Origin: a virus
IMG/VR virus record: IMGVR_UViG_3300042402_005830
Coordinates: 11,726-75,725 of that record
Strand: one strand, 5' to 3'
Length of the DNA: 64,000 nt
Translations under genes and position numbers: made by a program
Shown: positions 1 to 64,000 of the stretch, in pieces
Layout: every line of letters starts with the position of its first letter
Numbering within the stretch: position 1 is the first letter of the stretch
Notes under the pieces: model-generated
What the model saw: the letters and a program-made list of their open reading frames with translations, nothing else
Databases searched by the model: none
Told to the model about the DNA's origin: nothing

Positions 1-442
1 TTGAAACACCATCTTCATCTTTGGTTGAATTGTATGCCACACACTCGGCAACCATTGATAATCCTACATTTCTTAGTCTTTCACTGTAAGAAATAGAAGA
101 TTTACCATCAACATTGGTACCTTCACCGTGAGAGATACATTTGTTATTCAATTGCCATTGGTTGTGAGGATTGGATAAAATCCGTTCCATTTCTTTATCA
201 TACGTTAGTCCTCCAAGATTATGTTCTCTCCTCCATTTGTTGAGAGTTTGAACAAACAACTTTTCCATTTCGGTACAAACCGAATCGACATTTGATTTAA
301 TGGATGGGACGGGTCTAACATCATCACAATCAAAATAGAATTTTTTCATATTTTCATCAAAGAAAAAACATTTTTCTTCTTGTCCGTATAACCCTGAAAG
401 GATTGTGGTAAGGATAAAAGAAATAAAGAATAATTGTTTCAT
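1..442 (-). CDS. Secreted CAP/SCP-like domain protein (partial, runs off window start)
   Basis: Translated by hand from ATG at 442: MKQLFFISFILTTILSGLYGQ (signal peptide) ... LNKWRREHNLGGLTYD ... HNQWQ ... ISH ... AECVAY, matching CAP-family motifs. Not in the ORF track because it is truncated. Confidence 0.6.
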   Translation of the reverse strand, partial: MKQLFFISFILTTILSGLYGQEEKCFFFDENMKKFYFDCDDVRPVPSIKSNVDSVCTEMEKLFVQTLNKWRREHNLGGLTYDKEMERILSNPHNQWQLNNKCISHGEGTNVDGKSSISYSERLRNVGLSMVAECVAYNSTKDEDGVS

Positions 443-496
443 AGTACAAGTATAACAAATTTTTTTAAATTATGTTAATTGTTGAAAAATTTTTTA

Positions 497-504
497 TATC
501 TTTG
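497..504 (+). promoter_or_regulatory. Bacteroidota sigma70-type -7 element TATCTTTG, 4 nt before the likely ATG (509) of the peptidase
   Basis: Exact TAnnTTTG match, with TTG upstream at 482-484. Confidence 0.55.
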
Positions 505-508
505 TATT

Positions 509-1294
509 ATGAAGAAAGAAGATTTGGATTTTTTTAAATCACTACTTAGCGTTCCGTCCAATACAGGTCAGGAAGATCTAATGATTGATTACTTGTCGGA
601 CTATCTCTATAGTAAAGATTATGATTTTTATTTGGACGATATGTCCAACATCTATATCACCAAAGGTAAAACAGAATTTTATCCATGTTTTGTGGCTCAC
701 TTGGATACGGTTCATCATATGAGTAATATCTTAGTAAAGGAAGAAAAACACCCGAACGATCACGGTGAATATAAAGATGCTCTAAAAGCATATACTCCTT
801 TTAGTAATCAACCAACAGGTATTGGTGGTGATGATAAGTGTGGAATTTTTGTATGTCTCCAACTACTTGAAAAATTGGACAATGTAAAAGTTGCCTTTTT
901 TGTGTCTGAAGAAATTGGTTGTATTGGATCATCCGTGGCTGATGACTTTTTTTTCGAAGATGTTGGATATGTTGTTCAGTTTGACGCACCATCAAACTTT
1001 ATGGTGAGTGAATTTTGTTCAGGAGTCCAACTTTTCAAACGAGATTCGGAGTTCTTCGGACGGATTGAACCAGTATTGACCGAAACATTCAACCCCAACC
1101 ATCAACTGCAACGACATCCTTATACCGATGTGAAAGCTTTGAAACAACTATTCCCACATATCAGTATGATTAATCTATCTTGTGGGTATCATAATTACCA
1201 CACACCCAACGAATACATCATATTGGAAGAAGTGGAAAATGCGGTGGTTACAGGATTAGAAATCTACGATAAATTAGGTTGTGAAAGGTTATAA
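509..1294 (+). CDS. M20/M28-family zinc peptidase
   Basis: Metal-ligand motifs FVAHLDTV, GGDDKCG, SEEIGCIGS, QFD, YHNYHT. Track start is 479; ATG 509 fits the promoter better. Confidence 0.85.
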   Translation: MKKEDLDFFKSLLSVPSNTGQEDLMIDYLSDYLYSKDYDFYLDDMSNIYITKGKTEFYPCFVAHLDTVHHMSNILVKEEKHPNDHGEYKDALKAYTPFSNQPTGIGGDDKCGIFVCLQLLEKLDNVKVAFFVSEEIGCIGSSVADDFFFEDVGYVVQFDAPSNFMVSEFCSGVQLFKRDSEFFGRIEPVLTETFNPNHQLQRHPYTDVKALKQLFPHISMINLSCGYHNYHTPNEYIILEEVENAVVTGLEIYDKLGCERL

Positions 1295-1321
1295 AAAAAG
1301 TGGGATCACTCCCACTTTTTT
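1294..1321. terminator. Bidirectional intrinsic terminator between convergent peptidase and clpC
   Basis: AAAAAAGTGGGA-TCAC-TCCCACTTTTTT hairpin with A/T tails on both sides. Confidence 0.85.
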
Positions 1322-1322
1322 C

Positions 1323-3341
1323 TTATCTCTTTTTTCTGAGTGTGACTTTATCCTCTTTCATATATAACTCATACTTTTTATCAAGTACGATATTTTTTCT
1401 CAATACATTTTCAGATATAAAGTCTTCTACTTGTTCTTGAATTGCTCTTTTTAAAGGTCTTGCTCCGAATTCCTCATCATATCCGACTTTTCCGATGTGT
1501 TGATAAACACTATCATCAAAGTTGATATAATATCCAAGTTCATCCAAACGATCTTTGAGTTGAACAAACTCAATCTCGATGATTTTGTGAATGTCGGTTT
1601 CATTGAGTGAATTGAAAAGAACAATTTCATCTACTCGGTTTAAAAACTCAGGTGAGAAATAATTTTTGACTTCTTTTTTAAGAATATCCTTTTTAATTTC
1701 TTCACTGTTTGCCGCTCGGGATGATGTATTAAAACCAACTCCCGTTCCAAATTCCATCAACTTTTTAACACCGAGGTTTGAGGTCATAATTATCAAGGTA
1801 TTCTTGAAGTTGATATGTCTCCCTGTGGAATCTGTGATGAATCCATCATCTAAGATTTGAAGGAGTATGGAGAAAATATCTTTGTTGGCCTTTTCAACTT
1901 CATCAAAAAGAATGACCGAATATGGTTTGTTTTTAACCTGTTCCGTAAGTTGACCGCCTTCTCCGTATCCGACATACCCAGGAGGTGATCCAATCAATCT
2001 TGACAAAGAATGTTTTTCTTGGAATTCACTCATATCAACCCTGATTAAGGAATTTGAATCACCAAACACTTGTTTTGCTAGTTGTTTTGCAAGGTATGTC
2101 TTTCCTACCCCCGTTGATCCAAGGAAAATAAATGAACCAATCGGTCTGTTTGGATCCTTAATACCAAGTCGATTTCTTCTAATTGCTTTTGAGATTTTTT
2201 CAACTGCAGATTCCTGTCCAATTACTTTTTCATTGAGATTCTTTTCCAAATTAATCAAAGCATCTACATCATCCGCTGACAACTTGGTTACAGGAATTTT
2301 GGTAATTGATGCCACAACCTCATAAACCATGTCTTCAGTTATTTCTTTCCTTACCGTATTTTGCTCTTTTTCAAACTTGAACTTTTCATCGTCCAATTGT
2401 TTTAAGACCTTTTTTTCACGGTCACGAAGATTCGCAGCTTCTTCATATCGTTGTTGTTTGACAACTGCTAGTTTTGTTTTCTTAATTTCCGCAGCCTCTT
2501 CTTTGAGTTTTTCAATGACTTCGGGAAGTTTGGTTGTTACCTGTGCTCGAGCCCCAAGTTCATCTAAAATATCGATTGCTTTATCAGGAAATTCTCGATT
2601 AGTAATGTATCTATCCGCTAAACGAACACAAGCAGTGATCGCCTCTTCGTGGTAATTAACCTTGTGGAAATCCTCGTATTTGTCTTTGATATTTTGAAGG
2701 ATCTGAATTGTTTCTTTTACTGAAGGTGGTTCAACAACAACTTTTTGAAATCTCCTTTCAAGAGCACCATCTTTTTCGATATTTTGACGATACTCATCCA
2801 ATGTTGTCGCCCCAATACATTGAATCTCACCACGAGCAAGAGCTGGTTTGAATATGTTAGAAGCGTCCAATGATCCTGAACTGTTTCCAGCACCAACAAT
2901 ATTGTGGATTTCATCAATAAAGACAATAACCTCTCTCGTTTCTTGAAGTTCTTCAAGGATTACCTTCAATCGTTCTTCAAATTGACCACGATACTTTGTT
3001 CCAGCAACAATCGAAGTCATATCCAACGACACAATTCTTTTGTCACACAAATTACGAGGACAATCACCCTCAAAAATCTTTTGAGCTAAACCTTCAACAA
3101 TTGCGGTTTTACCACAACCTGGTTCGCCAATAATGATTGGATTGTTTTTCTTTCTTCTCGAAAGAATTTGAGCAATTCGCAAAATCTCCTCCTCTCTTCC
3201 TACAACAGGATCTAATGCTCCTAACTCCGCCAATTTGGACAAATCTCTTGAAAAGTTGTCCAATACAGGTGTTTTAGAGTTAGGATTTTGTTTTTGTCTT
3301 TTTTCCCTTTTTGATTCACCGGGATCCATATCTTCTATCAT
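1323..3341 (-). CDS. clpC: ClpC-type AAA+ ATPase (Clp protease ATP-binding subunit) lacking the N-terminal Clp_N domain
   Basis: Two AAA modules (GEPGCGKT, FIDEIH; GSTGVGKT, FDEVEKA), UVR middle domain (QQRYEEAANLRD), ClpP-docking VGF loop, GARPLKR. Only ~24 aa precede TPVLDNFSRDL. Confidence 0.93.
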   Translation of the reverse strand: MIEDMDPGESKREKRQKQNPNSKTPVLDNFSRDLSKLAELGALDPVVGREEEILRIAQILSRRKKNNPIIIGEPGCGKTAIVEGLAQKIFEGDCPRNLCDKRIVSLDMTSIVAGTKYRGQFEERLKVILEELQETREVIVFIDEIHNIVGAGNSSGSLDASNIFKPALARGEIQCIGATTLDEYRQNIEKDGALERRFQKVVVEPPSVKETIQILQNIKDKYEDFHKVNYHEEAITACVRLADRYITNREFPDKAIDILDELGARAQVTTKLPEVIEKLKEEAAEIKKTKLAVVKQQRYEEAANLRDREKKVLKQLDDEKFKFEKEQNTVRKEITEDMVYEVVASITKIPVTKLSADDVDALINLEKNLNEKVIGQESAVEKISKAIRRNRLGIKDPNRPIGSFIFLGSTGVGKTYLAKQLAKQVFGDSNSLIRVDMSEFQEKHSLSRLIGSPPGYVGYGEGGQLTEQVKNKPYSVILFDEVEKANKDIFSILLQILDDGFITDSTGRHINFKNTLIIMTSNLGVKKLMEFGTGVGFNTSSRAANSEEIKKDILKKEVKNYFSPEFLNRVDEIVLFNSLNETDIHKIIEIEFVQLKDRLDELGYYINFDDSVYQHIGKVGYDEEFGARPLKRAIQEQVEDFISENVLRKNIVLDKKYELYMKEDKVTLRKKR

Positions 3342-3350
3342 GTTCTAATA

Positions 3351-4049
3351 TTAATAATTTTTAACTAATTTATCTATCTGTGAATAACCTGAAAACTGAC
3401 TTGTCAAATCTTCTTTGAAACAAAGAAAGGGTATTTGTCTTTCAATAAAAGTGAACCACAACCAATCATCAGGTGTTGTCCAACCATCCTCGTCATATAA
3501 ATTATGAAAGAAATTTTTTGAATTTTTGTTAATCAAATAACAGTGACCCAAAGTAATTTTATCACATTCATATAAATTTCTACTTATTTGATCACCAAAT
3601 TTTACATCTATTTTATCTAAACTATAACTTATCGGTTCGAATCTCACAATAGGGTATTTTGGATTTTCTTCCAAGACTTTTATAGCTTCAGATAATCTTT
3701 CTTTAAATAAATCAATATCCAAAATACGACAATCACATTCACATATTAAAGAATAATCATCATCGGCAAAAGAAAGTAAAATAGCTTGTTTGTGAGATAA
3801 CCACGCACCATAATGTCTATCTGTTAGACCCGTCTCGTTGTTTTCTTTTTGACTACCTCTATAAAAATTAACCCAATTTTTGTAAATATTATTTAAAGGT
3901 GCTGGTCTATCATACGGTTGATTTTCAATTCTAATATATCTCAAACCCAACGATTTAAGTTGTTCCATCGATAAAACTTCTCTTTCACTTGTATTGTCTA
4001 AACCTGATTGTATTATTTTACAATTCATTTTTTTATTTAAGAATATCAC
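3351..4049 (-). CDS. GT25-like glycosyltransferase
   Basis: YGAWLSHKQA, LICECD, GHCYLIN, PDDWL resemble GT25 motifs (GCxLSH, ILEDD, xxAYxI, PxD). Confidence 0.6.
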   Translation of the reverse strand: MIFLNKKMNCKIIQSGLDNTSEREVLSMEQLKSLGLRYIRIENQPYDRPAPLNNIYKNWVNFYRGSQKENNETGLTDRHYGAWLSHKQAILLSFADDDYSLICECDCRILDIDLFKERLSEAIKVLEENPKYPIVRFEPISYSLDKIDVKFGDQISRNLYECDKITLGHCYLINKNSKNFFHNLYDEDGWTTPDDWLWFTFIERQIPFLCFKEDLTSQFSGYSQIDKLVKNY

Positions 4050-4071
4050 TATATCTTGAAAAAATCAATAT

Positions 4072-4141
4072 TTACATTTTGTCAGGTTTTTTTGATTAAT
4101 CTGACATTTTGTCATGTTTGTAACTTTGGCACAAAATTCGA
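4072..4141 (+). promoter_or_regulatory. Two TGACA-N3-TGTCA-type palindromes followed by overlapping TAACTTTG (-7 box) and TGGCAC (sigma54 -24-like) elements
   Basis: TTACATTTTGTCA at 4072-4084, TGACATTTTGTCA at 4102-4114, TAACTTTG at 4121-4128, TGGCAC at 4127-4132. Confidence 0.55.
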
Positions 4142-4181
4142 AAAGGGGTGAAAATTAAATAAACCAAAAAAAATAAAAAAT

Positions 4182-4613
4182 ATGTTACGCAAAAGATTTA
4201 ACCTAAACAACCTTTTTTCTGAATTTGATTCATTTTTTGAAGATTTTAACTCACCTCTTATGGTAAGAGGAAAACGAGATGTTGAAACAGGTAATGATGA
4301 AAATGGTCAATGGACGAAAGAAACATTTACCTCAGAAGATGGATCTTATCAAATGACAACCATCATTCAACATGTGAATCAAGGATCAAAACAAACACCA
4401 AATGAGAAATCAAGTCTCCAAAAACAACTTGATCAAGCGGTGGAAAAACAGGATTTTGAGAAGGCTGCAAAACTCCGAGACCAAATTAAACAGATTGAAT
4501 CGAATAAAGAAAAGATTCAAGAAGTTCAAACAAAACTTGATGAATCTATAAAAAAACAGGATTTTGAATCGGCGATAAAATATAGGGATGAACTGAAAAA
4601 ACTTAAATCATGA
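4182..4613 (+). CDS. Protein with two UVR (UvrB/UvrC) coiled-coil motifs; candidate ClpC adaptor
   Basis: LDQAVEKQDFEKAAKLRDQI and LDESIKKQDFESAIKYRDEL; Phe-rich N-terminus (LFSEFDSFFEDF) resembling small heat-shock protein N-termini. Confidence 0.8.
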   Translation: MLRKRFNLNNLFSEFDSFFEDFNSPLMVRGKRDVETGNDENGQWTKETFTSEDGSYQMTTIIQHVNQGSKQTPNEKSSLQKQLDQAVEKQDFEKAAKLRDQIKQIESNKEKIQEVQTKLDESIKKQDFESAIKYRDELKKLKS

Positions 4614-4618
4614 ACATT

Positions 4619-4643
4619 AACCCCTCCCCACGGAGGGGTTTTT
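4619..4643 (+). terminator. Intrinsic terminator
   Basis: AACCCCTCC-CCAC-GGAGGGGTT followed by TTT. Confidence 0.8.
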
Positions 4644-4665
4644 ATTTGTTGATATATTTATTGTC

Positions 4666-4968
4666 ATGAATATCAATGATTATTTATCCTCTACATCAGA
4701 CGATTCTGTTCTTTTGACAGAATATAGGAATTTTAGAAATATGTTTAATGAATTTTGTGATCGTGGTGTTGATTTGACTTCTGAATCAGATGAAACGGAA
4801 AGTTTGAGAAATCAACTCACAAAAATATCCGAGGAGATTGAAAATTTGAAGAAAACAATTCAAAATAACGGTTTTGAGATTACTGAAAACAAATTTTTTG
4901 AACACATTTATTCCAAGTTTAATATTATTGAGGAAGAAATACCTTTCAAAAATGGCAATACTATCTGA
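4666..4968 (+). CDS. Hypothetical coiled-coil protein
   Basis: 100 aa ORF preceded by the TATTTAT motif (4655-4661). Confidence 0.6.
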   Translation: MNINDYLSSTSDDSVLLTEYRNFRNMFNEFCDRGVDLTSESDETESLRNQLTKISEEIENLKKTIQNNGFEITENKFFEHIYSKFNIIEEEIPFKNGNTI

Positions 4969-5194
4969 AAAAATAGAAGGAACAAAAATTATCAATGTGA
5001 TTGAATCCTCAAACATCAATCAAACTGTGTATGACACAAACACCAAAAATCTTGAGGTGGTTTTTAAAAACGGATCAACATTCTTATATGAAGATGTCCC
5101 ACATCAAATTTATACAAAATTTAGAATGGCAGAATCTCAAGGTTCTTTTTTTAATAAAAATATCGCAAAGACTTTTAAATTTAGTAAAAAATGA
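4952..5194 (+). CDS. KTSC domain protein
   Basis: ESSNINQTVYD...LEVVFKNGSTFLYEDVP...AESQGSFFNKNI. Likely start ATG 4952 (track start 4874). Confidence 0.85.
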   Translation: MAILSEKIEGTKIINVIESSNINQTVYDTNTKNLEVVFKNGSTFLYEDVPHQIYTKFRMAESQGSFFNKNIAKTFKFSKK

Positions 5195-5949
5195 GTTCTA
5201 TCAATCAGGTTGTTGACACCTTGTTATATCAAGATGAACTGAACCCCAAGTTTTGGGACAATCCATCAACACCTGAGAAATCTTCTTTAAGGAAAGAAGT
5301 TAGAAAGAAACTCATGGAAATAAGTGATGAATTTTTTGAGTATTTGGATCTTGATCTTTTTATTTCTGATATTACAATGACAGGATCGTTGGCTAATTTT
5401 AATTGGTCTGACTTTTCCGATGTGGATCTTCATTTTATATTTGACTACAAACAAGTCGCAGGAAATGAAGAGATTTATAAAGAATATTTTAATTTAAAAA
5501 AAACCTTATTTAACAGCACACATGATATTAAAATTTTTGGACATGATGTGGAGATTTATATCCAAGATTTATTGGAGCCTCATCATTCTACTGGTGTATA
5601 TTCTGTCTTACATAATGATTGGCTTAATGTTCCCAAAAAAGAAGATGTTCAAATTGACAAGGATGTATTGAAAAAGAAAATAAAGAATGTGGTTTCACAA
5701 CTTGACGATGTTTTTTTAAATTTGGATGACGAAAATCCAAAAACCGCAATAAAAATATTAGATAATTTCAAAGATAAATTAAAAACTTATAGATCAGCGG
5801 GATTGGCCAAGGGAGGTGAACAATCTTATGAAAACCTCGTTTTTAAATACATGAGAAGGGCCGGATATATTCAAAAAATATTTGATGCTAAAAATAAAAT
5901 TATCGATAAAACACTTTCTTTGGAATCATATAATAGGAAAAAAAGATAA
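5191..5949 (+). CDS. Pol-beta-superfamily nucleotidyltransferase
   Basis: TGSLANFNWSDFSDVDLH (GS-x-DxD) with a later VEIY acidic strand. Confidence 0.75.
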   Translation: MSSINQVVDTLLYQDELNPKFWDNPSTPEKSSLRKEVRKKLMEISDEFFEYLDLDLFISDITMTGSLANFNWSDFSDVDLHFIFDYKQVAGNEEIYKEYFNLKKTLFNSTHDIKIFGHDVEIYIQDLLEPHHSTGVYSVLHNDWLNVPKKEDVQIDKDVLKKKIKNVVSQLDDVFLNLDDENPKTAIKILDNFKDKLKTYRSAGLAKGGEQSYENLVFKYMRRAGYIQKIFDAKNKIIDKTLSLESYNRKKR

Positions 5950-5988
5950 TTTGTATAAATCATTATATTTATTTATAAAAAAACACTC

Positions 5989-6171
5989 ATGGCAATTACC
6001 GCATGTACTCAAGCCAGCTACGCTAACATCAATAGAATTAGTGTTGACAGGTCTTCCGCTACTTATTATACCATTCCCACACCATTATGGACGGAAGGTG
6101 ATGATCAAACCCAAATTGCTTATCAATGTAACGCCGTAACTCTCGGAGGATTCAGAGGGTTAAATTCATAA
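5989..6171 (+). CDS. Small hypothetical protein
   Basis: 60 aa ORF after TATTTAT (5966-5972), with an A-rich leader. Confidence 0.55.
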   Translation: MAITACTQASYANINRISVDRSSATYYTIPTPLWTEGDDQTQIAYQCNAVTLGGFRGLNS

Positions 6172-6196
6172 AATTAAAAAAATAACAAAAATACAA

Positions 6197-7639
6197 ATGT
6201 CAGATTTGAAACCATTGGGAAGTGAAAGACTTCAAGGGGATGAAAAAATCAAAAGAATCCTTGAGATTGCAAGATATAAAGAAGTCCCAAAGCAGGTAGT
6301 TAACGAATTATCTAGCGTAGAGTATTCCAAAACATTAAGTGATGGTGTAAAATATGTCATAGCCAAAGAAAAGCTCGGATATATTATTAAAAAATCAATC
6401 AACGAAGGTGTTGAAGAATATATCGAGCCAATGAAGAATAGAAAGTATTATAATTCCTATTCTCAAGCATTAAAAAGATTGAACCTTTTGGCTCGTGAAG
6501 TCAATTATGTTCAAGGTGTTAATGAAGGTATTGATTTATTCAACGAACAAAAAAGATATACATTAAAAACACCAAAACCTGCACCCTCGGAAACAACTTA
6601 TGATGAACCAACACCTGACATGTCAATGGATAGTGGTATTGGCGCGGAGGCGGATTTGGGGATGGGTTCAGAAACACCTGCGGGTGGAGAATTGGACTTG
6701 GGATTGGATATGGATATGGGTGCTGACCAACCTACAGACATGGGTATGGATCTTGGATCCGAAGATACTGAAATGAAACCTACTGATGAAGGTGATGTCG
6801 ATTTCAAAACAGTTCAAAAAATCACAGGAAAATTAAGTCAAAAATTGAGAGAACTCGACTCAATTCAAGGACTTGATTCTTCAAATATGAAATATGTTAT
6901 CAATTCGATATTGTCAGCAATGAACTTGGAGAAATTCAACGAGGATGACAAAGATGAAGTTATTGAAAGACTTGAAGGTGAAATCGATTATGGTTTGGAA
7001 GACACAGGTGTTGATATTGAAGCTACAGGTGAAGAATCTTCGTCGGAGTTCGATGTTGAATCACCCGAAGGTGGAGAAGAGTTGAAGGAATATGATGTTT
7101 ATGGAAATGAAGGTTTTGGATATTTCGATAAAGATGAAAATCCTGTTGATATTGACGATGTCGATTTTGATTTTGAACCCGAAGGTCATGTACAGTCTTA
7201 TGATGAGTTTATTAGTAAATTTGATAGAAGAGACCACAATGACCCACATTATGATATCAAGAAAAGACAACACGATTCAAATATAGAAAAGTACGGAAAC
7301 TTAAGATTAGGTAAAAAAAGAACACCTGTGAGTGATGTCAGCTCTATCGATAGAATTATGGATTCTATTTTTGCAGAATCAAAAGTTGAAAAGACAATTA
7401 ACAAATATTTGAGTGAATCAGTTATTAAAGAAACTGAAGAAAAAATTAAGACCAAGAAAACCAAAATGGTCGAATCTATTGGAAAAATGGCAACCACTTA
7501 CGAACAAGAACTCACATCAAAGAAAATTATTAAAGAATTCAAAGATGTAGAATTGGTCGGAAGAACCAACAAGAAAAACATTATTTTCAATATTGCAGGT
7601 GAAGAATTTAAAGTAAATCAGAAAGGATTTTTAGAATGA
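6197..7639 (+). CDS. Hypothetical acidic protein of the head module
   Basis: 480 aa ORF with D/E/M/G-rich linkers, in the run of genes leading to terminase. Confidence 0.7.
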   Translation: MSDLKPLGSERLQGDEKIKRILEIARYKEVPKQVVNELSSVEYSKTLSDGVKYVIAKEKLGYIIKKSINEGVEEYIEPMKNRKYYNSYSQALKRLNLLAREVNYVQGVNEGIDLFNEQKRYTLKTPKPAPSETTYDEPTPDMSMDSGIGAEADLGMGSETPAGGELDLGLDMDMGADQPTDMGMDLGSEDTEMKPTDEGDVDFKTVQKITGKLSQKLRELDSIQGLDSSNMKYVINSILSAMNLEKFNEDDKDEVIERLEGEIDYGLEDTGVDIEATGEESSSEFDVESPEGGEELKEYDVYGNEGFGYFDKDENPVDIDDVDFDFEPEGHVQSYDEFISKFDRRDHNDPHYDIKKRQHDSNIEKYGNLRLGKKRTPVSDVSSIDRIMDSIFAESKVEKTINKYLSESVIKETEEKIKTKKTKMVESIGKMATTYEQELTSKKIIKEFKDVELVGRTNKKNIIFNIAGEEFKVNQKGFLE

Positions 7640-8037
7640 AACTTGTTTATGTGAATGAACTTGGACCCGACTATAAAGGAAATAATACATATGAATTTAT
7701 TTTCTCTGAAAGTGATGAGGTCTATGGTGAGGATTGGGATGTAAGTCCGGCCTCAGGAAGACCGCTTCCTCCACAATTACAGTTCATTCACAGTGTTTTA
7801 AAATTCAGTGACTCTGAAATTAAATTTGATCTTGTTCAAAATTCTGATTATTTCAACATGTATGATGCCGTTGATGGTGTCATTTGTTTGGCTTGGGAAT
7901 CTGAAGATTCTGATTATGAAAGGATGGGGTATCAGAGATTCGTTTTTAAATTTGGAGATGAATTATCCTCAATAAAAGATAAATTTTACGAAAGAGATAT
8001 TGTTCTTTCTGAAGAAAAAGTATTACAAGTACCATGA
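7636..8037 (+). CDS. Hypothetical protein
   Basis: 133 aa ORF overlapping both neighbours by 4 nt. Confidence 0.7.
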   Translation: MKLVYVNELGPDYKGNNTYEFIFSESDEVYGEDWDVSPASGRPLPPQLQFIHSVLKFSDSEIKFDLVQNSDYFNMYDAVDGVICLAWESEDSDYERMGYQRFVFKFGDELSSIKDKFYERDIVLSEEKVLQVP

Positions 8038-9041
8038 ACAACAAAAAAGTAAAAATATTATTGGAAAATGGTTTTTCTATTAAAACCATCAGAACACTTT
8101 CTGAAAGTGAAATCAATATATTGACAAAAAAAGTTCTCAAAGAAGCTCAAACTTCTGTTGTAAAAAAAACAACCTACAACAAAGGAGAAGTTCAATCAAT
8201 GGTTAACAAACATGGTGGACTTTCAATTGAAAATGGTGGTACGGTTACACCGGGTGAAGATGGATCAATCACTGTTACTCAAGGAGAAGGTGAAATGAAA
8301 GAAAACGAAGATTCATTTAATGATTTGGAAAGACAGGATTATACAGGTCAAGAAGGCCCTCACGATTCTGATGATATGGCACCTGATGGGATGGACGATG
8401 ATTCAGATAATAATAGATCTATGATGGAAAATGAATTATCTGATGACGAAATTGATTTGATGTTAGATATTATTCAATCAAAAAAAGAAGGGTCGGATGA
8501 AAAAAGTGAATTAGATGAGAAATTCCAAAGTAAGTCACAACAGAAATATTTCTTTGCAAAATGTAATGATGAATCATTAAGTAAAAAAGAAAGAAACAAG
8601 TGGTGTAAAATGGCTGATGAATTTGCTCAACATACAAATTTCTCAAAATTACCTGAGAAAGTTAAAGAAGATAATTTAAAATCTTTGGAGGAAAGTGTGA
8701 TGAAAATTGTTCAAAAACACCTACCCCCAAGCATTACAAAAGGTGACTTGGTTAAGTTAATAAGTGAGGCACCAATGACAAAACCGGCACCTGTTAAGGA
8801 ACCTGGGGTCGCTCCTTCAAAACCAAAACCAGGAACACCATTTCAACCAAAACATAAACCTAAGCCAAAGGCGGGAAAAAAGGTTCCTGAATGGATGTCT
8901 TATTCAGAAATTTTTGAATCTGAACCATTCACCAAACCAGCACCCGTGAAACCGGATGTTGCTCCGTCAAGACCAAGTCCAAAGACACCATTCCAACCAA
9001 AACATAAACCAAAACCAAAAGCAGGAGGTGATGAAAAATAA
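8034..9041 (+). CDS. Hypothetical protein with a duplicated Pro/Lys-rich C-terminal motif; possible internal head protein
   Basis: TKPAPVK...TPFQPKHKPKPKAG occurs twice; LxE-A sites present. Confidence 0.7.
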   Translation: MNNKKVKILLENGFSIKTIRTLSESEINILTKKVLKEAQTSVVKKTTYNKGEVQSMVNKHGGLSIENGGTVTPGEDGSITVTQGEGEMKENEDSFNDLERQDYTGQEGPHDSDDMAPDGMDDDSDNNRSMMENELSDDEIDLMLDIIQSKKEGSDEKSELDEKFQSKSQQKYFFAKCNDESLSKKERNKWCKMADEFAQHTNFSKLPEKVKEDNLKSLEESVMKIVQKHLPPSITKGDLVKLISEAPMTKPAPVKEPGVAPSKPKPGTPFQPKHKPKPKAGKKVPEWMSYSEIFESEPFTKPAPVKPDVAPSRPSPKTPFQPKHKPKPKAGGDEK

Positions 9042-10317
9042 TATAAAATCAAGACTCAGAAGGGCTTTATTAGAGGCACCAATCAGATATGATGGACCTG
9101 AAAAAATGGATCCTTCTTTGGAAGCCGCATTTAATATGAGTCAAACCCCTTATAGTAAAAACCCAGCGCTTCCTGATATGAATGCTGATGGTATTCCTGA
9201 CTCTTTTGAGCAAATAATGGCTAGTAAAAGGTTTAAGGATGTGGTTGAAAATTTAAAACGACTTACGGGGATTACCAACATCTCAAATATGACTGCAATG
9301 ATGCAACTTCAAACTTTGGCGATGGGTGCTTCACAAAAAATCATTCAAATACAGAATCAACATAAAGAGTATTTAGAAAATTTAGCTATTGATCTTGTTA
9401 AGAAAGAAACAGGTATCACCGACCAACTTAATTTCGAGGCGGATCTTGTATCACCTGGTGACATTACAAGTCAGGGTATGAGCGGTCAGGCACAGGATTA
9501 TGAGGAAGAAGAGATACAACAACAATTTGGAGGTGAAGAAGAAGATTTTGAAGAGGATTTCATGTCTTTCATGGGGGCGATAGAAAATTTCAACAATGAA
9601 ACCGCTAAAAGAAGAATATTAAACGCTTTGGTTCAGGGAGGTGCGAAAAAAGGTCATTACATGTACCAACTCGTTGTTCCTGAACTCAATAGATTAGATC
9701 CTGATTTAGTAAAACTATACGGTATAATTATGTCTTTTGCTGATTATGTTTATTGGATTATGCCAAACCAACAAATGTTGAATATGGCAGGAAGTGGTAG
9801 TGGAATGATGGGTAAAGAAGAAGTTGATGAAACCACTGATCCACCCACAATTAAGGCTCAGGCTGTTTGGTTCCCTCTTTTAATTCATGAATTATTGAAA
9901 GGAGTTGGTGATGTTGTTATGACGCAAGGCTTACCTGATGATCCAAGAGCCGCCGAGATGGTTATGGGAGTGGCTGACACATTACCCGATGAAGTTTGGG
10001 ATATGAGAGTCGGACCAATTATTTATGAAAAGTTAGTCAATTCTTATCCTGAAGAATTATTTGATGAAGACAAGAAGATCATCCAATTCTACTTGAAATC
10101 AAGATTGGCTCAACTAACTCCTGATGAGTTTTTTGAAACCATGAGAGAGATTTTGAAAGAAACCCCGAAAGGAAAAAAATTGGTAGAAAAAATGGTTAAA
10201 GAAATCATTCAAGAGTTAAAACAACAAGAATATGAGGATGCGATGGGATCGGAAGATGAGGATGAAGACGATGACTTGAATAATTTCTTATCTAATCTCG
10301 GAATTAGTTTAAATTAA
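9031..10317 (+). CDS. Hypothetical protein immediately upstream of terminase
   Basis: Long ORF; likely start ATG 9031 (track start 8956); N-terminus RLRRALLEA. Confidence 0.75.
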   Translation: MKNNIKSRLRRALLEAPIRYDGPEKMDPSLEAAFNMSQTPYSKNPALPDMNADGIPDSFEQIMASKRFKDVVENLKRLTGITNISNMTAMMQLQTLAMGASQKIIQIQNQHKEYLENLAIDLVKKETGITDQLNFEADLVSPGDITSQGMSGQAQDYEEEEIQQQFGGEEEDFEEDFMSFMGAIENFNNETAKRRILNALVQGGAKKGHYMYQLVVPELNRLDPDLVKLYGIIMSFADYVYWIMPNQQMLNMAGSGSGMMGKEEVDETTDPPTIKAQAVWFPLLIHELLKGVGDVVMTQGLPDDPRAAEMVMGVADTLPDEVWDMRVGPIIYEKLVNSYPEELFDEDKKIIQFYLKSRLAQLTPDEFFETMREILKETPKGKKLVEKMVKEIIQELKQQEYEDAMGSEDEDEDDDLNNFLSNLGISLN

Positions 10318-10320
10318 TGG

Positions 10321-12087
10321 ATGGGTTTAACAAGAGAACAAGTATTATTAGAATACGCAAAATGTGTTAAAAATCCTGAATACGCTTTAAAGACGTATTT
10401 AAAAACTTATGACCAAACAGTTCAGGGGTTCGTACCCCTGAAGTTGTTTCCTGACCAAGTCAAATTAATTCAGGATTTTGAGGAATTTGAGGAAAATATT
10501 GCTTTGAAATATAGACAAGCTGGTGTATCAACAGTCACCGCGGCTTGGATCTCAAAAAAATTAATTACCGCACCAAAAGGAAAACCCGAGAAGATTCTAA
10601 TCATTGCTAACAAGTTGGACACTGCCGTAGGTATGGCCGATAAAATTAGATCTTTCCAAGAACAATGGCCTGATTGGTTTGGCGTGTCCTTTTCAAGTGA
10701 AAAAAATTCTCAAAGACATTTCAGATTAACGAATGGTTGTGAAGTAAAAGCAGTTGCAACTTCTAAAGACGCATTGAGGGGTTATACACCCACCATTCTT
10801 GTCTTTGACGAAGCCGCATATATTGAAGCTGATGATGATTTCTGGGCGGCATGTATGGCCTCCCTTTCAACAGGGGGTAAAGTTATAGTGATATCAACCC
10901 CAAACGGATTTGACCAAATTTATTATTCAATTTATGACCAAGCATTAAGAGGTATGAATGATTTCAAAATCTCGGAAATGTATTGGTATAGAGATCCAAG
11001 ATATACAAAAGAAATGTATCTTGTGAAAACAAAAGACATCGTTCATTATTTGTTAAACAAAGATGATTATAGTGAAGAAGAACATGTTATAAGATTAGAC
11101 AAATCGGGTTGGGATTTGGATTTAGATTTCGTGGTTTCAAAGATTAGTGATGGTTATAAACCATGTTCTTCGTGGTTTGAAACTATGGTTAAAAAATTGA
11201 AATACGATCGAAGAAAAGTATCCCAAGAATTGGAGTGTAATTTCCTTGGTTCTGGAGATAATGTTATTGATTCCGGAACTATGGAAAAGATAAAGAAAAA
11301 TGACATAGCCGAACCCAAAGAGAGAATGATGGGAGGGGCGTTGTGGATTTGGAAAGAACCTGTAATGGATCACAAATACATCATGGGTATTGATGTTTCT
11401 CGTGGGGATTCTGAAGATTTTACAACATTCAACATCATAGATTTTGACACAAGGGAGCAAGTTGTTGAATTTTTAGATAAAGTCCCACCCGACATTGCTG
11501 CAGAAATCGCATTAAAATGGGCACAAAGATATAATGCATTTGTTGTAATTGACATTACGGGAGGGATGGGTGTTTCAACATCAAGAAAGATGCAGGAGTT
11601 GGGTTATAAAAACATGTATATTGATGGACAAGTTCAATCCGATGTATGGAAGTATGACCCTAAAACTTTAGAAAAAATACCTGGTATAAATTTCAATAAT
11701 AAGAGAGTTCAAATTATCGCAACCTTTGAAGAATGGATCAGACATGGATTCAAAATCAAATCCACGAGACTTTATAACGAACTTTTGACATTTGTTTATA
11801 TCAACGGACGACCAGACCATATCAAGGGACAACACGATGATTTGATCATGTCTTGTGCAATGGCGATGTATGTTGGAGAAAGTAGTTTCTCAAAACTTAC
11901 AAAAGTAACCGAACAAGCAAAAGCAATGATTGATTCTTGGACACTCAATGAGAGTGTAAAATATAAAACAGATCTTATGAATCCGAGTGTTCCATCTTAT
12001 TATGGAAGTTCAAGTAATGACAGTAAATCTATTTCTCAAAAAGATGTAGAAAAATATTCTTGGTTATTCGGTGGGATGAGAAGATAA
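10321..12087 (+). CDS. terL: Terminase large subunit (T4 gp17-like)
   Basis: Walker A KYRQAGVST, LRGYTPTILVFDEAA, ISTPNG, QELECNF, nuclease motifs GIDVSRG and HDDLIMS. Confidence 0.95.
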   Translation: MGLTREQVLLEYAKCVKNPEYALKTYLKTYDQTVQGFVPLKLFPDQVKLIQDFEEFEENIALKYRQAGVSTVTAAWISKKLITAPKGKPEKILIIANKLDTAVGMADKIRSFQEQWPDWFGVSFSSEKNSQRHFRLTNGCEVKAVATSKDALRGYTPTILVFDEAAYIEADDDFWAACMASLSTGGKVIVISTPNGFDQIYYSIYDQALRGMNDFKISEMYWYRDPRYTKEMYLVKTKDIVHYLLNKDDYSEEEHVIRLDKSGWDLDLDFVVSKISDGYKPCSSWFETMVKKLKYDRRKVSQELECNFLGSGDNVIDSGTMEKIKKNDIAEPKERMMGGALWIWKEPVMDHKYIMGIDVSRGDSEDFTTFNIIDFDTREQVVEFLDKVPPDIAAEIALKWAQRYNAFVVIDITGGMGVSTSRKMQELGYKNMYIDGQVQSDVWKYDPKTLEKIPGINFNNKRVQIIATFEEWIRHGFKIKSTRLYNELLTFVYINGRPDHIKGQHDDLIMSCAMAMYVGESSFSKLTKVTEQAKAMIDSWTLNESVKYKTDLMNPSVPSYYGSSSNDSKSISQKDVEKYSWLFGGMRR

Positions 12088-12124
12088 TATTGTATTTATA
12101 GAAAAATCTATTATTTTATATAGC

Positions 12125-13984
12125 ATGGCACAATCCAATCAACAATATACAATTTGGCAAAGACTTTCAAGGGTCTTCGGTCCTGATTCAACATTAAATC
12201 AACAAGTACCCCAATATCGGTTCGATAAAAAAGAAATATTACGAACAAAATCAAAAGGGGAATATGAGAAAGAGAAGTTACAAGCTCAACAGAGTTTGTA
12301 TTTGGCAAACCAATGGTCAAAAGTAGAGAATAATCTTTATACCCAAGCGGTTTATTATGAACCAACCCGTTTGGCATCATATTATGATTATGAATCAATG
12401 GAATTTACTCCCGAGATTTCAGCGGCTTTGGACATTTATGCTGAGGAATCAACAACCCCAAATGAAAACGGATATATTCTTCAGATTTATTCAGAATCAA
12501 ATAGAATCAAAAGTATTTTAGCCGATTTGTTTAATAACAAGTTGGACATCAATACAAATTTACCTATGTGGACGAGAAATACTTGTAAATATGGAGATAA
12601 TTTTGTGTATTTGAAAATTGACCCTGAACAAGGCGTTGTTGGTGTTCAACAATTACCAAACATTGAAATTGAAAGATTTGAGAGGGGTATGGTTGTTAAT
12701 ACTGTAGCACAAAACACCGGTGTGGAAAACAAACATCTTACTTTTACTTGGAAAAACAAAAATATTGAATTTAATACTTGGGAAGTTGCTCATTTTAGAT
12801 TACTCGGCGATGACTCAAAATTACCATATGGAACATCCATGTTGGAGAAGGCAAGAAGAGTTTGGAAACAACTTCTTTTATCGGAGGATGCGATGTTGAT
12901 ATACAGAACATCAAGAGCTCCTGAAAGGAGAGTTTTCAAGGTTTTCGTTGGAAATATGGATGATAAGGATGTTGAAGCGTATGTCCAAAGGGTTGCCAAC
13001 AAATTTAAGAGAGATCAGATTGTGGATCCCAAGAATGGAAATGTGGATTTGAGATATAACCAAATGGCGGTTGATCAAGATTACTTTATCCCCGTAAGAG
13101 ATCCGAATGCTCCAAACCCGATTGATACATTACCAGGAGCTCAAAACCTGAGTGAAATTGCCGATATAGAATATATTCAGAAAAAATTATTGACAGCTTT
13201 GAGAATACCAAAAGCGTTTTTGGGATTTGAAGAAGTGGTTGGTGATGGAAAAAACTTAGCTCTTTTGGATATTAGATTCGCAAGAACCATCAATAGGATT
13301 CAACAAGCGATGGTTCAAGAGTTAAATAAAATAGCAATTGTTCATTTATATATTTTAGGATTTGAAGACGAATTAAGTAATTTTACCCTTGGACTAACAA
13401 ATCCATCTACACAACAAGATATGTTGAAGGTCGAACAACTCCAATCTAAAATTCAACTTTATAGAGATGCTGTTACGGATCCTGGTAATGGAATTCAAGC
13501 GGTCTCAGCGTCATGGGCTAAGAAACACATTCTTGGATTTAGTGATGAAGAAATCAAACTTGACATTCAACAACAACGGATTGAAAAGGCGGTTGCTAAA
13601 GAACTTGAGGAAACCCCGAATGTCATTACTAAAACAGGATTATTTGATAATATTGATAAGTTGTATGGTAATGGAAAACCAAAAGAAGGGGGTGAAGCTG
13701 GTGCTGGCGAAGAAACAACATCTGGAGGTGGAGAAATTACTTCACCACCAAGTTTTGGGGATTTAGGGACGGAAACACCCGCCGCTGAAGCTGGTGGTAC
13801 TGAAACTACAGAAACTCCCGCACCTGAAGCTGGTGGTGAAGTAACACCCGAATCAAGGGATAGAGATGAAAATTTAATCTTGGAAGAAGATATGATTCAA
13901 GGGAGAATAGAATTAAACTTCAATAAGGCGAAGAAATCAATTAATGAAATTGATAAAAAATTGAACGAGTTATTGAAATCATAA
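12125..13984 (+). CDS. Portal protein (T4 gp20-like)
   Basis: EDAMLIYRTSRAPERRVFKVFVGN, QDYFIPVR, IDTLPGAQNL, DIEYIQKKLLTALRIP. Confidence 0.95.
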   Translation: MAQSNQQYTIWQRLSRVFGPDSTLNQQVPQYRFDKKEILRTKSKGEYEKEKLQAQQSLYLANQWSKVENNLYTQAVYYEPTRLASYYDYESMEFTPEISAALDIYAEESTTPNENGYILQIYSESNRIKSILADLFNNKLDINTNLPMWTRNTCKYGDNFVYLKIDPEQGVVGVQQLPNIEIERFERGMVVNTVAQNTGVENKHLTFTWKNKNIEFNTWEVAHFRLLGDDSKLPYGTSMLEKARRVWKQLLLSEDAMLIYRTSRAPERRVFKVFVGNMDDKDVEAYVQRVANKFKRDQIVDPKNGNVDLRYNQMAVDQDYFIPVRDPNAPNPIDTLPGAQNLSEIADIEYIQKKLLTALRIPKAFLGFEEVVGDGKNLALLDIRFARTINRIQQAMVQELNKIAIVHLYILGFEDELSNFTLGLTNPSTQQDMLKVEQLQSKIQLYRDAVTDPGNGIQAVSASWAKKHILGFSDEEIKLDIQQQRIEKAVAKELEETPNVITKTGLFDNIDKLYGNGKPKEGGEAGAGEETTSGGGEITSPPSFGDLGTETPAAEAGGTETTETPAPEAGGEVTPESRDRDENLILEEDMIQGRIELNFNKAKKSINEIDKKLNELLKS

Positions 13985-13996
13985 TATTTATTTAGT

Positions 13997-14668
13997 ATGA
14001 AAACATTAGGAAGTTATATTACAAAATTTGAGAATCAACTTGTTGAAGGTTATAAAACCAATACTTTCAAAAAGTCATTGACTCAATTCAAAAATGAAGT
14101 TTTGAAAAATAATGATCTCAAAGAGGCTACAAATATCTATTACGAGTTGTCATCAAAAAAAGGATACGACAAAGAATTTGCCGAAATGTTTTTAAACGAA
14201 TCAATCAATAGATTGAAAGAGATTTATCAAATTAAAGAGGTTCAAAATTATTTGTCTGAAGGTGAAAATAACTATACCAAAATAGATGAATTAGTGTTTT
14301 CAAAAAATATTGAAAAGAAAGTTAAAAACAGAATTTCTATTATAGAAAACCTTCAACAAAAACAAGAAATCACTGAAACAATTTATTTACCTTTATCTAT
14401 TCAAGTAGATATTGCAAACTCCAAGATTAAACCTTTGTTGGAGAATTTATCTGAAGAAGAACTTTCTTTATTAAAAGAAATGAAAGAAATCTCGGAAAAC
14501 GATTTGGTAAATTTGGTCACAGAAACCAAAACTGAAATCCTTGATGTTTTTGAGAAAAATTCAATAGAAGAAAATAAATTGGACGAACTCAAGAATAAAT
14601 TAGGATCATATAACAATTCCCACCGTTCATTATTTGAACTCAGAAGATTTTTGAATGAGTTAGTTTAA
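13997..14668 (+). CDS. Hypothetical protein
   Basis: 223 aa ORF following portal, with TATTTAT upstream. Confidence 0.7.
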   Translation: MKTLGSYITKFENQLVEGYKTNTFKKSLTQFKNEVLKNNDLKEATNIYYELSSKKGYDKEFAEMFLNESINRLKEIYQIKEVQNYLSEGENNYTKIDELVFSKNIEKKVKNRISIIENLQQKQEITETIYLPLSIQVDIANSKIKPLLENLSEEELSLLKEMKEISENDLVNLVTETKTEILDVFEKNSIEENKLDELKNKLGSYNNSHRSLFELRRFLNELV

Positions 14669-14850
14669 TTATCATTAAACTTCTGATTCACATAGATCGC
14701 TTTATTCATTTTTTCTCTGTTGATTTCGGAATCTTTTTTATATTCTTTATTTTCCCAAAGATTTTTATGAATTTGAGTCTTATAAATTTTATATTTATAA
14801 GTCTTCAAAGCAGCTTCTATGTTTTTCTTATTTACAGGAACTATGATCAT
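14665..14850 (-). CDS. rpsU: Phage-encoded ribosomal protein bS21
   Basis: MIIVPV..NIEAALKTYKYK...EYKKDSEINR..MNKAIY fits the Bacteroidota bS21 pattern (MLIIPVK..IDRALKRYKRK...FTKPS..R...KAxY); lies between portal and prohead protease. Confidence 0.8.
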   Translation of the reverse strand: MIIVPVNKKNIEAALKTYKYKIYKTQIHKNLWENKEYKKDSEINREKMNKAIYVNQKFNDN

Positions 14851-14895
14851 AGATTGTTAATTTCGTAATGATAAATACTACTGTATTTTTTAAAT

Positions 14896-14929
14896 TTTGA
14901 CAATACCCCCTTTTTTTCATATATTTTTG
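14896..14929 (+). promoter_or_regulatory. Host-type promoter TTTG...TATTTTTG upstream of the gene at 14962
   Basis: TTTGACA from 14896 and TAnnTTTG at 14922-14929. Confidence 0.5.
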
Positions 14930-14961
14930 TAAAATAAACAATTATAACATGAAGGGATTCT

Positions 14962-15414
14962 ATGAAGAAGGGAAAATCAATTAAGATAAGCGGATTTAAA
15001 GATTACAAAATAAATTACGGAACAGTAGATTTTAAATCAATGAAATCGGTTTATTTGGTCATTCAAGCATGGGTTGAACCAATTATGGATCTTGAATCTT
15101 GGTCTTCAGTTGTCAATACATTAAGAAGAGATATTAAACACAAATTGTTGGATGCAATCGATTCAACCATATTTAACGGAAGAACAATTGTGGATTTAGA
15201 TTTAAGAACTTCAGGTATTCAAGAAGGTAAAAGAAGTTTTATGAATTTGGAAATCACTTTGTTTTTGGATGATTACATCGATTTTAAATCCGAAAATTTG
15301 AAAAAATCTTTACAGAATATCTGTAAACACATCATTAAGAATAGTTTTAGATCTAGTAGATACTTTTCATTTCACTTATCAAAATCCTCCCCACAACTTA
15401 AATTAATTTCCTGA
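14962..15414 (+). CDS. Hypothetical protein divergent from bS21
   Basis: 150 aa ORF. Confidence 0.7.
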   Translation: MKKGKSIKISGFKDYKINYGTVDFKSMKSVYLVIQAWVEPIMDLESWSSVVNTLRRDIKHKLLDAIDSTIFNGRTIVDLDLRTSGIQEGKRSFMNLEITLFLDDYIDFKSENLKKSLQNICKHIIKNSFRSSRYFSFHLSKSSPQLKLIS

Positions 15415-15429
15415 ATCATATTTATTTAT

Positions 15430-16308
15430 ATGATTGAAAAATTTCTAAAGATTTTAAACGAAATAGGTATTCGTAAACTCATAAATACATATTTTTTGGG
15501 AGATGGAGATCTTTTTATAAAAACTCTCACCAAAAAAGGGGACAAAATTCCCATGGGTTTATTGAAAGAACTTTCTTTAAATGGTTGGTCAGATAGTAGT
15601 ATCAGATACTTGGAATCGGGTGATAGAGATGATCTTGAAAGGTTTATCTTTGAAATGATGAAGGGATCGTTGTACAGTATGACTGTATCTAAAGTGGGTG
15701 ATCGGTATATTTGGGAAGCCGATGTTTGGGATTTAATTTCATTAATTGAGTCGGAAAGTACTTATTTCGTAAAATATTTTATGGAACGGGATAAAGTATA
15801 TTTTGGTTATGATTCTCGGAAATTCATCTCAAAAGAAAATGAGGAAAAAATTCATTCATACGAACTCAACGACAAAGAGACTGAGAGTTTTTCTTTGTAT
15901 TTGAAAATTAAGGAAATCTTGGAAAGAAGTATGAATGAAGTATTTCACGAAGAGATAAAAAATCTAATCTACGGAAAATTTGCTAAATTTCTTGGAATAG
16001 ATCAAAATTCAATGGTAAGGAAATTCATTCCTCCCGATACGGTTTTTTGGGAAATAGATGTTACAAACATTATGAAAGATTTGGTGGAAAAAACATTGGA
16101 ATTGCTCCACTTAAATCAAAAAAGGGGTTATTCAGAAGATTATGCGTGGGAAAAAGGTTCATTTGCAAATGTTTTAGAAGACAGGGGTGAAATTAAATTC
16201 ACACACGAATTTTTTGATGAAGATGGTTTGAAAGAAGTAGAAAAATTATTCAATAAAGAATTAGGTGAGTTGTTGGATACAGAATTACAAAAACAACAAA
16301 ATCAATAA
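15430..16308 (+). CDS. Hypothetical protein
   Basis: 292 aa ORF with TATTTAT at 15419-15425. Confidence 0.65.
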   Translation: MIEKFLKILNEIGIRKLINTYFLGDGDLFIKTLTKKGDKIPMGLLKELSLNGWSDSSIRYLESGDRDDLERFIFEMMKGSLYSMTVSKVGDRYIWEADVWDLISLIESESTYFVKYFMERDKVYFGYDSRKFISKENEEKIHSYELNDKETESFSLYLKIKEILERSMNEVFHEEIKNLIYGKFAKFLGIDQNSMVRKFIPPDTVFWEIDVTNIMKDLVEKTLELLHLNQKRGYSEDYAWEKGSFANVLEDRGEIKFTHEFFDEDGLKEVEKLFNKELGELLDTELQKQQNQ

Positions 16309-16327
16309 TATTTATATATAAAAAAAT

Positions 16328-17056
16328 ATGAAAGAAAATTTAAGAGTTCTTGAAGCTCACGAGTCGGGTAAAGGTATATTGGTTGAACACGATGCCGGAT
16401 ATATATCACCAACCCATCCTGAAAATGAAAAAATTATAAGTGAATCCAAAACTTTAAGAGATTATTCAAAACCATTTATTTTTTATGCCGTTCTTCAAAA
16501 ATCTGATACACCAAACAGAAACGGAAGATTATATCCCGAAAAAATATTAAAAAGGGAAGCTGACAATTATAAGAGAATGATTCAAAAAGGGACATCCCTT
16601 TCCGAACTCAATCACCCTGAATCATCAATTGTGGATTTGGAAAGAGTTTCACATATTATAGATGATGTGTGGTGGGATGGAAAAACTTTGATGGGTAAAT
16701 TAAGACTCCTCACCTCACCAGGTTTCCATGAAAGAGGAATTGTCTCAACACCTGGTGATATTGCCGCAAACCTTATGAGACAAGGTTGTACGATGGGTAT
16801 TTCATCAAGAGGGGTCGGTACTCTTAAGAAGAAGGGAGAACAGAATGAAGTTCAGGATGATTTTGAACTTATTTGTTTTGACCTTGTTTCTTCACCATCC
16901 ACACCCGGAGCATATCTTTTTGACAAACCTGAAGATAAAAATAACTACGAAGAGAATATAGAAGAAGAAAAGAACTTGAGAAAACCCGAATCAGAAAAAG
17001 GGATGGGTAAATCGCTTGATTTAATGAACAAACTTTCCGACTTTTTGGGTAGATAA
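16328..17056 (+). CDS. Prohead core protease (T4 gp21-like)
   Basis: NRNGRLYP, SELNHP, GISSRGVGTL, FDLVSSPSTPGAY. Confidence 0.93.
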   Translation: MKENLRVLEAHESGKGILVEHDAGYISPTHPENEKIISESKTLRDYSKPFIFYAVLQKSDTPNRNGRLYPEKILKREADNYKRMIQKGTSLSELNHPESSIVDLERVSHIIDDVWWDGKTLMGKLRLLTSPGFHERGIVSTPGDIAANLMRQGCTMGISSRGVGTLKKKGEQNEVQDDFELICFDLVSSPSTPGAYLFDKPEDKNNYEENIEEEKNLRKPESEKGMGKSLDLMNKLSDFLGR

Positions 17057-17067
17057 AACTTTATATT

Positions 17068-17280
17068 ATGGATGAGAAATATTTTATTGTAAAAATCCAA
17101 TTTGAAACCGTGGATATCCAAACAGGAAAAACCAAAAAAACACGGGAAGAGAAATTGGTGAGAGGTTACAATGTGACAGATGTGGAAGCTAAAGTCACAA
17201 AATTGTTTGAGAAATCAACAGAGGATTGGAGAATCACAAGTGCTACAGAAAGCAAAATCAATGAAGTGATTGAAAAATAA
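17068..17280 (+). CDS. Small hypothetical protein
   Basis: 70 aa ORF followed by a terminator. Confidence 0.65.
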   Translation: MDEKYFIVKIQFETVDIQTGKTKKTREEKLVRGYNVTDVEAKVTKLFEKSTEDWRITSATESKINEVIEK

Positions 17281-17304
17281 AAGGAGGTGAAAACCTCCTT
17301 TTTT
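17281..17304 (+). terminator. Intrinsic terminator
   Basis: AAGGAGGT-GAAA-ACCTCCTT followed by TTTT. Confidence 0.85.
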
Positions 17305-17394
17305 CATTTATATTCTTTCAATATAATAAAAAAACAAAATTTTTCTATATATGGGTATATTTATTTAGAAAAAATAAATCTACTAAAATAGAAA

Positions 17395-18612
17395 ATGAGC
17401 AAAAAAGAAATTTTATTGGATGATACACTTCTTCAATTGAAAAATTTGGAGGAGTCTATCTCAAAAAACACAAAAGGAATACTTGCTTCAGTAATGAAGG
17501 AAGAAATCGCATCTTTAGTAAAAGAATCTTTAGGTGGTGACACCGAAGAGGTTAAAGAACAGGTTGAAGACGATGAACTTGAAATGGATCTCGGAGACGA
17601 GGGAAGTGAAGAGGAAATTGAATTTGACATGGAAGACGAAGGTGATGAAGAAGAAATGGACGTTGACTTTCCTGCAGGATTCGGAGACGAAGAAGAGGAC
17701 TTTGAAGCGATGGGCGACGAAGAACTTGACTTTGACATGGAAGATGAATTGGAGGGAGAAGACGAAGATTTAGTTGACATCACAAATATGAGTGACGAAG
17801 AACTCGTAAAGGTTTTCAAATTGATGGGTGATGAAGATGGAGTCGTTGTTCAAAAGGAGGACGATGAAATTCACCTTAAAGACGAAAACGAAGGTGTAGA
17901 ATATGAAATTCAATTGGAAGGCGAAGATCACGATTTGGAAGAAATGATGGACATGAAAGAAATGGATACCGAGGTTGAGGAAGAAGTTTCAGAAATGGAA
18001 GAAGTTGATGAAGAGGAAGTGATGTACGAAATTGAATTTAACGAAGAAGAAGAAGAAGAGGAAGAAGTTGAGTTAGAAGAAACTTACGAAGAGGCTCACG
18101 AAGGTGAGGAATACAAAGAAGAAGCCAAGGAAGCGGCTAGAACCTTGGGTAATGGAAAATATTGGGGAAGGGATGGATTGCCTAAACCACACGCAGCACC
18201 TAGTCGTTTGAAGGCTGAGTCATATAAGAGACAAATTGCAGAACTCAAAGAAAAAAATGAGGAATACAAAAAAGCTCTTGATTTATTCAGAACTAAATTG
18301 AATGAGGTTGCGATTTTCAACTCAAATTTAGCTTATGCTACAAGACTATTTACTGAACATTCAACAACCAAGAAAGAAAAAATAAACATTCTTAAGAGAT
18401 TTGATAATGTAGAAACTTTGAAAGAGTCAAAGAACTTATACAAGTCGATCAAGAATGAATTGGTTAGTTCAGCAACCGTTGTAACCGAATCTGTGGTAAA
18501 TAAAGTACAAAAAACACCACAAAAAGGTTCAACAAATCTCGTTGAATCAAAAACATATGAGAACGCACAGTTCCTCAGAATGAAAGATTTAATGACAAAA
18601 ATAAACAAATAA
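17395..18612 (+). CDS. Prohead scaffolding/core protein (gp22-like position)
   Basis: Very acidic middle region, C-terminal coiled coil, located between protease and major capsid. Confidence 0.75.
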   Translation: MSKKEILLDDTLLQLKNLEESISKNTKGILASVMKEEIASLVKESLGGDTEEVKEQVEDDELEMDLGDEGSEEEIEFDMEDEGDEEEMDVDFPAGFGDEEEDFEAMGDEELDFDMEDELEGEDEDLVDITNMSDEELVKVFKLMGDEDGVVVQKEDDEIHLKDENEGVEYEIQLEGEDHDLEEMMDMKEMDTEVEEEVSEMEEVDEEEVMYEIEFNEEEEEEEEVELEETYEEAHEGEEYKEEAKEAARTLGNGKYWGRDGLPKPHAAPSRLKAESYKRQIAELKEKNEEYKKALDLFRTKLNEVAIFNSNLAYATRLFTEHSTTKKEKINILKRFDNVETLKESKNLYKSIKNELVSSATVVTESVVNKVQKTPQKGSTNLVESKTYENAQFLRMKDLMTKINK

Positions 18613-18632
18613 ATTAAACAAAAAAAATTAAT

Positions 18633-20435
18633 ATGGGAGCATTATTAGAAAGTGGTTTAGTTGGTAACATCGGTCTTAAGCACCTCAAAGTTATCAAGGA
18701 AGACACTATAAACAAATGGGACAAATTAGGTTTCCTCGAAGGGTTGGGTGGTCACTTAAAAGAAAACATGGCTCAACTTTATGAGAACCAAGCGTCACAC
18801 TTAATTAACGAAGCGGCAGCAACAGATTCATCAGGTTCTTTTGAAACTGTTGTTTTCCCAATCATCAGAAGAGTTTTCTCTAAGCTTTTGGCAAACGATA
18901 TCGTTTCTGTCCAAGCGATGAACTTACCTATTGGTAAACTCTTCTACTTCGTTCCTAAAATTCAAAATTACGATACAGGTAACCAACACTATCCACCCGT
19001 TGGATCACCTGAAGCTATTGCAGATTCTGTAAATAACCCAAACCAAGGATATGATACTGGTAAAAACCTTTACGATAGATTCTACGAAGGTAACGAAGCA
19101 GCATTAGATCCTCCTGGTCTTTTCGATTATTCAAAAGGAAGATATAGTGCAATAACCTCAACCGCAGTTGTAACCCAAGTTTGGGATAGTACTACAGGTG
19201 ATTTAGTCGCTTCAGGTTATGGTGCTGGCGAATATAGAAAAGTTCTTTTAACCCTTTCAGGATTCAGTAACGGAGGTTTTGGAAAACTTTTAGGACCCGA
19301 TGGTAACATGGTGGATAGTGAAACATTCCTTTCAGACTTAGTTGTCAAGGCTAAGAACACAGGTGCGTTTTCAGGTGCAGGTTCAGGGAATTTATTATTC
19401 AGAGTTGTAACTCAAAAATATGGTAAAGGAATCGTTCAATACGGATCTCAAACATCAACAACATTCGGGGCTTCAAATACCGCAAATGGTGGGGCTTATG
19501 ATGACATTTGTAGTGCTGACGGTAAGATTTACTTAGAAGTTGACCTTCAAGTCCCTTGTTCAATTGGTTCAGGATCATTGGACGGATATTCAGGTCTTAC
19601 AACAACCATTGCGGGTACAAGTGCGGCTGGTTCGCAGTTTGAGTGTTTTTACCGAATCTACGAAGAATTGGAATTCGAAGACAGAATTGGTGAAGTTTCA
19701 TTTGATCTCGAGTCAGTTACAGTTTCTGTTTCTGAAAGAAAGTTGAGAGCACAATGGTCACCTGAACTCGCTCAGGACGTTGCTGCTTTCCACAACATCG
19801 ATGCAGAAGCAGAATTGACAGCATTGTTGTCAGAACAAGTTGCTGCTGAAATCGACAGAGAAATCCTCAGAGACCTTAGAAAAGGTGCAGCATGGCAGTT
19901 AAGATGGGATTACAACGGATGGAAAAGAGGTACATCTGCTAACCCATTGACACAATACACACAGAAAGATTGGAACCAAACATTGATCACTGCGATCAAC
20001 CAACTTTCTGCACAAATCCACAAGTCAACTTTGAGAGGTGGTGCTAACTGGATCGTTGTTTCTTCTGAAATTTCAGCAATTTTCGACGATTTGGAATACT
20101 TCCACGTTTCAAACGCAGCTCCTGAACAGGATCAGTACAACATGGGTATCGAAAGAGTAGGAACACTCTCTGGTAGATATCAAGTTTACCGTGACCCATA
20201 CTTCCCACCAAACCAAATCTTGATAGGTCATAAGGGAACGTCATTACTTGACACAGGTTACGTTTACGCACCATACGTACCCCTTCAGTTGACACCAACA
20301 ATGTATAACCCATTCAACTTCACCCCAATCAAGGGTATCATGACCAGATACGCTAAGAAAATGGTGAATAACAGATTCTACGGTAGAATCACAGTTGATG
20401 GTGTTAGAACATTTGACTTAAGAGAATTGAGATAA
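18633..20435 (+). CDS. Major capsid protein (T4 gp23-like)
   Basis: VSVQAMNLPIGKLFY, RKLRAQWSPELAQDVAAFHNIDAEAEL, AEIDREIL, GYVYAPYVPL, FTPIKGIMTRY. Confidence 0.96.
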   Translation: MGALLESGLVGNIGLKHLKVIKEDTINKWDKLGFLEGLGGHLKENMAQLYENQASHLINEAAATDSSGSFETVVFPIIRRVFSKLLANDIVSVQAMNLPIGKLFYFVPKIQNYDTGNQHYPPVGSPEAIADSVNNPNQGYDTGKNLYDRFYEGNEAALDPPGLFDYSKGRYSAITSTAVVTQVWDSTTGDLVASGYGAGEYRKVLLTLSGFSNGGFGKLLGPDGNMVDSETFLSDLVVKAKNTGAFSGAGSGNLLFRVVTQKYGKGIVQYGSQTSTTFGASNTANGGAYDDICSADGKIYLEVDLQVPCSIGSGSLDGYSGLTTTIAGTSAAGSQFECFYRIYEELEFEDRIGEVSFDLESVTVSVSERKLRAQWSPELAQDVAAFHNIDAEAELTALLSEQVAAEIDREILRDLRKGAAWQLRWDYNGWKRGTSANPLTQYTQKDWNQTLITAINQLSAQIHKSTLRGGANWIVVSSEISAIFDDLEYFHVSNAAPEQDQYNMGIERVGTLSGRYQVYRDPYFPPNQILIGHKGTSLLDTGYVYAPYVPLQLTPTMYNPFNFTPIKGIMTRYAKKMVNNRFYGRITVDGVRTFDLRELR

Positions 20436-20456
20436 TCAATTAATAGTGTAAAATAG

Positions 20457-20483
20457 AAAAGGGAACTTCGGTTCCCTTTTTTT
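20457..20483. terminator. Intrinsic terminator after the major capsid gene (UUCG tetraloop, bidirectional)
   Basis: AAAAGGGAAC-TTCG-GTTCCCTTTTTT. Confidence 0.9.
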
Positions 20484-20721
20484 ATTCTTCAATTTTATGA
20501 ACTTTTCTTATTGATTTAGAAATCACTTCAGCTTCTTCCAAACTCAATATTCCCCTCCTTTGAGCATAGTTACAACATTCCATCAAACAAAATAATGATT
20601 GATCGTAATTTAAATTATCAATAAATTTTTCCAAATCCGAAATAGAATAATAATTTATTGAATTGAATAAGGTACCTAATGGTTTTTCTTCTTGTGTATT
20701 GTCCATGATGGAAAAATACAA
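20482..20721 (-). CDS. Small hypothetical protein
   Basis: 79 aa ORF ending at the bidirectional terminator. Confidence 0.55.
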   Translation of the reverse strand: MYFSIMDNTQEEKPLGTLFNSINYYSISDLEKFIDNLNYDQSLFCLMECCNYAQRRGILSLEEAEVISKSIRKVHKIEE

Positions 20722-20751
20722 ATTTTCAGGATATTTATCAATAAAAAAAGT

Positions 20752-21651
20752 ATGTCGCAGTTAAAAGAAGATTTAGCGGTGTGGTTTGGAAAAAAGAAAA
20801 AAGGTAAAGGATCAAAACAACCACAAGGTCCGTGGGTTAATATATGTAGAAAAAAAGAAGCAGGTGGTCATCCTGAGTGTGGTAGAGAAGAAGGAGGTAA
20901 GAGGGGTTATCCTGTGTGTAGAGCAAGATCTGTAGCATCGAAGATGAGTGAGGAGGAAAAGAAATCAGCTTGTGCGAGAAAAAGAAATAAAGAAAAGAAA
21001 GATCCACAAACAGGAAAAGGTCAAAAACCAACAAGAATACAAATTAAAGGATATAAAAAAGAATCAGTTATGGAAAAACCAATTTTTCAGTGGACAACAC
21101 TCAACGAAAACAAAACCATACTCAGTGAAGGTATGACATATCATATTGAAAATCACATTCCTTTACATGAGAATGTTTTTAGGATGGGATCCGAGAGTTA
21201 TTTCTCTTTGTTCAGAGAAGCAAGAAGTTTAGGATTTGAAAACTTCACAAACTCTATTGATAGATGGTTGATTAAAAACACCGATATTGGAATTTTTGAG
21301 TTATATGAGAATGAGTTGGTTCCTTTGGATATTCCAATGTTATATGAGGCGGAATACCAAGGAAAGAATGTCCAATTAAACAAACCAATGAGAGGAGGAA
21401 GTGGTGGAAAAAAATTCAAGGTATATGTTAAAGATCCCAAAACGGGGAATGTAAAGAAAGTCTCATTTGGTGCTGCGGGAGGTGGTGGGTCTTTGGCTGT
21501 AAAACTTAAAGATCCTGCGGCTAAAAGATCATTTGCTGCTAGACACAAATGTCATACAACCAAAGACAAAACAACAGCTTCTTATTGGGCTTGTAGATTA
21601 CCAAGATACGCTAAGTCTTTGGGGTTAAGTGGGGGTGGTACATGGTGGTAA
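20752..21651 (+). CDS. Basic modular phage protein (Cys/Lys-rich N module; C-terminal KKFKVYV..SFAARHKC..YWAC module, DUF6321-like)
   Basis: Motifs typical of T4-like aquatic phage proteins. Start ATG 20752 follows TATTTAT (track start 20692). Confidence 0.65.
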   Translation: MSQLKEDLAVWFGKKKKGKGSKQPQGPWVNICRKKEAGGHPECGREEGGKRGYPVCRARSVASKMSEEEKKSACARKRNKEKKDPQTGKGQKPTRIQIKGYKKESVMEKPIFQWTTLNENKTILSEGMTYHIENHIPLHENVFRMGSESYFSLFREARSLGFENFTNSIDRWLIKNTDIGIFELYENELVPLDIPMLYEAEYQGKNVQLNKPMRGGSGGKKFKVYVKDPKTGNVKKVSFGAAGGGGSLAVKLKDPAAKRSFAARHKCHTTKDKTTASYWACRLPRYAKSLGLSGGGTWW

Positions 21652-21911
21652 ATCCATATTCTGAAGAAGTTCAAGATGAAGTAATTCTTCGTGTCTTCAA
21701 AGAAGATGTGGAGAACGATGAACTTGTTTGGCATCGTGATCGTAGGGATAGGAAAGTAGAGATTGTAGAATCCAACGAGTGGTTCTTTCAGTTTGAAGAT
21801 CAATTGCCTATAGAGATGAAAAAAGGGGATGTATTTAACATCCCCAAAGAAAGTTATCACCGAATTATTAAAGGTAAAAATGATTTAATAGTTAAAATTT
21901 TTGAATATTAA
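21642..21911 (+). CDS. Cupin-fold protein
   Basis: LVWHRD...EMKKGDVFNIPKESYHRIIKG. Confidence 0.7.
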   Translation: MVVNPYSEEVQDEVILRVFKEDVENDELVWHRDRRDRKVEIVESNEWFFQFEDQLPIEMKKGDVFNIPKESYHRIIKGKNDLIVKIFEY

Positions 21912-22059
21912 ACTTTTTTAATCTTATTGAATAATTTGTGGTAGTTAAAAAATCTTTATGATATAAATTAAAATAATCTACAGCCGAATCAGCACTGTTT
22001 GCTTCTGTTTCGTTGATAACTTTTCCGTTCTTTAGTAGTTCGTATGTTTTGAAATTCAT
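21892..22059 (-). CDS. Possible 55 aa hypothetical protein
   Basis: Hand-translated MNFKTYELLKNGKVINETEANSADSAVDYF...; fills the gap downstream of the TonB-dependent receptor. Confidence 0.35.
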   Translation of the reverse strand: MNFKTYELLKNGKVINETEANSADSAVDYFNLYHKDFLTTTNYSIRLKKFNIQKF

Positions 22060-22106
22060 TGGTCAAAAACTTTCCCATAAATATTCAAAATCGTGTAAAA
22101 ATTACA

Positions 22107-24890
22107 TCAATTAAAACTATATTTAAAACTAAAATTCATTGTTGATCCGAACCTTGTTTCTTGCCATCTATTATCACCTTCATCTAACTTTTCATTTCCA
22201 TTTAAATCTTGGAACATCACCAAATCTTGTGATAATAAATCTCTAATATTCATTTTAAATTCAAGATTTTCAAACTTTTTGGATAACTGAAGATCAATTA
22301 AATTTCTTCCGTTTTCCCAAACTGAAGGTTCTTGAACATTTCCCACCACAAATATTCTTGGACCAATTACATTGTAAGTTGTTGAAACATTCCATCCATT
22401 TGGTGTGTTATAGAATAATCCAACATTATAAACATAAGGTGATTGTCCTTGTAATGGTCTTCCGTCTTCTGACCCTGCAAAACCTTCAAGATTAACCTCT
22501 GAATCAATTAACGAAATATTGGAAGTAATGTCCAAATTTTCAATCAAATTTACCTTACCCTCTATTTCAACACCTCTGATATGTGCTGATTCAACATTTG
22601 AATAATAAATTTCTGGTGCTCCTGAAATTCCTGTTCTATTAATTGCTTCTATTGGGTTATTTAAATTCTTATTGAAGAATGAAACCGAAATAATTTCACT
22701 TAAGTCAGGATAGTATTCAAATCTTATTTCTTGATTATTAATTCTTGTTCTTTCAAGATATGAATTACCGGTAATAATATTATCTTGAATAAAATTATAA
22801 AAAGTAAACGGGGCGAGTTCTCTAAATTCAGGTCTTGAAACACTTGAATATATAGAAGATCTTACTTGAGTTTTTTCATTTATGGAATAAACCAAATTAA
22901 GGGAGGGTAAAAGATCTGTAATATTACTATTGATATGGATTGGTTTGTTGGAACCAAATTCTGTATAATAGAAATTTTGGTTGTAATTTTCCAATCTTAA
23001 TCCTCCAATCAATCTCAAAGATTTCCATTTTGAATCAAGTGAAATATATCCTGAATTAAGATTGGAGTTTGCATCATAACTATCATCCACATTTGTTGAT
23101 TCATCCAATTTAAACCCTCCCATCCCATTTTGTAAGGTTCCCATATTTTCTTGTGAAAATATTTGACTTGGATCTAATAATAGTAAAGAACTATCAAAAA
23201 CTCCTCCTTGAGGTCTATATTGTGAATAACCTAAATTTCTTGAAATAAAATTTCTTTCTCTGTATTGGTGGTATGAACCGATTTTAACTTCGTTTTCTAA
23301 ATTCAAAAAAGAAAAACTACGAGACCAATCAAGTCTTCCTGAATAAAGATTTTCATCAGAATAAGACCAAAACATATTCCCAGCAGCTGTTGGAATTGTT
23401 CCGTTGGTTTGAATAACTGCCGCATATTGAGAATTTGGATCATCTTCTGTGAGAGAATATTTCCTATAAACAATTCTTCTTAAGTTCGGTATATCTCTTC
23501 TCACATTATTGTAACTCAAAGTCCAATTTAGTTTTGAGTTATCAAAAGTATGATTTCCGATTAATTGTTGTGATAAGAAATTATTTTGTGTGTACCAAAA
23601 GTTTGTCGATCTTTCCCATTGTCTTGGGTCATTATCCATCTCACGAACTCCACTTCTTACATTCACTCTATCTTCAGAATTTATTGTATAGAAGTTTTTT
23701 AATTTTATAGTGTGGTTAGGATTTAACAAAAAAGAAAAATTTAATAACCCACTGTTTGCAATTGTTTGAACAAACACAGAATCATTCAGTTCCATCTTTT
23801 GAACAACACCTAGTTCTTGTTCTTCAAAATCTCTTCTTGTGGTTGTGGTGGTGTTATATTGATTGGAATAATTGTAAGCCCCACTTACAAGAAGTGTTTT
23901 ATTTCCGATTGAATAGTTTCTTCCAATCGTGTATTGAATTGTTGAAGAAGGTGGGGCAATTCTGTAATGTGTTGACCAATCTGTTTGAATAAGTGTTGCG
24001 AGTGTTGCTCTTTCTTGTCTTGATAAATTCACAAATTCCGATGTGTTCGGAATATTGTCAGGTAAACACCTAAATTCAGACCCTAAACCCAAAATATCCA
24101 TTGGACTTCCTTGATATGTTCCAAACCTTTGAAATGAGGTCATTCCATTAACTGAAGTTCCAATCTGTAAGGTTTGGTATGTAATCTCTTTTGGTTCGGT
24201 TGTATTGATATTTATCAAACCACCAGTGAATTCGCCTGAAAGATCCGCAGAAGCCGACTTATTGATATATAAATTATCAATCATATTGGATGGAAAAAGA
24301 TCAAAAGAAAATGCTCTTCTATCCGATTCTGTTGATGGTAGGGGTGATCCGTTAATTAATGCGAAGTTGTACCTGTCATTTAGACCTCTGACGATCACGA
24401 ATTTATTTTCTTGAACTGTGACACCACCCACCCGTTTAAATACATCAGAAGCTCTTGAATCAGGTGTTTTATTAAATGTTTCAGATGAAACCCCATCAAT
24501 AACCGATGCTGATTTCCTTTGAAGAGAAACCATTTGTGTTGCCGATTGTTGATTGGCTTGAGCAACAACGGTTGCTTCACCAATCTCCATAAGGGTGGGT
24601 TTTAAAGATATATTCAAAACCCCGTCCCGATTAACCAAACTTACATTTTGAACTTGATTATCATATCCGATAAAACTGACCCGAACATCATAATTTCCCG
24701 AAGGAATGCCTTTGATAGTGAAATTACCATCCAAATCACTCATCGTACCCTTTCCAAGTTCTTCAACATATACCGTAGCGCCAATCAACGACTCCCTTGT
24801 TTGAGAGTCGTTGACGGTACCAGATAAATTATATTGTGAAAAAGAACTTAAAGATAAGAATAAAAATATAAGTAGGTTAAAATATTTCAT
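22107..24890 (-). CDS. TonB-dependent outer-membrane receptor (Bacteroidota type)
   Basis: Signal peptide ending SFS-Q, CarboxypepD_reg-like domain (LSGTVND..ESLIGATV..SDLDGNF), plug (VRGLNDRYN, FDLFPSNMI), barrel motifs (SRPEFRELAPF, GNSYL, RPLQGQSPY), C-terminal FKYSFN. Confidence 0.93.
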   Translation of the reverse strand: MKYFNLLIFLFLSLSSFSQYNLSGTVNDSQTRESLIGATVYVEELGKGTMSDLDGNFTIKGIPSGNYDVRVSFIGYDNQVQNVSLVNRDGVLNISLKPTLMEIGEATVVAQANQQSATQMVSLQRKSASVIDGVSSETFNKTPDSRASDVFKRVGGVTVQENKFVIVRGLNDRYNFALINGSPLPSTESDRRAFSFDLFPSNMIDNLYINKSASADLSGEFTGGLININTTEPKEITYQTLQIGTSVNGMTSFQRFGTYQGSPMDILGLGSEFRCLPDNIPNTSEFVNLSRQERATLATLIQTDWSTHYRIAPPSSTIQYTIGRNYSIGNKTLLVSGAYNYSNQYNTTTTTRRDFEEQELGVVQKMELNDSVFVQTIANSGLLNFSFLLNPNHTIKLKNFYTINSEDRVNVRSGVREMDNDPRQWERSTNFWYTQNNFLSQQLIGNHTFDNSKLNWTLSYNNVRRDIPNLRRIVYRKYSLTEDDPNSQYAAVIQTNGTIPTAAGNMFWSYSDENLYSGRLDWSRSFSFLNLENEVKIGSYHQYRERNFISRNLGYSQYRPQGGVFDSSLLLLDPSQIFSQENMGTLQNGMGGFKLDESTNVDDSYDANSNLNSGYISLDSKWKSLRLIGGLRLENYNQNFYYTEFGSNKPIHINSNITDLLPSLNLVYSINEKTQVRSSIYSSVSRPEFRELAPFTFYNFIQDNIITGNSYLERTRINNQEIRFEYYPDLSEIISVSFFNKNLNNPIEAINRTGISGAPEIYYSNVESAHIRGVEIEGKVNLIENLDITSNISLIDSEVNLEGFAGSEDGRPLQGQSPYVYNVGLFYNTPNGWNVSTTYNVIGPRIFVVGNVQEPSVWENGRNLIDLQLSKKFENLEFKMNIRDLLSQDLVMFQDLNGNEKLDEGDNRWQETRFGSTMNFSFKYSFN

Positions 24891-24891
24891 T

Positions 24892-26484
24892 TTACTTATT
24901 GATTACAACCTTCTGAACATCACCCGATGTTTGAACGAAATAAATTCCGTTTGAGAAGTTTGTGGTGTTAATTGTTACAGGTGCAAAATCTTCGTAAACT
25001 CTTTGACCAACTTGGTTTGTAATTACAATTGGTGTTCTCTTTGGGGAAGTAACAACCAAGTAATCTGAGGTTGGGTTTGGATAAACATTCAAAGAAACTT
25101 CATTTTGATCTTCAACACCAATAACAATTGGGTTTGCTAGAAGTGGGTGAGTAAAGTCAGCTCCGAGTGCTGGTGAATTACTTTCACTCAATCTTCCGTC
25201 AGGGGTTAAACCAAGATCAACAAACAAATTAACCCAATCGATTTGTTCAATAGTTGTGAGTGAATCATTGTAATTTACTCCGAAGAAAGTATTATAAAAA
25301 TCTTCAGTTCCCGAAACACAATTCGATCCAACAGGAAGATCTGCCAAGATATTGTGAGCAAAAACCAAATTACCTGTTTGAACATTAACTTGTGTTGATG
25401 TACCCTCAATAGATACACCTTTCTCCCATCCCGTAACAAGTGAATTGAAAACAGATGTTGAGGTGTTTCTTCTCAATCTGAAAGCCTTTTCAAAAGTCTC
25501 TCCAACAGGAAGGTCATTCAAAATATCATCACCGAAAGGTCCGACCAATGTTACATTTGAAAAGACAGGTGCGGTTTTTGGTGTATTTTCTGAACCTTGA
25601 CCGTCGTTGTCTGACTCAAAAGCGTTAGAGTCACCTACCGCGTCATACATATACTTGTTTCTGATAGAAAGTGCGAATTGAACTTTTCCTCTGTAGCCAA
25701 AATCGGTATCAAAGTCATCATCAATGCCACTATAAGCGATAAGGTGTTTTGCATTTACAGTTCCACCGAACCACTCAAAAGAATCGTCACCCGAATATGA
25801 AACTTGCACAAAATCTACAAGAGTTCCCGATCCAATAGATCCAAAGGTAATACCATTGATTTCTTTGTTTGGTTCAAGAGCAATACCACAGAACTCAATT
25901 CTTACATACTTGATAACACCCGAGTTGTCTGAATCATCAGTTCCACCATATTCGGTGTCTAAAGAGGCGGGAATTCCTTCTATGTTTGCAACACCACTTG
26001 GTTGATTGTTTATTGCATTTCCCAAGATTACAATACCTCCCCAATCTCCTTCTGCCCTTTCACCCACAGGTTGGTTTGATGTAAAAACGATTGGACTTGA
26101 TTGTGTCCCTTCTGCGATAATTTTTGAACCCCTTGTGATTATTAAGGTTGCTTGAGTTGATGCATCTCCACGAATAATAGTCCCTGGTTGAATTGTCAAA
26201 GTTGCACCGTTTTTTACATAAATTTTGTTTTGAATTTCAACGACACCACCGATAGTTGTATTAGTTGTAATGTCCGAATTCAACACCATAGATGGGGATG
26301 GGTATTCTGTGTTTTGTGGATCCCAATTAGACCATCCGTATGTCCAATCTGTTGATGGTGTGTTATCCGTTACGGGGAACGCTCCTTTGTAATTTACATA
26401 ATCCCATGTCCATTCTTGGGCGTTTGCAGTAGAAAGACCCATAAATACTGCGAGGGTCATCAAAATTTGTTTTCTCATAATCAT
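24892..26484 (-). CDS. T9SS type-A sorting-domain protein with a beta-helix (pectin-lyase-like) body
   Basis: Signal peptide ANA-Q; PIVFTS, GDWGGIVILG, SGVIKYVRIEF, EINGITFG, DDSFEWFGGTVN, DDDFDTDFGY; C-terminal VYPNPT...GQRV...GIYFV...KVVINK (Por secretion tail). Confidence 0.9.
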   Translation of the reverse strand: MIMRKQILMTLAVFMGLSTANAQEWTWDYVNYKGAFPVTDNTPSTDWTYGWSNWDPQNTEYPSPSMVLNSDITTNTTIGGVVEIQNKIYVKNGATLTIQPGTIIRGDASTQATLIITRGSKIIAEGTQSSPIVFTSNQPVGERAEGDWGGIVILGNAINNQPSGVANIEGIPASLDTEYGGTDDSDNSGVIKYVRIEFCGIALEPNKEINGITFGSIGSGTLVDFVQVSYSGDDSFEWFGGTVNAKHLIAYSGIDDDFDTDFGYRGKVQFALSIRNKYMYDAVGDSNAFESDNDGQGSENTPKTAPVFSNVTLVGPFGDDILNDLPVGETFEKAFRLRRNTSTSVFNSLVTGWEKGVSIEGTSTQVNVQTGNLVFAHNILADLPVGSNCVSGTEDFYNTFFGVNYNDSLTTIEQIDWVNLFVDLGLTPDGRLSESNSPALGADFTHPLLANPIVIGVEDQNEVSLNVYPNPTSDYLVVTSPKRTPIVITNQVGQRVYEDFAPVTINTTNFSNGIYFVQTSGDVQKVVINK

Positions 26485-26530
26485 CCTTTTTTATTTTATT
26501 GTAAATTATACGAATATAATTACAAGAAAA

Positions 26531-26558
26531 CAAAGTTAGGGTGTTAAGAGAATGTTAA
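26531..26558 (-). promoter_or_regulatory. Pho-box-like direct repeat (TTAACA-N5-TTAACA) abutting a Bacteroidota -7 box (TAACTTTG)
   Basis: Minus strand reads TTAACA TTCTC TTAACA CCC TAACTTTG; repeats have an 11-bp period; about 47 nt upstream of the ATG at 26484. Confidence 0.65.
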
Positions 26559-26576
26559 CTCAAAAATAAACTTCTA

Positions 26577-26831
26577 TTATTTTTTACCCCTACAATAAGA
26601 TCCTGAACATCTTTTTTTACCATCAAGACCCGCAATTTTACCTTTACACACTTGAACAGCATATCCATTCGCATAAGCACTTGGATAAACATCATATTTA
26701 GACTTCGCCGCAGAAATTCCACGAGCGCATAATTTGTTGGATTTTTTCTTTTTTTCGGTTAGGTAAGCCTCCAAGAGAAATCTTCTCATAATTTCTTTGA
26801 GGTCGTTATTGTTTAAATTAATCTTACTCAT
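26577..26831 (-). CDS. Small basic Cys-containing phage protein
   Basis: KLCARGISAAKSKYDVYPSAYANGYAVQVCKG; N-terminal LLE-A propeptide-like motif. Confidence 0.65.
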   Translation of the reverse strand: MSKINLNNNDLKEIMRRFLLEAYLTEKKKKSNKLCARGISAAKSKYDVYPSAYANGYAVQVCKGKIAGLDGKKRCSGSYCRGKK

Positions 26832-28303
26832 TTTTTACTCACTACTTGGAAGTTTATTTCGTTCTTATAACTAACAATGTTGTTATTTTGATTTATTTGT
26901 AAATCAATAAAGTATTCATTAGGTATTTTATCCCTTAAATCCAATATAAAAAAGTATTCTTGAGGAGTCCTGTTGAGTTCAGTCCAATCCGTCACTTGAA
27001 CTTCTGTTTGACCCTCCTTCACATAAATCCTATATTGAACATCTATATCATCAACAATATGTGATTTTGTATATGCTCTTTTAGGTATTACGGAAACTTT
27101 TCTTTGATCCGTGTTTAATATTTTTTCTGAGTATTTAATACCGTAGAAAGTGAATCCATATTCTTGAGTGTTCGGTAAAGAAGTATCATATTGAAGACTA
27201 TCACTGAATGACTTCAGTTCAAATTCATTTTCAATATTTGATAAAGAAGTACCGTTGAAAATCAAGTTTTTCCACTTGTCGGTGTATAAACAATTTAAAT
27301 TACCACCTGTAATACCAGGTAATGTTACTTTATATATCCCCTTACTAATCCTACAAGTAGATAAATTAGACAACCCCGTAACCACCGTTCCATCTGGATC
27401 TAAAATATCAACTACAGGATTTGAATCTAAATTTATTGGAGATCCATTTCTTGAAATATATAGATAAAGATCATTGGAGGTTCCTTCTGTAAAATTAGGC
27501 CTACTGTCGTCAATTATGTCGTCCCATTTTGAGTATAAAAATGGTTCATAGAATGTTTGTGTATGTCTTGTGAAGAAACCAACTGAATAAGACTCACTTA
27601 ATCCTGTTAAGTTCTCAACTTGAGGAACAAACGCTACACCCCACCCCACACTATCTGTAGTACCGCCAGTCAATATATTATTGATTTCATTAGTCATATC
27701 AAATGAAATGTCTTCATCACCAAATTCAAAATGTTGTGTATCTACTATTGTAATTGCGGAATAATTTACTTTCCCACTTGTTCCTGAATTATCATTAATA
27801 TAAATTCCATCCGTACTCCAATCGTTTATCAATTCTCTTTGGAAGTAGTTTGATGGTCTTAAAGAATATGATTTATCTGTTAAATCGAAATCATCTGTTG
27901 TGTTTTGAATATAATCATATCCAACACCTTCATCCCAAGTTTGAACACTTCCCGACGCACCATTTGATTTTGGAATTCTAAATAATATAAGATCGAAAGA
28001 TGTGGCTCGTCTTCTTCCATCACTTGTTGTTTCATTTAACAAATCTGAAAATGAAGAAGTATTGGTCATTCTTAATTCGTGAGTAATATTTGTGTTACAA
28101 CCAAAATTTAAATAACCATCGGTAATTTTTTGTTCAAGACCTGTAAGATCTAAATCAAAAATAAATCTTGAAAAGTTTTTTGTTCCGATTGCGGGAAAAT
28201 TTGAACCAAAAAATAATTCAGTTACAGGGTTCCTACCTGTATTGACCTCTGAATTGAATAAAATGGTATTATTTCTTTTAAAATACGAACGGTGATCAGA
28301 CAT
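26828..28303 (-). CDS. Putative virion (baseplate-region) structural protein
   Basis: 491 aa, beta-rich, late-promoter motif upstream, adjacent to the spike-like gene. Confidence 0.5.
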   Translation of the reverse strand: MSDHRSYFKRNNTILFNSEVNTGRNPVTELFFGSNFPAIGTKNFSRFIFDLDLTGLEQKITDGYLNFGCNTNITHELRMTNTSSFSDLLNETTSDGRRRATSFDLILFRIPKSNGASGSVQTWDEGVGYDYIQNTTDDFDLTDKSYSLRPSNYFQRELINDWSTDGIYINDNSGTSGKVNYSAITIVDTQHFEFGDEDISFDMTNEINNILTGGTTDSVGWGVAFVPQVENLTGLSESYSVGFFTRHTQTFYEPFLYSKWDDIIDDSRPNFTEGTSNDLYLYISRNGSPINLDSNPVVDILDPDGTVVTGLSNLSTCRISKGIYKVTLPGITGGNLNCLYTDKWKNLIFNGTSLSNIENEFELKSFSDSLQYDTSLPNTQEYGFTFYGIKYSEKILNTDQRKVSVIPKRAYTKSHIVDDIDVQYRIYVKEGQTEVQVTDWTELNRTPQEYFFILDLRDKIPNEYFIDLQINQNNNIVSYKNEINFQVVSKK

Positions 28304-28325
28304 ATTGATATTTTATCTATAAATA

Positions 28326-29870
28326 TCAATTTATCTTAAAGTTCTGACTTAAAACTTTTTGATATGCGTCCATCATTTTTTTCATCAGTTCCGTAGTTGT
28401 AGATCCGTTGGTTGTTGTTGGAACTGGTGGTAATCCATGGAAGGAATGAACATGTGTAATTAGGTATTGAATTATGTAATTTAATAGTTCAAGTAACTCC
28501 TCACCTCTTACCATTGATGAAACATTCCCTACAACATTTTCCGAAATAAAATCACCTGAAACACCATAATTGGTTCCTTCTAAATTAATTTGTTTTTTCC
28601 CTGGTATTACTGATTGGTGTGAAAGGAAATAAAACTTATCCGCTCCGAATATTTGAACTGTAGAATTCTCCGATGATGTTTTCACATCCTCCAAATTAAT
28701 TAATTTTGGTTGAACCGGATTTCCTTTTTTGTTTTTTGAGAATATAAGTCCAAAACCTCCAAATGTTTTAGATTCCGTCGTACTCAATGAAATTCCAACT
28801 TGAGACTGAAATGAAAGAGTATTGACCAAAGATAGTGGATCTGATGTTTGAGAAGAAACATTCAAAACATTTTTGGTGGGTCTATAATAGAATGGAAAAA
28901 CATTCCCCAACGAAGGAGAAATAGCAAGGGTCGAATTTTTAAAATTAGTTAATAATGTGTTGATAAAATCAACCGAACCTGACATAGTAAGACCCTGAAA
29001 CCCTTCGGTATATGCCAAACTTTTATTTTGAATTTCAGTATCAGGTAAAATATTCTTTGTTTTTATATTCTCACCTTCATTTATTCTATAAAAATAAACA
29101 TTACCTGTGAAGTTAGATGTACTACTTAAGTTTATTATATCCCACTCAACCAAATATACAAGATTTGCATCGGTTTGCTCGGCTTTGATAAGTTTTTTTA
29201 AAGTTTTTTCAGAAGTGGTAGTTTCCAAATTAGAAATTTGAATGAACGCCCTTCTTGGGTTTTCGTATGGGAAAGTTGATCCATTTGCATTTCTCAAACC
29301 GATTGACTTTGCCTTACCAGAACGAAGAATAATATCTTCATCTTTTAAAATAATGTCCGTATTGTATCTTCCAAGAATAGCTATGTCATTTGGTTCAGGA
29401 AAAATAGATGCCGTTTTTGGGTTTTTATAACTTCCATCGATATTCTTGAGATCAGGTGACATCTTGTTTCTATCACCAGTATTCAATAATGTTTCCGCAT
29501 TTGCCGAAACATCTTTGTATTGTAAAGTAGGTGAGGAAATCGGACCCTGCATATAAAATTTATTCTTATCATCTTGAAATTCAGGATTTGAATAAACAAT
29601 ATGGACATACTCACCAACTTTTGGTATTTGTCTGAAGAAATAAGGCATCAAAGAGTTGAACACAAAAGGATCTTTTTTGGTCCAAAAATATTTAGAAGGA
29701 ATATCACCAGGAATGTCAAAAACTTCGTTTGGGAAATTTGCCTTGACTATGTCATTTACATACCTTGTGGTGGGAAATGCTCTTATCCTACCCAACACAA
29801 GTGGATCATCTACTGAAACACACACTCCAGGATATATTATTCTTTTTGATGCTGCACTTGCGTCTAACAT
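28326..29870 (-). CDS. Baseplate hub/spike protein (gp5-like N-terminal OB fold, HxH tip)
   Basis: GVCVSVDDPLVLGRIRA, PKVGEYV, DIAILGRYNTDIIL, C-terminal THVHSFHG. Confidence 0.7.
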   Translation of the reverse strand: MLDASAASKRIIYPGVCVSVDDPLVLGRIRAFPTTRYVNDIVKANFPNEVFDIPGDIPSKYFWTKKDPFVFNSLMPYFFRQIPKVGEYVHIVYSNPEFQDDKNKFYMQGPISSPTLQYKDVSANAETLLNTGDRNKMSPDLKNIDGSYKNPKTASIFPEPNDIAILGRYNTDIILKDEDIILRSGKAKSIGLRNANGSTFPYENPRRAFIQISNLETTTSEKTLKKLIKAEQTDANLVYLVEWDIINLSSTSNFTGNVYFYRINEGENIKTKNILPDTEIQNKSLAYTEGFQGLTMSGSVDFINTLLTNFKNSTLAISPSLGNVFPFYYRPTKNVLNVSSQTSDPLSLVNTLSFQSQVGISLSTTESKTFGGFGLIFSKNKKGNPVQPKLINLEDVKTSSENSTVQIFGADKFYFLSHQSVIPGKKQINLEGTNYGVSGDFISENVVGNVSSMVRGEELLELLNYIIQYLITHVHSFHGLPPVPTTTNGSTTTELMKKMMDAYQKVLSQNFKIN

Positions 29871-29872
29871 AA

Positions 29873-30085
29873 TTAGATGTTGGTTCTTTCTTTATACTTA
29901 TTCAATAGTTCATTATAGACAGTTTCAGTAATCAACATATGTTCTGAGATTTTTTCAATCATTTTTTTTGATTCATCAAAATCTCTCCTTAAGACATCTA
30001 AAACCTCTGTCACTTTTTTGTTGGGAGTGTTGTCAAAGTCCGAAATTACGGATTTTATTAATTTTTGTTCTTGTTCTGTTATCAT
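29873..30085 (-). CDS. Small hypothetical protein
   Basis: 70 aa ORF, translationally coupled to its neighbour. Confidence 0.6.
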   Translation of the reverse strand: MITEQEQKLIKSVISDFDNTPNKKVTEVLDVLRRDFDESKKMIEKISEHMLITETVYNELLNKYKERTNI

Positions 30086-32022
30086 ATCAGTTTTCCAAAT
30101 AAAGATGCTGGTGATAGGTAAGGTCCTGCTATTGAAATTAACGGTTGGGAAGGAGAACCCAAATTAATTGTCGAAACTTGAACTTTAGAGTTCTCATCCA
30201 TCTCTCTCTTATAAGCACTAATTAAAGAAAAATCATGAATCAAACCCAAATTGGGTGATCCATCAGGTAAATCTCCAGTCGGATAACCTAATTTATCTAA
30301 AGTTTCTGTGTGATTGTTAAATGCTCTCACGGCAGAAAATCCTTCCAATAAAGAAGAAAAGGCAAGGGCGGGTAGTGGTATTTTCAATTTTGGAGCAAGT
30401 AACCTGAGAAGGGTTAATAATTCATCCGTTATACTTCTACATCTTTTATAGTCACGAATTAAATTAACAACAACAAATGCGATAGATAAAAGTTTTGTAA
30501 TGATAATTATGTAAGTATTTTTACTTTTTTCACTAATATCTTTATTTAAACTAACGATTAGATTATAGATTTGTTTTTTGATCAAAACAACTAATACTTC
30601 TTTGAATTTTGCTTGAATTTCTGAAATTAGGACCACCATTATATTTCTCATTTCTCTTAAGAAAGTTTGAAAATCTTCCACCGCATCTACAAAATTTTGT
30701 TTTAAGGCTTTGAACATTATGAATATGGGTAACAAAACTTTAGGGCTAATCAAAGACATCACAATAATCTTTGGTAATTGTTTTATTATCTCTAAATTTA
30801 AAACAAGATTGAAGTCAATCGTAGGTAGTGAAGGTCCCCACTCTGGATTTTGAGAAATATCTTTTATAGCTTCGATTAATTCTTCTTGAAGTTGTTCATC
30901 GGTTTTATCACCGGCATTTTCCCATATGTTGGAAATTGAATTGACTACTTGATTGTAGTCGATTGGTAATTTTACATTACCACAATCCTCAAATTCAACC
31001 ACACGATTCAATGTGTTATTAACATCGTTATTAACATCTCTTAATTCGAATTCTGTCAATTCAAAAAACGACTCATCAATTTCTTCTAATATTGAAACTT
31101 TAGAAGTTCCACCAACCTCAATCTCTTGAGTGTTGTCAAAACACAAACCAAGAATTCTTTGTATTATTTTCAAAGCAACTGAAACATCCTCCAATTTTTT
31201 AGAACCTACTTCTAAATCCATGTCGACCGAAGATGTAAGAACATTTAAAGAGTTTTTTACAATGTCCGAAAAATCAAATATTTGAATTGATTGATAATAA
31301 TCAACTAAGAAATCGGCGACTAAAGTTGGAGAATTTAATTTAGGTTGAAGAGTAACCTCAAAAAAATCTCCGTAGTTTCCTGTATTCTGATCTTGAACAA
31401 CATATTTTATATCAAAAAGATCCTGATTAGAAAATCCTTTATAAAATTGTCCATATTGTTCTGAATAAGATTGATCACTTTGAGTTCTATTATATAACTC
31501 ACGGTTCATCGAAAAAGGGTTGTTCTGTATGGATAAACTTTCTTTTTCGTATAAGATCTTGGTTTTATTATTGTCAGGAGAATACTTCAAATATTCTAAA
31601 AGATCAATAGAGTCAAGTTTTATGTATATTTTTTCGTTGGGAATATACTGTTGCTCTTGCTCACACCCTAAAGCTTTGATTGTTGAGTCCGCTAATAAAG
31701 TTGGTAATTGATTTTTCACCTCTCTCGACGCATCCAACATCGCCTTCAACAATATATCAATAGTTTCATTTCCTGTTTCAGGATTTCTAACCAATTCAAT
31801 TAATTTGTCATATTGATTTTTGACGGCAGACGAATTGAATGCTTCGGAAGCTTTTGTTTTAGCTGAGTTTAAAGATTCAGAGAAAAATTTGTTACTTGCG
31901 GTCTCAGCATCACCTGATTTTTTTTCAATATCTTTTATTTGTTTAGATATTTTTTTGTATTTTTGACCACTTTTGATTTTTCCCTTTATCTCATCAAATT
32001 CGTTATTTAAATCAAGTGCCAT
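30082..32022 (-). CDS. Hypothetical protein (possibly structural)
   Basis: 646 aa ORF in an operon with the spike-like gene. Confidence 0.65.
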   Translation of the reverse strand: MALDLNNEFDEIKGKIKSGQKYKKISKQIKDIEKKSGDAETASNKFFSESLNSAKTKASEAFNSSAVKNQYDKLIELVRNPETGNETIDILLKAMLDASREVKNQLPTLLADSTIKALGCEQEQQYIPNEKIYIKLDSIDLLEYLKYSPDNNKTKILYEKESLSIQNNPFSMNRELYNRTQSDQSYSEQYGQFYKGFSNQDLFDIKYVVQDQNTGNYGDFFEVTLQPKLNSPTLVADFLVDYYQSIQIFDFSDIVKNSLNVLTSSVDMDLEVGSKKLEDVSVALKIIQRILGLCFDNTQEIEVGGTSKVSILEEIDESFFELTEFELRDVNNDVNNTLNRVVEFEDCGNVKLPIDYNQVVNSISNIWENAGDKTDEQLQEELIEAIKDISQNPEWGPSLPTIDFNLVLNLEIIKQLPKIIVMSLISPKVLLPIFIMFKALKQNFVDAVEDFQTFLREMRNIMVVLISEIQAKFKEVLVVLIKKQIYNLIVSLNKDISEKSKNTYIIIITKLLSIAFVVVNLIRDYKRCRSITDELLTLLRLLAPKLKIPLPALAFSSLLEGFSAVRAFNNHTETLDKLGYPTGDLPDGSPNLGLIHDFSLISAYKREMDENSKVQVSTINLGSPSQPLISIAGPYLSPASLFGKLI

Positions 32023-32393
32023 TATTTGAGATGGTATTTACCATCATCAAGTTTGTCAATGTCTTTTCCAATCAAATTTTGAAGAACATCATCATCAATT
32101 TCACTCAAACTAAAGTTTTCTTCATTGTTGTTATTTGACTTTTCCCAAATTTGAGATTGAAGTTTTGATAAACTTAATTTTTTCTCGATGGTGTCATTTA
32201 TTATTTTTTGTTGTTCTTTAATAATTGGTCCCAAAACTGTAAGATCTTCAGCATCTTTCATTAGTGATGCCATCTTATTTTGTAATCTTATTGCGGTATT
32301 TCTTTGTTCAACTAATTCGTTATAAATTTCTTGCATAAGACCCAAAATAGAATCTTTAGATAATTTAATTTCTTTTCTACGAGGTTTTGTCAT
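32022..32393 (-). CDS. Hypothetical coiled-coil protein
   Basis: 123 aa helical ORF. Confidence 0.65.
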   Translation of the reverse strand: MTKPRRKEIKLSKDSILGLMQEIYNELVEQRNTAIRLQNKMASLMKDAEDLTVLGPIIKEQQKIINDTIEKKLSLSKLQSQIWEKSNNNNEENFSLSEIDDDVLQNLIGKDIDKLDDGKYHLK

Positions 32394-32401
32394 ATCTATA
32401 A

Positions 32402-33145
32402 TTATTCGGAATTCAATTTATTTAGGAATTCAAAATAAAGACCCCTGTATTTTTTTATTGAACTTCTTACTTCTTTGGTTGACATGTTTGTCATTTCACG
32501 GATAGATAATAAAATGACATTTTTGTTAAATTTGTTGTTGTCGTTTCCCAAAAAAACTCGTTCATAGTTTTTCAATAACTCTACTAACGCATAACCCAAT
32601 TTTATTTCATTTGTGTTTAAATCCGATTTCTCAATAAAATCCTCTAATTTTTCCACATACATCTCAATAATTTCGGTGGTTTCTACATTTTCGTATTCTA
32701 AATAATATATTAAGTCAGGACGATTTTCTAAATTGGACGAAATATCTTCATAAGATATTCTTCGGTTCTGATCTTTTTGGTCTTTTATAATTTGACCCAT
32801 TAGGTAATTCTTACATATTGTTCCAAAATAAGAATATGCTTTTTTATTTTTTTCAGGTTTGAACTTATCTACCTTTGTCAATAAAAAAGAATGTGTATCA
32901 CTGTGAATGTCAGCAAAGTCCATATCTTTTCTATATAACTTATATCTTCTTATGATTGAGGAAATCATCTTATCCAAAGGTGCATGGAGGAATTCATCAT
33001 AAATACGATTTTTCTCACCCCATGATTTCGCTTCAAGGAACATGCGCACGGCATGTTCCTCTCTTTCTGCGAAATAATTCTTTTCTTTCGGCTTTCGCCC
33101 TTTTTTTACCTGTTCTGTGTTAGTTGTCGCTGAGGCTGGGTTCAT
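32402..33145 (-). CDS. Phage late-transcription sigma factor (T4 gp55-like)
   Basis: KNYF...KMISSIIRRYK...KVDKFKPEKNKKAYSYFGTICKNYL matches sigma region 2 (FDP..AFxYFT) of gp55-like factors. Confidence 0.7.
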   Translation of the reverse strand: MNPASATTNTEQVKKGRKPKEKNYFAEREEHAVRMFLEAKSWGEKNRIYDEFLHAPLDKMISSIIRRYKLYRKDMDFADIHSDTHSFLLTKVDKFKPEKNKKAYSYFGTICKNYLMGQIIKDQKDQNRRISYEDISSNLENRPDLIYYLEYENVETTEIIEMYVEKLEDFIEKSDLNTNEIKLGYALVELLKNYERVFLGNDNNKFNKNVILLSIREMTNMSTKEVRSSIKKYRGLYFEFLNKLNSE

Positions 33146-33953
33146 CCACTAATTCAGGTTCGTATTTTATTTCCCTATCCTGAATAAAGAAGTATTCTTT
33201 TTTCGCCACTTCCAACCAAAACTTCGCCTCATCAGGACTTAAGGGATTGTCACCGAACTTATAATTCCAAAAGATGGATCCCAATCTCATATTCGTATGT
33301 TTGTAACCAATTCTAGGAATGGTTCTTATTATTGCGGAATTATATGTCATTCTCATCAAGAATTCATATACAAAAGTTAACTTCATAGATTCTTTAAAAC
33401 CACCGTAATCAATGAAAGTGTCTTTTCTGATTACCATACCACTACTTTGAAAGTTCTGAAAACGAGCAAGTAGATCATTTGTTAAAAGTGAGTAGTCTAA
33501 GTTGAAGTTGGCAGCAAAAGTAGCTTCGTTAGTGAATCCTGCAAATTGGTTTTTCTCATCGACATCAACAACGACAGGTAAAAACCCTTGTGATTCAGGA
33601 TATGCTTTTTTATGAATTTCGACATGTTTAAACCAAATCGCAGAATATTCGTCATCAAATTCACAAAAAGAAACCCAATCATTCTTCGCTTTTGAGACCC
33701 CGTAGTTCACTTGTGATTGAAAGGATGGATCTCCTTCAAAAGTTTCAATTCTTACAATGTCACTCAAGGATCCAAAATCATAATCGGTCAAAAATGTTTG
33801 AAGGGATTCTTCTTCAGTAGGAACAATCAATAATTCAGTAGGTAATACCTTTTGATTTTGAATTGATTCGATCAACTTACCAAAGTATTCATCAAAATCT
33901 TTACTCTTCGATGATTTAATTGGTAAAATTACACTTATATTTGAGGTTTCCAT
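33120..33953 (-). CDS. GT2-family glycosyltransferase
   Basis: ISVILPI, QVNYGVSKAKNDWVSFCEFDDEY, GGFKES. Confidence 0.8.
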   Translation of the reverse strand: METSNISVILPIKSSKSKDFDEYFGKLIESIQNQKVLPTELLIVPTEEESLQTFLTDYDFGSLSDIVRIETFEGDPSFQSQVNYGVSKAKNDWVSFCEFDDEYSAIWFKHVEIHKKAYPESQGFLPVVVDVDEKNQFAGFTNEATFAANFNLDYSLLTNDLLARFQNFQSSGMVIRKDTFIDYGGFKESMKLTFVYEFLMRMTYNSAIIRTIPRIGYKHTNMRLGSIFWNYKFGDNPLSPDEAKFWLEVAKKEYFFIQDREIKYEPELVDEPSLSDN

Positions 33954-35014
33954 TATTCTACTTCTACGGGTTTAAGTTTATTAAGTTGTTGTTCTAAAGA
34001 TTCTATTCTTGCGTCAACATATTCATTAAAAAGATTCAAAGCGGTAGTATTAAATTTGTCTTCGTTTTGGTAATTTTGAGCGGTAATTAAACCCTCTTCA
34101 ATCAAACCTTCAGAAACATTATCCTCCAACCAGTTCTTTATATAGTCGGCCAAAATATCAACAATTTCAAAGTTATTAGTTGTCCAAATACCGTTTTTTT
34201 CATTAATCCATTCAGGTTCTATGTAAGGAATTCTACCAATTACGGGAGTTCCTGTGGACATTGATTCGAGAGGGAATGTTCCGAAACTTGATTTCTCATC
34301 AATCCAAACCGAAACACATGCATCCCTTAATGGTTCAAAGAACTGATCTTGATTCATCGATCTCATATCTCGGAAAGTGAACCAACGGTATTGCGGATAT
34401 TTCTGATAAAAAGTTTTGATCAAATTCAAAGAATCTCTTTGTTCTCTTGAATGAATTGCAATGATTGGTTTTGCCGGTTTATCTTTCTCTGTTGCATATT
34501 TTGACAAAGAAACAGGTAAAATATCTACGGATACACCTCTGAAAACATCACGAACTTTTTCAGCAAGTTTTCCGGAGGTTGTGAGACACTTATAAACACC
34601 AAAACCATTCCAACTCTGACCTGGTTTGAGAGTTTCAAATATATGATCATAAGCTTGAGTCAAAACAACCTTACCACAGGGTAAGGATTGAACCTGTTCA
34701 ATGATATATCCAAGTAATTCTGGTATAATCAAAAAGTCCTCAACTCCAACCTGTAAGTTCTGACCATTCACATAATTCTCCTCCAAGTCCTCATAACCAT
34801 CACCCAACCAAGATTTGTGAGATGTGAATCCTTTTTCTTCAAACAAAATTATGGCATTTTTACCATTATCTTTTAAGGTTCTTGCAATATCATAAATGTA
34901 TTTTATCGATGCTTTCGCATTTCCCTTTGTATCTTGTACAAAAAAATAGAATTTATTGGTTCCATTTTTTAGTGACAAAATTGTTTTTTCAATTTTTACT
35001 GTATTATCTGTCAT
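33953..35014 (-). CDS. GT-B (GT4-like) glycosyltransferase
   Basis: DFLIIPE, SSFGTFPLESMSTGTPVIG. Confidence 0.75.
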   Translation of the reverse strand: MTDNTVKIEKTILSLKNGTNKFYFFVQDTKGNAKASIKYIYDIARTLKDNGKNAIILFEEKGFTSHKSWLGDGYEDLEENYVNGQNLQVGVEDFLIIPELLGYIIEQVQSLPCGKVVLTQAYDHIFETLKPGQSWNGFGVYKCLTTSGKLAEKVRDVFRGVSVDILPVSLSKYATEKDKPAKPIIAIHSREQRDSLNLIKTFYQKYPQYRWFTFRDMRSMNQDQFFEPLRDACVSVWIDEKSSFGTFPLESMSTGTPVIGRIPYIEPEWINEKNGIWTTNNFEIVDILADYIKNWLEDNVSEGLIEEGLITAQNYQNEDKFNTTALNLFNEYVDARIESLEQQLNKLKPVEVE

Positions 35015-35297
35015 CGTCTTCCGATTTTTTCAATATATTATCTTTAACTAAAGTATTAAACGCCAATTTAAATGGTATTGGAACATCACTTCCTCTAATT
35101 CCCATCGCTTCATCTACATCATCTTTCTCGGTCATTAAGACCTCAATCAGAAATTTGTAAACCTCATAACTTACAACATTTATTGTCTGACCTTGTTCTT
35201 CATCATCTTTTTGATTTTTTGGGTCAAAGTCGAGACGCAATTTTGTATCTAAATAATTTAAATCTAAATACCATTCATCACCAAAAATTTTAAACAT
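35004..35297 (-). CDS. Hypothetical protein
   Basis: 97 aa ORF, coupled to neighbours. Confidence 0.65.
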   Translation of the reverse strand: MFKIFGDEWYLDLNYLDTKLRLDFDPKNQKDDEEQGQTINVVSYEVYKFLIEVLMTEKDDVDEAMGIRGSDVPIPFKLAFNTLVKDNILKKSEDDDR

Positions 35298-35904
35298 TTA
35301 ATATATTATTTTTATAATAATTTATAAACTCTTCCAAAGAGTAAATCTTTTTATCGTGTTCAAAAGAGGAGTTCTGTTCATTTGAGAATAAAACCATGTG
35401 TTTCATCCATTTTTTATACTCTTTTATAAGAGCAGTATTACAAGTTACCAACACATCGATGTCTTTAAAGATTTTATCAATTGTTTTGTTATTATAGAAA
35501 ATAACCTCTTCAATCTCACATCCAAACTTGGATAAGAAAAAGAGTGTTGACGGTTTTGATTTACCGAACTCGTCAGAAACAATTACAATTTCATTTTCAT
35601 CTCTTAATTCCTTATAAATCTTATCCAAACTTACAAAGGTGTTCATCTCTGTTGAAGGAGCGTGACCAAAAATTGTCATAGGATTTTCAACATATATAAA
35701 ATCATAAAGTTCCTCATCAGATTTAAATTTAAAGTGATCTTTGATAATTTCAGTATTGATTGGCCTTACAATCTCATACTTGAAATCATCGGACACCTCT
35801 TCCTCCCCAACCTCCAACTCTTCAATCATCAACTTCTCGTAAGTAGATTCCAATTTTTTAATGGTGTCCCGAAGAACACCATTTACCTCAAACGCTATTC
35901 TCAT
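35290..35904 (-). CDS. HAD-fold 5'(3')-nucleotidase-like protein with a degenerate catalytic motif
   Basis: MRIAFEVNGVLRD aligns with IxxDxDGVLxD but has E/N in place of the two Asp; EIVIVS, IDVLV. Confidence 0.6.
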   Translation of the reverse strand: MRIAFEVNGVLRDTIKKLESTYEKLMIEELEVGEEEVSDDFKYEIVRPINTEIIKDHFKFKSDEELYDFIYVENPMTIFGHAPSTEMNTFVSLDKIYKELRDENEIVIVSDEFGKSKPSTLFFLSKFGCEIEEVIFYNNKTIDKIFKDIDVLVTCNTALIKEYKKWMKHMVLFSNEQNSSFEHDKKIYSLEEFINYYKNNILNV

Positions 35905-36617
35905 TGTTCGTATTTATCCAATATTTTATTGATGAGAGGATTACGGATAATATCTTTATTATCAAAACTAAAAACACCTATATCTTCAACATCCTTAAAT
36001 TTCATAAGTGCATCATAAAGACCTGAATGTGTTTTGTCTTTATATCTATCTGTTTGTTCCAAGTCACCTGAAATGAAGAATTTACTATTAAAACCAATTC
36101 TTGTCAAAAGAAGTTTCATTTGTTTTGGAGTTGCGTTTTGGCCTTCTTCAAATATCAAAATAGAATTATCAATATTCATTCCCCTCATATAAGCCAACGC
36201 AAATACCTCAATAATCTCAACTTCCTTTAGTTTTTCTCTTGCTTCCTTTCCAATGATTTTATTCATAAGATAGTAACTTGGAAAAATGTATGGATCCAAC
36301 TTCTCCTCTACATTACCCGGAAGTGATCCGAGTTTTTCTTCTGCCTCAACGGCGGGTCTTACAATAATAATTTTTTCATAACCGTTTTCAGGATCACATA
36401 AAAGATCAATTGCTGCTCTCATGGCAACAAACGACTTACCAACACCTGCAGGACCCGAACAGATTGTAATCTGATTCTTACAAAGAATATCATAATATTC
36501 CTTTTGTGAATCAGTTAAAAACTTTTTTCGTTGTCTTTTAGTTACAATAGAATTTATTAAATCCTTTTTATTAACATAAACTTCTCTTGGTTTAACTTCC
36601 TCTTTTTTTCTTTGCAT
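35901..36617 (-). CDS. phoH: PhoH-family ATPase
   Basis: GPAGVGKS, RPAVEAEEKLGSLPG, LAYMRG, EEGQN, LLTRIG, GDLEQTD, IIRNPLI. Confidence 0.95.
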   Translation of the reverse strand: MQRKKEEVKPREVYVNKKDLINSIVTKRQRKKFLTDSQKEYYDILCKNQITICSGPAGVGKSFVAMRAAIDLLCDPENGYEKIIIVRPAVEAEEKLGSLPGNVEEKLDPYIFPSYYLMNKIIGKEAREKLKEVEIIEVFALAYMRGMNIDNSILIFEEGQNATPKQMKLLLTRIGFNSKFFISGDLEQTDRYKDKTHSGLYDALMKFKDVEDIGVFSFDNKDIIRNPLINKILDKYEQ

Positions 36618-36625
36618 TTTTTTAA

Positions 36626-37195
36626 TTATATACCTGTTGATCCAAACCCGTTAGAATTTCTATCTTTTTCGGTTAAATCATCCACTTTATTAAGACTAAC
36701 AGAATCTCCATTTACAACAGGTGTAACAACCGCTTGAGCGATTTTCATACCTTTGTGAATGTTGATATCCATAGTGCTTGTATTATATATTATAACCTTT
36801 ATTTCACCATTGTAACCAGAATCAACAGTTCCTGGTGAATTTAAGACAAAAAGACCTTTATTTAAGGCAAGACCACTTTTAGACCTGACTTGAATTTCAT
36901 ATCCATACGGGATGTCAAAAAATAATCCTGTTGAAACAATTGTTCGTGTTCCTGCAGGAATTGTAGTTTCTTGATTGGATAAAAGATCAAAACCTGAGTC
37001 ACTACCATAATGGTATGTTGGATCAGGATTATCAGACTTGTTGACGAATGAAAGGTTCATCTTGGGTCTATAATTTTTCATTTGTTCTTCCAAATGACCC
37101 AAAGTCTCATTGATTTTACTTTGGTCGGATGACATATCCATCAAATCTTTAAGTACCGACATTGTACTCGTAAAGTTTTTTAAATCTTTTATCAT
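36626..37195 (-). CDS. dut: Trimeric dUTPase
   Basis: SGFDL, RSKSGLA, NSPGTVDSGYNGEI, IAQAV, RNSNGFGSTG. Confidence 0.95.
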   Translation of the reverse strand: MIKDLKNFTSTMSVLKDLMDMSSDQSKINETLGHLEEQMKNYRPKMNLSFVNKSDNPDPTYHYGSDSGFDLLSNQETTIPAGTRTIVSTGLFFDIPYGYEIQVRSKSGLALNKGLFVLNSPGTVDSGYNGEIKVIIYNTSTMDINIHKGMKIAQAVVTPVVNGDSVSLNKVDDLTEKDRNSNGFGSTGI

Positions 37196-37896
37196 TTTAA
37201 TTCAAATATTTTTTTAATTATATGAGCAAGAGCAACAGTATCTTTTTCACAATACTCTGAAATTACATCCAACTTCTTTGTTTTGTAATAGAATTCGTTC
37301 AAGTTTTCACCCGAAACTTCCATTTCTTTTGGAGATTCAATTCCCATACTTACACACAAAAGATCTAATGAACCAATAGAATATGGGTTGTTATAGTTCC
37401 ACAGGTCTTTTGTATCAATTGCTTTTACCTCCCAAGGTTTGGTATTATAGATTGGAAAAATTTTGGGTGGTTTCATATCATTTATGACAAATCTTTTCCC
37501 AAGAGTTGGGATGTCAAATAATTTAATATTGTGACCACACATGTAGAAATCCAATCGTTCAATACGGTTGAAAAGAGTTCTGATTTCTTTCAATAATTCA
37601 ACCTCGTCATGGTTTGAAAAAGTGGTTCTATGTAACTCACCTTTTGTATCATAAAAACAAAAGGAAGCGGCAACCACCCTTGAAAATTCAGGAACCAACG
37701 CTGCCCTTTTGAAATATCTTTCTTCAGGGGTGATGTCCCCATCTTCAGGGTACCTCCTTTTGAAAAAATCAATATAATCGAAAAATACCTTATGTAACTT
37801 CGGTTTTTTCTCTTCTAACTCTTTAAGAGTTTCAAATTCTGAAACTGTTTCAATATCAAAAAACAGAATCTTGTCGAGGGGTTTATCTAATGTCAT
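37192..37896 (-). CDS. PolB-like 3'-5' exonuclease (DEDD)
   Basis: FFDIETV, GHNIKLFDIP, IDTKDLW, SLDLLC, YCEKDT. Confidence 0.88.
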   Translation of the reverse strand: MTLDKPLDKILFFDIETVSEFETLKELEEKKPKLHKVFFDYIDFFKRRYPEDGDITPEERYFKRAALVPEFSRVVAASFCFYDTKGELHRTTFSNHDEVELLKEIRTLFNRIERLDFYMCGHNIKLFDIPTLGKRFVINDMKPPKIFPIYNTKPWEVKAIDTKDLWNYNNPYSIGSLDLLCVSMGIESPKEMEVSGENLNEFYYKTKKLDVISEYCEKDTVALAHIIKKIFELK

Positions 37897-39107
37897 ATTG
37901 AATTATAGAAATTTCTACGGTTTTCGGAAAGTACCCTCAAGTGGTATTTTGAACTTACGGTTTCATAAAGTTGTTCTCCCAAGTCTTCAACCCAACTTGG
38001 ATTTTCGATCAATTTTTTCATGAATTTACTCCAATCTTTATGATTTTTGTATTCATCAACAAGTAAACCATTTGCTCCTTTTACAAAATTACCTTGATCA
38101 AGACCGTGTTTAATATCAATCGTATATGGTCCGATGTTAGATGCAATAATTGCTTTTTTATAGAAACCAGCCTCAATAACTTTTAATTGTGATTTCATAC
38201 GATTGAACATGGTATTTTTGATCGGCGCCAAAGAAATATCAAACTTACTATAGTTTTTAGCATATGATGTAACAGGTGCTGTCCAAACTCTTGTATAAAA
38301 CGGATCAGGTTCTCCTGTATATTCTTCTTGTTTCCACTTTGTGAGAAATTCTCTTTGCTTGTCGGAAACAAACTTATAGTTTGAGGTGAATATCTTTTCG
38401 TATTTAGCCCAAACAGTTTCTTCAGGTAGAATTGGTCTTTGTGTTTGTTTCCCCGTTGATTTATCAATTTCTGTAACAGTACCACGAGTATCAAACCCAC
38501 AGATATAAAGACGATACTTATCTCTTAATTCTGAAATCTTGTCAAAAGTACCTTCCAAAAGCATCAAATCATGAAGGTGGGAAGATCCTCCCAACCATCC
38601 GAAACGAAGTTTATCTGAAGGAAGGGTTGGTTCTTTGAATTGTGGTTCTTCGGGGTCAATACCATTTGCAATAACATGAACGTTCTTATTGACAGTTTTT
38701 CTGATTTCATTTGCGAACAAATCAGTAGTTGTTATGACCCATTCCGCAGCTCTCAAGTTATTAACGATAAGTTGATCGAACTTACGTTCTACAACCATTG
38801 CATGAGCAGGATGTTCCATACCAGGCATCCAATAGTCGTCAATATCACAAACAGTTTTGATTCCCATATCTTTAAGTTTGAGAATCATTTGTCTTGACCC
38901 TTCATAATCGGTGTTCAAACTTCTATGAAAGGAAACAATATCGTAATTTTTAAAGAAATTAATATCATTAATATTGATATCATACATAATATCAATATGA
39001 AACTCGTCAGGGTATTGTTGTTGTAGATAAGTGTGGGGTTGAACCGATCTGAATTTACCAACACCGGTACGGTCACTTGGAAGGACTAAAATTCGTTTTT
39101 TTGACAT
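37893..39107 (-). CDS. GT-B glycosyltransferase
   Basis: DIDDYW, FGWLGGSSHLHDL, DISLAP, FNRMKSQLKVIEAG, IIASN. Confidence 0.85.
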   Translation of the reverse strand: MSKKRILVLPSDRTGVGKFRSVQPHTYLQQQYPDEFHIDIMYDININDINFFKNYDIVSFHRSLNTDYEGSRQMILKLKDMGIKTVCDIDDYWMPGMEHPAHAMVVERKFDQLIVNNLRAAEWVITTTDLFANEIRKTVNKNVHVIANGIDPEEPQFKEPTLPSDKLRFGWLGGSSHLHDLMLLEGTFDKISELRDKYRLYICGFDTRGTVTEIDKSTGKQTQRPILPEETVWAKYEKIFTSNYKFVSDKQREFLTKWKQEEYTGEPDPFYTRVWTAPVTSYAKNYSKFDISLAPIKNTMFNRMKSQLKVIEAGFYKKAIIASNIGPYTIDIKHGLDQGNFVKGANGLLVDEYKNHKDWSKFMKKLIENPSWVEDLGEQLYETVSSKYHLRVLSENRRNFYNSI

Positions 39108-39153
39108 ATTTTTTTATTGAAAGTATAAATAAAAACCTTCAATAAAAAAAGTG

Positions 39154-39705
39154 TTACTTCAGTTTTTTCACGGTCGTAATCTTTCCCTCAAAGACATGTT
39201 TTCCAATTGATAGTTTCATTGTTTCATTTGAAGGTTTGGATTCTGTAATCACATCTTTAATTTGACCTAACTCTTCTTTGATTACATCTCTAACTGTGTC
39301 TCTAACCAAATTTCTCAACATAGTTTTAAAAGATTCATCAATAACTGTTGTTTGATTATTTTGTTTTTTTGGCTGTCCTGACTGACTCTGAATCAATTTC
39401 GCAGCACCTTCAATAACATCGTTTGATAGTGTTGGACTATAAGAATCGGGTTTAGCAATCGGGTTTTCAATCATTAATCTCTTAATTTCGTCGGGTAGGT
39501 TTGAACTCATGATTCTTTGTTCATTCAAAACCGGTGCGGAAACTTGTTGTGGTTGTGATGGTATATTGTAAGTTGGTTCTTGATATTCTTGGGGAATATT
39601 TACTCTTGCGTTTTCACGAACTTGACCTCTAGACATATCATCGTGTCTATTCATTATTTGTTTTGATACAGCCAACTTTTGCATCAAAGAATTCATATCT
39701 GACAT
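39154..39705 (-). CDS. Hypothetical protein
   Basis: 183 aa ORF. Confidence 0.65.
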   Translation of the reverse strand: MSDMNSLMQKLAVSKQIMNRHDDMSRGQVRENARVNIPQEYQEPTYNIPSQPQQVSAPVLNEQRIMSSNLPDEIKRLMIENPIAKPDSYSPTLSNDVIEGAAKLIQSQSGQPKKQNNQTTVIDESFKTMLRNLVRDTVRDVIKEELGQIKDVITESKPSNETMKLSIGKHVFEGKITTVKKLK

Positions 39706-39710
39706 CTTAA

Positions 39711-40094
39711 TTAGAATTTTGCATTTATGTAGACCTTAGTCATGGATTTATCACCGTTTGGATTATAACCAGGACGAGCCTCTGTAAATTTATCACCTGT
39801 TAAGTTAAAAGAAAATGTTTTAGGAACAATAAACAACCTCCACCCTGGTAATGGTTGTTTTCCGATAGTTGAAGTATGTGAAGCACCCTCTCTTTCCCAT
39901 GCTCTTAAAACTAAATTACCCTTTTTAGAAAGACCCAAACACACCGGTTCCAATTCCCTCAAACCTTTACCACCTGGTTGATCACCATCGTAGTTAATTA
40001 CGATCACATTTTTATTGCGTATGGCGTTTGTAAGGTCTTGTTGGGACGCAACTTCAAGAAGTACTAATTTTCTTAATTCCTTAAGAAGTTTCAT
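39711..40094 (-). CDS. Stand-alone WYL-domain protein
   Basis: AIRNKNVIVINY...RELEPVCLG...LVLRAW...WRLF. Confidence 0.75.
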   Translation of the reverse strand: MKLLKELRKLVLLEVASQQDLTNAIRNKNVIVINYDGDQPGGKGLRELEPVCLGLSKKGNLVLRAWEREGASHTSTIGKQPLPGWRLFIVPKTFSFNLTGDKFTEARPGYNPNGDKSMTKVYINAKF

Positions 40095-40387
40095 TATTCA
40101 GGGATTGTATAACCTTTGTCTTTGTTATATTTGTTGATCTTGATGTTATTAACTCTTTCTGCAGTATCCAAAGAAGTTCCTGCTTGAACATTATAAACAT
40201 CTAAATAAAGACCTGTACCTCTACCAATCGCATCACCATCGGCAATAGCATCAGGGTGAACTGAAGAGTAACTTTGTGATCTTGGAGAAAAATCATTTCT
40301 TGGAAATAAAATACCTCTTTGTGATTCAGCAATTTTACTCAAATCGTTGTTCGGTTGTGCGAAATCTAATCTATCGTTAGCTTCCAT
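40094..40387 (-). CDS. Hypothetical protein
   Basis: 97 aa ORF, coupled to neighbours. Confidence 0.65.
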   Translation of the reverse strand: MEANDRLDFAQPNNDLSKIAESQRGILFPRNDFSPRSQSYSSVHPDAIADGDAIGRGTGLYLDVYNVQAGTSLDTAERVNNIKINKYNKDKGYTIPE

Positions 40388-40838
40388 AATTTATTAATTT
40401 TTTTATTTTATTTATTTCTTTATTAATTTTGGCAGGACCAAACTGATCTGATTTACTTTGATTCGGTTCTCTACCCATCAACGGACTTTCAGGTTTCAAA
40501 TCAGTTTCGGGTTTTGTTGTTTTTTGAACTTCTTTGTTTTTACCATCTTGATCTCTCATGTTTTGCAAAGTTTGAACAACCCACCTTTCCATTGGTTCTC
40601 CACCATGAAGTTCATATGAAATTCCTTCTTTTGGATTTGTTTTAAACCAATTTTGCCACCTTTCCAAATTTTGGAATGTAATTATTTTTCTTTTTACCAA
40701 ATCTAAATTTCTTTTCCACCCTTGAGTTTGGGATAATTCTTCTTTTGACTTACCCGCACCCAACTTTTGTTTCTCTTTCAAGAGGTTCAAAAGTTCATTT
40801 GGAACTCTAATCTGTTTTCCGTATAGGGATTTGTTCAT
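40377..40838 (-). CDS. Hypothetical protein
   Basis: 153 aa ORF. Confidence 0.65.
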   Translation of the reverse strand: MNKSLYGKQIRVPNELLNLLKEKQKLGAGKSKEELSQTQGWKRNLDLVKRKIITFQNLERWQNWFKTNPKEGISYELHGGEPMERWVVQTLQNMRDQDGKNKEVQKTTKPETDLKPESPLMGREPNQSKSDQFGPAKINKEINKIKKLINYGS

Positions 40839-41581
40839 AGATTTTTGACGAGTTTTAAAAGTTCGGAAACCGACAAACCTTCTTTTTTTGCCATCTTTTT
40901 CAAAGACTTGATATTTCTTTGAAGTATTTTTGAGGTTTTGGATTCTTTATCGTTCAAATCATGATCTTTTGCTGATTTTTGAACCAAAATATCTTCAACC
41001 ATTTTTATTGCTTTTTGTCTTTGTTCTTCTTGAATTTCTTTTTCTTTCAAAACACCTCTCATAACAAAGTTTTTATCTCCTTTATATGGTGATTTTTCAT
41101 CCATGGATTCCTTTTTTCCAAACTGTTCTGCTCTATCCACCGCGTCATCCACGTCCATCCCTAATTTGTCTTCCAAATACTCTATGGTTTCTTCTGCGTC
41201 CATAAATTTTGTTTCTTCATATCCAAACGCATCTTTAAAATTCACTTCCTTTAATGTCGGTGAGAAATACGCCCCAAAAGCTCTGAATCCTCTTGATAGT
41301 GGGTCATTTGTTATCCTTGCACTTGGAACGGTTTGGTCCATAGTTTTTCTTGGGTGGAGTTTTGGATTGAGACCAAACGGAATTTTTGAACTATTCATAG
41401 TTCCATCAAAATCAACCAACTCATCCAACTCACCCTTTTCAGTTTTATTTAATTTTGACAAATATTGTTTGTGAGTTTTACATGGCATGAAGATGTCTCC
41501 GTGTTTGTGAGTACCTTCACAACCCAACTCTTCGGACTTTTTTTCCGCGGTTTTCTCGAGTTTATAACCCTTAAGTTTCAT
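40835..41581 (-). CDS. Hypothetical protein with an N-terminal DUF3721-like Cys/His motif
   Basis: AEKKSEELGCEGTHKHGDIFMPC. Confidence 0.55.
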   Translation of the reverse strand: MKLKGYKLEKTAEKKSEELGCEGTHKHGDIFMPCKTHKQYLSKLNKTEKGELDELVDFDGTMNSSKIPFGLNPKLHPRKTMDQTVPSARITNDPLSRGFRAFGAYFSPTLKEVNFKDAFGYEETKFMDAEETIEYLEDKLGMDVDDAVDRAEQFGKKESMDEKSPYKGDKNFVMRGVLKEKEIQEEQRQKAIKMVEDILVQKSAKDHDLNDKESKTSKILQRNIKSLKKMAKKEGLSVSELLKLVKNL

Positions 41582-41593
41582 TAAGTTTTTACT

Positions 41594-41619
41594 ATAAATA
41601 CAAGGTTAGATGTATTTAT
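41594..41619. promoter_or_regulatory. Back-to-back TATTTAT putative late promoters serving divergent operons
   Basis: ATAAATAC-AAGGTTAGAT-GTATTTAT between the starts at 41581 (-) and 41636 (+). Confidence 0.65.
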
Positions 41620-41635
41620 TTTAAAAAAACGATCC

Positions 41636-43798
41636 GTGGGAATTCAAAATATTAGAAATCATTCCAACAACGCAATTAAAGTAAGATTGGATACTTCACA
41701 GTATTACGATTTTTACTTATCTAATGATGAAATCGAGTTCGACCAAGAGACCGTTTTTTCCACTAATTTAATTGGTTTTGACGATGGTTCGGTTTTACCT
41801 GTTAATATCAGATTATGGGACAACGACTGTTCACCACAATTAGAATTAAATTATGGTGATTTCAACAGTGATAATAATATAGTTTCAGATAAATTTTATC
41901 CATTTGATGATCTACAAGAAAGTGAATGTTACACTTTAACAGGAATTTGTGATGTTGGATTAACCGGTATTGACAATGGTCTGACAGATAGAATGACAGG
42001 CGAAACACTTTACCATACCAAAGGTTTATTAGAAAGTATAAATAAATTTGATAGATTAACATACGACAGGCTGCTTAAGTTGATTTCTGTTACATCAAAC
42101 GTAAGATCCCCCAACACAAGATTTTCAGGTCTGACTGCAGATACCGTGTATAATATAGTGTCCAAAAATTCTTCAGATTTTGGATACTATCAAGAATTAT
42201 ATGGTGGTTTTTATCAAGGATTCTACAAACTGCATGAATATGATTGGCAAATTCTTCCGGAAAGATATGAATTAGGATGGACTTTAGAAACCGTTATAAG
42301 ACCTAGAATATACGATGAATTTACCCCGAATAATGGGCAAACAACATTGAACCAAATTTATCCTGAGAACGCAGGTATTTTCTTTTTCATGGGTACAAGG
42401 GCTGAAGATAAATTTTATCATTATGCATCAGGTCATCCTGAAAATTATACAGCATATACGAGGGTCACTGAAAATTTAGATTGTTTAAAAACTTGTTCAT
42501 GTAGTCAAACTGGATTTACCTCTGATTGTTATAATGTTTATCCAATTTCGGGTAATACATTTCAGGGAACTGACTGTACCGTTTGTGGGAACGCATGTGA
42601 ACATAAGGTAGTGGCTATTCCACCAAAAAACCCAACAATAGATGTATTATCTAACTCATTTGCAATAAGGTTGTCTGGTGATCCAAAAAACCCCAAAATT
42701 AATATTAGAACAATAACAATTACAGGTGCTTGTCAAACAACAGCCGATTGTAGTAATAACGAATATTATTTGACCGGATATTCAATCAATAACATATATT
42801 CGAATATAGGTATTTACGATTTTTGTTCGGGAAGTACAAATCAAACTGATTTTTTGAATACAGAAAAGTGGTTACAAATTGATGTATCATTCAAACGATA
42901 TACTTTTTATGAGGGGTGTGATCTTTTTTATGAGGGGGGTATTGGTGAGATGAGTTCATTGATTTATCCCGCAACAGAAAGAAATGACACTTTAAGTTTA
43001 ATAAGACCACCTTTTACTCACGATGAAGAAGTAGAATATCCAGTTCAAAGAGTGGTTATGAATCGAGATTTTATTGATTCCAAAGATAAAAGGCTTGGGA
43101 CATTAAAAGTATTTTTAAATGGGTATTTGTTTATGGTGGTAGAAAATTTCGAAGAAATAATTCCAAGACCTTTGGATACTGAAAAAGAAAAACAAATAGG
43201 GGTAAGTTATTCTATGTCTTGGGGTGGTGGAACTCAAGGGTTAAGAGAAAATTTGACATTTAACTCCTGTACTGGAACCACTTACCAACAAGATCCTGAA
43301 CTTTTTCCAGACACAGTTTTATCATCTACAACATTGTCTGGAATTTCTACCGGAATTTTGATGGAAAAATATTTTGGAGGAACATTTGATGGTGCCTTAT
43401 CTGAATTTAGATTTTATGCTCAACCTTTGAATGGTGGACAAATTCAACATAACAATAGAATATTGAAAGGGATATATAATTTATTTGATTATTTTTGTTT
43501 GAATTGTGGTGAATTTGAACCAGCCCCTACACCCACACCATCTACACCGGTTACCGCAACACCAACACCAACAATTACACCGACCATCACTTTAACACCT
43601 TCTATTACACCTACTATAACAGTAACACCTTCAATTACACCAACGGTGACTGTAACCCCTGGTCTTACTCCTACGGCACAACCAACACCTTCAGTCACAC
43701 CAACTCTCACCACAACACCAAGCATTACCCCTACTGTTTCGAGATCACCAGGTAATACAGGTATAAAAACAATTTTTGTTCGATTTAATAATCTTTGA
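41636..43798 (+). CDS. Putative virion protein: LamG/ConA-like fold with a C-terminal Thr/Pro repeat
   Basis: WTLETVIRP, KWLQIDV, LKVFLNG, FDGALSEFRFYAQPL; tail of TPTIT/TPSIT/TPTVT repeats. Confidence 0.65.
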   Translation: MGIQNIRNHSNNAIKVRLDTSQYYDFYLSNDEIEFDQETVFSTNLIGFDDGSVLPVNIRLWDNDCSPQLELNYGDFNSDNNIVSDKFYPFDDLQESECYTLTGICDVGLTGIDNGLTDRMTGETLYHTKGLLESINKFDRLTYDRLLKLISVTSNVRSPNTRFSGLTADTVYNIVSKNSSDFGYYQELYGGFYQGFYKLHEYDWQILPERYELGWTLETVIRPRIYDEFTPNNGQTTLNQIYPENAGIFFFMGTRAEDKFYHYASGHPENYTAYTRVTENLDCLKTCSCSQTGFTSDCYNVYPISGNTFQGTDCTVCGNACEHKVVAIPPKNPTIDVLSNSFAIRLSGDPKNPKINIRTITITGACQTTADCSNNEYYLTGYSINNIYSNIGIYDFCSGSTNQTDFLNTEKWLQIDVSFKRYTFYEGCDLFYEGGIGEMSSLIYPATERNDTLSLIRPPFTHDEEVEYPVQRVVMNRDFIDSKDKRLGTLKVFLNGYLFMVVENFEEIIPRPLDTEKEKQIGVSYSMSWGGGTQGLRENLTFNSCTGTTYQQDPELFPDTVLSSTTLSGISTGILMEKYFGGTFDGALSEFRFYAQPLNGGQIQHNNRILKGIYNLFDYFCLNCGEFEPAPTPTPSTPVTATPTPTITPTITLTPSITPTITVTPSITPTVTVTPGLTPTAQPTPSVTPTLTTTPSITPTVSRSPGNTGIKTIFVRFNNL

Positions 43799-45018
43799 TA
43801 ATGAAAAATGAATCTTTACATCAATCAATTGAACAATTAAAGGTCGAATACGATAATGAATCAATTTGTTTGGGAAAAAAAATAAAAAATGGTGTTGTAA
43901 CTGACGAATTATCTGTGGTTTTTTTCGTCGATGAAAAAAAACCAATTGAACTTCTTTCATCATCAGAATTAATACCTAGTAGAGTTAATTTGAATGGGAC
44001 AATTTTGAAAACAGATATTGTTGAATCTTTTGTTGCAAATACAAACCCATGTCCTACTGAATTTAATACAAATTGTATTTTTAATCCTGTTCCTAACAGG
44101 TCATACATTCGACCAATTGTGGGTGGTATTTCAATCAGAAAAACCACAGATGGTATAGGTACTCTTGGTTTTATGGCGAAACATTCTGAAACAGGATCTC
44201 TAGTTGGGGTTACCAATTTACATGTTGCAATGAAAACTCATTATTTGGCATCAACACTTTGTAAGACACCCCCATGTTCTTTCAATTATAATTCTTTAGT
44301 TGAGCAAATTTATCAACCAGGTGAAAGTTCTTCTTATGAAACTGATTTTTATAACTTAGGTAGAGTTATGTATTGTTATTTATTACCTTCAACTAGCGCT
44401 GAAATAGATTGTTGTTTGGTTGCTTTGAAGGAAAGTGTCACCTCAAACTCTCAATCATATAAACAGTATGGATTAGATTTCACATACGCTCCTATTTTTG
44501 CAACAACTGCGGAAATTGACTCGATCTTAACAAATAATATTCCTTTAGCCGCGTCAGGTCGTTCATCAGGACCCAAACAAGGAAGTCTTTGTGGTTTGAA
44601 GGCATTGTACTCCAATTTTTCTACAAGTGTTCAAGGGTACAGAAAAAATAACGATGGTAAAATTTGGATTCACCCATTTCGAAATCAAATTGCGTTCACA
44701 AGAGTTAATGAAAGTTGCCCCGACCCTTCTATTCCGGGTGATTCAGGATCAGGGGTTTTTGGATTTTTTAATGGTGTATGGAAATTAGTGGGTTTGAATT
44801 TTGCCGGTGGTACATTAGGAAGTGGTATAGAAGTTGGTATATTTAATCGAATTGATAAAGTTGCGGAATTGATGGGTATTGAACCTTGGAATGGTAGTCC
44901 CACAAGTTTTTTAAATTTGAATAACATAGATACTTACGAAATTCAAGGATTTGATTCTCAACGAACAATTACTGTTAATGGACAAACTTATTGGCAATCT
45001 GGATTAGTAGAAAATTAA
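43795..45018 (+). CDS. Nal1-like trypsin-fold serine protease
   Basis: GTLG, VTNLHVA (His), IDCCLV (Asp), PGDSGS (Ser), VGLNFAG; N-terminal GKKIKNG..ELSVVFFVDEKKP...LIP module. Confidence 0.8.
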   Translation: MIMKNESLHQSIEQLKVEYDNESICLGKKIKNGVVTDELSVVFFVDEKKPIELLSSSELIPSRVNLNGTILKTDIVESFVANTNPCPTEFNTNCIFNPVPNRSYIRPIVGGISIRKTTDGIGTLGFMAKHSETGSLVGVTNLHVAMKTHYLASTLCKTPPCSFNYNSLVEQIYQPGESSSYETDFYNLGRVMYCYLLPSTSAEIDCCLVALKESVTSNSQSYKQYGLDFTYAPIFATTAEIDSILTNNIPLAASGRSSGPKQGSLCGLKALYSNFSTSVQGYRKNNDGKIWIHPFRNQIAFTRVNESCPDPSIPGDSGSGVFGFFNGVWKLVGLNFAGGTLGSGIEVGIFNRIDKVAELMGIEPWNGSPTSFLNLNNIDTYEIQGFDSQRTITVNGQTYWQSGLVEN

Positions 45019-45080
45019 CCTTTACGATGGGTGAATTTTTTTTATGATTTACGTAAAATAAAATTCAATTCCATAATTAA

Positions 45081-46325
45081 GTGACCATATTTGTTCAAAT
45101 AGCCTCTTATAGAGACCCTGAGTTAGAAAAAACAATCAAGAATATGATTGAAATGGCGGATCGACCCGATAAATTGAGGTTCGGAATCGCAAGACAATAT
45201 AGTGAAGAAGATGGATTCGATAAATTAGAAGAATATAGAGAAGATACAAGATTCAGAATTCTCGACATTCCTTATAATGAATCAAACGGTGCTTGTTGGG
45301 CGAGACACCTTATTCAACAACTCTACAAAAATGAAACTTATACCCTTCAAATCGACTCCCACATGAGGTTCGAGAAAAGTTGGGATATAACTCTAATTGA
45401 CATGATTGATCAACTTAAAGAGGATGGTCATGAAAAACCACTTTTGACTGGTTATGTAAGTTCGTTTGATCCCGATAATGATCCGGCAGGAAGAGCAAGA
45501 GACCCTTGGAGGATGACTTTTGATAGATTTATACCTGAAGGAGCTGTATTTTTCTTACCCGAAACAATTCCGAATTGGAATGATTTGGATAAACCAGTAC
45601 CTGCTAGATTTTATTCAGCTCACTTCTGTTTTACTCTTGGACAGTTCTCTAAAGAGGTGCAACACGATCCTGAATATTATTTTCACGGAGAAGAAATCAG
45701 TATTGCCGCAAGGGCGTACACACATGGATACGACTTATTTCACCCACACAGAGTTGTTATTTATCACGAATATACAAGAAAAGGTAGAACCAAACAGTGG
45801 GATGATGATAAGAAGTGGGTTGAAAAGAATAACCGTAGTCACCAAAAAAATAGACAATTGTTTGGAATGGATGGTGAAGAACAGATTGATTTTGGAGATT
45901 TTGGATTTGGAAAAGTTAGAACTTTAAGAGATTACGAAAGATATTCGGGTCTCCTATTTAGTCAAAGATCCGTACAAAAATATACTTTAGATAAAGAATA
46001 CCCACCAAATCCAAATGATTTTGAAACCGAAGAAGATTGGATAAACTCATTTACAAAACAATTTAAACATTGTATTGATATCGGTTATGATCGAGTTCCT
46101 GAAAAAGATTATGACTTTTGGGTGGTTGCATTTCATGACCACAATGATGAGACCATATTTAGAAAAGATGCGGATAAACACGAAATTCAAGGTTTTTTCC
46201 GAGATCCTGATGGATATTGTAAAGTTTGGAGAACTTTTAATGCGGAACAAAAACCAGCATATTGGGTTGTATGGCCACACTCTGAAAGTAAGGGTTGGGG
46301 TGAAAGAATGACCGGTAATTTATAA
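45081..46325 (+). CDS. GT60-family (GlcNAc/Gnt1-like) polypeptide alpha-GlcNAc transferase
   Basis: TIFVQIASYRDPEL, GACWARH, YTLQIDSHMRF, SAHFCF, YFHGEEISIAARAYTHGYDLFHP. Confidence 0.85.
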   Translation: MTIFVQIASYRDPELEKTIKNMIEMADRPDKLRFGIARQYSEEDGFDKLEEYREDTRFRILDIPYNESNGACWARHLIQQLYKNETYTLQIDSHMRFEKSWDITLIDMIDQLKEDGHEKPLLTGYVSSFDPDNDPAGRARDPWRMTFDRFIPEGAVFFLPETIPNWNDLDKPVPARFYSAHFCFTLGQFSKEVQHDPEYYFHGEEISIAARAYTHGYDLFHPHRVVIYHEYTRKGRTKQWDDDKKWVEKNNRSHQKNRQLFGMDGEEQIDFGDFGFGKVRTLRDYERYSGLLFSQRSVQKYTLDKEYPPNPNDFETEEDWINSFTKQFKHCIDIGYDRVPEKDYDFWVVAFHDHNDETIFRKDADKHEIQGFFRDPDGYCKVWRTFNAEQKPAYWVVWPHSESKGWGERMTGNL

Positions 46326-46342
46326 ATAAAAAAAATAAAATC

Positions 46343-46978
46343 ATGATAACAAAATGGAATTATAATAACCACGGGGAATTTAGACCCTATGTAAAGGACT
46401 TAATTTCTAAAAATAATTACACATCAATTGATATTGGTGCGTCCGCAAGATATTGGTCCTATCCTGAATGTAAAGTAGTTGTAGATACATATCCGGTTCA
46501 TGAAAAAGATACATTATTTTTTGATATAAACATTGAAGATATCGAACAATGGGATAAAATATTTGAATATGTGAATCAACATGGAAAATTTGATTTTTCA
46601 ATATGTTCACATACTATGGAAGATGTCTTTAATCCTATAGAATTATCTAAAATTTTAGAAAAAATTTCAAAAAGGGGTTATATTGCAATACCATCAAAAT
46701 ATAATGAATTTACCAAACTGTTTTCTAATAAATACAGAGGTGATGCACATCACAAACAGTTTTTTGATGTTTTTGACAACCAGTTAATTGTTTATCCAAA
46801 ATTTAATTGGATTGAAACAGATGAAAGAAGTGATTTGATTTTAAAAAATTATGTAGCAAATGAATTAACTTTGTTTTGGGAGGAAAAAATACCAATCAAA
46901 GTTTTTGGTAATGGTAAACCCTATATTGGAGATGATAATTTAATTAACGCTTATTATAACCAACTAATAATTAAATAA
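46343..46978 (+). CDS. Class I SAM-dependent methyltransferase
   Basis: SIDIGAS, FDFSICSHTMED, RGYIAIPS. Confidence 0.75.
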   Translation: MITKWNYNNHGEFRPYVKDLISKNNYTSIDIGASARYWSYPECKVVVDTYPVHEKDTLFFDINIEDIEQWDKIFEYVNQHGKFDFSICSHTMEDVFNPIELSKILEKISKRGYIAIPSKYNEFTKLFSNKYRGDAHHKQFFDVFDNQLIVYPKFNWIETDERSDLILKNYVANELTLFWEEKIPIKVFGNGKPYIGDDNLINAYYNQLIIK

Positions 46979-47805
46979 TGATCGAAATTTACAATGAATA
47001 TGATCATCACTTACAGGGTGGTCATTTTTCCTCCTATAAAAAGAATTTGGGAAATAAATTATTCATCTATGCCACTTGTAAAATAATTTCGGATTCATTG
47101 GATTATAATCTAATATTACCTGATAAGTCATTTATAAGACGAGAAACACAAAAAACAAATCAATATATAGTTGATGAGTTTCCTTTTGGAAGTATTACTA
47201 ATAAAAAGTCTGTTGATTGTTGCCCAATTGTGATCGATGATGATACTTTTATTTCTTATGGGAGTATTGAAAATTTTATAAAAAAAATAGACAATAATAA
47301 AATATTATCAACAGGGTACTATAGTAAATATGAATATATTAAACCGTATAAAAATGAGGTACGAAATTTTTATAAAAAGTTAGTAAAAGAAAAGAGAAAT
47401 AACAATGACATAATTATGATGCTGAGAAATAGTCGAGATGATGCTAGATTTGTAATTGATGATGAATATTATTTGACTATCCTTGAAAATGAAGAATTTG
47501 AAAATTTATATGTATCAATTGACCATACATATCAGCACAGTAGTATTTTAAAAAAAATTGAAAAGTATAATCCAAAATTTATTGACGGTGGAATTATCGA
47601 TGTTTTTAGTGAAATTACAAGTTTTAATAGAATAATCGCTTGTCAGGGAACATTTTCATTTTGGGCTTGTTTTCTGTCCAACGCTGAAAAAATTTATTGG
47701 CCATTGACTAAAGATGGACCAAACTCGAATAATCTATCTCATGGTAAACATTTAAATTTGATCGTTGATGATGAATCAAGATATGAATTTATTAAATTAA
47801 AATAA
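46978..47805 (+). CDS. GT11-like alpha-1,2-fucosyltransferase
   Basis: LGNKLFIYA, GYYSKYEY, MMLR..D, IIACQGTFSFWACFLS. Confidence 0.7.
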   Translation: MIEIYNEYDHHLQGGHFSSYKKNLGNKLFIYATCKIISDSLDYNLILPDKSFIRRETQKTNQYIVDEFPFGSITNKKSVDCCPIVIDDDTFISYGSIENFIKKIDNNKILSTGYYSKYEYIKPYKNEVRNFYKKLVKEKRNNNDIIMMLRNSRDDARFVIDDEYYLTILENEEFENLYVSIDHTYQHSSILKKIEKYNPKFIDGGIIDVFSEITSFNRIIACQGTFSFWACFLSNAEKIYWPLTKDGPNSNNLSHGKHLNLIVDDESRYEFIKLK

Positions 47806-47818
47806 AACTTGTACAAAA

Positions 47819-48817
47819 ATGAAAACAATTAAAGTGTCTAGAGCAAATTTTCCAGGAGTTGGAAATTTCTCGTGGTTAAATTTTTTTGTTAAAATCCTCT
47901 CCAAAAAATACAATGTGGTTATTGATTCTAAAAATCCTGATATTGTAATTTACACTAACCAATTTTATAGAGAAGGGGAATTAGATTATTACACAAAAGA
48001 TACAATCAAAAGTGAAACGGAATATGGTCCAAAAGTTAAAAAAATATTTTTGAGTGGGGAGGCGAGACCTGATTTTAACTCTCATTTAAATAAAGGAGAA
48101 AATTATTATTGTATGGGTTATGAACATCTAACCCACGATAGATATCTCAGATTTCCTACATATGTTTTGGATGCGTTTGTTTTACATAATGAAGGTGGAA
48201 TGTTTGATAGTGATTTTGGTTGGCTAACAGAAAAACGAGATTCACAAAATATTTTAAATGGGAAAAAACATTTTTGTAGTATTGTTCAATCGAGTCATAA
48301 TGTGGATAGGGAAAAGTTATTCGATGAAATCATAAAAAAACATTGGATTAAATCTTCGGGACCTTGGAGACAAACAATCAATAACTCTGAAGTCTTAAAT
48401 CCACATCAATACCATAATTATTCAAATCCTGATTATATGGGTAAAATCGATGGACTAACTTACCGAGATAAAATTAAATTCTTTTCTGATTGTGTATTTA
48501 ACATATCATATCAGTACACAGATACTGATTATTTAACACAAGAAAAAATTATTCATGCTTACGCATCCGATTCCATACCAATTTTTTATGGAAATAAATT
48601 TATCGAAGAAGAAGGATTTAATCCTAATTCTTTTGTAAACGCACATAAATTTGAGACAATTGAATCTTTAGTAATTTATTTAGATGAGTTATATCAGGAT
48701 AGAAATAAACTAACAAAATTTTTCGAAGAACCTATTTTTATCGATAATAAATTACCAATTTATTTCAATGAAGAGTACGTTTTAGAATTTTTAGATAAAA
48801 TAATTAGCGAAAATTAA
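47819..48817 (+). CDS. GT10-like alpha-1,3/4-fucosyltransferase
   Basis: NPDIVI, KIFLSGE, YLRFP, KHFCSIV, KIKFFSDCVFNISY...YLTQEKIIHAY...IPIFYG. Confidence 0.8.
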   Translation: MKTIKVSRANFPGVGNFSWLNFFVKILSKKYNVVIDSKNPDIVIYTNQFYREGELDYYTKDTIKSETEYGPKVKKIFLSGEARPDFNSHLNKGENYYCMGYEHLTHDRYLRFPTYVLDAFVLHNEGGMFDSDFGWLTEKRDSQNILNGKKHFCSIVQSSHNVDREKLFDEIIKKHWIKSSGPWRQTINNSEVLNPHQYHNYSNPDYMGKIDGLTYRDKIKFFSDCVFNISYQYTDTDYLTQEKIIHAYASDSIPIFYGNKFIEEEGFNPNSFVNAHKFETIESLVIYLDELYQDRNKLTKFFEEPIFIDNKLPIYFNEEYVLEFLDKIISEN

Positions 48818-48912
48818 TTAAAACACTTTTTATATTGACAAACAAATATTGGAAAAGTTTTATAAAAAAATATCTATAAAAGTGTCTTACTAAAAATTAT
48901 TATTTATTAATT

Positions 48913-49593
48913 ATGGATAAATTTATTTCATATTCTCTTTTTGGTCGTGATTTAAAATATTTCATTGGTGCCGAAAAAAACATAATGATTAATGAACAAT
49001 TATTACCGGATTGGAAAACAGTTATTTATTATCACCCTGAAATGATTTTAGATGGTTATTTGGAAAAACTTAATTCGTTAGGGGCGATTCTAATTGATGT
49101 TAAAGACGTTAAAATTGGAAACAAATCCTCATTAGAATTCCCGTATTTCTGGAGATATTTAACATTTCTGAAAGATGGAATTCATCTGTCTAGAGATTTA
49201 GACAGTAGGATATCAAATAGGGAGGTTGAGTACATAAAACGTTGGGAAAAAAGTCAGAATAAATACTCAATTATCAGAGATCACCCCTGGCATGCACCAG
49301 TACCTAGTGGGTTATTTGGTATTAAAGGTAAAGACAGAAATTTTGAATCTCATTTTCATGAATACATTGAAACAAACAATTTAGTGTGGGGAACAGACCA
49401 AGATATACTATACAAATACATACAAAAAATAGATAAGTCAGATATATTTTACTCTGGATTTGATAAACCAGAAACTTACATACCAAGAGACAATCAAGAA
49501 TTTTTCATCGGAATACAACTCGATGAAAACGACAACCCAACCAAACCAAGTGGTGAAGAATGCCTAAGATATCTTAAGGAATTAAATTTATAA
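48913..49593 (+). CDS. Putative GT-A-fold glycosyltransferase
   Basis: ISYSLFG..KY..GA..N, FWRY, SRDLDSR, IIRDHPWH, DQDIL; sits inside the GT cassette. Confidence 0.55.
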   Translation: MDKFISYSLFGRDLKYFIGAEKNIMINEQLLPDWKTVIYYHPEMILDGYLEKLNSLGAILIDVKDVKIGNKSSLEFPYFWRYLTFLKDGIHLSRDLDSRISNREVEYIKRWEKSQNKYSIIRDHPWHAPVPSGLFGIKGKDRNFESHFHEYIETNNLVWGTDQDILYKYIQKIDKSDIFYSGFDKPETYIPRDNQEFFIGIQLDENDNPTKPSGEECLRYLKELNL

Positions 49594-49607
49594 AAATAAA
49601 AAATATC

Positions 49608-50351
49608 ATGAGATATTGTTTTACAACATTAGCGGTAAATGAACCTTACGAAAGTAAGACACAAGAATTCTATAAAGAACTACGAGAAAAAACAACTCAA
49701 TGTAATTTTTTCATAACATCTACAAATAAAGATCTACTTAACCAAGGAGAAAGAATTCACACTAAAATAATTGATCCCCCATCTATGTTTTGTTCAGGTG
49801 GTGGATTTGATTTTCATTTAAATTTGAAATGTTTGTCCTTAAAACATGTTTTGGAGTATGAAAAATCAAATCAAAACATTCATCACGAATATGTGATTTT
49901 TACAGATGGTGATTGGGGAGTTTGGGAGGGGTTTGATGAGAAAAAAATATTGTACATGTTGGATTACATGGAGCAAAATAATATCGATTGTTTGTTCGAA
50001 AGACCTGCACCGATCGGAATACATAAAAAAAATCCAAACGAAAGTTTTTTCAGGGATAAACTATATGATTATGATGTTTTTGATCATGATAAATGGGATG
50101 ATGCACACTGTGTGAATGAGCAGATACTTGTCATGAAAAATAATGAAAAATTTAAATTTTTTGTACAAAGGTGGGAACAGTTCTTATGGTATAGTATTGC
50201 AAATGATATTAGAAATTATCCAGATGGTTTCGAAATAGGGATTTCTATTCACGAATCAGGTATGAAATATTCATATGATGGGATTTTAAGGTTAATGAGT
50301 GATTGTTTTTACTTTCATACAAAAACCGGTGATTTCCACACAAGATTTTAA
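49608..50351 (+). CDS. Putative GT-A-fold glycosyltransferase
   Basis: FTTLAV..PY, NLKCL, YVIFTDGD (DxD), DGFEIG. Confidence 0.5.
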   Translation: MRYCFTTLAVNEPYESKTQEFYKELREKTTQCNFFITSTNKDLLNQGERIHTKIIDPPSMFCSGGGFDFHLNLKCLSLKHVLEYEKSNQNIHHEYVIFTDGDWGVWEGFDEKKILYMLDYMEQNNIDCLFERPAPIGIHKKNPNESFFRDKLYDYDVFDHDKWDDAHCVNEQILVMKNNEKFKFFVQRWEQFLWYSIANDIRNYPDGFEIGISIHESGMKYSYDGILRLMSDCFYFHTKTGDFHTRF

Positions 50352-50379
50352 AAAATTAATAATTTAAAAAACTAATTTA

Positions 50380-51300
50380 ATGAAAACTAAAATAGTCACA
50401 GCTTACTGGATGGACGTTGAAGGTTACCCATTCCAAGGTACAAGAAGTTCTTTAAAACCAAGATATTTGGGATCACTGATCAGTCACTGCAAAGGAATTA
50501 ACTTTCCTATTATATGTTATACACACAGTAAAAATTATGAAGAACTCCTCCAACTAAAACATTCATATCAACTTAGTAATTTAGAAATAAAACTGTTCGA
50601 ACTTAGTGAAATGAAGTTTCATAAAGAAATATCGAAAATAAGAGACGTAAATTTCGATACGGATTTAAGTGGTAGAGGTCCTGAAATCATGTGGGGAAAA
50701 TTTGAGGTTATGGAAAAGGAATTAGATAATTGCGATCGACTTTATTGGATAGATTGTGGATTACAACATCCTGGAATTTTCCCTTGGATGTACTGCGTTC
50801 CATATGGTGATATCGAATACCACAGAGGTGGTGTACCTGTTTGGGTTAACAATGAAATTAGTCAATATGATTTCACAAAATTATTTAATACCAAAATTTT
50901 TGAAATTTTAAATAAAAAAACAGAAAACAAGGTCTTCAATATCACATCAACAAACCCTCAAATTGGTTATAAACTTCATTCTTTATCAATCGATGTTCCA
51001 CCAATATATCCGCCTTATCCTATAGGTGGAATGATAGGTGGTGATTCTGCAAAATTACGGGTTTATCTGAATACTTTTTGGAACGTTTGTTCAAAGGTTT
51101 TGGAAAAAAATTACCTCTGCACCGAAGAAGAATTAATGAAGCCCACTTTTGATATTTGTTCGGATATCATGATAGATTACCAATTCTCAGTTTATCAAAC
51201 AAATGAACAAGATGATTTTCATTTTAATGTTTGGAGTGAAAAAAGTAATAAACCAAAACCTCTTTATATGGTTTGGAATGATATTTTAAGTGAAGAATGA
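50380..51300 (+). CDS. HtrL/YibB (WlaTC)-like glycosyltransferase
   Basis: KIVTAYW, MWGKF, YWIDCG, GGMIGG, TEEELM. Confidence 0.6.
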   Translation: MKTKIVTAYWMDVEGYPFQGTRSSLKPRYLGSLISHCKGINFPIICYTHSKNYEELLQLKHSYQLSNLEIKLFELSEMKFHKEISKIRDVNFDTDLSGRGPEIMWGKFEVMEKELDNCDRLYWIDCGLQHPGIFPWMYCVPYGDIEYHRGGVPVWVNNEISQYDFTKLFNTKIFEILNKKTENKVFNITSTNPQIGYKLHSLSIDVPPIYPPYPIGGMIGGDSAKLRVYLNTFWNVCSKVLEKNYLCTEEELMKPTFDICSDIMIDYQFSVYQTNEQDDFHFNVWSEKSNKPKPLYMVWNDILSEE

Positions 51301-52163
51301 AATCTTATATTATTGGAGGATTCAACGCTGGATTGGGAAGTACCTACGACACATTATACCGATTTGTTGTTTTACAAAGTTTTTTAAAAAATTTAGGTTA
51401 CGAAGTTTTCTGTGAGGTTGATTTTTCACTTAATCCGTATAAAATGAACAATCAGGATAGATCTATTTTTAAAAAAATATTTAAATTTGATTTATTAGAT
51501 AATATATTGTTTCATGTTGGGGACGGTTTCAATATGCATGACACCGCAAATTTCGAATTAAATAAAAAAACAAAATTAGTTTTCAATAATAACAAAATTT
51601 TATATGTTTATGTGGATTCACCAATTACTGAACTTAAAAATATCGAACAATTCATAAATTGGCAAAATAGAGATGATCTTCCAAAAATTTGTTGTCTTGT
51701 TGATGAATTGATTTATAAGTTTGAAGAAAAGTTAACTGATATTTCGAATACTGAATTTTACTCCATTCACTACCGACCCTTTGAGTTGGAAAATCAAAAA
51801 AAACAAATGGATATTCACCTACCTCAAATAATAGATATATTGGAAAAAAACAGAGATAAAAAAATTTTATTAACCACTCAATATGAAATTTTGAAAAAAA
51901 AATTATCATTAAGTAATTATGATAATTTACAAATGTCCAACTATCAATATCCAACCGACTTCAATAAAGTAAGATCTTTGGGTTGGACCGATGAACAATT
52001 GTTAGATTATATGCAAGAAACTTTTTTCGAAATGTACTGTTTGTCAAAATCTACCAAAATTTACAGGGTTGGTTGCCCTTGGTTTTCTAATTTTCTTTTT
52101 TTATCTTGTACATATAATCAAACAAATTTTGAAAATAAATTAAGATTTGAACCATCATATTAA
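51297..52163 (+). CDS. Fucosyltransferase-like GT-B protein (NodZ/GT23/O-FucT type)
   Basis: AGLGS, SIHYR, EMYCLSKS, FSNF. Confidence 0.55.
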   Translation: MKSYIIGGFNAGLGSTYDTLYRFVVLQSFLKNLGYEVFCEVDFSLNPYKMNNQDRSIFKKIFKFDLLDNILFHVGDGFNMHDTANFELNKKTKLVFNNNKILYVYVDSPITELKNIEQFINWQNRDDLPKICCLVDELIYKFEEKLTDISNTEFYSIHYRPFELENQKKQMDIHLPQIIDILEKNRDKKILLTTQYEILKKKLSLSNYDNLQMSNYQYPTDFNKVRSLGWTDEQLLDYMQETFFEMYCLSKSTKIYRVGCPWFSNFLFLSCTYNQTNFENKLRFEPSY

Positions 52164-52168
52164 AAGAA

Positions 52169-53848
52169 ATGAAAAATACAACATTAGTTACTGGTTTATG
52201 GGATATTGGTAGAGAAAGTTTGACTGACGGATGGAATAGAAAATTCGATGAACATTATTTAAATAATTTCAAAAAATTTTTGCAGATACCTTGTAATTTA
52301 ATTGTCTTTGGTGATGAAAAACTTCATCAGTTTGTTCAGGAAAATAAATCACACAATAATATCCAATTTATAACAAGGGATTTGAATTGGTTCCAAGGAA
52401 ATTTTTATGAGAAAATACAAAAAATTAGAAAAAATCAAGAATGGAAAACCCAAAAAGGTTGGTTGAATGAATCAACACAGTCACAACTGAAAATGTATAA
52501 TCCTCTTGTTATGCAGAAAATGTTTTTGTTGAATGACGCAAGGATTATGGATTCATTTGATTCAAAACAAATGTTTTGGTTAGATGCGGGGATTACAAAT
52601 ACGGTTCATCCGGGTTATTTTACTCATGATTTAGTGTTCGATAAGATTCATAAGTACGTTAACAAGTTTTCTTTTGTTTGTTTTCCTTACGAAGCAGATG
52701 GTGAAATTCACGGATTTAAATATGATGAGATGTGTAGAATCTCCTCAAAAAAAATAGAAAAAGTGGCGAGAGGTGGTTTTTTTGGTGGTCCGAAAGATAC
52801 AATCTCTGAGGCTATGAATATATATTATGGTCTTATGGATGACACCCTATCGAGGGGTTTTATGGGTACAGAAGAAAGTTTGTTTTCTATTATGGTATAC
52901 AAATATCCACAACAATTTGATTATTTTGAAATCGAATCTAATGGACTTTTTGGTAAATTTTTTGAAGATTTAAAAAATGACCAGCTTAAGGTTAAAAATG
53001 AAACCACTCGTATTGAAAAAAATAAGAACATGGATTTAAATAAATCTTCATTGTACGTCATTACTTTTAACAGTCCCGAACAATTCGAAAATTTGATTGA
53101 AAGTTTTTATGAGTACGATTCCAACTTTATTGAAAAACCAAAAAAATATCTTTTGAACAACTCTACTGATAGATCTACAGATTTTTTGTATAGTCGACTA
53201 TGTGAAGAGTTTGAGTTTGAACAATTACGATTCCCTGAAAATCTTGGTATTTGTGGAGGAAGACAATATATTGCTGAACATTTTGATAAATCTGATTCAG
53301 ACTTTATGTTTTTCTTTGAAGATGATATGTTTTTTTACGATGGTGATGATACAATTTGTAAAAATGGATTCAACAGATATGTTGACAATCTGTATTTAAA
53401 TTCTTTAGAAATCACCAAAAATGAAGGTTTGGACTTTTTGAAATTAAATTTTACTGAATTTTACGGAGATAATTCAACACAGTGGTCATGGTACAATGTA
53501 CCTCAAGATGTGAGAAATGAGAGATGGCCAGATTATAACAGACTTCCTCAAATAGGATTTGATCCAAATGCACCAAGAACTAAATTCAACGAGATCAAAT
53601 CTTATAAGTCCATACCTTATGCTCGTGGTGAAGTTTATTACTGTAATTGGCCTCAAGTTGTTACAAAATCAGGTAATAAAAAAATGTTCTTAGACACCAC
53701 ATGGGCTCATCCACACGAACAAACTTGGATGTCACATATCTTCCAACTTACTCTTAAAGGTATGATTGAACCAGGTATATTATTAATTTCACCAATCGAT
53801 CACAACAGATTCGATCATTATGATGCAAAATTAAGAAAAGAGTCATAG
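52169..53848 (+). CDS. Two-domain glycosyltransferase: HtrL/YibB-like plus GT2-like
   Basis: TLVTGLWDIGR, QKMFLL, FWLDAG, GGFFGG, GTEESLFS; second domain YVITFN, NLGICGGRQ, FFFEDD. Confidence 0.7.
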   Translation: MKNTTLVTGLWDIGRESLTDGWNRKFDEHYLNNFKKFLQIPCNLIVFGDEKLHQFVQENKSHNNIQFITRDLNWFQGNFYEKIQKIRKNQEWKTQKGWLNESTQSQLKMYNPLVMQKMFLLNDARIMDSFDSKQMFWLDAGITNTVHPGYFTHDLVFDKIHKYVNKFSFVCFPYEADGEIHGFKYDEMCRISSKKIEKVARGGFFGGPKDTISEAMNIYYGLMDDTLSRGFMGTEESLFSIMVYKYPQQFDYFEIESNGLFGKFFEDLKNDQLKVKNETTRIEKNKNMDLNKSSLYVITFNSPEQFENLIESFYEYDSNFIEKPKKYLLNNSTDRSTDFLYSRLCEEFEFEQLRFPENLGICGGRQYIAEHFDKSDSDFMFFFEDDMFFYDGDDTICKNGFNRYVDNLYLNSLEITKNEGLDFLKLNFTEFYGDNSTQWSWYNVPQDVRNERWPDYNRLPQIGFDPNAPRTKFNEIKSYKSIPYARGEVYYCNWPQVVTKSGNKKMFLDTTWAHPHEQTWMSHIFQLTLKGMIEPGILLISPIDHNRFDHYDAKLRKES

Positions 53849-53865
53849 TATATTTATAATATATT

Positions 53866-56800
53866 ATGATTAGTTTTTACATAAAAAAAAATTCTAATTT
53901 ACCATTATTAAAGGTAGAAATTTTACAAGACGGTAGAAGTCTTCATAATGACTATACACCTTACTTATTAAATTCAGTTGTTTATTTTTCTATGGTTGAC
54001 GAATTGACCGGTCAAAAAATAATACTGAAAGATATTGCAAAAATCGAATTAAGGGACGGAAAACTCATCTTAATTTATCAGTTTAAAAGTAAAAAAATTG
54101 GTAAAACAGGATCATACTATGGAGAATTTTTGTTAATTAACAATAATGGAAATTTAACATTACCAATTATTGAACGAATAAAGATATACGTAATAGATTC
54201 AATTTTCGATACAGATGACGTTGAATGTTGTGGACCTGATCAAAATATCATAATTGTTCCATCTCAAACTCCAGTTTCTCCATCAAACACTCCGACTCCA
54301 AACCCTTCTAAAACACCATTACCCACCAAAACTCCAACACAAACGTCAACTCAGACACCAACACAAACACCAACATCCACATTAACACCAACACAAACAC
54401 CAACATCCACATTAACACCAACACAAACACCAACATCCACATTAACACCAACTAACACCGCAACCTTAACCCCAACAAATACCGTAACTCCTACAGAAAC
54501 ACCTACAAACACAATCACACCTACAAACACAGAAACACCTACAAACACAATCACACCTACAAACACAGAAACGCCTACAAATACAATCACAGCGACAAAC
54601 ACAGTCACACCGACCATAACTTCCACACCTACAAATACCGAAACACCTACAAACACGATCACTCCAACTTCAACATCAACACCTACAAATACAATCACTC
54701 CGACTCTAACATCAACACCTACAAGTTCAGTTACACCAACAAACACAGAAACACCTACAAACACAACCACTCCAACTTCAACATCAACACCTACAAATAC
54801 AATCACTCCGACTCTAACATTAACACCTACAAGTTCAGTTACACCAACAAACACAGAAACACCTACAAACACGACCACTCCAACGTCAACATCAACACCT
54901 ACAAATTCAATTACACCAACAAACACAATTACCCCAACGAATACAATCACACCGAGCACTACATCAACACCTACAACTACAAATACTACAACACCAACAA
55001 TTACTAATAGTGTTTCTATTACTCCTTCAGAAACTCAAACTCCTACTCAAACACCGAGTAATACTGAAACACCCACAAACACTCCAACAAATACAGTAAC
55101 ACCAAGCACCACTGAGACCCCATTCAAATCACCCACTCCAACAAATAGCCAAACACCTACAAATTCTATAACCCCTAGTCTTACAGAAACTCCAACAAAT
55201 ACTGTCACACCAACAAACACGCTGACACCAACAAATACAGAAACTCCAACAAATACTGTCACACCAACAAACACGCTGACACCAACAAATACAGAAACTC
55301 CAACAAATACTGTCACACCAACAAACACTCTGACACCAACAAATACAGAAACTCCAACAAATACTGTCACACCAACAAACACGCTGACACCAACAAATAC
55401 AGAAACTCCAACAAATACTGTCACACCAACAAACACGCTGACACCAACAAATACAGAAACTCCAACAAATACTGTCACACCAACAAATCCTGAAACTCCG
55501 ACTAATACTCTAACACCAACATCTACTGAAACTCCCACTAATACTCTAACACCAACAAATACACCGACATCAGATTTTGTGAGAACAGGTTTGATTATTC
55601 AATTAGAGGCGGATAGTAGTGTAAGTTATCCAGGTGTGGGAACAACTGTTTTTGATTTAACAACCAACTCATATAACCATACATTAACTGACGGAGCATC
55701 ATTTACAACACTTAATGGTATTAAATGTTTTGATTGTACATCCTCAACAGAAAGGGTTGTTGTGAATGGTACTGGACCAACATTACCAACAAGTGGATAC
55801 ACATACATTACTTGGGCTAGAGTAGAAGAGGGTAATCCATTATCATTTAGGACATTACTTTATACAAACTCACCTAAATACACACCAATTACAATCCCCA
55901 ACGGAACCAATACATTAGGATATTGGGATACCGAATTTAGAAGTTCAGGATATGACCTTTCATCTTCGGTTGGTGTTTGGGTTCAATACGCAATAGTTGG
56001 AGATAGTTCATCTCAAACTTTCTACATAAATGGTTCACAAGTCGGAAGTCCGATAGCTTTCGGTTCAGGTGGAAGAACTCATTGGGGGTGGGGTAATAAT
56101 GATATTGTTCCTCAAGCTTGGGGTTATGTTGCAAATTTATATTTGTATAATAGAAAATTATCACTTTCTGAAATATCTCAACAATATAATTTACTTGCTC
56201 CGAGATTTGTAGAATTAAGCCCAACACCGACAAATACTCAAACACCAACATTTACTCCAACAAAAACTACGACTCCAACTAAAACTCTAACACCAACAAA
56301 TACAGAAACTCCAACTAACACTGTAACTCCAACAAATACTATCACACCAACAAACACGCTGACATCAACAAATACTGTCACACCAACAAATTCTGAAACT
56401 CCGACTAATACTCTAACACCAACATCTACTCTAACTCCAACAAATACTGTCACACCAACAAACACAGAAACTCCAACAAACACACAGACACCAACAATTA
56501 CTGAAACTCCAACTAATACTGTAACTCCAACTCAAACACCTACACAATCATCAGAGATTGAAATAAATTTTGGAGTCACTTATGAAAGCGGATCAACGGT
56601 TGCCAATTACAGTTTTACGGCTTCAACTGAAGTAGAGAGTGATTTAGAAATTAATTTTAAAAATATTATATACAAAAACAATGGAGATGAATATGTAATT
56701 TCTGATTTTGTTGTTATACCCTCAAGAAATACCATTGGATTTAAAAGAGTCCAACTGAATGATTTAGATTATTTGGATGTAAAACCTTATGAATTAGTAT

Positions 56801-58443
56801 ATTCGAGTATTACAAATAATCAATCTTTGGATTTAATATACAACAAGTACGCCGAAGTTTTATTTTTAGGAAAACCAAATCCAACTTTAGTTAACTGGAT
56901 CTTCAAACCCTGTTGTCCAACTGACAGTGAAATATATCTCAAAGTAAATTACAATGATACTTTATCAGGTGGATGGGTAAACTTAGGTTTTGGTGTTATA
57001 TATAACAAAAAATGTTATACAGCATTCAGTTCTGGTGGAGATGGTAGTAATGGAACTGTATATGGTGCAGATATTAAATCCTGCTCACAAATTTATGGAT
57101 GTCCTGTTTGCCCAACACCATCCCCAACCTCAACTCCAACAATAACTCGAACAAACACACCTACCCCAACTACAACAAAAACACCAACTTTAACATCAAG
57201 CGTTACACCAACAACCACTTCAATTTTTGGGTTTATGGAATGTGTTGGATCAATCGAATTTATAACACCAACACCAACAAATACACAAACACCGACACCA
57301 ACATTTACCCAAACTCCAACAAATACACAAACACCTTCTACAACTCCGACTAATTCTCCATTCGTTGGTTTTATGGATTGTGTGGGGTCGATCGAATTTA
57401 TAACACCAACACCAACAAATACACAAACACAAACTCTTACTTCTACTTTAACTCCGACTCAAACTCCTACTTCTACTTTAACTCCGACTCAAACTCCTAC
57501 TTCTACTTTAACTCCGACTAATTCTCCATTCGTTGGTTTTATGGATTGTGTGGGGTCAATCGAATTTATAACACCAACACCAACAAATACACAAACACAA
57601 ACTCCTACTTCTACTTTAACTCCGACTCAAACTCCTTTTGTTGGTATTTTGGAATGTAGTAGTACAGTTCAAAATGTTACGCCAACTCCAACAAATACAA
57701 TAACACCAACAAATACAATAACACCAACGATTACCCCAACAAGAACAGTAACACCAACAAGAACAGTAACACCAACAAGAACTTTGACACCAACAAACAC
57801 AAGAACTTCTACTATCACCCCCACACCAACACAAACTTATTTAGATTATTCAAATGATTCAATATATCAATCCCTGTCAATCTCAGGTAAAACAGCATAT
57901 TTGAACGCATCGGTCGGAAATTATCTCAACGTGAGTGAGTCTGATTATCTCTCGGTTTTAAATTCTGTGAGTGGTGCTAGTACTTATGGTCCTGTCACAT
58001 ATAATCAATTTACAGGTAGTACTGCTAGTGAGTTCAGTTCTCCTTGGGTTATTTCTGATTCAACACAAAGTGGGCTTGAAGGTGGTTCCTATATTTTAGG
58101 ATTTGCAGTGAGGGGATCAAGAACAGGATCTCAGGGTTCCTATACTGTTGGTGTACAACAAACAACGGGTACTGTTTCAGGTGGAACTTATACCGCTGTT
58201 ACATCTAACGTAAGTTTTACAAATACTGTAGCCGGAAGTAAAACATATTTCATACGGAAGTCACCTCAAACAAATATGAGTGTAACTTCTTATCTTGCAA
58301 TTTATTTTAGTATGAATTTATCACAATTAAATTTATCGGCGAGACCACTTTATTACGATAATAATGGAACTCCACCTTTTACTACGGGTAATTTTAGTCC
58401 AGTTGCTTTCATTTCCATGGTGAGTCCATATAAAACTTGGTAA
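53866..58443 (+). CDS. Large mucin-like Thr/Pro-repeat putative virion protein (BppU-like N domain, LamG domain, Cys module)
   Basis: N-terminal FYIKK..LPLL...Y.F....GSYYGEF; long TPTNT/TPTQT tracts; LamG motifs ([39 protein letters not shown]). Confidence 0.75.
54355..54444 (+). repeat. 30-bp tandem repeat x3 ([10 protein letters not shown])
   Basis: Unit ACACCAACACAAACACCAACATCCACATTA. Confidence 0.85.
55183..55487 (+). repeat. 54-bp near-perfect tandem repeat, about 5.6 copies ([18 protein letters not shown])
   Basis: Units start at 55183, 55237, 55291, 55345, 55399 and 55453. Confidence 0.9.
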
Positions 58444-58486
58444 ACTTTTTTTTAAATCACATATTTATAATTAATTAAATTAATCG

Positions 58487-61400
58487 ATGGCATCTCAAGG
58501 ACAAATCAATATTACAAATACTAATTTAACAGGGTCTTCATATTCTTTTGAAATATATATAAGAATTTGCGGATCGGGTTCTTGGGGATCACCAATTGAT
58601 ACAATACCATATAGTGGTTTTCCTTTCTATTTTGATGTTCAATCTGTTTTGGGTGATGTAGATTGTTATGAATATGGAGTTATTGAAGTTGAAACAAATA
58701 CTCAGTGTAGTGGTACAGTTAATTACGCAACACCAAGTCCAACACCTACAAATACGGTTACACCTACCGTAACTATGACGCCAACATTGACAGTAACATC
58801 CACAATAACTACAACACCAACAAATACTGTAACTCCAACCAACACAGTTAATTGTAATTCGGCTTATGTAGAAATTTCAAGTGTTCAAAATCCATCCTTT
58901 AGTGGTGCCTCAGGCACTATAAATATTTCAGTATCAGGACAAACAGGCGTTTGGTTTGTAAATCAAGTTGTTGCAAACACCGGCGGTGGTGATATTGTAT
59001 TAACCGCGAATACAAATTACTCGACTCAATCTGAAACAGGTTCGACTCTTATTTTAGAAGTTATAATTACAGGTCAGACGTTAGAAACATTTGGAAACAC
59101 TTACACGGTAAATGTTTTAAGCCCGCTTGGATGTAATCAAACAAAACAAATTACATTCAACAGTCCAAGTCCAACACCTACTAATACGGTCACACCTTCC
59201 ATCACTCCAACAATTACAAATACACCCTCGATTACAAAAACAACAACTCAAACACCCACTAACACATCAACAAATACACCAACCAATACTGTCACACCAA
59301 CAAATACATTAACACCAACAGTCACTTTGAGTCCCGAACTCACGGTTGATTTTGGTGCGACATATGAGTCAGGTTCTTTAATTGCTAATTATGTATTCAC
59401 TGCTAATACTGTTGTTTCAGAAAATTTAACAATTTCATTTACCAACGTTTTATATGATTCAGTTGCTAGTCAAAATATTTATATTTACACTTCGGTTACT
59501 ATAAATTCAGGATTTTCCACAGGACTAACCCAAGTCGTCTTATCCGATAAAAGTTATAATAATTTATTAAAAAATTACACTGAGTTTTTGGATGTTACAT
59601 CTAACAGAAACAATGTAAATTATAATAAATTCAGTAAAATTGTTTTTGATGAGGATTCTCCCATTTATGCACAATATTACGCAAAAAAATGTTGTACTGA
59701 AGATACGGGACCTACAGATGTTTATTTTAATACAGCAACTGTAAATTGGGTGACAGATGCTGGTATCGTCTATAACGGTGTTTGTTACAAGATCGAATCT
59801 CAGGGTGACATTGGTGATTTTATCGGAGTTTATTTAGGTGCGGATTTTTATGGTGAATGTAGAGAGTATCAAGGATGTTCTTGTTATCAACCAGAACCAT
59901 CTGAAACCGCAACACCAACAGTTACTGTTACTCCAACAGTTAGTCCTTCACCTCCCTGTAATGTTGATTTGGGTTGTTTTGCTAATGGGGTAGAATGTGA
60001 TCTAGGTTGTTATACCAATGTTGTCTTCATAACTCCAACTCCAACACCAACAATGACCCAAACTCCTGCGGCACTTGGTATTGTTTTCTTAGGGTGTTCT
60101 ACAAACAACACATATTTGTTATTTGATGGTCCTTTTGGTATCTCATCTCCTATTCAAGGTGTTGTTGGACAAACCTATTTAATTCCTGAATTAGAACTAG
60201 CAGGTTATGCCGATACATGTGCAACTATAGTAGACAATTTGAATAGTCAAATTTTTCTATTTGATGTTGCATTACCATCACAAATTTCAAACTGTGAAAA
60301 TATATCATGTAATTTAGACAATGTTGTAACTTTCCAAAATTGTTGCACTGAAGATAAAGTAAATTTTTCGATAACAAGTATCTTTGATTATTCGGATCCA
60401 ACACAAAATATTTTACCAAATATAGATCAGATCATGTACACAAATAATGCATCTGACAATGATTTTATAAAAATTTGTTATCAGAGAGTTGATCCTGACT
60501 ATACCGTTGATTTTTATCCTGATGTTGTTTTACAGATTAGTATCTATGATGATTGTAACACCTGTTTGGATTACGACAACGAAAATTGTTTAGTTAGCAG
60601 AAGATTAGAATCTTGTTGTGGTGAACAAATTTATCCAGATATTGTTGGATTGATTCCACCATATATACAGGAAGGTGAATTTATTGTCGCTGATGGTTAT
60701 GCATATAATGTCGCAGGTTTATTTATTAATGGTATAGCCTTCACAACTATCGAAACAGGATTTAGTGGATGTTCTGATGCTATAGCAGCATCAGTAATAC
60801 CCAACTGTGTTCCATTACCAACTCCAACAAACACACCTACTCAGACGATAACACCAACGATTACTAAAACACCAACACAAACCCCCACAATAACACCAAG
60901 TACTTCATATACCTCTTTTGCTCTTTCACAATGTTGCGAAACCCTTGCACCGTCACCATTATCGGTTGCCAAATTACCAACATCAGCTTTTGAGGTCGGA
61001 GATTATGTAGTAATTGCGGGTGTTGCATATACACTGACATCGGTCACTTCAGGTGGAAATATTGTAAACTATACTGGACCATATTCAACATGTCAACTGG
61101 CAGTGAATGCTGCCACTTATAAGTGCGTTTATACAATGAACAGTTGTTGTGGAAATGATATCATTCCATATTGGTATTATGTTGACATAATAAATGCCCC
61201 AATAACTTTTAGTTTGTCATCTAATACAATTTATGATATAGATACATCATTTGTAAAAAATTACTCGGTTGATCCTGATCCGCCTATTTATGTTTGTTGG
61301 GTCTTAGAAGAATATGATAATAATATTCCCTTTAGTGGTGCTCCTGTTGGATGGAATGTAAATGACGGTTGTGGTGTGGGAAGATGTATAAGATGTTTGT

Positions 61401-62062
61401 TTACTCTTTCATCGTGTACTACAAATGATACAATCACATGGACAGCGGATTACGACGAAGTGATTAATTTAGGTGATGTTATTTTCATTTCAGGACTACA
61501 AGATAATTTAGGAGTCGGAAATTGTGCAATAGTTATTGACCCGATTGAAAATGGTATTACAAGTACCACATATGATTATCAAACTTTTGGAAATAATAAT
61601 TATTTAATCTTGAATACGTGTACCGATAATGCGTGTTATAATTGTGTGTCTGGTGTTACGATTACCTCCCTTTCAGCTGGGACTCAGACCGTGAGTTATG
61701 TTTCTTGTCAAGGTGTCACCTCAACACTTTCTCTTGGTGCTGGTGCAACTACGACAATACCTGGTTGTATAGATTTGTCATCCACAATAGCTCTTATTTA
61801 TAACATCAATAATGTGAATCCTTCTCTTGAAGTAGTTTCTGTCGGTAGTTGTTGTACAAGATCTGGATTGACAGTTCAAAACACATCGATGTCTCAACAA
61901 ACCGTAACCTATTGGAATTGTGCAACACAGTCCAACGTAAACGCCAACGTTCCTGCGGTTTCAAGTGTTGGTCTTTCGGGTGTAATTTTGATGTCATCAT
62001 TAAACCTACCTGTTGGTGTGAGTATAACAAACCAAGGGTCTTGTGCCTCTTGTAACCCATAA
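58487..62062 (+). CDS. Large Thr/Pro-repeat and Cys-rich modular putative virion protein
   Basis: TPT tracts separate globular domains; repeated CC...C..C modules; shares a domain with the protein at 53866. Confidence 0.75.
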   Translation: MASQGQINITNTNLTGSSYSFEIYIRICGSGSWGSPIDTIPYSGFPFYFDVQSVLGDVDCYEYGVIEVETNTQCSGTVNYATPSPTPTNTVTPTVTMTPTLTVTSTITTTPTNTVTPTNTVNCNSAYVEISSVQNPSFSGASGTINISVSGQTGVWFVNQVVANTGGGDIVLTANTNYSTQSETGSTLILEVIITGQTLETFGNTYTVNVLSPLGCNQTKQITFNSPSPTPTNTVTPSITPTITNTPSITKTTTQTPTNTSTNTPTNTVTPTNTLTPTVTLSPELTVDFGATYESGSLIANYVFTANTVVSENLTISFTNVLYDSVASQNIYIYTSVTINSGFSTGLTQVVLSDKSYNNLLKNYTEFLDVTSNRNNVNYNKFSKIVFDEDSPIYAQYYAKKCCTEDTGPTDVYFNTATVNWVTDAGIVYNGVCYKIESQGDIGDFIGVYLGADFYGECREYQGCSCYQPEPSETATPTVTVTPTVSPSPPCNVDLGCFANGVECDLGCYTNVVFITPTPTPTMTQTPAALGIVFLGCSTNNTYLLFDGPFGISSPIQGVVGQTYLIPELELAGYADTCATIVDNLNSQIFLFDVALPSQISNCENISCNLDNVVTFQNCCTEDKVNFSITSIFDYSDPTQNILPNIDQIMYTNNASDNDFIKICYQRVDPDYTVDFYPDVVLQISIYDDCNTCLDYDNENCLVSRRLESCCGEQIYPDIVGLIPPYIQEGEFIVADGYAYNVAGLFINGIAFTTIETGFSGCSDAIAASVIPNCVPLPTPTNTPTQTITPTITKTPTQTPTITPSTSYTSFALSQCCETLAPSPLSVAKLPTSAFEVGDYVVIAGVAYTLTSVTSGGNIVNYTGPYSTCQLAVNAATYKCVYTMNSCCGNDIIPYWYYVDIINAPITFSLSSNTIYDIDTSFVKNYSVDPDPPIYVCWVLEEYDNNIPFSGAPVGWNVNDGCGVGRCIRCLFTLSSCTTNDTITWTADYDEVINLGDVIFISGLQDNLGVGNCAIVIDPIENGITSTTYDYQTFGNNNYLILNTCTDNACYNCVSGVTITSLSAGTQTVSYVSCQGVTSTLSLGAGATTTIPGCIDLSSTIALIYNINNVNPSLEVVSVGSCCTRSGLTVQNTSMSQQTVTYWNCATQSNVNANVPAVSSVGLSGVILMSSLNLPVGVSITNQGSCASCNP

Positions 62063-62066
62063 AAAT

Positions 62067-62597
62067 ATGTCAGAAAATAGAATATTATACGATCAGAACA
62101 ATAATTTTGTTGTAGGATCTTGGATTAGACCAATAATGAAAGAACACGCTATTTTGGTTAGTCTTAATGGTGGCCATATCTTAGAATTTGGTTTTGGTTT
62201 AGGAATTTTTTCAGAGGAAGTTCAAAAGATTGGTGTAGAATCTCATACTATAGTAGAAAATGACCCACAGAGATATTCCGAACTTCTAAAATTTGCCGAA
62301 AATTATAATACTGTAATTCCTATTTTTGATAGTTGGTTAAACTTCGAATCAAAAATTAAATATGATGGAATTTTCCACGATACTAATACATCAATTGATT
62401 TATTTAGTTCATATGTTTCTAAGTGGGCAAAAGAGGGTGCTATTATTAGTTGGTTTTCACCAGCAAAAAAAGAACATGCGTTACTTAATGAGTTTGCGGA
62501 TAGATACATAGAAATCCCAATAGACATGACCGAATATGAAATTTACGATAGTAGCTTCAGAGACACGTATTACTTACCATTGAAGATTTACAAATAA
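62067..62597 (+). CDS. RMT2/GAMT-like class I methyltransferase
   Basis: W.RPIMKEHA...NGGHILEFGFGLGI....Q......HTIVE..P, YDGIFHDT. Likely start 62067 (track start 62043). Confidence 0.75.
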   Translation: MSENRILYDQNNNFVVGSWIRPIMKEHAILVSLNGGHILEFGFGLGIFSEEVQKIGVESHTIVENDPQRYSELLKFAENYNTVIPIFDSWLNFESKIKYDGIFHDTNTSIDLFSSYVSKWAKEGAIISWFSPAKKEHALLNEFADRYIEIPIDMTEYEIYDSSFRDTYYLPLKIYK

Positions 62598-62626
62598 AAA
62601 TTAAAGATATTTATTAAATAAAAAAA

Positions 62627-63829
62627 ATGCCAACGACTGTAGAAATAGGTATGACAAACGAAATCATCGGAATCACATCCTTTGATTTTTTTGTAAGTGA
62701 GTGTGTTCAACCACCGAACTGGGTAATAGTAGCCAATGATATTAGTTTTGAGGAACAACCAATTGTTGTTGATCTCGATTCATTCATAACCGTGACAAAC
62801 GATTGTTTTCTCTATTACATTTCCGGAGACACTGGATGTTACTGTACAGGAACGGGGTCTACAGTCCCCCCACCCCCAACTCCAACATCAACACCCTCGA
62901 ATACACCTTCACAAACCGTAACTCCATCAATCACACCTACAATATCTTTAACTTCATCCATCACCCCTACAAATACGATTACCCCAACTATTACACCAAC
63001 AACAACTCTAACACCAACACCCACAAAAACCCCCACACCAACACCAATCGCATGTACCGAAATCACACCTTTACTTATTACAGGAACTAGCTCTAACGCA
63101 AACATTTGGGATGGTTATATTTTGACTACAGGTGCTAATCAATACAATAGTTTGTGTGATATTGCAACATGTTTGAACTTAAGTGGTAATAGTTCTGTCA
63201 GTATGGGATCAAGAATATTAACGGCTGACCTATATGTTCCAACATCAGGATTATCCACAACTCTATCTGCGGCGACACCTCTATATAACAGCTCTTGTGT
63301 TCAATATACACAATCTACTTTCTATGTTAATGGTAACTTCAGCACTAACACATTCACACCCGGAACCGAACTTTATGTCATAATAAGCGGTATTTCAGGT
63401 AATACTATATATCAGATAGCACCAGGTGCTGGCAATAATATGTTTATAAGTCTATATGCAACTTGTGACTATAGCGGTGGTACTCAATCTATCGTAGGAT
63501 TCGATGTTCAAATGAATAATCAAGGTCAATGGGTTATCGATGGTGTGGTAGAACCGAACTTAACATTACAATGTGGTGTCGAATACAACTTCCACATTTG
63601 TAGCACCGGTGCTACAGAATTTTGGTTGGCTGATAAATATAACCTATCCGATGAGTCATTACCAAATGGTACTGATGCTCTTGGTACATTGGATGGTGTA
63701 TATAACAATGGCGATAATTTTGGATCTATTGTTGTGACATTTGATTCCGCAGGAACAGATGGTGGATATTGGTACGGATATAATGATGTTGTGGGTGCTG
63801 CTGGACGTATATTCGTAAACGGATGTTGA
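62627..63829 (+). CDS. Thr/Pro-repeat putative virion protein
   Basis: TPT tract; N domain resembles that of the protein at 58487; TATTTAT upstream. Confidence 0.7.
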   Translation: MPTTVEIGMTNEIIGITSFDFFVSECVQPPNWVIVANDISFEEQPIVVDLDSFITVTNDCFLYYISGDTGCYCTGTGSTVPPPPTPTSTPSNTPSQTVTPSITPTISLTSSITPTNTITPTITPTTTLTPTPTKTPTPTPIACTEITPLLITGTSSNANIWDGYILTTGANQYNSLCDIATCLNLSGNSSVSMGSRILTADLYVPTSGLSTTLSAATPLYNSSCVQYTQSTFYVNGNFSTNTFTPGTELYVIISGISGNTIYQIAPGAGNNMFISLYATCDYSGGTQSIVGFDVQMNNQGQWVIDGVVEPNLTLQCGVEYNFHICSTGATEFWLADKYNLSDESLPNGTDALGTLDGVYNNGDNFGSIVVTFDSAGTDGGYWYGYNDVVGAAGRIFVNGC

Positions 63830-63830
63830 T

Positions 63831-64000
63831 ATGGAATTTTACATAAAGAAAGAAAACAGACTACCTCTCCTTAAAATTCAACTAAATAAGGATGGAGTTA
63901 CAATGTTTTCTGATTTTATGGATGATTTGGAAAGGGCTATCATTTTTTTTTCCATGCAGGATGTTGACACGGGAATAAAAAAAATATCAAATCAAAGAGC
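63831..64000 (+). CDS. Paralogue of the N-terminus of the protein at 53866 (partial, runs off window end)
   Basis: Hand translation MEFYIKKENRLPLLKIQLNKDG...IFFSMQDVDTG versus [23 protein letters not shown]...[11 protein letters not shown]. Confidence 0.75.
   Translation, partial: MEFYIKKENRLPLLKIQLNKDGVTMFSDFMDDLERAIIFFSMQDVDTGIKKISNQR

Follow-up and report, generated by a model that had tools for sequence, protein, structure and literature searches.

In Flavobacterium johnsoniae, the chromosomal PUSIV/phoBR cluster Fjoh_0543-0546 encodes PhoR, PhoB, a TonB-dependent transporter (TBDT) and the pectin-lyase-fold protein FII, and its expression rises by log2 8-10 when Pi is depleted (Lidbury et al. 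2021, PMC8115612). ElpS (CC0170) of Caulobacter crescentus, an alphaproteobacterial lipoprotein to which FI and FII are reported to be 31-36% identical, is surface-exposed, is later released via a T2SS-dependent protease and is made only under phosphate starvation; the sole phenotype known for it is increased alkaline phosphatase activity outside the cell (Le Blastier et al. 2010, PMC2996285). BT4056 of B. thetaiotaomicron, a relative of ElpS with 40% identity to Fjoh_0546, forms with BT4055 a putative non-SusD 'lid' pair, where BT4056 is predicted to sit against the barrel's outer face (Price et al. 2023, 10.1101/2023.03.17.533168).

Among phages, host PhoBR control of pstS is established (Zeng & Chisholm 2012, as cited in PMC10976474). 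According to that account, cyanophage pstS and phoA are phage-borne Pho-regulon genes with Pho-box-like sites that a host two-component system switches on in P-starved infected cells. A 2026 preprint describes phage TonB-dependent receptors that are related to host copies, some of them transcribed, and notes that barrel-protein genes of aquatic phages have phosphate-acquisition genes among their neighbours (10.64898/2026.10.24.761521). It favours receptor interference and makes no mention of T9SS cargo, a beta-helix partner or Pho-box repeats. The initial annotation of the locus studied here had suggested that an outer-membrane transporter with secreted cargo would be a different phage strategy; as phage TonB receptors already appear in this preprint, the novelty is smaller than it supposed.

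Genomic context and gene content of the locus

The window analysed here is a stretch of 64,000 nucleotides from a 75.7-kb IMG/VR phage contig, a metagenome contig with an estimated completeness of ~25% (CheckV). Genes for TerL, portal, prohead protease and a gp23-type capsid protein at 10.3-20.4 kb establish the phage context. The virus is a large gp23-type freshwater phage of Flavobacteriales, and its host is likely a member of Crocinitomicaceae or close kin. Two genes, referred to here as the cassette, lie between the first two of the following features.

21642..21911 (+): 89-aa backbone gene, right border of the insertion at the end of the capsid block
26577..26831 (-): 84-aa backbone gene, left border of the insertion; faces the capsid-side block without an intervening cassette in 72 of 76 related phage loci
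35901..36617 (-): phoH homologue (PF02562, 208 bits), context only, outside the cassette

The initial annotation had placed the cassette between capsid and baseplate genes, and the capsid side of this description holds. The flank at 26577-35014 consists of conserved phage backbone genes, but none could be identified as a baseplate gene: PHROGs and Pfam searches gave no match; Baseplate_J, sheath and gp25 profiles likewise found no match there, and the fold of a 491-aa neighbour was uninformative on baseplate identity. The phoH homologue and the cassette share one leftward gene block, in which phoH lies 9.4 kb upstream; the homologue scores 152 bits against NCBIfam PhoH, under the cut-off of 380.

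The first cassette gene encodes the beta-helix partner, with the following features.

24892..26484 (-): 530-aa predicted exported surface or secreted protein of ElpS/FII type, with Sec signal, beta-helix and T9SS tail
Residues 1-22 (-): Sec signal peptide, cleavage after ANA
Residues ~60-440 (-): pectate-lyase-like right-handed beta-helix (PF28492 Beta_helix_4 via homologues, AF2 fold)
Residues 467-527, nt 24895-25086 (-): type A T9SS sorting domain (PF18962, TIGR04183)

The beta-helix, Sec signal and Por secretion tail originally read from the letters were all confirmed. Inspection of the AF2 model (pLDDT 86, pTM 0.80) reveals a fold whose top Foldseek matches are pectate lyases, PL6/PL9 lyases and tailspikes, all weak, with a best E of 1e-3. 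PF28492 is assigned to the partner through its homologues, each listed one of which carries a precomputed match, and its Atlas neighbours are 100% PF28492. The family has invariant acidic clusters and an Arg-Arg-Asn motif. The tail scores above threshold with both PF18962 (32 bits, cut-off 27) and TIGR04183 (28 bits, cut-off 23), superposes on 8glk_D with a TM of 0.71 in the model, and is found on host homologues as well; the partner-family profile also matches the CTDs of T9SS substrates in 8glk/8glj. Flavobacteriales possess T9SS.

The second gene begins immediately downstream, with 1 nt between the upstream stop and its ATG, exactly as the initial annotation had it.

22107..24890 (-): 927-aa TonB-dependent transporter (Pfam domains, full-length alignment to bacterial homologues)
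nt 24567-24827 (-): CarboxypepD_reg N-terminal domain (CarbopepD_reg_2, residues 22-108, above the Pfam cut-off)
nt 24225-24518 (-): Plug, residues 125-222 (PF07715, 37 bits, cut-off 23.9)
nt 22134-23633 (-): TonB_dep_Rec/OMP_b-brl_3 barrel, residues 420-919 (PF00593, 90 bits; PF14905, 99 bits)

This receptor is full-length, with the signal peptide, plug, barrel and terminal Phe region borne out by Pfam, alignment and the C-terminus. Over its whole length it is 48-53% identical to bacterial homologues; it begins with a hydrophobic N-terminal signal ending ...SFSQ, and carries at residues ~103-110 a conserved TonB-box-like motif, E-[IL]-G-x-x-T-V, common to host and other viral copies. Its C-terminus, ...KYSFN, is the family terminal Phe plus one extra residue, where most homologues end ...KYNF or ...KYKF. 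The best NCBIfam model is the TonB-Xanth-Caul subfamily, at 178 bits against a cut-off of 310.

Comparison with the described systems reveals both shared and divergent features. Fjoh_0545 has the same Pfam set as the phage transporter (PF13715, PF07715 and PF14905; PMC8115612), Fjoh_0546 resembles the phage partner by fold and context, and F. johnsoniae belongs to the same order as the phage host, Flavobacteriales. BT4055-BT4056, like the cassette, places a non-SusC TonB-dependent transporter beside a pectin-lyase-superfamily surface protein. In contrast to the lipoproteins Fjoh_0546 and ElpS, the phage-borne partner combines a Sec signal with a T9SS tail, and it differs likewise from BT4056, which has a lipoprotein anchor, few high-confidence predicted contacts and no clear fitness phenotype. 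The cassette places the partner first and is without regulator genes. Cyanophage pstS and phoA, as described in PMC10976474, encode a periplasmic binding protein and a phosphatase, whereas the cassette encodes an energy-coupled outer-membrane transporter and T9SS cargo of Bacteroidota under putative regulation.

Phage carriage, insertion and selection

The locus is not an assembly chimera, a concern raised in the initial annotation: the cassette is syntenic in seven independent IMG/VR contigs of different sample origin (L002-L006, L034, L042) at 77-99% aa identity with both junctions in common, and both borders are bridged by contigs from other samples and runs. At least half of sampled words were found in each of 16 DNA runs. 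RNA-library contigs span parts of both genes, and such libraries can hold DNA.

All of these copies are intact (925-927 aa and 530-531 aa), with a GC content that resembles the flanks. Within the phage lineage, dN/dS is 0.04-0.14 for the transporter and 0.06-0.11 for the partner, as compared with 0.08-0.14 for the capsid gene, and values of ~0.1 hold for the cassette over dS up to 1.5. Of 76 phages that share the backbone, 72 lack the cassette, which is thus an insertion. In the cassette-free relatives, the 84-aa gene faces the capsid-side ORFs (the 89-aa gene where present, a 319-aa ORF and the capsid gene) across a gap of ~0.2 kb that widens to as much as several kb in loci with other inserts. 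The cassette was probably taken up as a complete unit at a point where two backbone blocks converge, one of them the capsid block.

The partner occurs in 63 IMG/VR loci, with the transporter directly downstream in 21 and absent in the other 42; some viral lineages have a transporter that has lost its N-terminal domain. The phage copies group in a clade of their own (a single split with support of 99 in FastTree and an SH-aLRT of 98.5 under LG+C20) and are carried on several unrelated phage backbones. Hardly any gene clusters are common to the flanks of the viral loci and the 80 bacterial loci; the few that are include a PlcP-like phosphoesterase.

Host operons and the upstream repeats

Among the 80 Flavobacteriales loci, transporter and partner share one operon in 72, with the transporter first, and the pair is followed by an OmpR-type response regulator in 56 and a kinase in 40. 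Across five searched host genomes, this regulator and kinase are each genome's best PhoB/PhoR candidates. PhoB models are the top match of the regulator, at 204-213 bits, which is sub-threshold yet ranks first or joint first in the genome; in G001-G004 the kinase outscores every other protein with the PhoR model (219-235 bits versus 164-176 for the next). Because both proteins score under the NCBIfam PhoB/PhoR cut-offs, their identity leans on rank, synteny and the Flavobacterium precedent, where Fjoh_0544 PhoB and Fjoh_0543 PhoR are likewise an OmpR-type regulator and a short HisKA+HATPase kinase. A PlcP-like phosphoesterase and a glycosyltransferase adjoin the host operon in about six loci and the cassette in some sibling phages.

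The host homologues are supported as members of the Pho regulon, linked to PhoB/PhoR, and the check on their phosphate regulation came out in favour of the link. The initial annotation had placed this family beside TonB receptors in phosphate-starvation loci of Bacteroidota. This placement was right, since the host operon with its PhoB/PhoR candidates matches the published F. johnsoniae phoBR cluster (PMC8115612), and the ElpS kinship (PMC2996285) agrees.

Upstream of the cassette, the region before the partner gene contains one further feature.

26531..26558 (-): candidate Pho box and promoter, with two TTAACA half-sites and a -7 box

The TTAACA half-sites at 26543-26558 are exactly 11 bp apart and are directly followed by a Bacteroidota -7 box, TAACTTTG, at 26531-26538, ~47 nt before the start codon. 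This site is the sole match to TTAAY-N6-TTAAY in the 64-kb window, where 3.6 are expected, so that the number is not above chance and only position and conservation carry weight. The repeat is conserved in sister phage contigs, and TTAA repeats with an 11-bp period, next to a host-type -7 box, also lie upstream of other viral cassettes and of host operons. At least three repeats at this period occur in 57% of host upstream regions versus 0-1% at other periods, and at least two in 53% of viral upstream regions versus 0-12%; the phage window has two repeats only. A strict triple repeat is close to unique within a genome: G001-G003 have 1-2 sites, one of them immediately before the host operon, and in G005 it precedes the PhoB/PhoR-like pair. 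The repeat resembles the Pho box PyTTAAPyPy(T/A), a cyanobacterial consensus, and Pho-box prediction in phages is unreliable (PMC10976474); a literature search found no published consensus for Bacteroidota. The TTAAC repeats are best regarded as candidate Pho boxes, putative sites for PhoB.

Alternative explanations

The pair might instead remodel the receptor landscape of the cell by replacing, masking or competing with the host's copies, which may serve this phage or a competitor as receptor; superinfection, or adsorption of progeny to lysed-cell debris, would thereby be blocked. TonB-dependent transporters are common phage receptors, and the phage copies share only 48-58% identity with host and other-phage copies, which would suffice to alter recognition surfaces. 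The N-terminal domain dropped in some viral lineages fits such a role, which the 2026 preprint proposes for phage barrel proteins, citing lambda Lom blocking LamB (10.64898/2026.10.24.761521). However, the plug, TonB-box-like motif and full barrel are under capsid-like purifying selection, which argues for a working transporter rather than a decoy. The retained regulator-type repeats link expression to a nutrient signal, the PlcP-like and glycosyltransferase genes of sibling phages suggest phosphorus economy, and most viral loci hold the soluble partner alone. We consider receptor remodelling unlikely, although superinfection exclusion, the other role named in the initial annotation, is still a live candidate.

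A glycan-degrading module, with the beta-helix protein as a secreted polysaccharide lyase or hydrolase acting on capsule, EPS or algal polymers to help progeny spread or to provide carbon, and with the transporter importing the oligosaccharides, is less probable still. Characterised members of the TonB-Xanth-Caul subfamily, the best NCBIfam model of the transporter, import sugars. The weak resemblance of the partner to pectate lyases, PL6/PL9 lyases and phage tailspike depolymerases is in keeping with such a module, and the acidic clusters and Arg-Arg-Asn motif would suit a Ca-dependent lyase; glycan binding or hydrolysis was also raised by the Flavobacterium authors (PMC8115612). Set against this, the partner has no CAZy-type family match, and the host pair has no conserved carbohydrate genes beside it, where a PhoB/PhoR-like system, PlcP-like enzymes and glycosyltransferases are conserved instead. 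A glycan module would be partly compatible with phosphorus scavenging if the substrate were a phosphorylated glycan. To an assembly chimera, host contamination or a recent functionless passenger we give almost no credence: the incompleteness of the metagenome contig and the rarity of the cassette among backbone relatives would allow it, but the seven contigs with both junctions and the border-bridging contigs of other runs contradict it, as do intact copies with low dN/dS and flank-like GC.

Proposed function in infected cells

The explanation we favour, at a probability of about 0.6 for the whole, is that the phage acquired part of the Flavobacteriales Pho regulon from a host and uses it, controlled by host PhoB, to scavenge phosphorus when the infected cell is starved, and that the partner belongs with ElpS, Fjoh_0546 and BT4056, as judged by fold, the PF28492 of its homologues and genomic context. 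The cassette would have arisen from a host TonB-dependent transporter and an ElpS/FII/BT4056-type surface partner, with a T9SS tail replacing the lipid anchor. In a phosphate-starved infected cell, host PhoB would bind the repeats and turn the cassette on, its products would use host Sec, BAM, T9SS and TonB-ExbBD, and the pair would capture and import a phosphorus-containing substrate to supply nucleotides for a large phage genome. The situation would parallel that of cyanophage pstS/phoA, which host PhoBR controls.

Both genes are intact and under purifying selection in the phage lineage, with conserved synteny. The analysis supports the initial proposal of a phage uptake module for phosphate or organic P in the host outer membrane, whose function during infection we infer. 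Two considerations count against phosphorus scavenging. New outer-membrane machinery may bring little return late in infection, and in 42 of 63 viral loci the partner stands without the transporter.

More tentatively, and with somewhat less than even confidence, the cassette can be viewed as a mobile, phage-adapted uptake machine for phosphate starvation, which is plugged into host PhoBR via retained Pho boxes and moves between unrelated backbones as a unit, sometimes with PlcP-like lipid-remodelling genes, while derived lineages keep the beta-helix alone. If so, the beta-helix would be the limiting component of phosphorus capture, because it is what those derived lineages retain. Under the favoured explanation as a whole, phage phosphorus scavenging would extend from cyanophages to Bacteroidota and to outer-membrane transport.

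A transporter and partner pair in the phage genome

The cassette consists of two adjoining genes and an upstream promoter region, all read from the minus strand:

22107-24890 (-): open reading frame for a TonB-dependent transporter of 927 aa
24892-26484 (-): open reading frame for a beta-helix partner of 530 aa
26531-26558 (-): TTAACA-N5-TTAACA running into TAACTTTG, read from the sequence and conserved in relatives

Both reading frames lie where the initial annotation had placed them, with a single base separating the partner stop from the transporter start. Its description of a complete receptor also holds: a signal peptide, CarboxypepD_reg-like N-terminal domain, plug and barrel are found in the 927-aa protein with Pfam cut-offs exceeded, and the protein aligns over its entire length with bacterial homologues at 48-53% identity. 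By motif reading, the transporter retains a conserved TonB-box-like motif, and the C-terminal Phe of the family is present, followed by one additional residue. The architecture described for the partner was likewise borne out, with a Sec signal, a type A T9SS sorting domain and a right-handed beta-helix modelled with confidence (pLDDT 86, pTM 0.80) in the 530-aa protein. Neither cassette protein has a PHROGs family, and PDB sequence searches gave matches limited to the T9SS tail. Homologues of the partner carry precomputed matches to Pfam PF28492 ('Beta_helix_4, pectate-lyase like'); its putative membership in the ElpS/FII/BT4056 family rests on the fold, these precomputed matches of its homologues, and context.

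The pair is carried and maintained by phages

The window spans bases 11726-75725 of a linear 75.7-kb IMG/VR virus record with an estimated completeness of about 25%, and holds terminase, portal, prohead protease and gp23-type capsid genes at 10.3-20.4 kb. The possibility of an assembly chimera had been raised at the outset, and the locus held up. The same cassette lies between the same neighbours in seven IMG/VR contigs from different metagenomes (protein identity 77-99%), and both borders and the gene-gene junction are bridged in contigs from further samples, the likely source not counted. Every copy of the cassette is intact, and pairwise dN/dS is 0.04-0.14 for both genes, with the capsid gene in the same range. 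Given this synteny, the bridged borders, the intact copies and the capsid-like dN/dS, it is exceedingly improbable that the pair is an artefact or dead cargo; chimera, host contamination and functionless passenger are excluded for practical purposes. In the cassette, phages carry a copy of a host transporter/partner pair that is intact and under selection.

Sixteen DNA runs (~14 studies) from freshwater to estuarine settings (lake, river, lagoon, estuary) each contain half or more of the words sampled from the 7-kb stretch. In two studies, contigs from RNA libraries overlap portions of the two genes, which is not proof of transcription. Joints skipping 5.8-6.5 kb would fit cassette-free relatives; their sides span only 20-31 letters and they were given no weight. 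The faecal 'Bacteriophage sp.' records MT838075 and MT837092 also carry the pair and, being unannotated fragments of 6-8 kb, were left out of the phage evidence.

The cassette occupies a hot spot for accessory genes

The gene order p646-p514-p491-p84 facing p89-p319-capsid (backbone proteins named by length in aa) is kept in 76 related loci, namely those also extending to the capsid gene, and p491 is present in hundreds of viral contigs. The 4.4-kb cassette is an insertion, found between p84 and p89 in 4 of the 76 loci, which make up the narrow clade of the window. Other backbone relatives (L152-L228) have a p84-capsid gap ranging from 0.2 kb to about 8 kb of unrelated genes, and this variable content marks the place where the two backbone blocks converge as a hot spot for accessory genes. 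One related locus, L059, has the phosphoesterase and glycosyltransferase described below there in place of the cassette. The p646-p84 flank, initially labelled baseplate, has no match in PHROG or Pfam, and Baseplate_J, sheath and gp25 profiles gave no match in the record. The model of p491 is weak (pLDDT 67) and matches uncharacterised myovirus proteins only.

Inspection of the wider virus collection reveals a relative of the partner in 63 IMG/VR loci, flanked by small, mostly co-directional genes (RNA ligase, endolysin, AAA proteins). Almost no gene clusters are common to these flanks and the 80 bacterial loci compared, a metallophosphoesterase being among the few. The transporter lies directly downstream of the partner in 21 of the 63, always in partner-to-transporter order, and the partner occurs without it in the other 42. 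The partner is the more persistently retained half of the pair. In the helix-domain tree, the window joins 24 further viral sequences in a single group (support 99 with FastTree; SH-aLRT 98.5 under LG+C20), itself nested within Flavobacteriales. In this viral group the transporter is present in early-branching lineages and missing from a derived 12-member subclade. From this tree and the pattern of loci, the pair appears to be a unit adapted to phages that has passed from one phage backbone to other, unrelated ones.

Several viral loci vary in detail. Transporters of other viral lineages (853-864 aa; L007-L019, L031-L035) have lost the N-terminal CarboxypepD_reg domain of roughly 85 aa and retain signal peptide, TonB-box-like motif, plug and barrel. 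At L020:11713-14826 and in L031-L033, genes for a family-2 glycosyltransferase, an LpxH-like (PlcP-like) metallophosphoesterase and a YceI-like protein come after the cassette. A distant pair, also partner first, lies at 77613-81018 of LR745206.1, an unannotated 635-kb 'uncultured phage' GenBank record (identity 38% for the partner, 27% for the transporter).

The host pair shares an operon with PhoBR candidates

The nearest bacterial homologues (identity up to 66%) occur in MAGs of Crocinitomicaceae, Fluviicola, Lishizhenia and other Flavobacteriales. Host operons place the transporter first (72 of 80 loci), in contrast to the reversed, partner-first order of the phage cassette. Next in the host loci come an OmpR-type response regulator (56/80) and a short HisKA+HATPase kinase (40/80). 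PhoB models are the top matches of the regulator directly behind the partner, at 204-213 bits and under their cut-offs; among the five host genomes searched, its PhoB-model rank is best genome-wide in G004 and tied-best in G001-G003. The adjoining kinase ranks genome-wide best for the PhoR model in four of the five, with a margin of about 50 bits. In G005, the best PhoB/PhoR-like pair is located away from the transporter-partner operon. The host pair is thus co-operonic with the best PhoBR candidates, which upholds the link to phosphate regulation that the initial annotation had put forward for host homologues.

The arrangement also matches the published 'PUSIV/phoBR' cluster of F. johnsoniae, which comprises PhoR (Fjoh_0543, HisKA+HATPase only), PhoB (Fjoh_0544), the TBDT Fjoh_0545 (PF07715, PF13715 and PF14905) and Fjoh_0546 ('FII'), a pectin-lyase-fold surface lipoprotein (PMC8115612). 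The Pfam set of Fjoh_0545 is identical to that of the phage transporter. Phosphate depletion induces Fjoh_0545 by log2 8.0 and Fjoh_0546 by log2 9.9, and both are abundant in the exoproteome (PMC8115612). FI and FII are reported to be 31-36% identical to ElpS, a phosphate-starvation surface lipoprotein of Caulobacter (PMC2996285), and BT4056 of B. thetaiotaomicron, 40% identical to Fjoh_0546, is the proposed lid of the transporter BT4055 (10.1101/2023.03.17.533168). The ElpS/FII-transporter pair is an already known Pho-regulon module.

In about six host loci, the PhoR-like kinase is followed by a glycosyltransferase and an LpxH-like metallophosphoesterase, a pairing described for lipid remodelling of the PlcP type during phosphorus stress (PMC4796936). 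Some sibling phages have a glycosyltransferase and the same phosphoesterase family after the cassette, and these may constitute a phage-borne lipid-remodelling pair. Both neighbourhoods, and the presence of a phoH homologue in the window, agree with the phosphate link.

Host genomes have a second PhoB-like regulator, with no kinase alongside. On contig 13 of G001 (L145:7165-12852) its neighbours are a protein with a T9SS tail and an alkaline phosphatase of PafA-like type (616 bits, cut-off 650), and elsewhere, in MAGs such as that of L065, it lies directly upstream of the transporter-partner operon. The divergent upstream regulator at L065:4675-5364, considered as a PhoB candidate, resembles RprY instead.

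A candidate Pho box precedes the cassette

Some 47 nt ahead of the partner start, TAACTTTG matches the Bacteroidota -7 box perfectly, and the TTAACA repeats are kept in sister contigs. Distant viral lineages also have TTAA(C/G/T) repeats, at 11-bp or 22-bp spacing, upstream of the cassette, and host operons carry three to five such repeats immediately upstream of the -7 box. This spacing is specific: of 68 host upstream regions, 57% have three or more repeats at exactly 11 bp, versus 0-1% for periods of 8-10 and 12-14 bp. Among 40 viral upstream regions, the share with two or more is 53% at 11 bp, compared with 0-12% at the other periods; for other upstream regions of viruses it is 10%. Sites of the strict triple repeat number 0-3 per host genome. 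Each of G001-G003 has one or two, including one just ahead of the transporter-partner operon; in G005 the repeat precedes the PhoB/PhoR-like pair itself, the pattern expected for autoregulation.

The two-repeat pattern occurs once in the 64-kb window, at the cassette promoter, against 3.6 expected; this single match is not above chance, so only its position and conservation carry weight. Regulators of the PhoB/OmpR family bind to direct repeats spaced in this way, with a period of 11 bp. A literature search found no published Bacteroidota Pho-box consensus. The core of the phage and host repeats is similar to the cyanobacterial Pho box, PyTTAAPyPy(T/A), and predicted phage Pho boxes often fail in experimental tests (PMC10976474). 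As judged from sequence, the cassette carries its own host-type promoter with the repeat architecture of the host operon, a candidate Pho box.

Other genes in the window

1323-3341 (-): full-length FtsH-like ATP-dependent protease (phrog_4871, 804 bits)
18633-20435 (+): gp23-type capsid protein, 600 aa (Pfam match)
35901-36617 (-): phoH homologue (PF02562, 208 bits), sharing the leftward gene block of the cassette
37893-39107 (-) and 45081-46325 (+): two glycosyltransferases of PHROG 'moron/AMG' families (phrog_7162, phrog_24687)
41636-43798 (+): very large ORF, 720 aa, long Thr/Pro-rich linker repeats
53866-58443 (+): very large ORF, 1525 aa, same repeat type
58487-62062 (+): very large ORF, 1191 aa, same repeat type

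phoH is common in phages. Neither glycosyltransferase has an NCBIfam match. The Pfam match of the capsid protein is confined to residues 345-585, with about 340 N-terminal residues outside it. The linker repeats of the large ORFs, the largest of which is 27% Thr, produce the strong negative GC skew at 53-58 kb; these are probably fibre- or adhesin-like virion proteins, their sole match being a weak one to phrog_15511.

Proposed role of the cassette

We estimate a probability of about 60% that the cassette serves host-PhoB-activated, host-exported capture and import of a phosphorus-containing substrate in phosphate-starved infected cells. Host PhoB would switch the cassette on in such cells, host Sec, BAM and T9SS would export its proteins, and host TonB would energise the phage transporter. 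The pair would then capture and import the substrate, and the phosphorus gained would ease the demand of replicating a large phage genome.

Phage-encoded TonB-dependent receptors were reported in October 2026 by Yuan & Chen, who favour receptor-landscape remodelling or superinfection exclusion as the role of phage outer-membrane proteins, and who noted genes for phosphate acquisition near those of barrel proteins in aquatic phages (10.64898/2026.10.24.761521). For the present pair, we regard remodelling or exclusion as unlikely. A glycan-degrading role of the beta-helix appears less probable again; the closest solved folds are pectate lyases, PL6/PL9 lyases and tailspikes, with weak scores for all, and this role merges with phosphorus import if the substrate is a phosphorylated polymer.

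Implications

What is known of phages controlling the phosphorus acquisition of their hosts comes mainly from pstS and phoA of cyanophages. Cyanophage phosphorus genes are under host PhoBR (PMC10976474). Four aspects seem to be new here: the occurrence of this particular pair on phages, its partner T9SS-tailed and its gene order reversed; a clade of the pair that is specific to phages and extends over several backbones; a promoter that retains a Pho-box-like element; and linkage to PlcP-like genes in sibling phages. If phosphorus import is indeed the role, the cyanophage phosphorus logic would extend to heterotrophic freshwater Bacteroidota, through a complete unit for outer-membrane import that depends on five machineries of the host (Sec, BAM, T9SS, TonB and PhoBR). 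The cassette offers a handle on the widespread ElpS/FII/BT4056 family, known so far for its induction, with the beta-helix kept under selection by phages even where the transporter has been dropped, and the 11-bp TTAAC repeats provide a candidate Flavobacteriales Pho box. The wide occurrence of the cassette, with the partner in at least 63 viral contigs and most of the stretch in 16 runs, points to ecological weight in phosphorus-limited lakes.

Follow-up and report, generated by a model that had tools for sequence, protein, structure and literature searches.

A putative phage-encoded, cytoplasmic system for mucin-type protein O-glycosylation in an uncultured freshwater jumbo phage

In Dictyostelium, a Golgi enzyme of glycosyltransferase family GT60 acts on PTVT-type repeats. 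In Gram-positive cocci, the O-glycosylation of serine-rich repeat adhesins is initiated in the cytoplasm, where GtfA/GtfB, a pair of GT-B enzymes of family GT4, add O-GlcNAc to a Ser-rich acceptor that is exported by accessory Sec; strain-variable glycosyltransferases, including bifunctional ones, then continue the glycan. Giant viruses encode soluble glycosyltransferases that build host-independent glycans on particle proteins (the chlorovirus capsid, the Mimivirus fibrils). The known GT60 enzymes act on polypeptides, either on Thr of Trypanosoma cruzi mucins or on hydroxyproline (Hyp) of Skp1 (PMC6939170), and we found no paper on the function of prokaryotic GT60. Phage-encoded virion O-glycosylation has been reported in mycobacteriophages (Freeman et al. 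2023, cited in PMC12619734), and glycoproteins have been stained in phage XacN1 (see below), so that the first-pass annotation went too far in claiming no precedent in a tailed phage.

We analysed a window of 64,000 nucleotides (positions 11,726 to 75,725 of virus record IMGVR_UViG_3300042402_005830; coordinates below are those of the window) from a 75.7 kb contig, part of the genome of an uncultured freshwater jumbo phage, in which a GT60 enzyme block sits between genes encoding Thr/Pro tandem repeats. The phage enzyme has the Pfam family and the DxH motif in common with the protist GT60 transferases (T. cruzi OGNT, Dictyostelium), whose acceptors are Thr/Pro-rich tandem repeats like the candidate acceptors of the phage. 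The protist enzymes are, however, Golgi membrane proteins of the secretory pathway, whereas the phage enzyme is predicted to be soluble and to work in the cytoplasm. It also carries an additional domain of about 105 aa at its C-terminus, and its gene is linked, or in natural fusions joined, to that of a tandem GT-A enzyme. The Skp1 pathway of Dictyostelium and Toxoplasma (PhyA, the GT60 enzyme Gnt1, and PgtA of GT74-GT2) resembles the phage system in layout: it is cytoplasmic, and its GT60 initiator hands over to a bifunctional glycosyltransferase of two domains (PMC6939170). It modifies, however, a single Hyp on a single protein and requires a prolyl hydroxylase, for which five near-complete relatives of the phage gave no PF13640 or PF13661 match. 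Mycobacteriophage glycosyltransferases work in the cytoplasm of the host and attach O-glycans to proteins of their own phage particle, as proposed here, but the acceptors described in PMC12619734 are the C-termini of capsid and tail tube subunits, whereas here they would be long tandem repeats with a GT60 initiator. The GT-B GT4 pair, the Ser-rich acceptor and the accessory Sec of the adhesin systems are all missing from the phage block, and the giant-virus systems have eukaryotic hosts, with glycosyltransferase families and acceptors unlike those of the phage module.

The enzyme block: two core enzymes and a variable cassette

As the first-pass annotation had noted, nine ORFs follow one another on the + strand (45081-53848), the GT60 gene first, and their products have no obvious signal peptide. 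No protein encoded in 41636-63829 has a 19-residue hydrophobic window above 1.6, and hence none has a signal peptide or a membrane helix; this supports the prediction that the enzymes and repeat proteins of the block are all soluble and cytoplasmic.

The GT60 gene (45081-46325, + strand) encodes a predicted initiating polypeptide alpha-GlcNAc transferase. The assignment was borne out by the PF11397/GT60 profile (E 1.3e-76, 258.8 bits for a cut-off of 21) and by a DxH motif (D92-S93-H94) that is invariant among 14 homologues and is a hallmark of GT27 and GT60 (PMC7185993). The protein, which also matches phrog_24687 (E 1e-169), consists of a catalytic part (about aa 1-305) and a clade-specific C-terminal domain (about aa 310-414), and is 44-50% identical to XacN1 ORF334, Xoo-sp13_304 and homologues in Stenotrophomonas phages.

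We compared 80 related phage loci, all of which contain GT60 by construction of the set. The layout of GT60, variable cassette and tandem GT-A enzyme is kept in 79 of them, with a cassette of 6 bp to 9.8 kb, and the layout of Xanthomonas phage XacN1 (ORF334 to ORF330) matches. The tandem enzyme (52169-53848, + strand, 559 aa; 41% identical to XacN1 ORF330) combines an HtrL_YibB-like N domain (WLDAG; E 6.4e-13) with a GT2-like C domain (EDD). In its AF2 model (pLDDT 86.7) it adopts a two-GT-A fold, and the top Foldseek matches (LH3, Mimivirus R699, LARGE1, K4CP and COLGALT1) are all two-GT-A-domain enzymes. At least seven cluster representatives are natural fusions of GT60 and HtrL/GT2, with the domains in either order; the partner is also fused to sugar O-methyltransferase families, which would fit a glycan-building role. 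Judged from sequence, the conserved core of the system is the GT60 enzyme together with this 559-aa partner, which is a new finding.

The genes between these two proved less faithful to their first labels. A 211-aa protein (46343-46978, + strand; homologues in 7 of the 80 loci) had been called a methyltransferase, which no profile confirms, the best being Methyltransf_23 at E 0.066, below cut-off. The GT11 label of the following 275-aa protein (46978-47805, + strand; no homologue among the 80 loci) also fell below cut-off (E 0.028), but a phage glycosyltransferase family, phrog_2644, does match (E 1.4e-5). The 332-aa product of 47819-48817 (+ strand; homologues in 8 of 80) was upheld as GT10-type fucosyltransferase-like by Glyco_transf_10 (E 2.1e-8, 34.5 bits for a cut-off of 23.9), with FucT_N at E 3e-5 and 24.8 bits, below its cut-off of 27.2. 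The NodZ/O-FucT-like label and two GT-A labels were not recovered: the ORFs 48913-49593 (226 aa) and 49608-50351 (247 aa), both on the + strand with homologues in 9-10 of the 80 loci, have no match in Pfam, PHROGs or NCBIfam. The two sequences contain DLD and DGD tripeptides, and a TATTTAT motif ends 6 nt 5' of 48913. Both HtrL-like labels were correct, that of 52169-53848 by profile and that of 50380-51300 (+ strand, 306 aa; homologues in 17 of 80; 34% identical to XacN1 ORF332) by hhalign to the 52169 family (87%, E 3.7e-6; WxDxG and GGxxGG/TEE motifs in common), which makes the latter a candidate single-domain glycosyltransferase. The last cassette ORF (51297-52163, + strand, 288 aa) has no profile match in Pfam, PHROGs or NCBIfam and no homologue in the 80 loci. 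Thus, of the "fucosylated, methylated" glycans first proposed, one solid GT10 match stands and the remaining labels are weak.

Thr/Pro repeat genes and their association with GT60

The four flanking genes already credited with hundreds of Thr/Pro repeat residues contain 1,209 of them (87, 809, 224 and 89 in gene order), including 488 Thr, and their tracts are the only ones in the 75.7 kb contig. Upstream of the block, 41636-43798 (+ strand) encodes a 720-aa candidate acceptor (AF2 pLDDT 36) with a conserved N-terminal body of about 620 aa and a C-terminal tract (aa 623-709, nt 43502-43762). Homologues of the body lie upstream of GT60 in 23-26 of the 80 loci, and the C-termini of such proteins are interchangeable: a Thr/Pro tract, poly-Thr or a papain-like domain. 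Overlapping its stop by 4 nt is the gene of a 407-aa protease-like protein (43795-45018, + strand; phrog_20754 "protease", E 1.1e-11; Pfam NAL1_N weak at E 0.009, below cut-off), kept in only 6 of the 80 loci. Downstream, the main candidate acceptor (53866-58443, + strand, 1525 aa) alternates six Thr/Pro blocks with globular beads, one a Laminin_G_3 domain (about aa 638-771, E 2e-9). It is followed by a Cys-rich multi-domain protein (58487-62062, + strand, 1191 aa, 51 Cys) with five Thr/Pro linkers and no family match except phrog_15511 (function not annotated), and by a 400-aa protein (62627-63829, + strand; phrog_15511, E 2e-11) whose linker (aa 67-155) joins two globular parts. Between these last two lies a 184-aa ORF (62043-62597, + strand) with a weak methyltransferase-like resemblance (RrnaAD E 0.006, below cut-off) and no homologue in the 80 loci. 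The tracts are encoded by true tandem DNA repeats (e.g. a 54-bp unit repeated 5.7 times at 99% identity), with near-identical units in the 53866 gene. A DNA pattern for TPT-TPT-TPT has 77 matches in the contig, all on the + strand and within 54355-62993, beside the enzyme block, and 0 in the reversed-sequence control.

GT60 and Thr/Pro repeats do occur together across related phages, the point on which the first-pass annotation had proposed to check its reading: tracts are found in 46 of 48 GT60-bearing records and in 5 of 5 near-complete ones, with about 0 control matches. A Thr/Pro-rich ORF lies within 10 kb of GT60 in 66 of the 80 loci, nearly always on the same strand, and such ORFs are enriched among genes directly flanking the block (30/93) relative to other nearby genes (48/424; OR 3.7, p 3e-6), with none (0/238) inside it. 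A divergent GT60 (G059) has (PT)n genes on its flanks, and a relative with 92% TerL identity that has no block gave no pattern match in its 88-kb fragment. There are also counterexamples, namely complete Thr/Pro-rich phages without GT60 (G051, G052) and a divergent GT60 (G064) with no Thr/Pro gene within 14 kb, and in the reverse direction GT60 is found in 11 of 36 sampled Thr/Pro-bearing viral records. Thr/Pro linkers are widespread and can function without glycosylation, and since most of the loci come from one freshwater lineage, the counts in phages do not represent separate events.

The pairing was also seen in five bacterial genomes (3.8-6 Mb, three phyla), selected for a Thr/Pro ORF close to GT60: a distance of 0.1-4 kb separates GT60 from the tract that is the sole or dominant one of the whole genome. 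Three of the five tracts form the C-terminal tail of a T6SS VgrG spike, a homologue of phage tails; small, Tat-signal-like Thr/Pro proteins also occur among the bacterial counterparts. Neighbourhood drift cannot explain a coupling seen in unrelated genomes in which the tract is the sole or dominant one. Comparison of genes thus supports a GT60-Thr/Pro pairing that is replicated well outside this window, both among phages and, as an independent case, among bacteria.

Fate of the repeat proteins and nature of the linkage

We consider it likely that the locus encodes a cytoplasmic, mucin-type protein O-glycosylation module. What the first-pass annotation had seen stands for GT60, the gene run, the repeats and solubility, but not for five of nine enzyme labels or the virion label; its interpretation likewise keeps GT60, solubility and the GT60-repeat link, whereas the virion status and the fucosylated and methylated glycans stand as proposals and the claimed lack of precedent is too strong. 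The repeat genes had been taken for virion, fibre or baseplate genes, yet in profile searches their products match no known structural family, and they have no homologue in any isolate phage; PhoH, dUTPase, exonuclease and more glycosyltransferases lie upstream of the block, which in complete relatives is outside the sheath/baseplate module, at distances of 18-39 kb (tail sheath gene) and 45-67 kb (baseplate J). The tracts might then be glycosylated on soluble glycoproteins released at lysis (decoys, adhesive matrix, enzymes on stalks), a reading also favoured by the papain-like C-termini in relatives of the 41636 protein and the Tat-signal-like bacterial proteins. We regard it as possible, though unlikely. 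A TATTTAT motif precedes all four repeat genes (ending 17 nt 5' of the 41636 start and 9 nt 5' of the 53866 start), as it does the portal and head genes, but also non-structural genes; and three of the bacterial partners are VgrG spikes. Moreover, Schiff staining of purified XacN1 virions revealed at least two glycoproteins, with ORF334 suggested as the possible cause (PMC5852040). ORF334 is the GT60 homologue of that phage, which carries the same module, and its Thr/Pro-repeat genes ORF369, 370 and 372 lie next to its tail sheath genes.

It is very unlikely that the same tracts are instead glycosylated on hydroxyproline by the Skp1 route, from prolyl 4-hydroxylase to the GT60 enzyme Gnt1 and the bifunctional PgtA. 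Gnt1, the founding GT60, is Hyp-specific, and the pairing of GT60 with a tandem two-GT enzyme parallels the layout of Gnt1 and PgtA (PMC6939170). Pro is spaced as regularly as Thr in the repeats, and the giant proteins P0122-P0124 join three to four GT60 domains to PF13640/PF13661 prolyl-hydroxylase-type domains and a peroxiredoxin, so that Thr is not the sole possible acceptor. These fused GT60 domains are, however, distant from the phage enzyme (30-36% identity) and lack its C-terminal domain, and a search confined to PF13640 and PF13661 found no PF13640 in the contig and neither family in the five near-complete relatives. As no prolyl hydroxylase of these families was found, Thr linkage is favoured.

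That the block targets another substrate (phage DNA, a glycan of the host surface or other proteins of the particle), its adjacency to the repeats reflecting a shared, fast-evolving late accessory region, is quite improbable: it encodes no membrane glycosyltransferase, flippase or polymerase, all its proteins being soluble, we know of no characterised GT60 with DNA or lipid as substrate, the major capsid protein has no mycobacteriophage-style Ser/Thr-rich tail, and the coupling repeats in unrelated bacterial genomes with a genome-unique tract. Its appeal lies in the phage glycosyltransferases that are known, as reviewed in PMC12619734, to act on DNA and on O-antigens of the host, the hypervariable, O-antigen-locus-like cassette, at least three further glycosyltransferase genes elsewhere in the phage, and the background level of Thr/Pro-rich genes in the lineage, about 11% of the genes nearby.

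For the O-glycosylation module, we infer the acceptor, sugar, linkage, order of steps and virion location as follows. The GT60 enzyme (45081-46325), which is soluble, would act late in infection and put the first sugar, by family precedent alpha-GlcNAc from UDP-GlcNAc, on the Thr/Pro tracts encoded nearby, most likely on Thr. The two-domain GT-A enzyme (52169-53848) would then extend it by one or two residues, and the lineage-specific cassette, here with a GT10-type fucosyltransferase-like protein, an HtrL-like protein, another glycosyltransferase and four ORFs without an assigned family, would complete the glycan. The products may be bottle-brush-like stalks or linkers in large multi-domain proteins, which would stay in the cell until lysis and then leave it, probably as appendages of the particle. 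As other phages, and bacteria from three phyla, show the same pairing of enzyme and repeat, the phage probably sugar-coats its repeat proteins.

The GT60 enzyme, its tandem GT-A partner and the cassette between them

The first gene of the block, 45081-46325 (+), had been labelled GT60 in the first-pass annotation, and this label held when the protein was compared with the PF11397 profile (258.8 bits against a cut-off of 21, E 1.3e-76); a PHROGs profile search also matched it to phrog_24687 (E 1e-169). Its residues D92-S93-H94 are invariant in 14 homologues and form a DxH in place of the GT-A DxD metal motif, a variant that marks families GT27 and GT60 (PMC7185993). In PDB sequence searches, neither the GT60 protein sequence nor the GT60 profile matched any chain. 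A search of metagenomic cluster representatives placed GT60 in 5,436 clusters at 50% identity, and a deep survey of GT-A enzymes noted merely that the family occurs in prokaryotes and protists (PMC7185993); our literature searches found no functional study of any phage or bacterial GT60. The phage-clade enzymes bear a C-terminal domain of about 105 residues which, speculatively, might serve them as a lectin domain serves GalNAc transferases.

The nine consecutive co-oriented ORFs at 45081-53848 were seen again. A scan of IMG/VR gave 158 stretches encoding GT60 relatives, from which 80 related phage loci were kept, and a tblastn search of every gene of the region against these 80 found only two conserved genes, GT60 itself (80/80) and the 559-aa protein of 52169-53848 (79/80). 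Their order and strand are constant while the intervening DNA ranges from 6 bp to 9.8 kb, so that the pair brackets a hypervariable cassette (46343-52163 in the window), much as O-antigen loci are hypervariable stretches flanked by conserved genes. Moreover, at least seven representatives among the 1.8 billion cluster representatives searched carry GT60 and the partner on a single polypeptide, in both domain orders (P0246, P0223, P0195, P0179, P0187, P0189 and P0157). The conserved gene order and the repeated fusion are strong evidence for a pathway shared by the two enzymes.

The partner (52169-53848, +) passes the HtrL_YibB threshold (PF09612, 49.4 bits against 24.1) but falls far under that of the NCBIfam equivalog (55.8 against 264.9), and is thus a member of the HtrL_YibB family and not a YibB orthologue. 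Its fold was predicted confidently (pLDDT 86.7), and the best structural matches of the model each combine two GT-A domains in one enzyme: human LH3, Mimivirus R699, LARGE1, the chondroitin polymerase K4CP, COLGALT1 and heparosan synthase. Invariant motifs are WxDxG in the N domain and EDD in the GT2-like C domain, and this tandem GT-A layout may parallel that of PgtA (GT74-GT2); no link between HtrL and GT74 was found in papers. The partner has more than 6,800 metagenomic relatives, some of them fused to the sugar O-methyltransferase families FkbM, CmcI and TylF.

The first-pass labels within the cassette fared unequally. The GT10 fucosyltransferase label of 47819-48817 (+) passes its threshold (34.5 bits against 23.9), with FucT_N below threshold (24.8 against 27.2); as to the two HtrL-like labels, 50380-51300 (+) is HtrL-like by profile-profile comparison and the partner passes HtrL_YibB. 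The GT11 label of 46978-47805 (+) was not upheld (14.1 bits against 23.9), though the protein matches a phage glycosyltransferase family, and profile searches gave no support to the methyltransferase, NodZ-like and two GT-A labels. Among 50,697 phage records, megablast found none that matched the cassette. Three more glycosyltransferase-like genes lie outside the cassette, at 33120-35014 (-) and 37893-39107 (-), with matches to Glyco_tranf_2_2 (E 3.6e-9), weakly to a GT1-type family (E 1.6e-5) and to phrog_7162 (E 3e-44); the last is preceded by a TATTTAT motif.

Thr/Pro tracts beside GT60 in phages and bacteria

The four flanking genes had been described at first pass as carrying Thr/Pro repeats, and so they do: tracts of 87, 809, 224 and 89 residues were counted in 41636-43798, 53866-58443, 58487-62062 and 62627-63829, with 488 Thr overall. 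True tandem repeats in the DNA underlie the tracts, and a TPT-TPT-TPT DNA pattern has 77 matches in the contig, all on the + strand and all within 54355-62993, against 0 for the reversed control. Some repeats are nearly identical (a 54-bp unit repeated 5.7 times at 99% identity in 55182-55487, a 30-bp unit repeated 3.3 times at 100% at 54355-52), which indicates recent expansion like that of variable-number tandem repeats.

The co-occurrence of GT60 with such tracts extends across related phages, as the first-pass annotation had proposed to check. A Thr/Pro-rich ORF lies less than 10 kb from GT60 in 66 of the 80 loci, nearly always in the orientation of GT60 and in many cases right next to the block. 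In the 50 loci left by dereplication, 30 of 93 directly flanking genes were Thr/Pro-rich, compared with 48 of 424 other genes of these loci and 0 of 238 within the block (odds ratio 3.7, p 3e-6). Searched over their whole length, 46 of 48 GT60-bearing records, and 5/5 near-complete ones, contain tracts, with essentially no control matches. The TerL-based control for GT60-less relatives consists mostly of short contigs and is therefore weak; within it, no tract occurs on an 88 kb piece of a close relative (92% TerL) without the block. Conversely, GT60 was carried by 11 of 36 viral records sampled, among the matches listed, for their tract pattern; the order of this sample was not random, and the pattern favours CCA codons. 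In one viral record (G059) a divergent GT60 sits between two (PT)n genes. These phage counts are inflated by shared ancestry.

Among cultured phages, GT60 was found only in the Xanthomonas jumbo phages XacN1 and Xoo-sp13 and in two Stenotrophomonas phages (44-50% identity). In XacN1 the layout is complete, from the GT60 homologue ORF334 through a cassette with a carbamoyltransferase and the HtrL-like ORF332 to ORF330, which is 41% identical to the 52169-type partner. The XacN1 genome holds 36 matches to the tract pattern, in ORF350, ORF369, ORF370, ORF372 and ORF384, and three of its tract genes lie next to those for the tail sheath and tail completion. The giant gene nearest the XacN1 glycosyltransferase block, ORF325, was dropped as a candidate, having only two 16-residue Thr/Pro linkers and no homology to proteins of the window.

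Bacteria have GT60 homologues as well, among them Gemmatimonadaceae, Cytophagales, Betaproteobacteria and Gammaproteobacteria, and the tandem GT-A partner often lies next to these homologues. In all five whole bacterial genomes (3.8-6 Mb) that were picked for a Thr/Pro ORF near GT60, this tract is the only, or overwhelmingly the dominant, tract of the genome. The single match lies about 750 bp from GT60 in Jiulongibacter sediminis and 90 bp from it in a Gemmatimonadaceae MAG; 54 of 57 matches lie at about 1.1 kb in Ralstonia sp. 25C, 45 of 45 at about 4 kb in an Achromobacter sp. MAG, and 12 coding matches at about 2.6 kb in Paraherbaspirillum soli. The chance that a unique tract falls less than 5 kb from one given gene is about 0.2% per genome. 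It is this bacterial replication, more than the phage counts, that persuades us, on genomic grounds, to see in the Thr/Pro tract the functional partner of GT60.

The tract-bearing protein of Ralstonia, Achromobacter and Paraherbaspirillum is a full VgrG with Phage_GPD, gp5 OB and gp5_C domains, which ends in a (TP)n tail of some 100 residues or more (L278:12273-15134 (-), L277:15055-17538 (-) and L270:13903-16461 (-), respectively, the L numbers denoting loci around GT60). VgrG is the spike of the type VI secretion system (T6SS) and a homologue of phage tail proteins. At these loci GT60 lies 1-4 kb away and the HtrL/GT2 partner is absent. Small Thr/Pro proteins stand beside GT60 and HtrL/GT2 at five other loci (L264:8947-9813 (-), L275:8651-9631 (-), L279:6789-7451 (+), L265:9212-9952 (+) and L259:8438-9232 (+)); those of Cytophagales and Congregibacter have a twin-arginine-like N-terminus (RRLALRELFLGSS, RRKLLQALG), and those of Gemmatimonadaceae a PqqD-like domain ahead of the tract. 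The bacterial partners would be synthesised and reach their folded state in the cytoplasm, and exit without unfolding, which would fit a soluble glycosylation and parallel the lysis-released phage proteins.

Acceptor residue and location of the repeat proteins

Characterised GT60 enzymes act on Thr (Trypanosoma cruzi mucins) or on hydroxyproline (Hyp; Skp1) (PMC6939170). Attachment to Hyp would draw support from P0122, P0123 and P0124, giant metagenomic proteins (1,641-2,461 aa) that repeat the GT60 catalytic domain three to four times in tandem and fuse it to prolyl-hydroxylase-type domains (PF13640 and PF13661, together with an AhpC/TSA peroxiredoxin, in P0122 and P0124; PF13640 only in P0123). 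However, these GT60 domains share just 30-36% identity with the phage enzyme, whose domain of about 105 residues they do not have. P0122 had no match in scans of viral and metagenome contigs. Of the two prolyl 4-hydroxylase families covered, PF13640 had 0 matches in the contig and in five near-complete relatives, and PF13661 had 0 in the same five, which favours Thr. We regard linkage to Thr/Ser as several times as likely as linkage to Hyp.

The window sits on a linear viral contig of 75.7 kb, about 25% of a genome according to CheckV, whose genes include those for the large terminase, portal and major capsid protein. Its near-complete relatives are 290-322 kb long, with tail sheath and baseplate J genes, and the contig is therefore a fragment of a freshwater-type jumbo myovirus. 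GT60 genes 64-68% identical are found on several low-GC contigs binned into MAGs of Saprospiraceae and other Bacteroidota, which hints at the phage host. Four such Saprospiraceae MAG contigs (L247, L249, L252 and L253; GC 0.33-0.34; one of 230 kb) carry a GT60 66-67% identical and the partner gene, and probably derive from jumbo phages whose contigs were binned together with their host. A 247-aa ORF at 32402-33145 (-) has a weak match to Sigma70 region 2 (E 0.003, below the cut-off) and may be a phage sigma factor.

The first-pass reading had seen no obvious signal peptide in the nine enzymes, and none was found in any protein of 41636-63829, nor any membrane helix. That reading had also taken the repeat proteins to be virion proteins; this is its least secure point, and the evidence is divided. 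The sequence (A/G)TATTTAT(A/T) stands 6-19 nt ahead of the start of all four repeat genes and also precedes the portal gene and several head genes; the motif at 12093, 13985, 15419, 16309, 17358, 41613, 48901, 53851, 58462 and 62608 ends 1-33 nt before portal, head and repeat gene starts, and is possibly a late promoter element. TATTTAT occurs 28 times on the + strand, about the number expected by chance from a rough composition estimate, and also precedes non-structural genes, so that only its placement before start codons carries weight. Purified XacN1 virions contain at least two Schiff-stained glycoproteins, with the phage glycosyltransferases ORF328 and ORF334 suggested as their makers (PMC5852040). 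The motif common to the head genes, the VgrG parallel and this staining favour a place in the particle. Against it stand the neighbours upstream of the block (PhoH, dUTPase, exonuclease and three further glycosyltransferase genes), its position in complete relatives (the sheath gene follows after 18-39 kb and baseplate J after 45-67 kb) and the want of any structural-family match for the four proteins in homology searches, which found a Laminin_G_3 domain in one of them. The globular parts had no homologue in any isolate by tblastn against 50,697 phage records, and the 41636 protein had no PDB match by sequence and an AF2 model with no usable fold (mean pLDDT 36). On balance, we lean very slightly towards a virion location.

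The 41636 family has a conserved body of about 620 aa with interchangeable C-termini (ORFs upstream of GT60 in L045, L053 and L060; also L046, L023 and L061), which in relatives are a Thr/Pro tract, a poly-Thr run or a papain-like peptidase domain (IKNSWG...GG). The stop of the first repeat gene falls in a 4-nt overlap with a protease-like gene at 43795-45018 (+; phrog_20754, E 1e-11), which is present in only 6 of the 80 loci.

A predicted prokaryotic mucin-type system

The observations of the first-pass annotation were largely right. GT60-led glycosylation of Thr/Pro tracts is a well-supported prediction from the genomes, and this central part of the first-pass reading stands; the virion location and the composition of the glycan are putative. 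The activity expected of GT60, a retaining transfer of GlcNAc from UDP-GlcNAc onto a hydroxyl of a polypeptide, would fit the genomic coupling to Thr/Pro tracts. The claim that the pathway had no precedent in a tailed phage was overstated, given the glycosylation of mycobacteriophage virions (cited in PMC12619734), whose logic the phage system shares. A Ser/Thr-rich C-terminal extension of the mycobacteriophage type was not seen in the contig, where the capsid C-terminus is ordinary and no strict Thr/Pro match falls outside 54355-62993, the tail tube gene being off the contig. Similar logic underlies the self-glycosylation of giant viruses and, with an initiator from another family, the glycosylation of serine-rich repeat adhesins by GtfA/B. 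Compared with mucin initiation in protists, the family and the kind of acceptor are the same, but the phage system would be cytoplasmic; the Skp1 pathway is cytoplasmic too and likewise pairs GT60 with a two-domain second enzyme, whereas neither of the two hydroxylase families covered was found with the phage system. Four core glycosyltransferase groups have been reported, and left unresolved, in freshwater Bacteroidota jumbo phages (moraphages; PMC12619734).

New here are the conserved core of GT60 and tandem GT-A enzyme with its fusions, the hypervariable cassette, the uniqueness of the tract in whole bacterial genomes, the VgrG tails, the missing hydroxylase and the tie to the published XacN1 glycoprotein staining. 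Taken as one proposition, to which we give not quite an even chance, these would describe a widespread and hitherto undescribed prokaryotic mucin-type system, in which GT60, a tandem GT-A enzyme and a hypervariable finishing cassette act in the cytoplasm on Thr/Pro tracts of proteins exported without unfolding (lysis-released jumbo-phage appendages, (TP)n tails of T6SS VgrG and small Tat-signal proteins), and from which, as a prokaryotic root, both the protist GT60 mucin initiators and the Gnt1/PgtA Skp1 pathway may have arisen. Cultured entry points are offered by the phages XacN1 and Xoo-sp13 and by Ralstonia sp. 25C, whose VgrG bears a (TP)n tail, and the simple soluble enzymes would, if the reading is true, serve to produce mucin-like glycopeptides in bacteria. 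Dense mucin-type O-glycosylation has been held to be an invention of the eukaryotic secretory pathway, a picture that a soluble phage and bacterial version, if true, would alter. Thousands of environmental phages would then have a self-made glycan coat, and the O-antigen-like variation of the cassette indicates strong diversifying selection on the glycan, with possible effects on adsorption, resistance to proteases and grazing, and host recognition.
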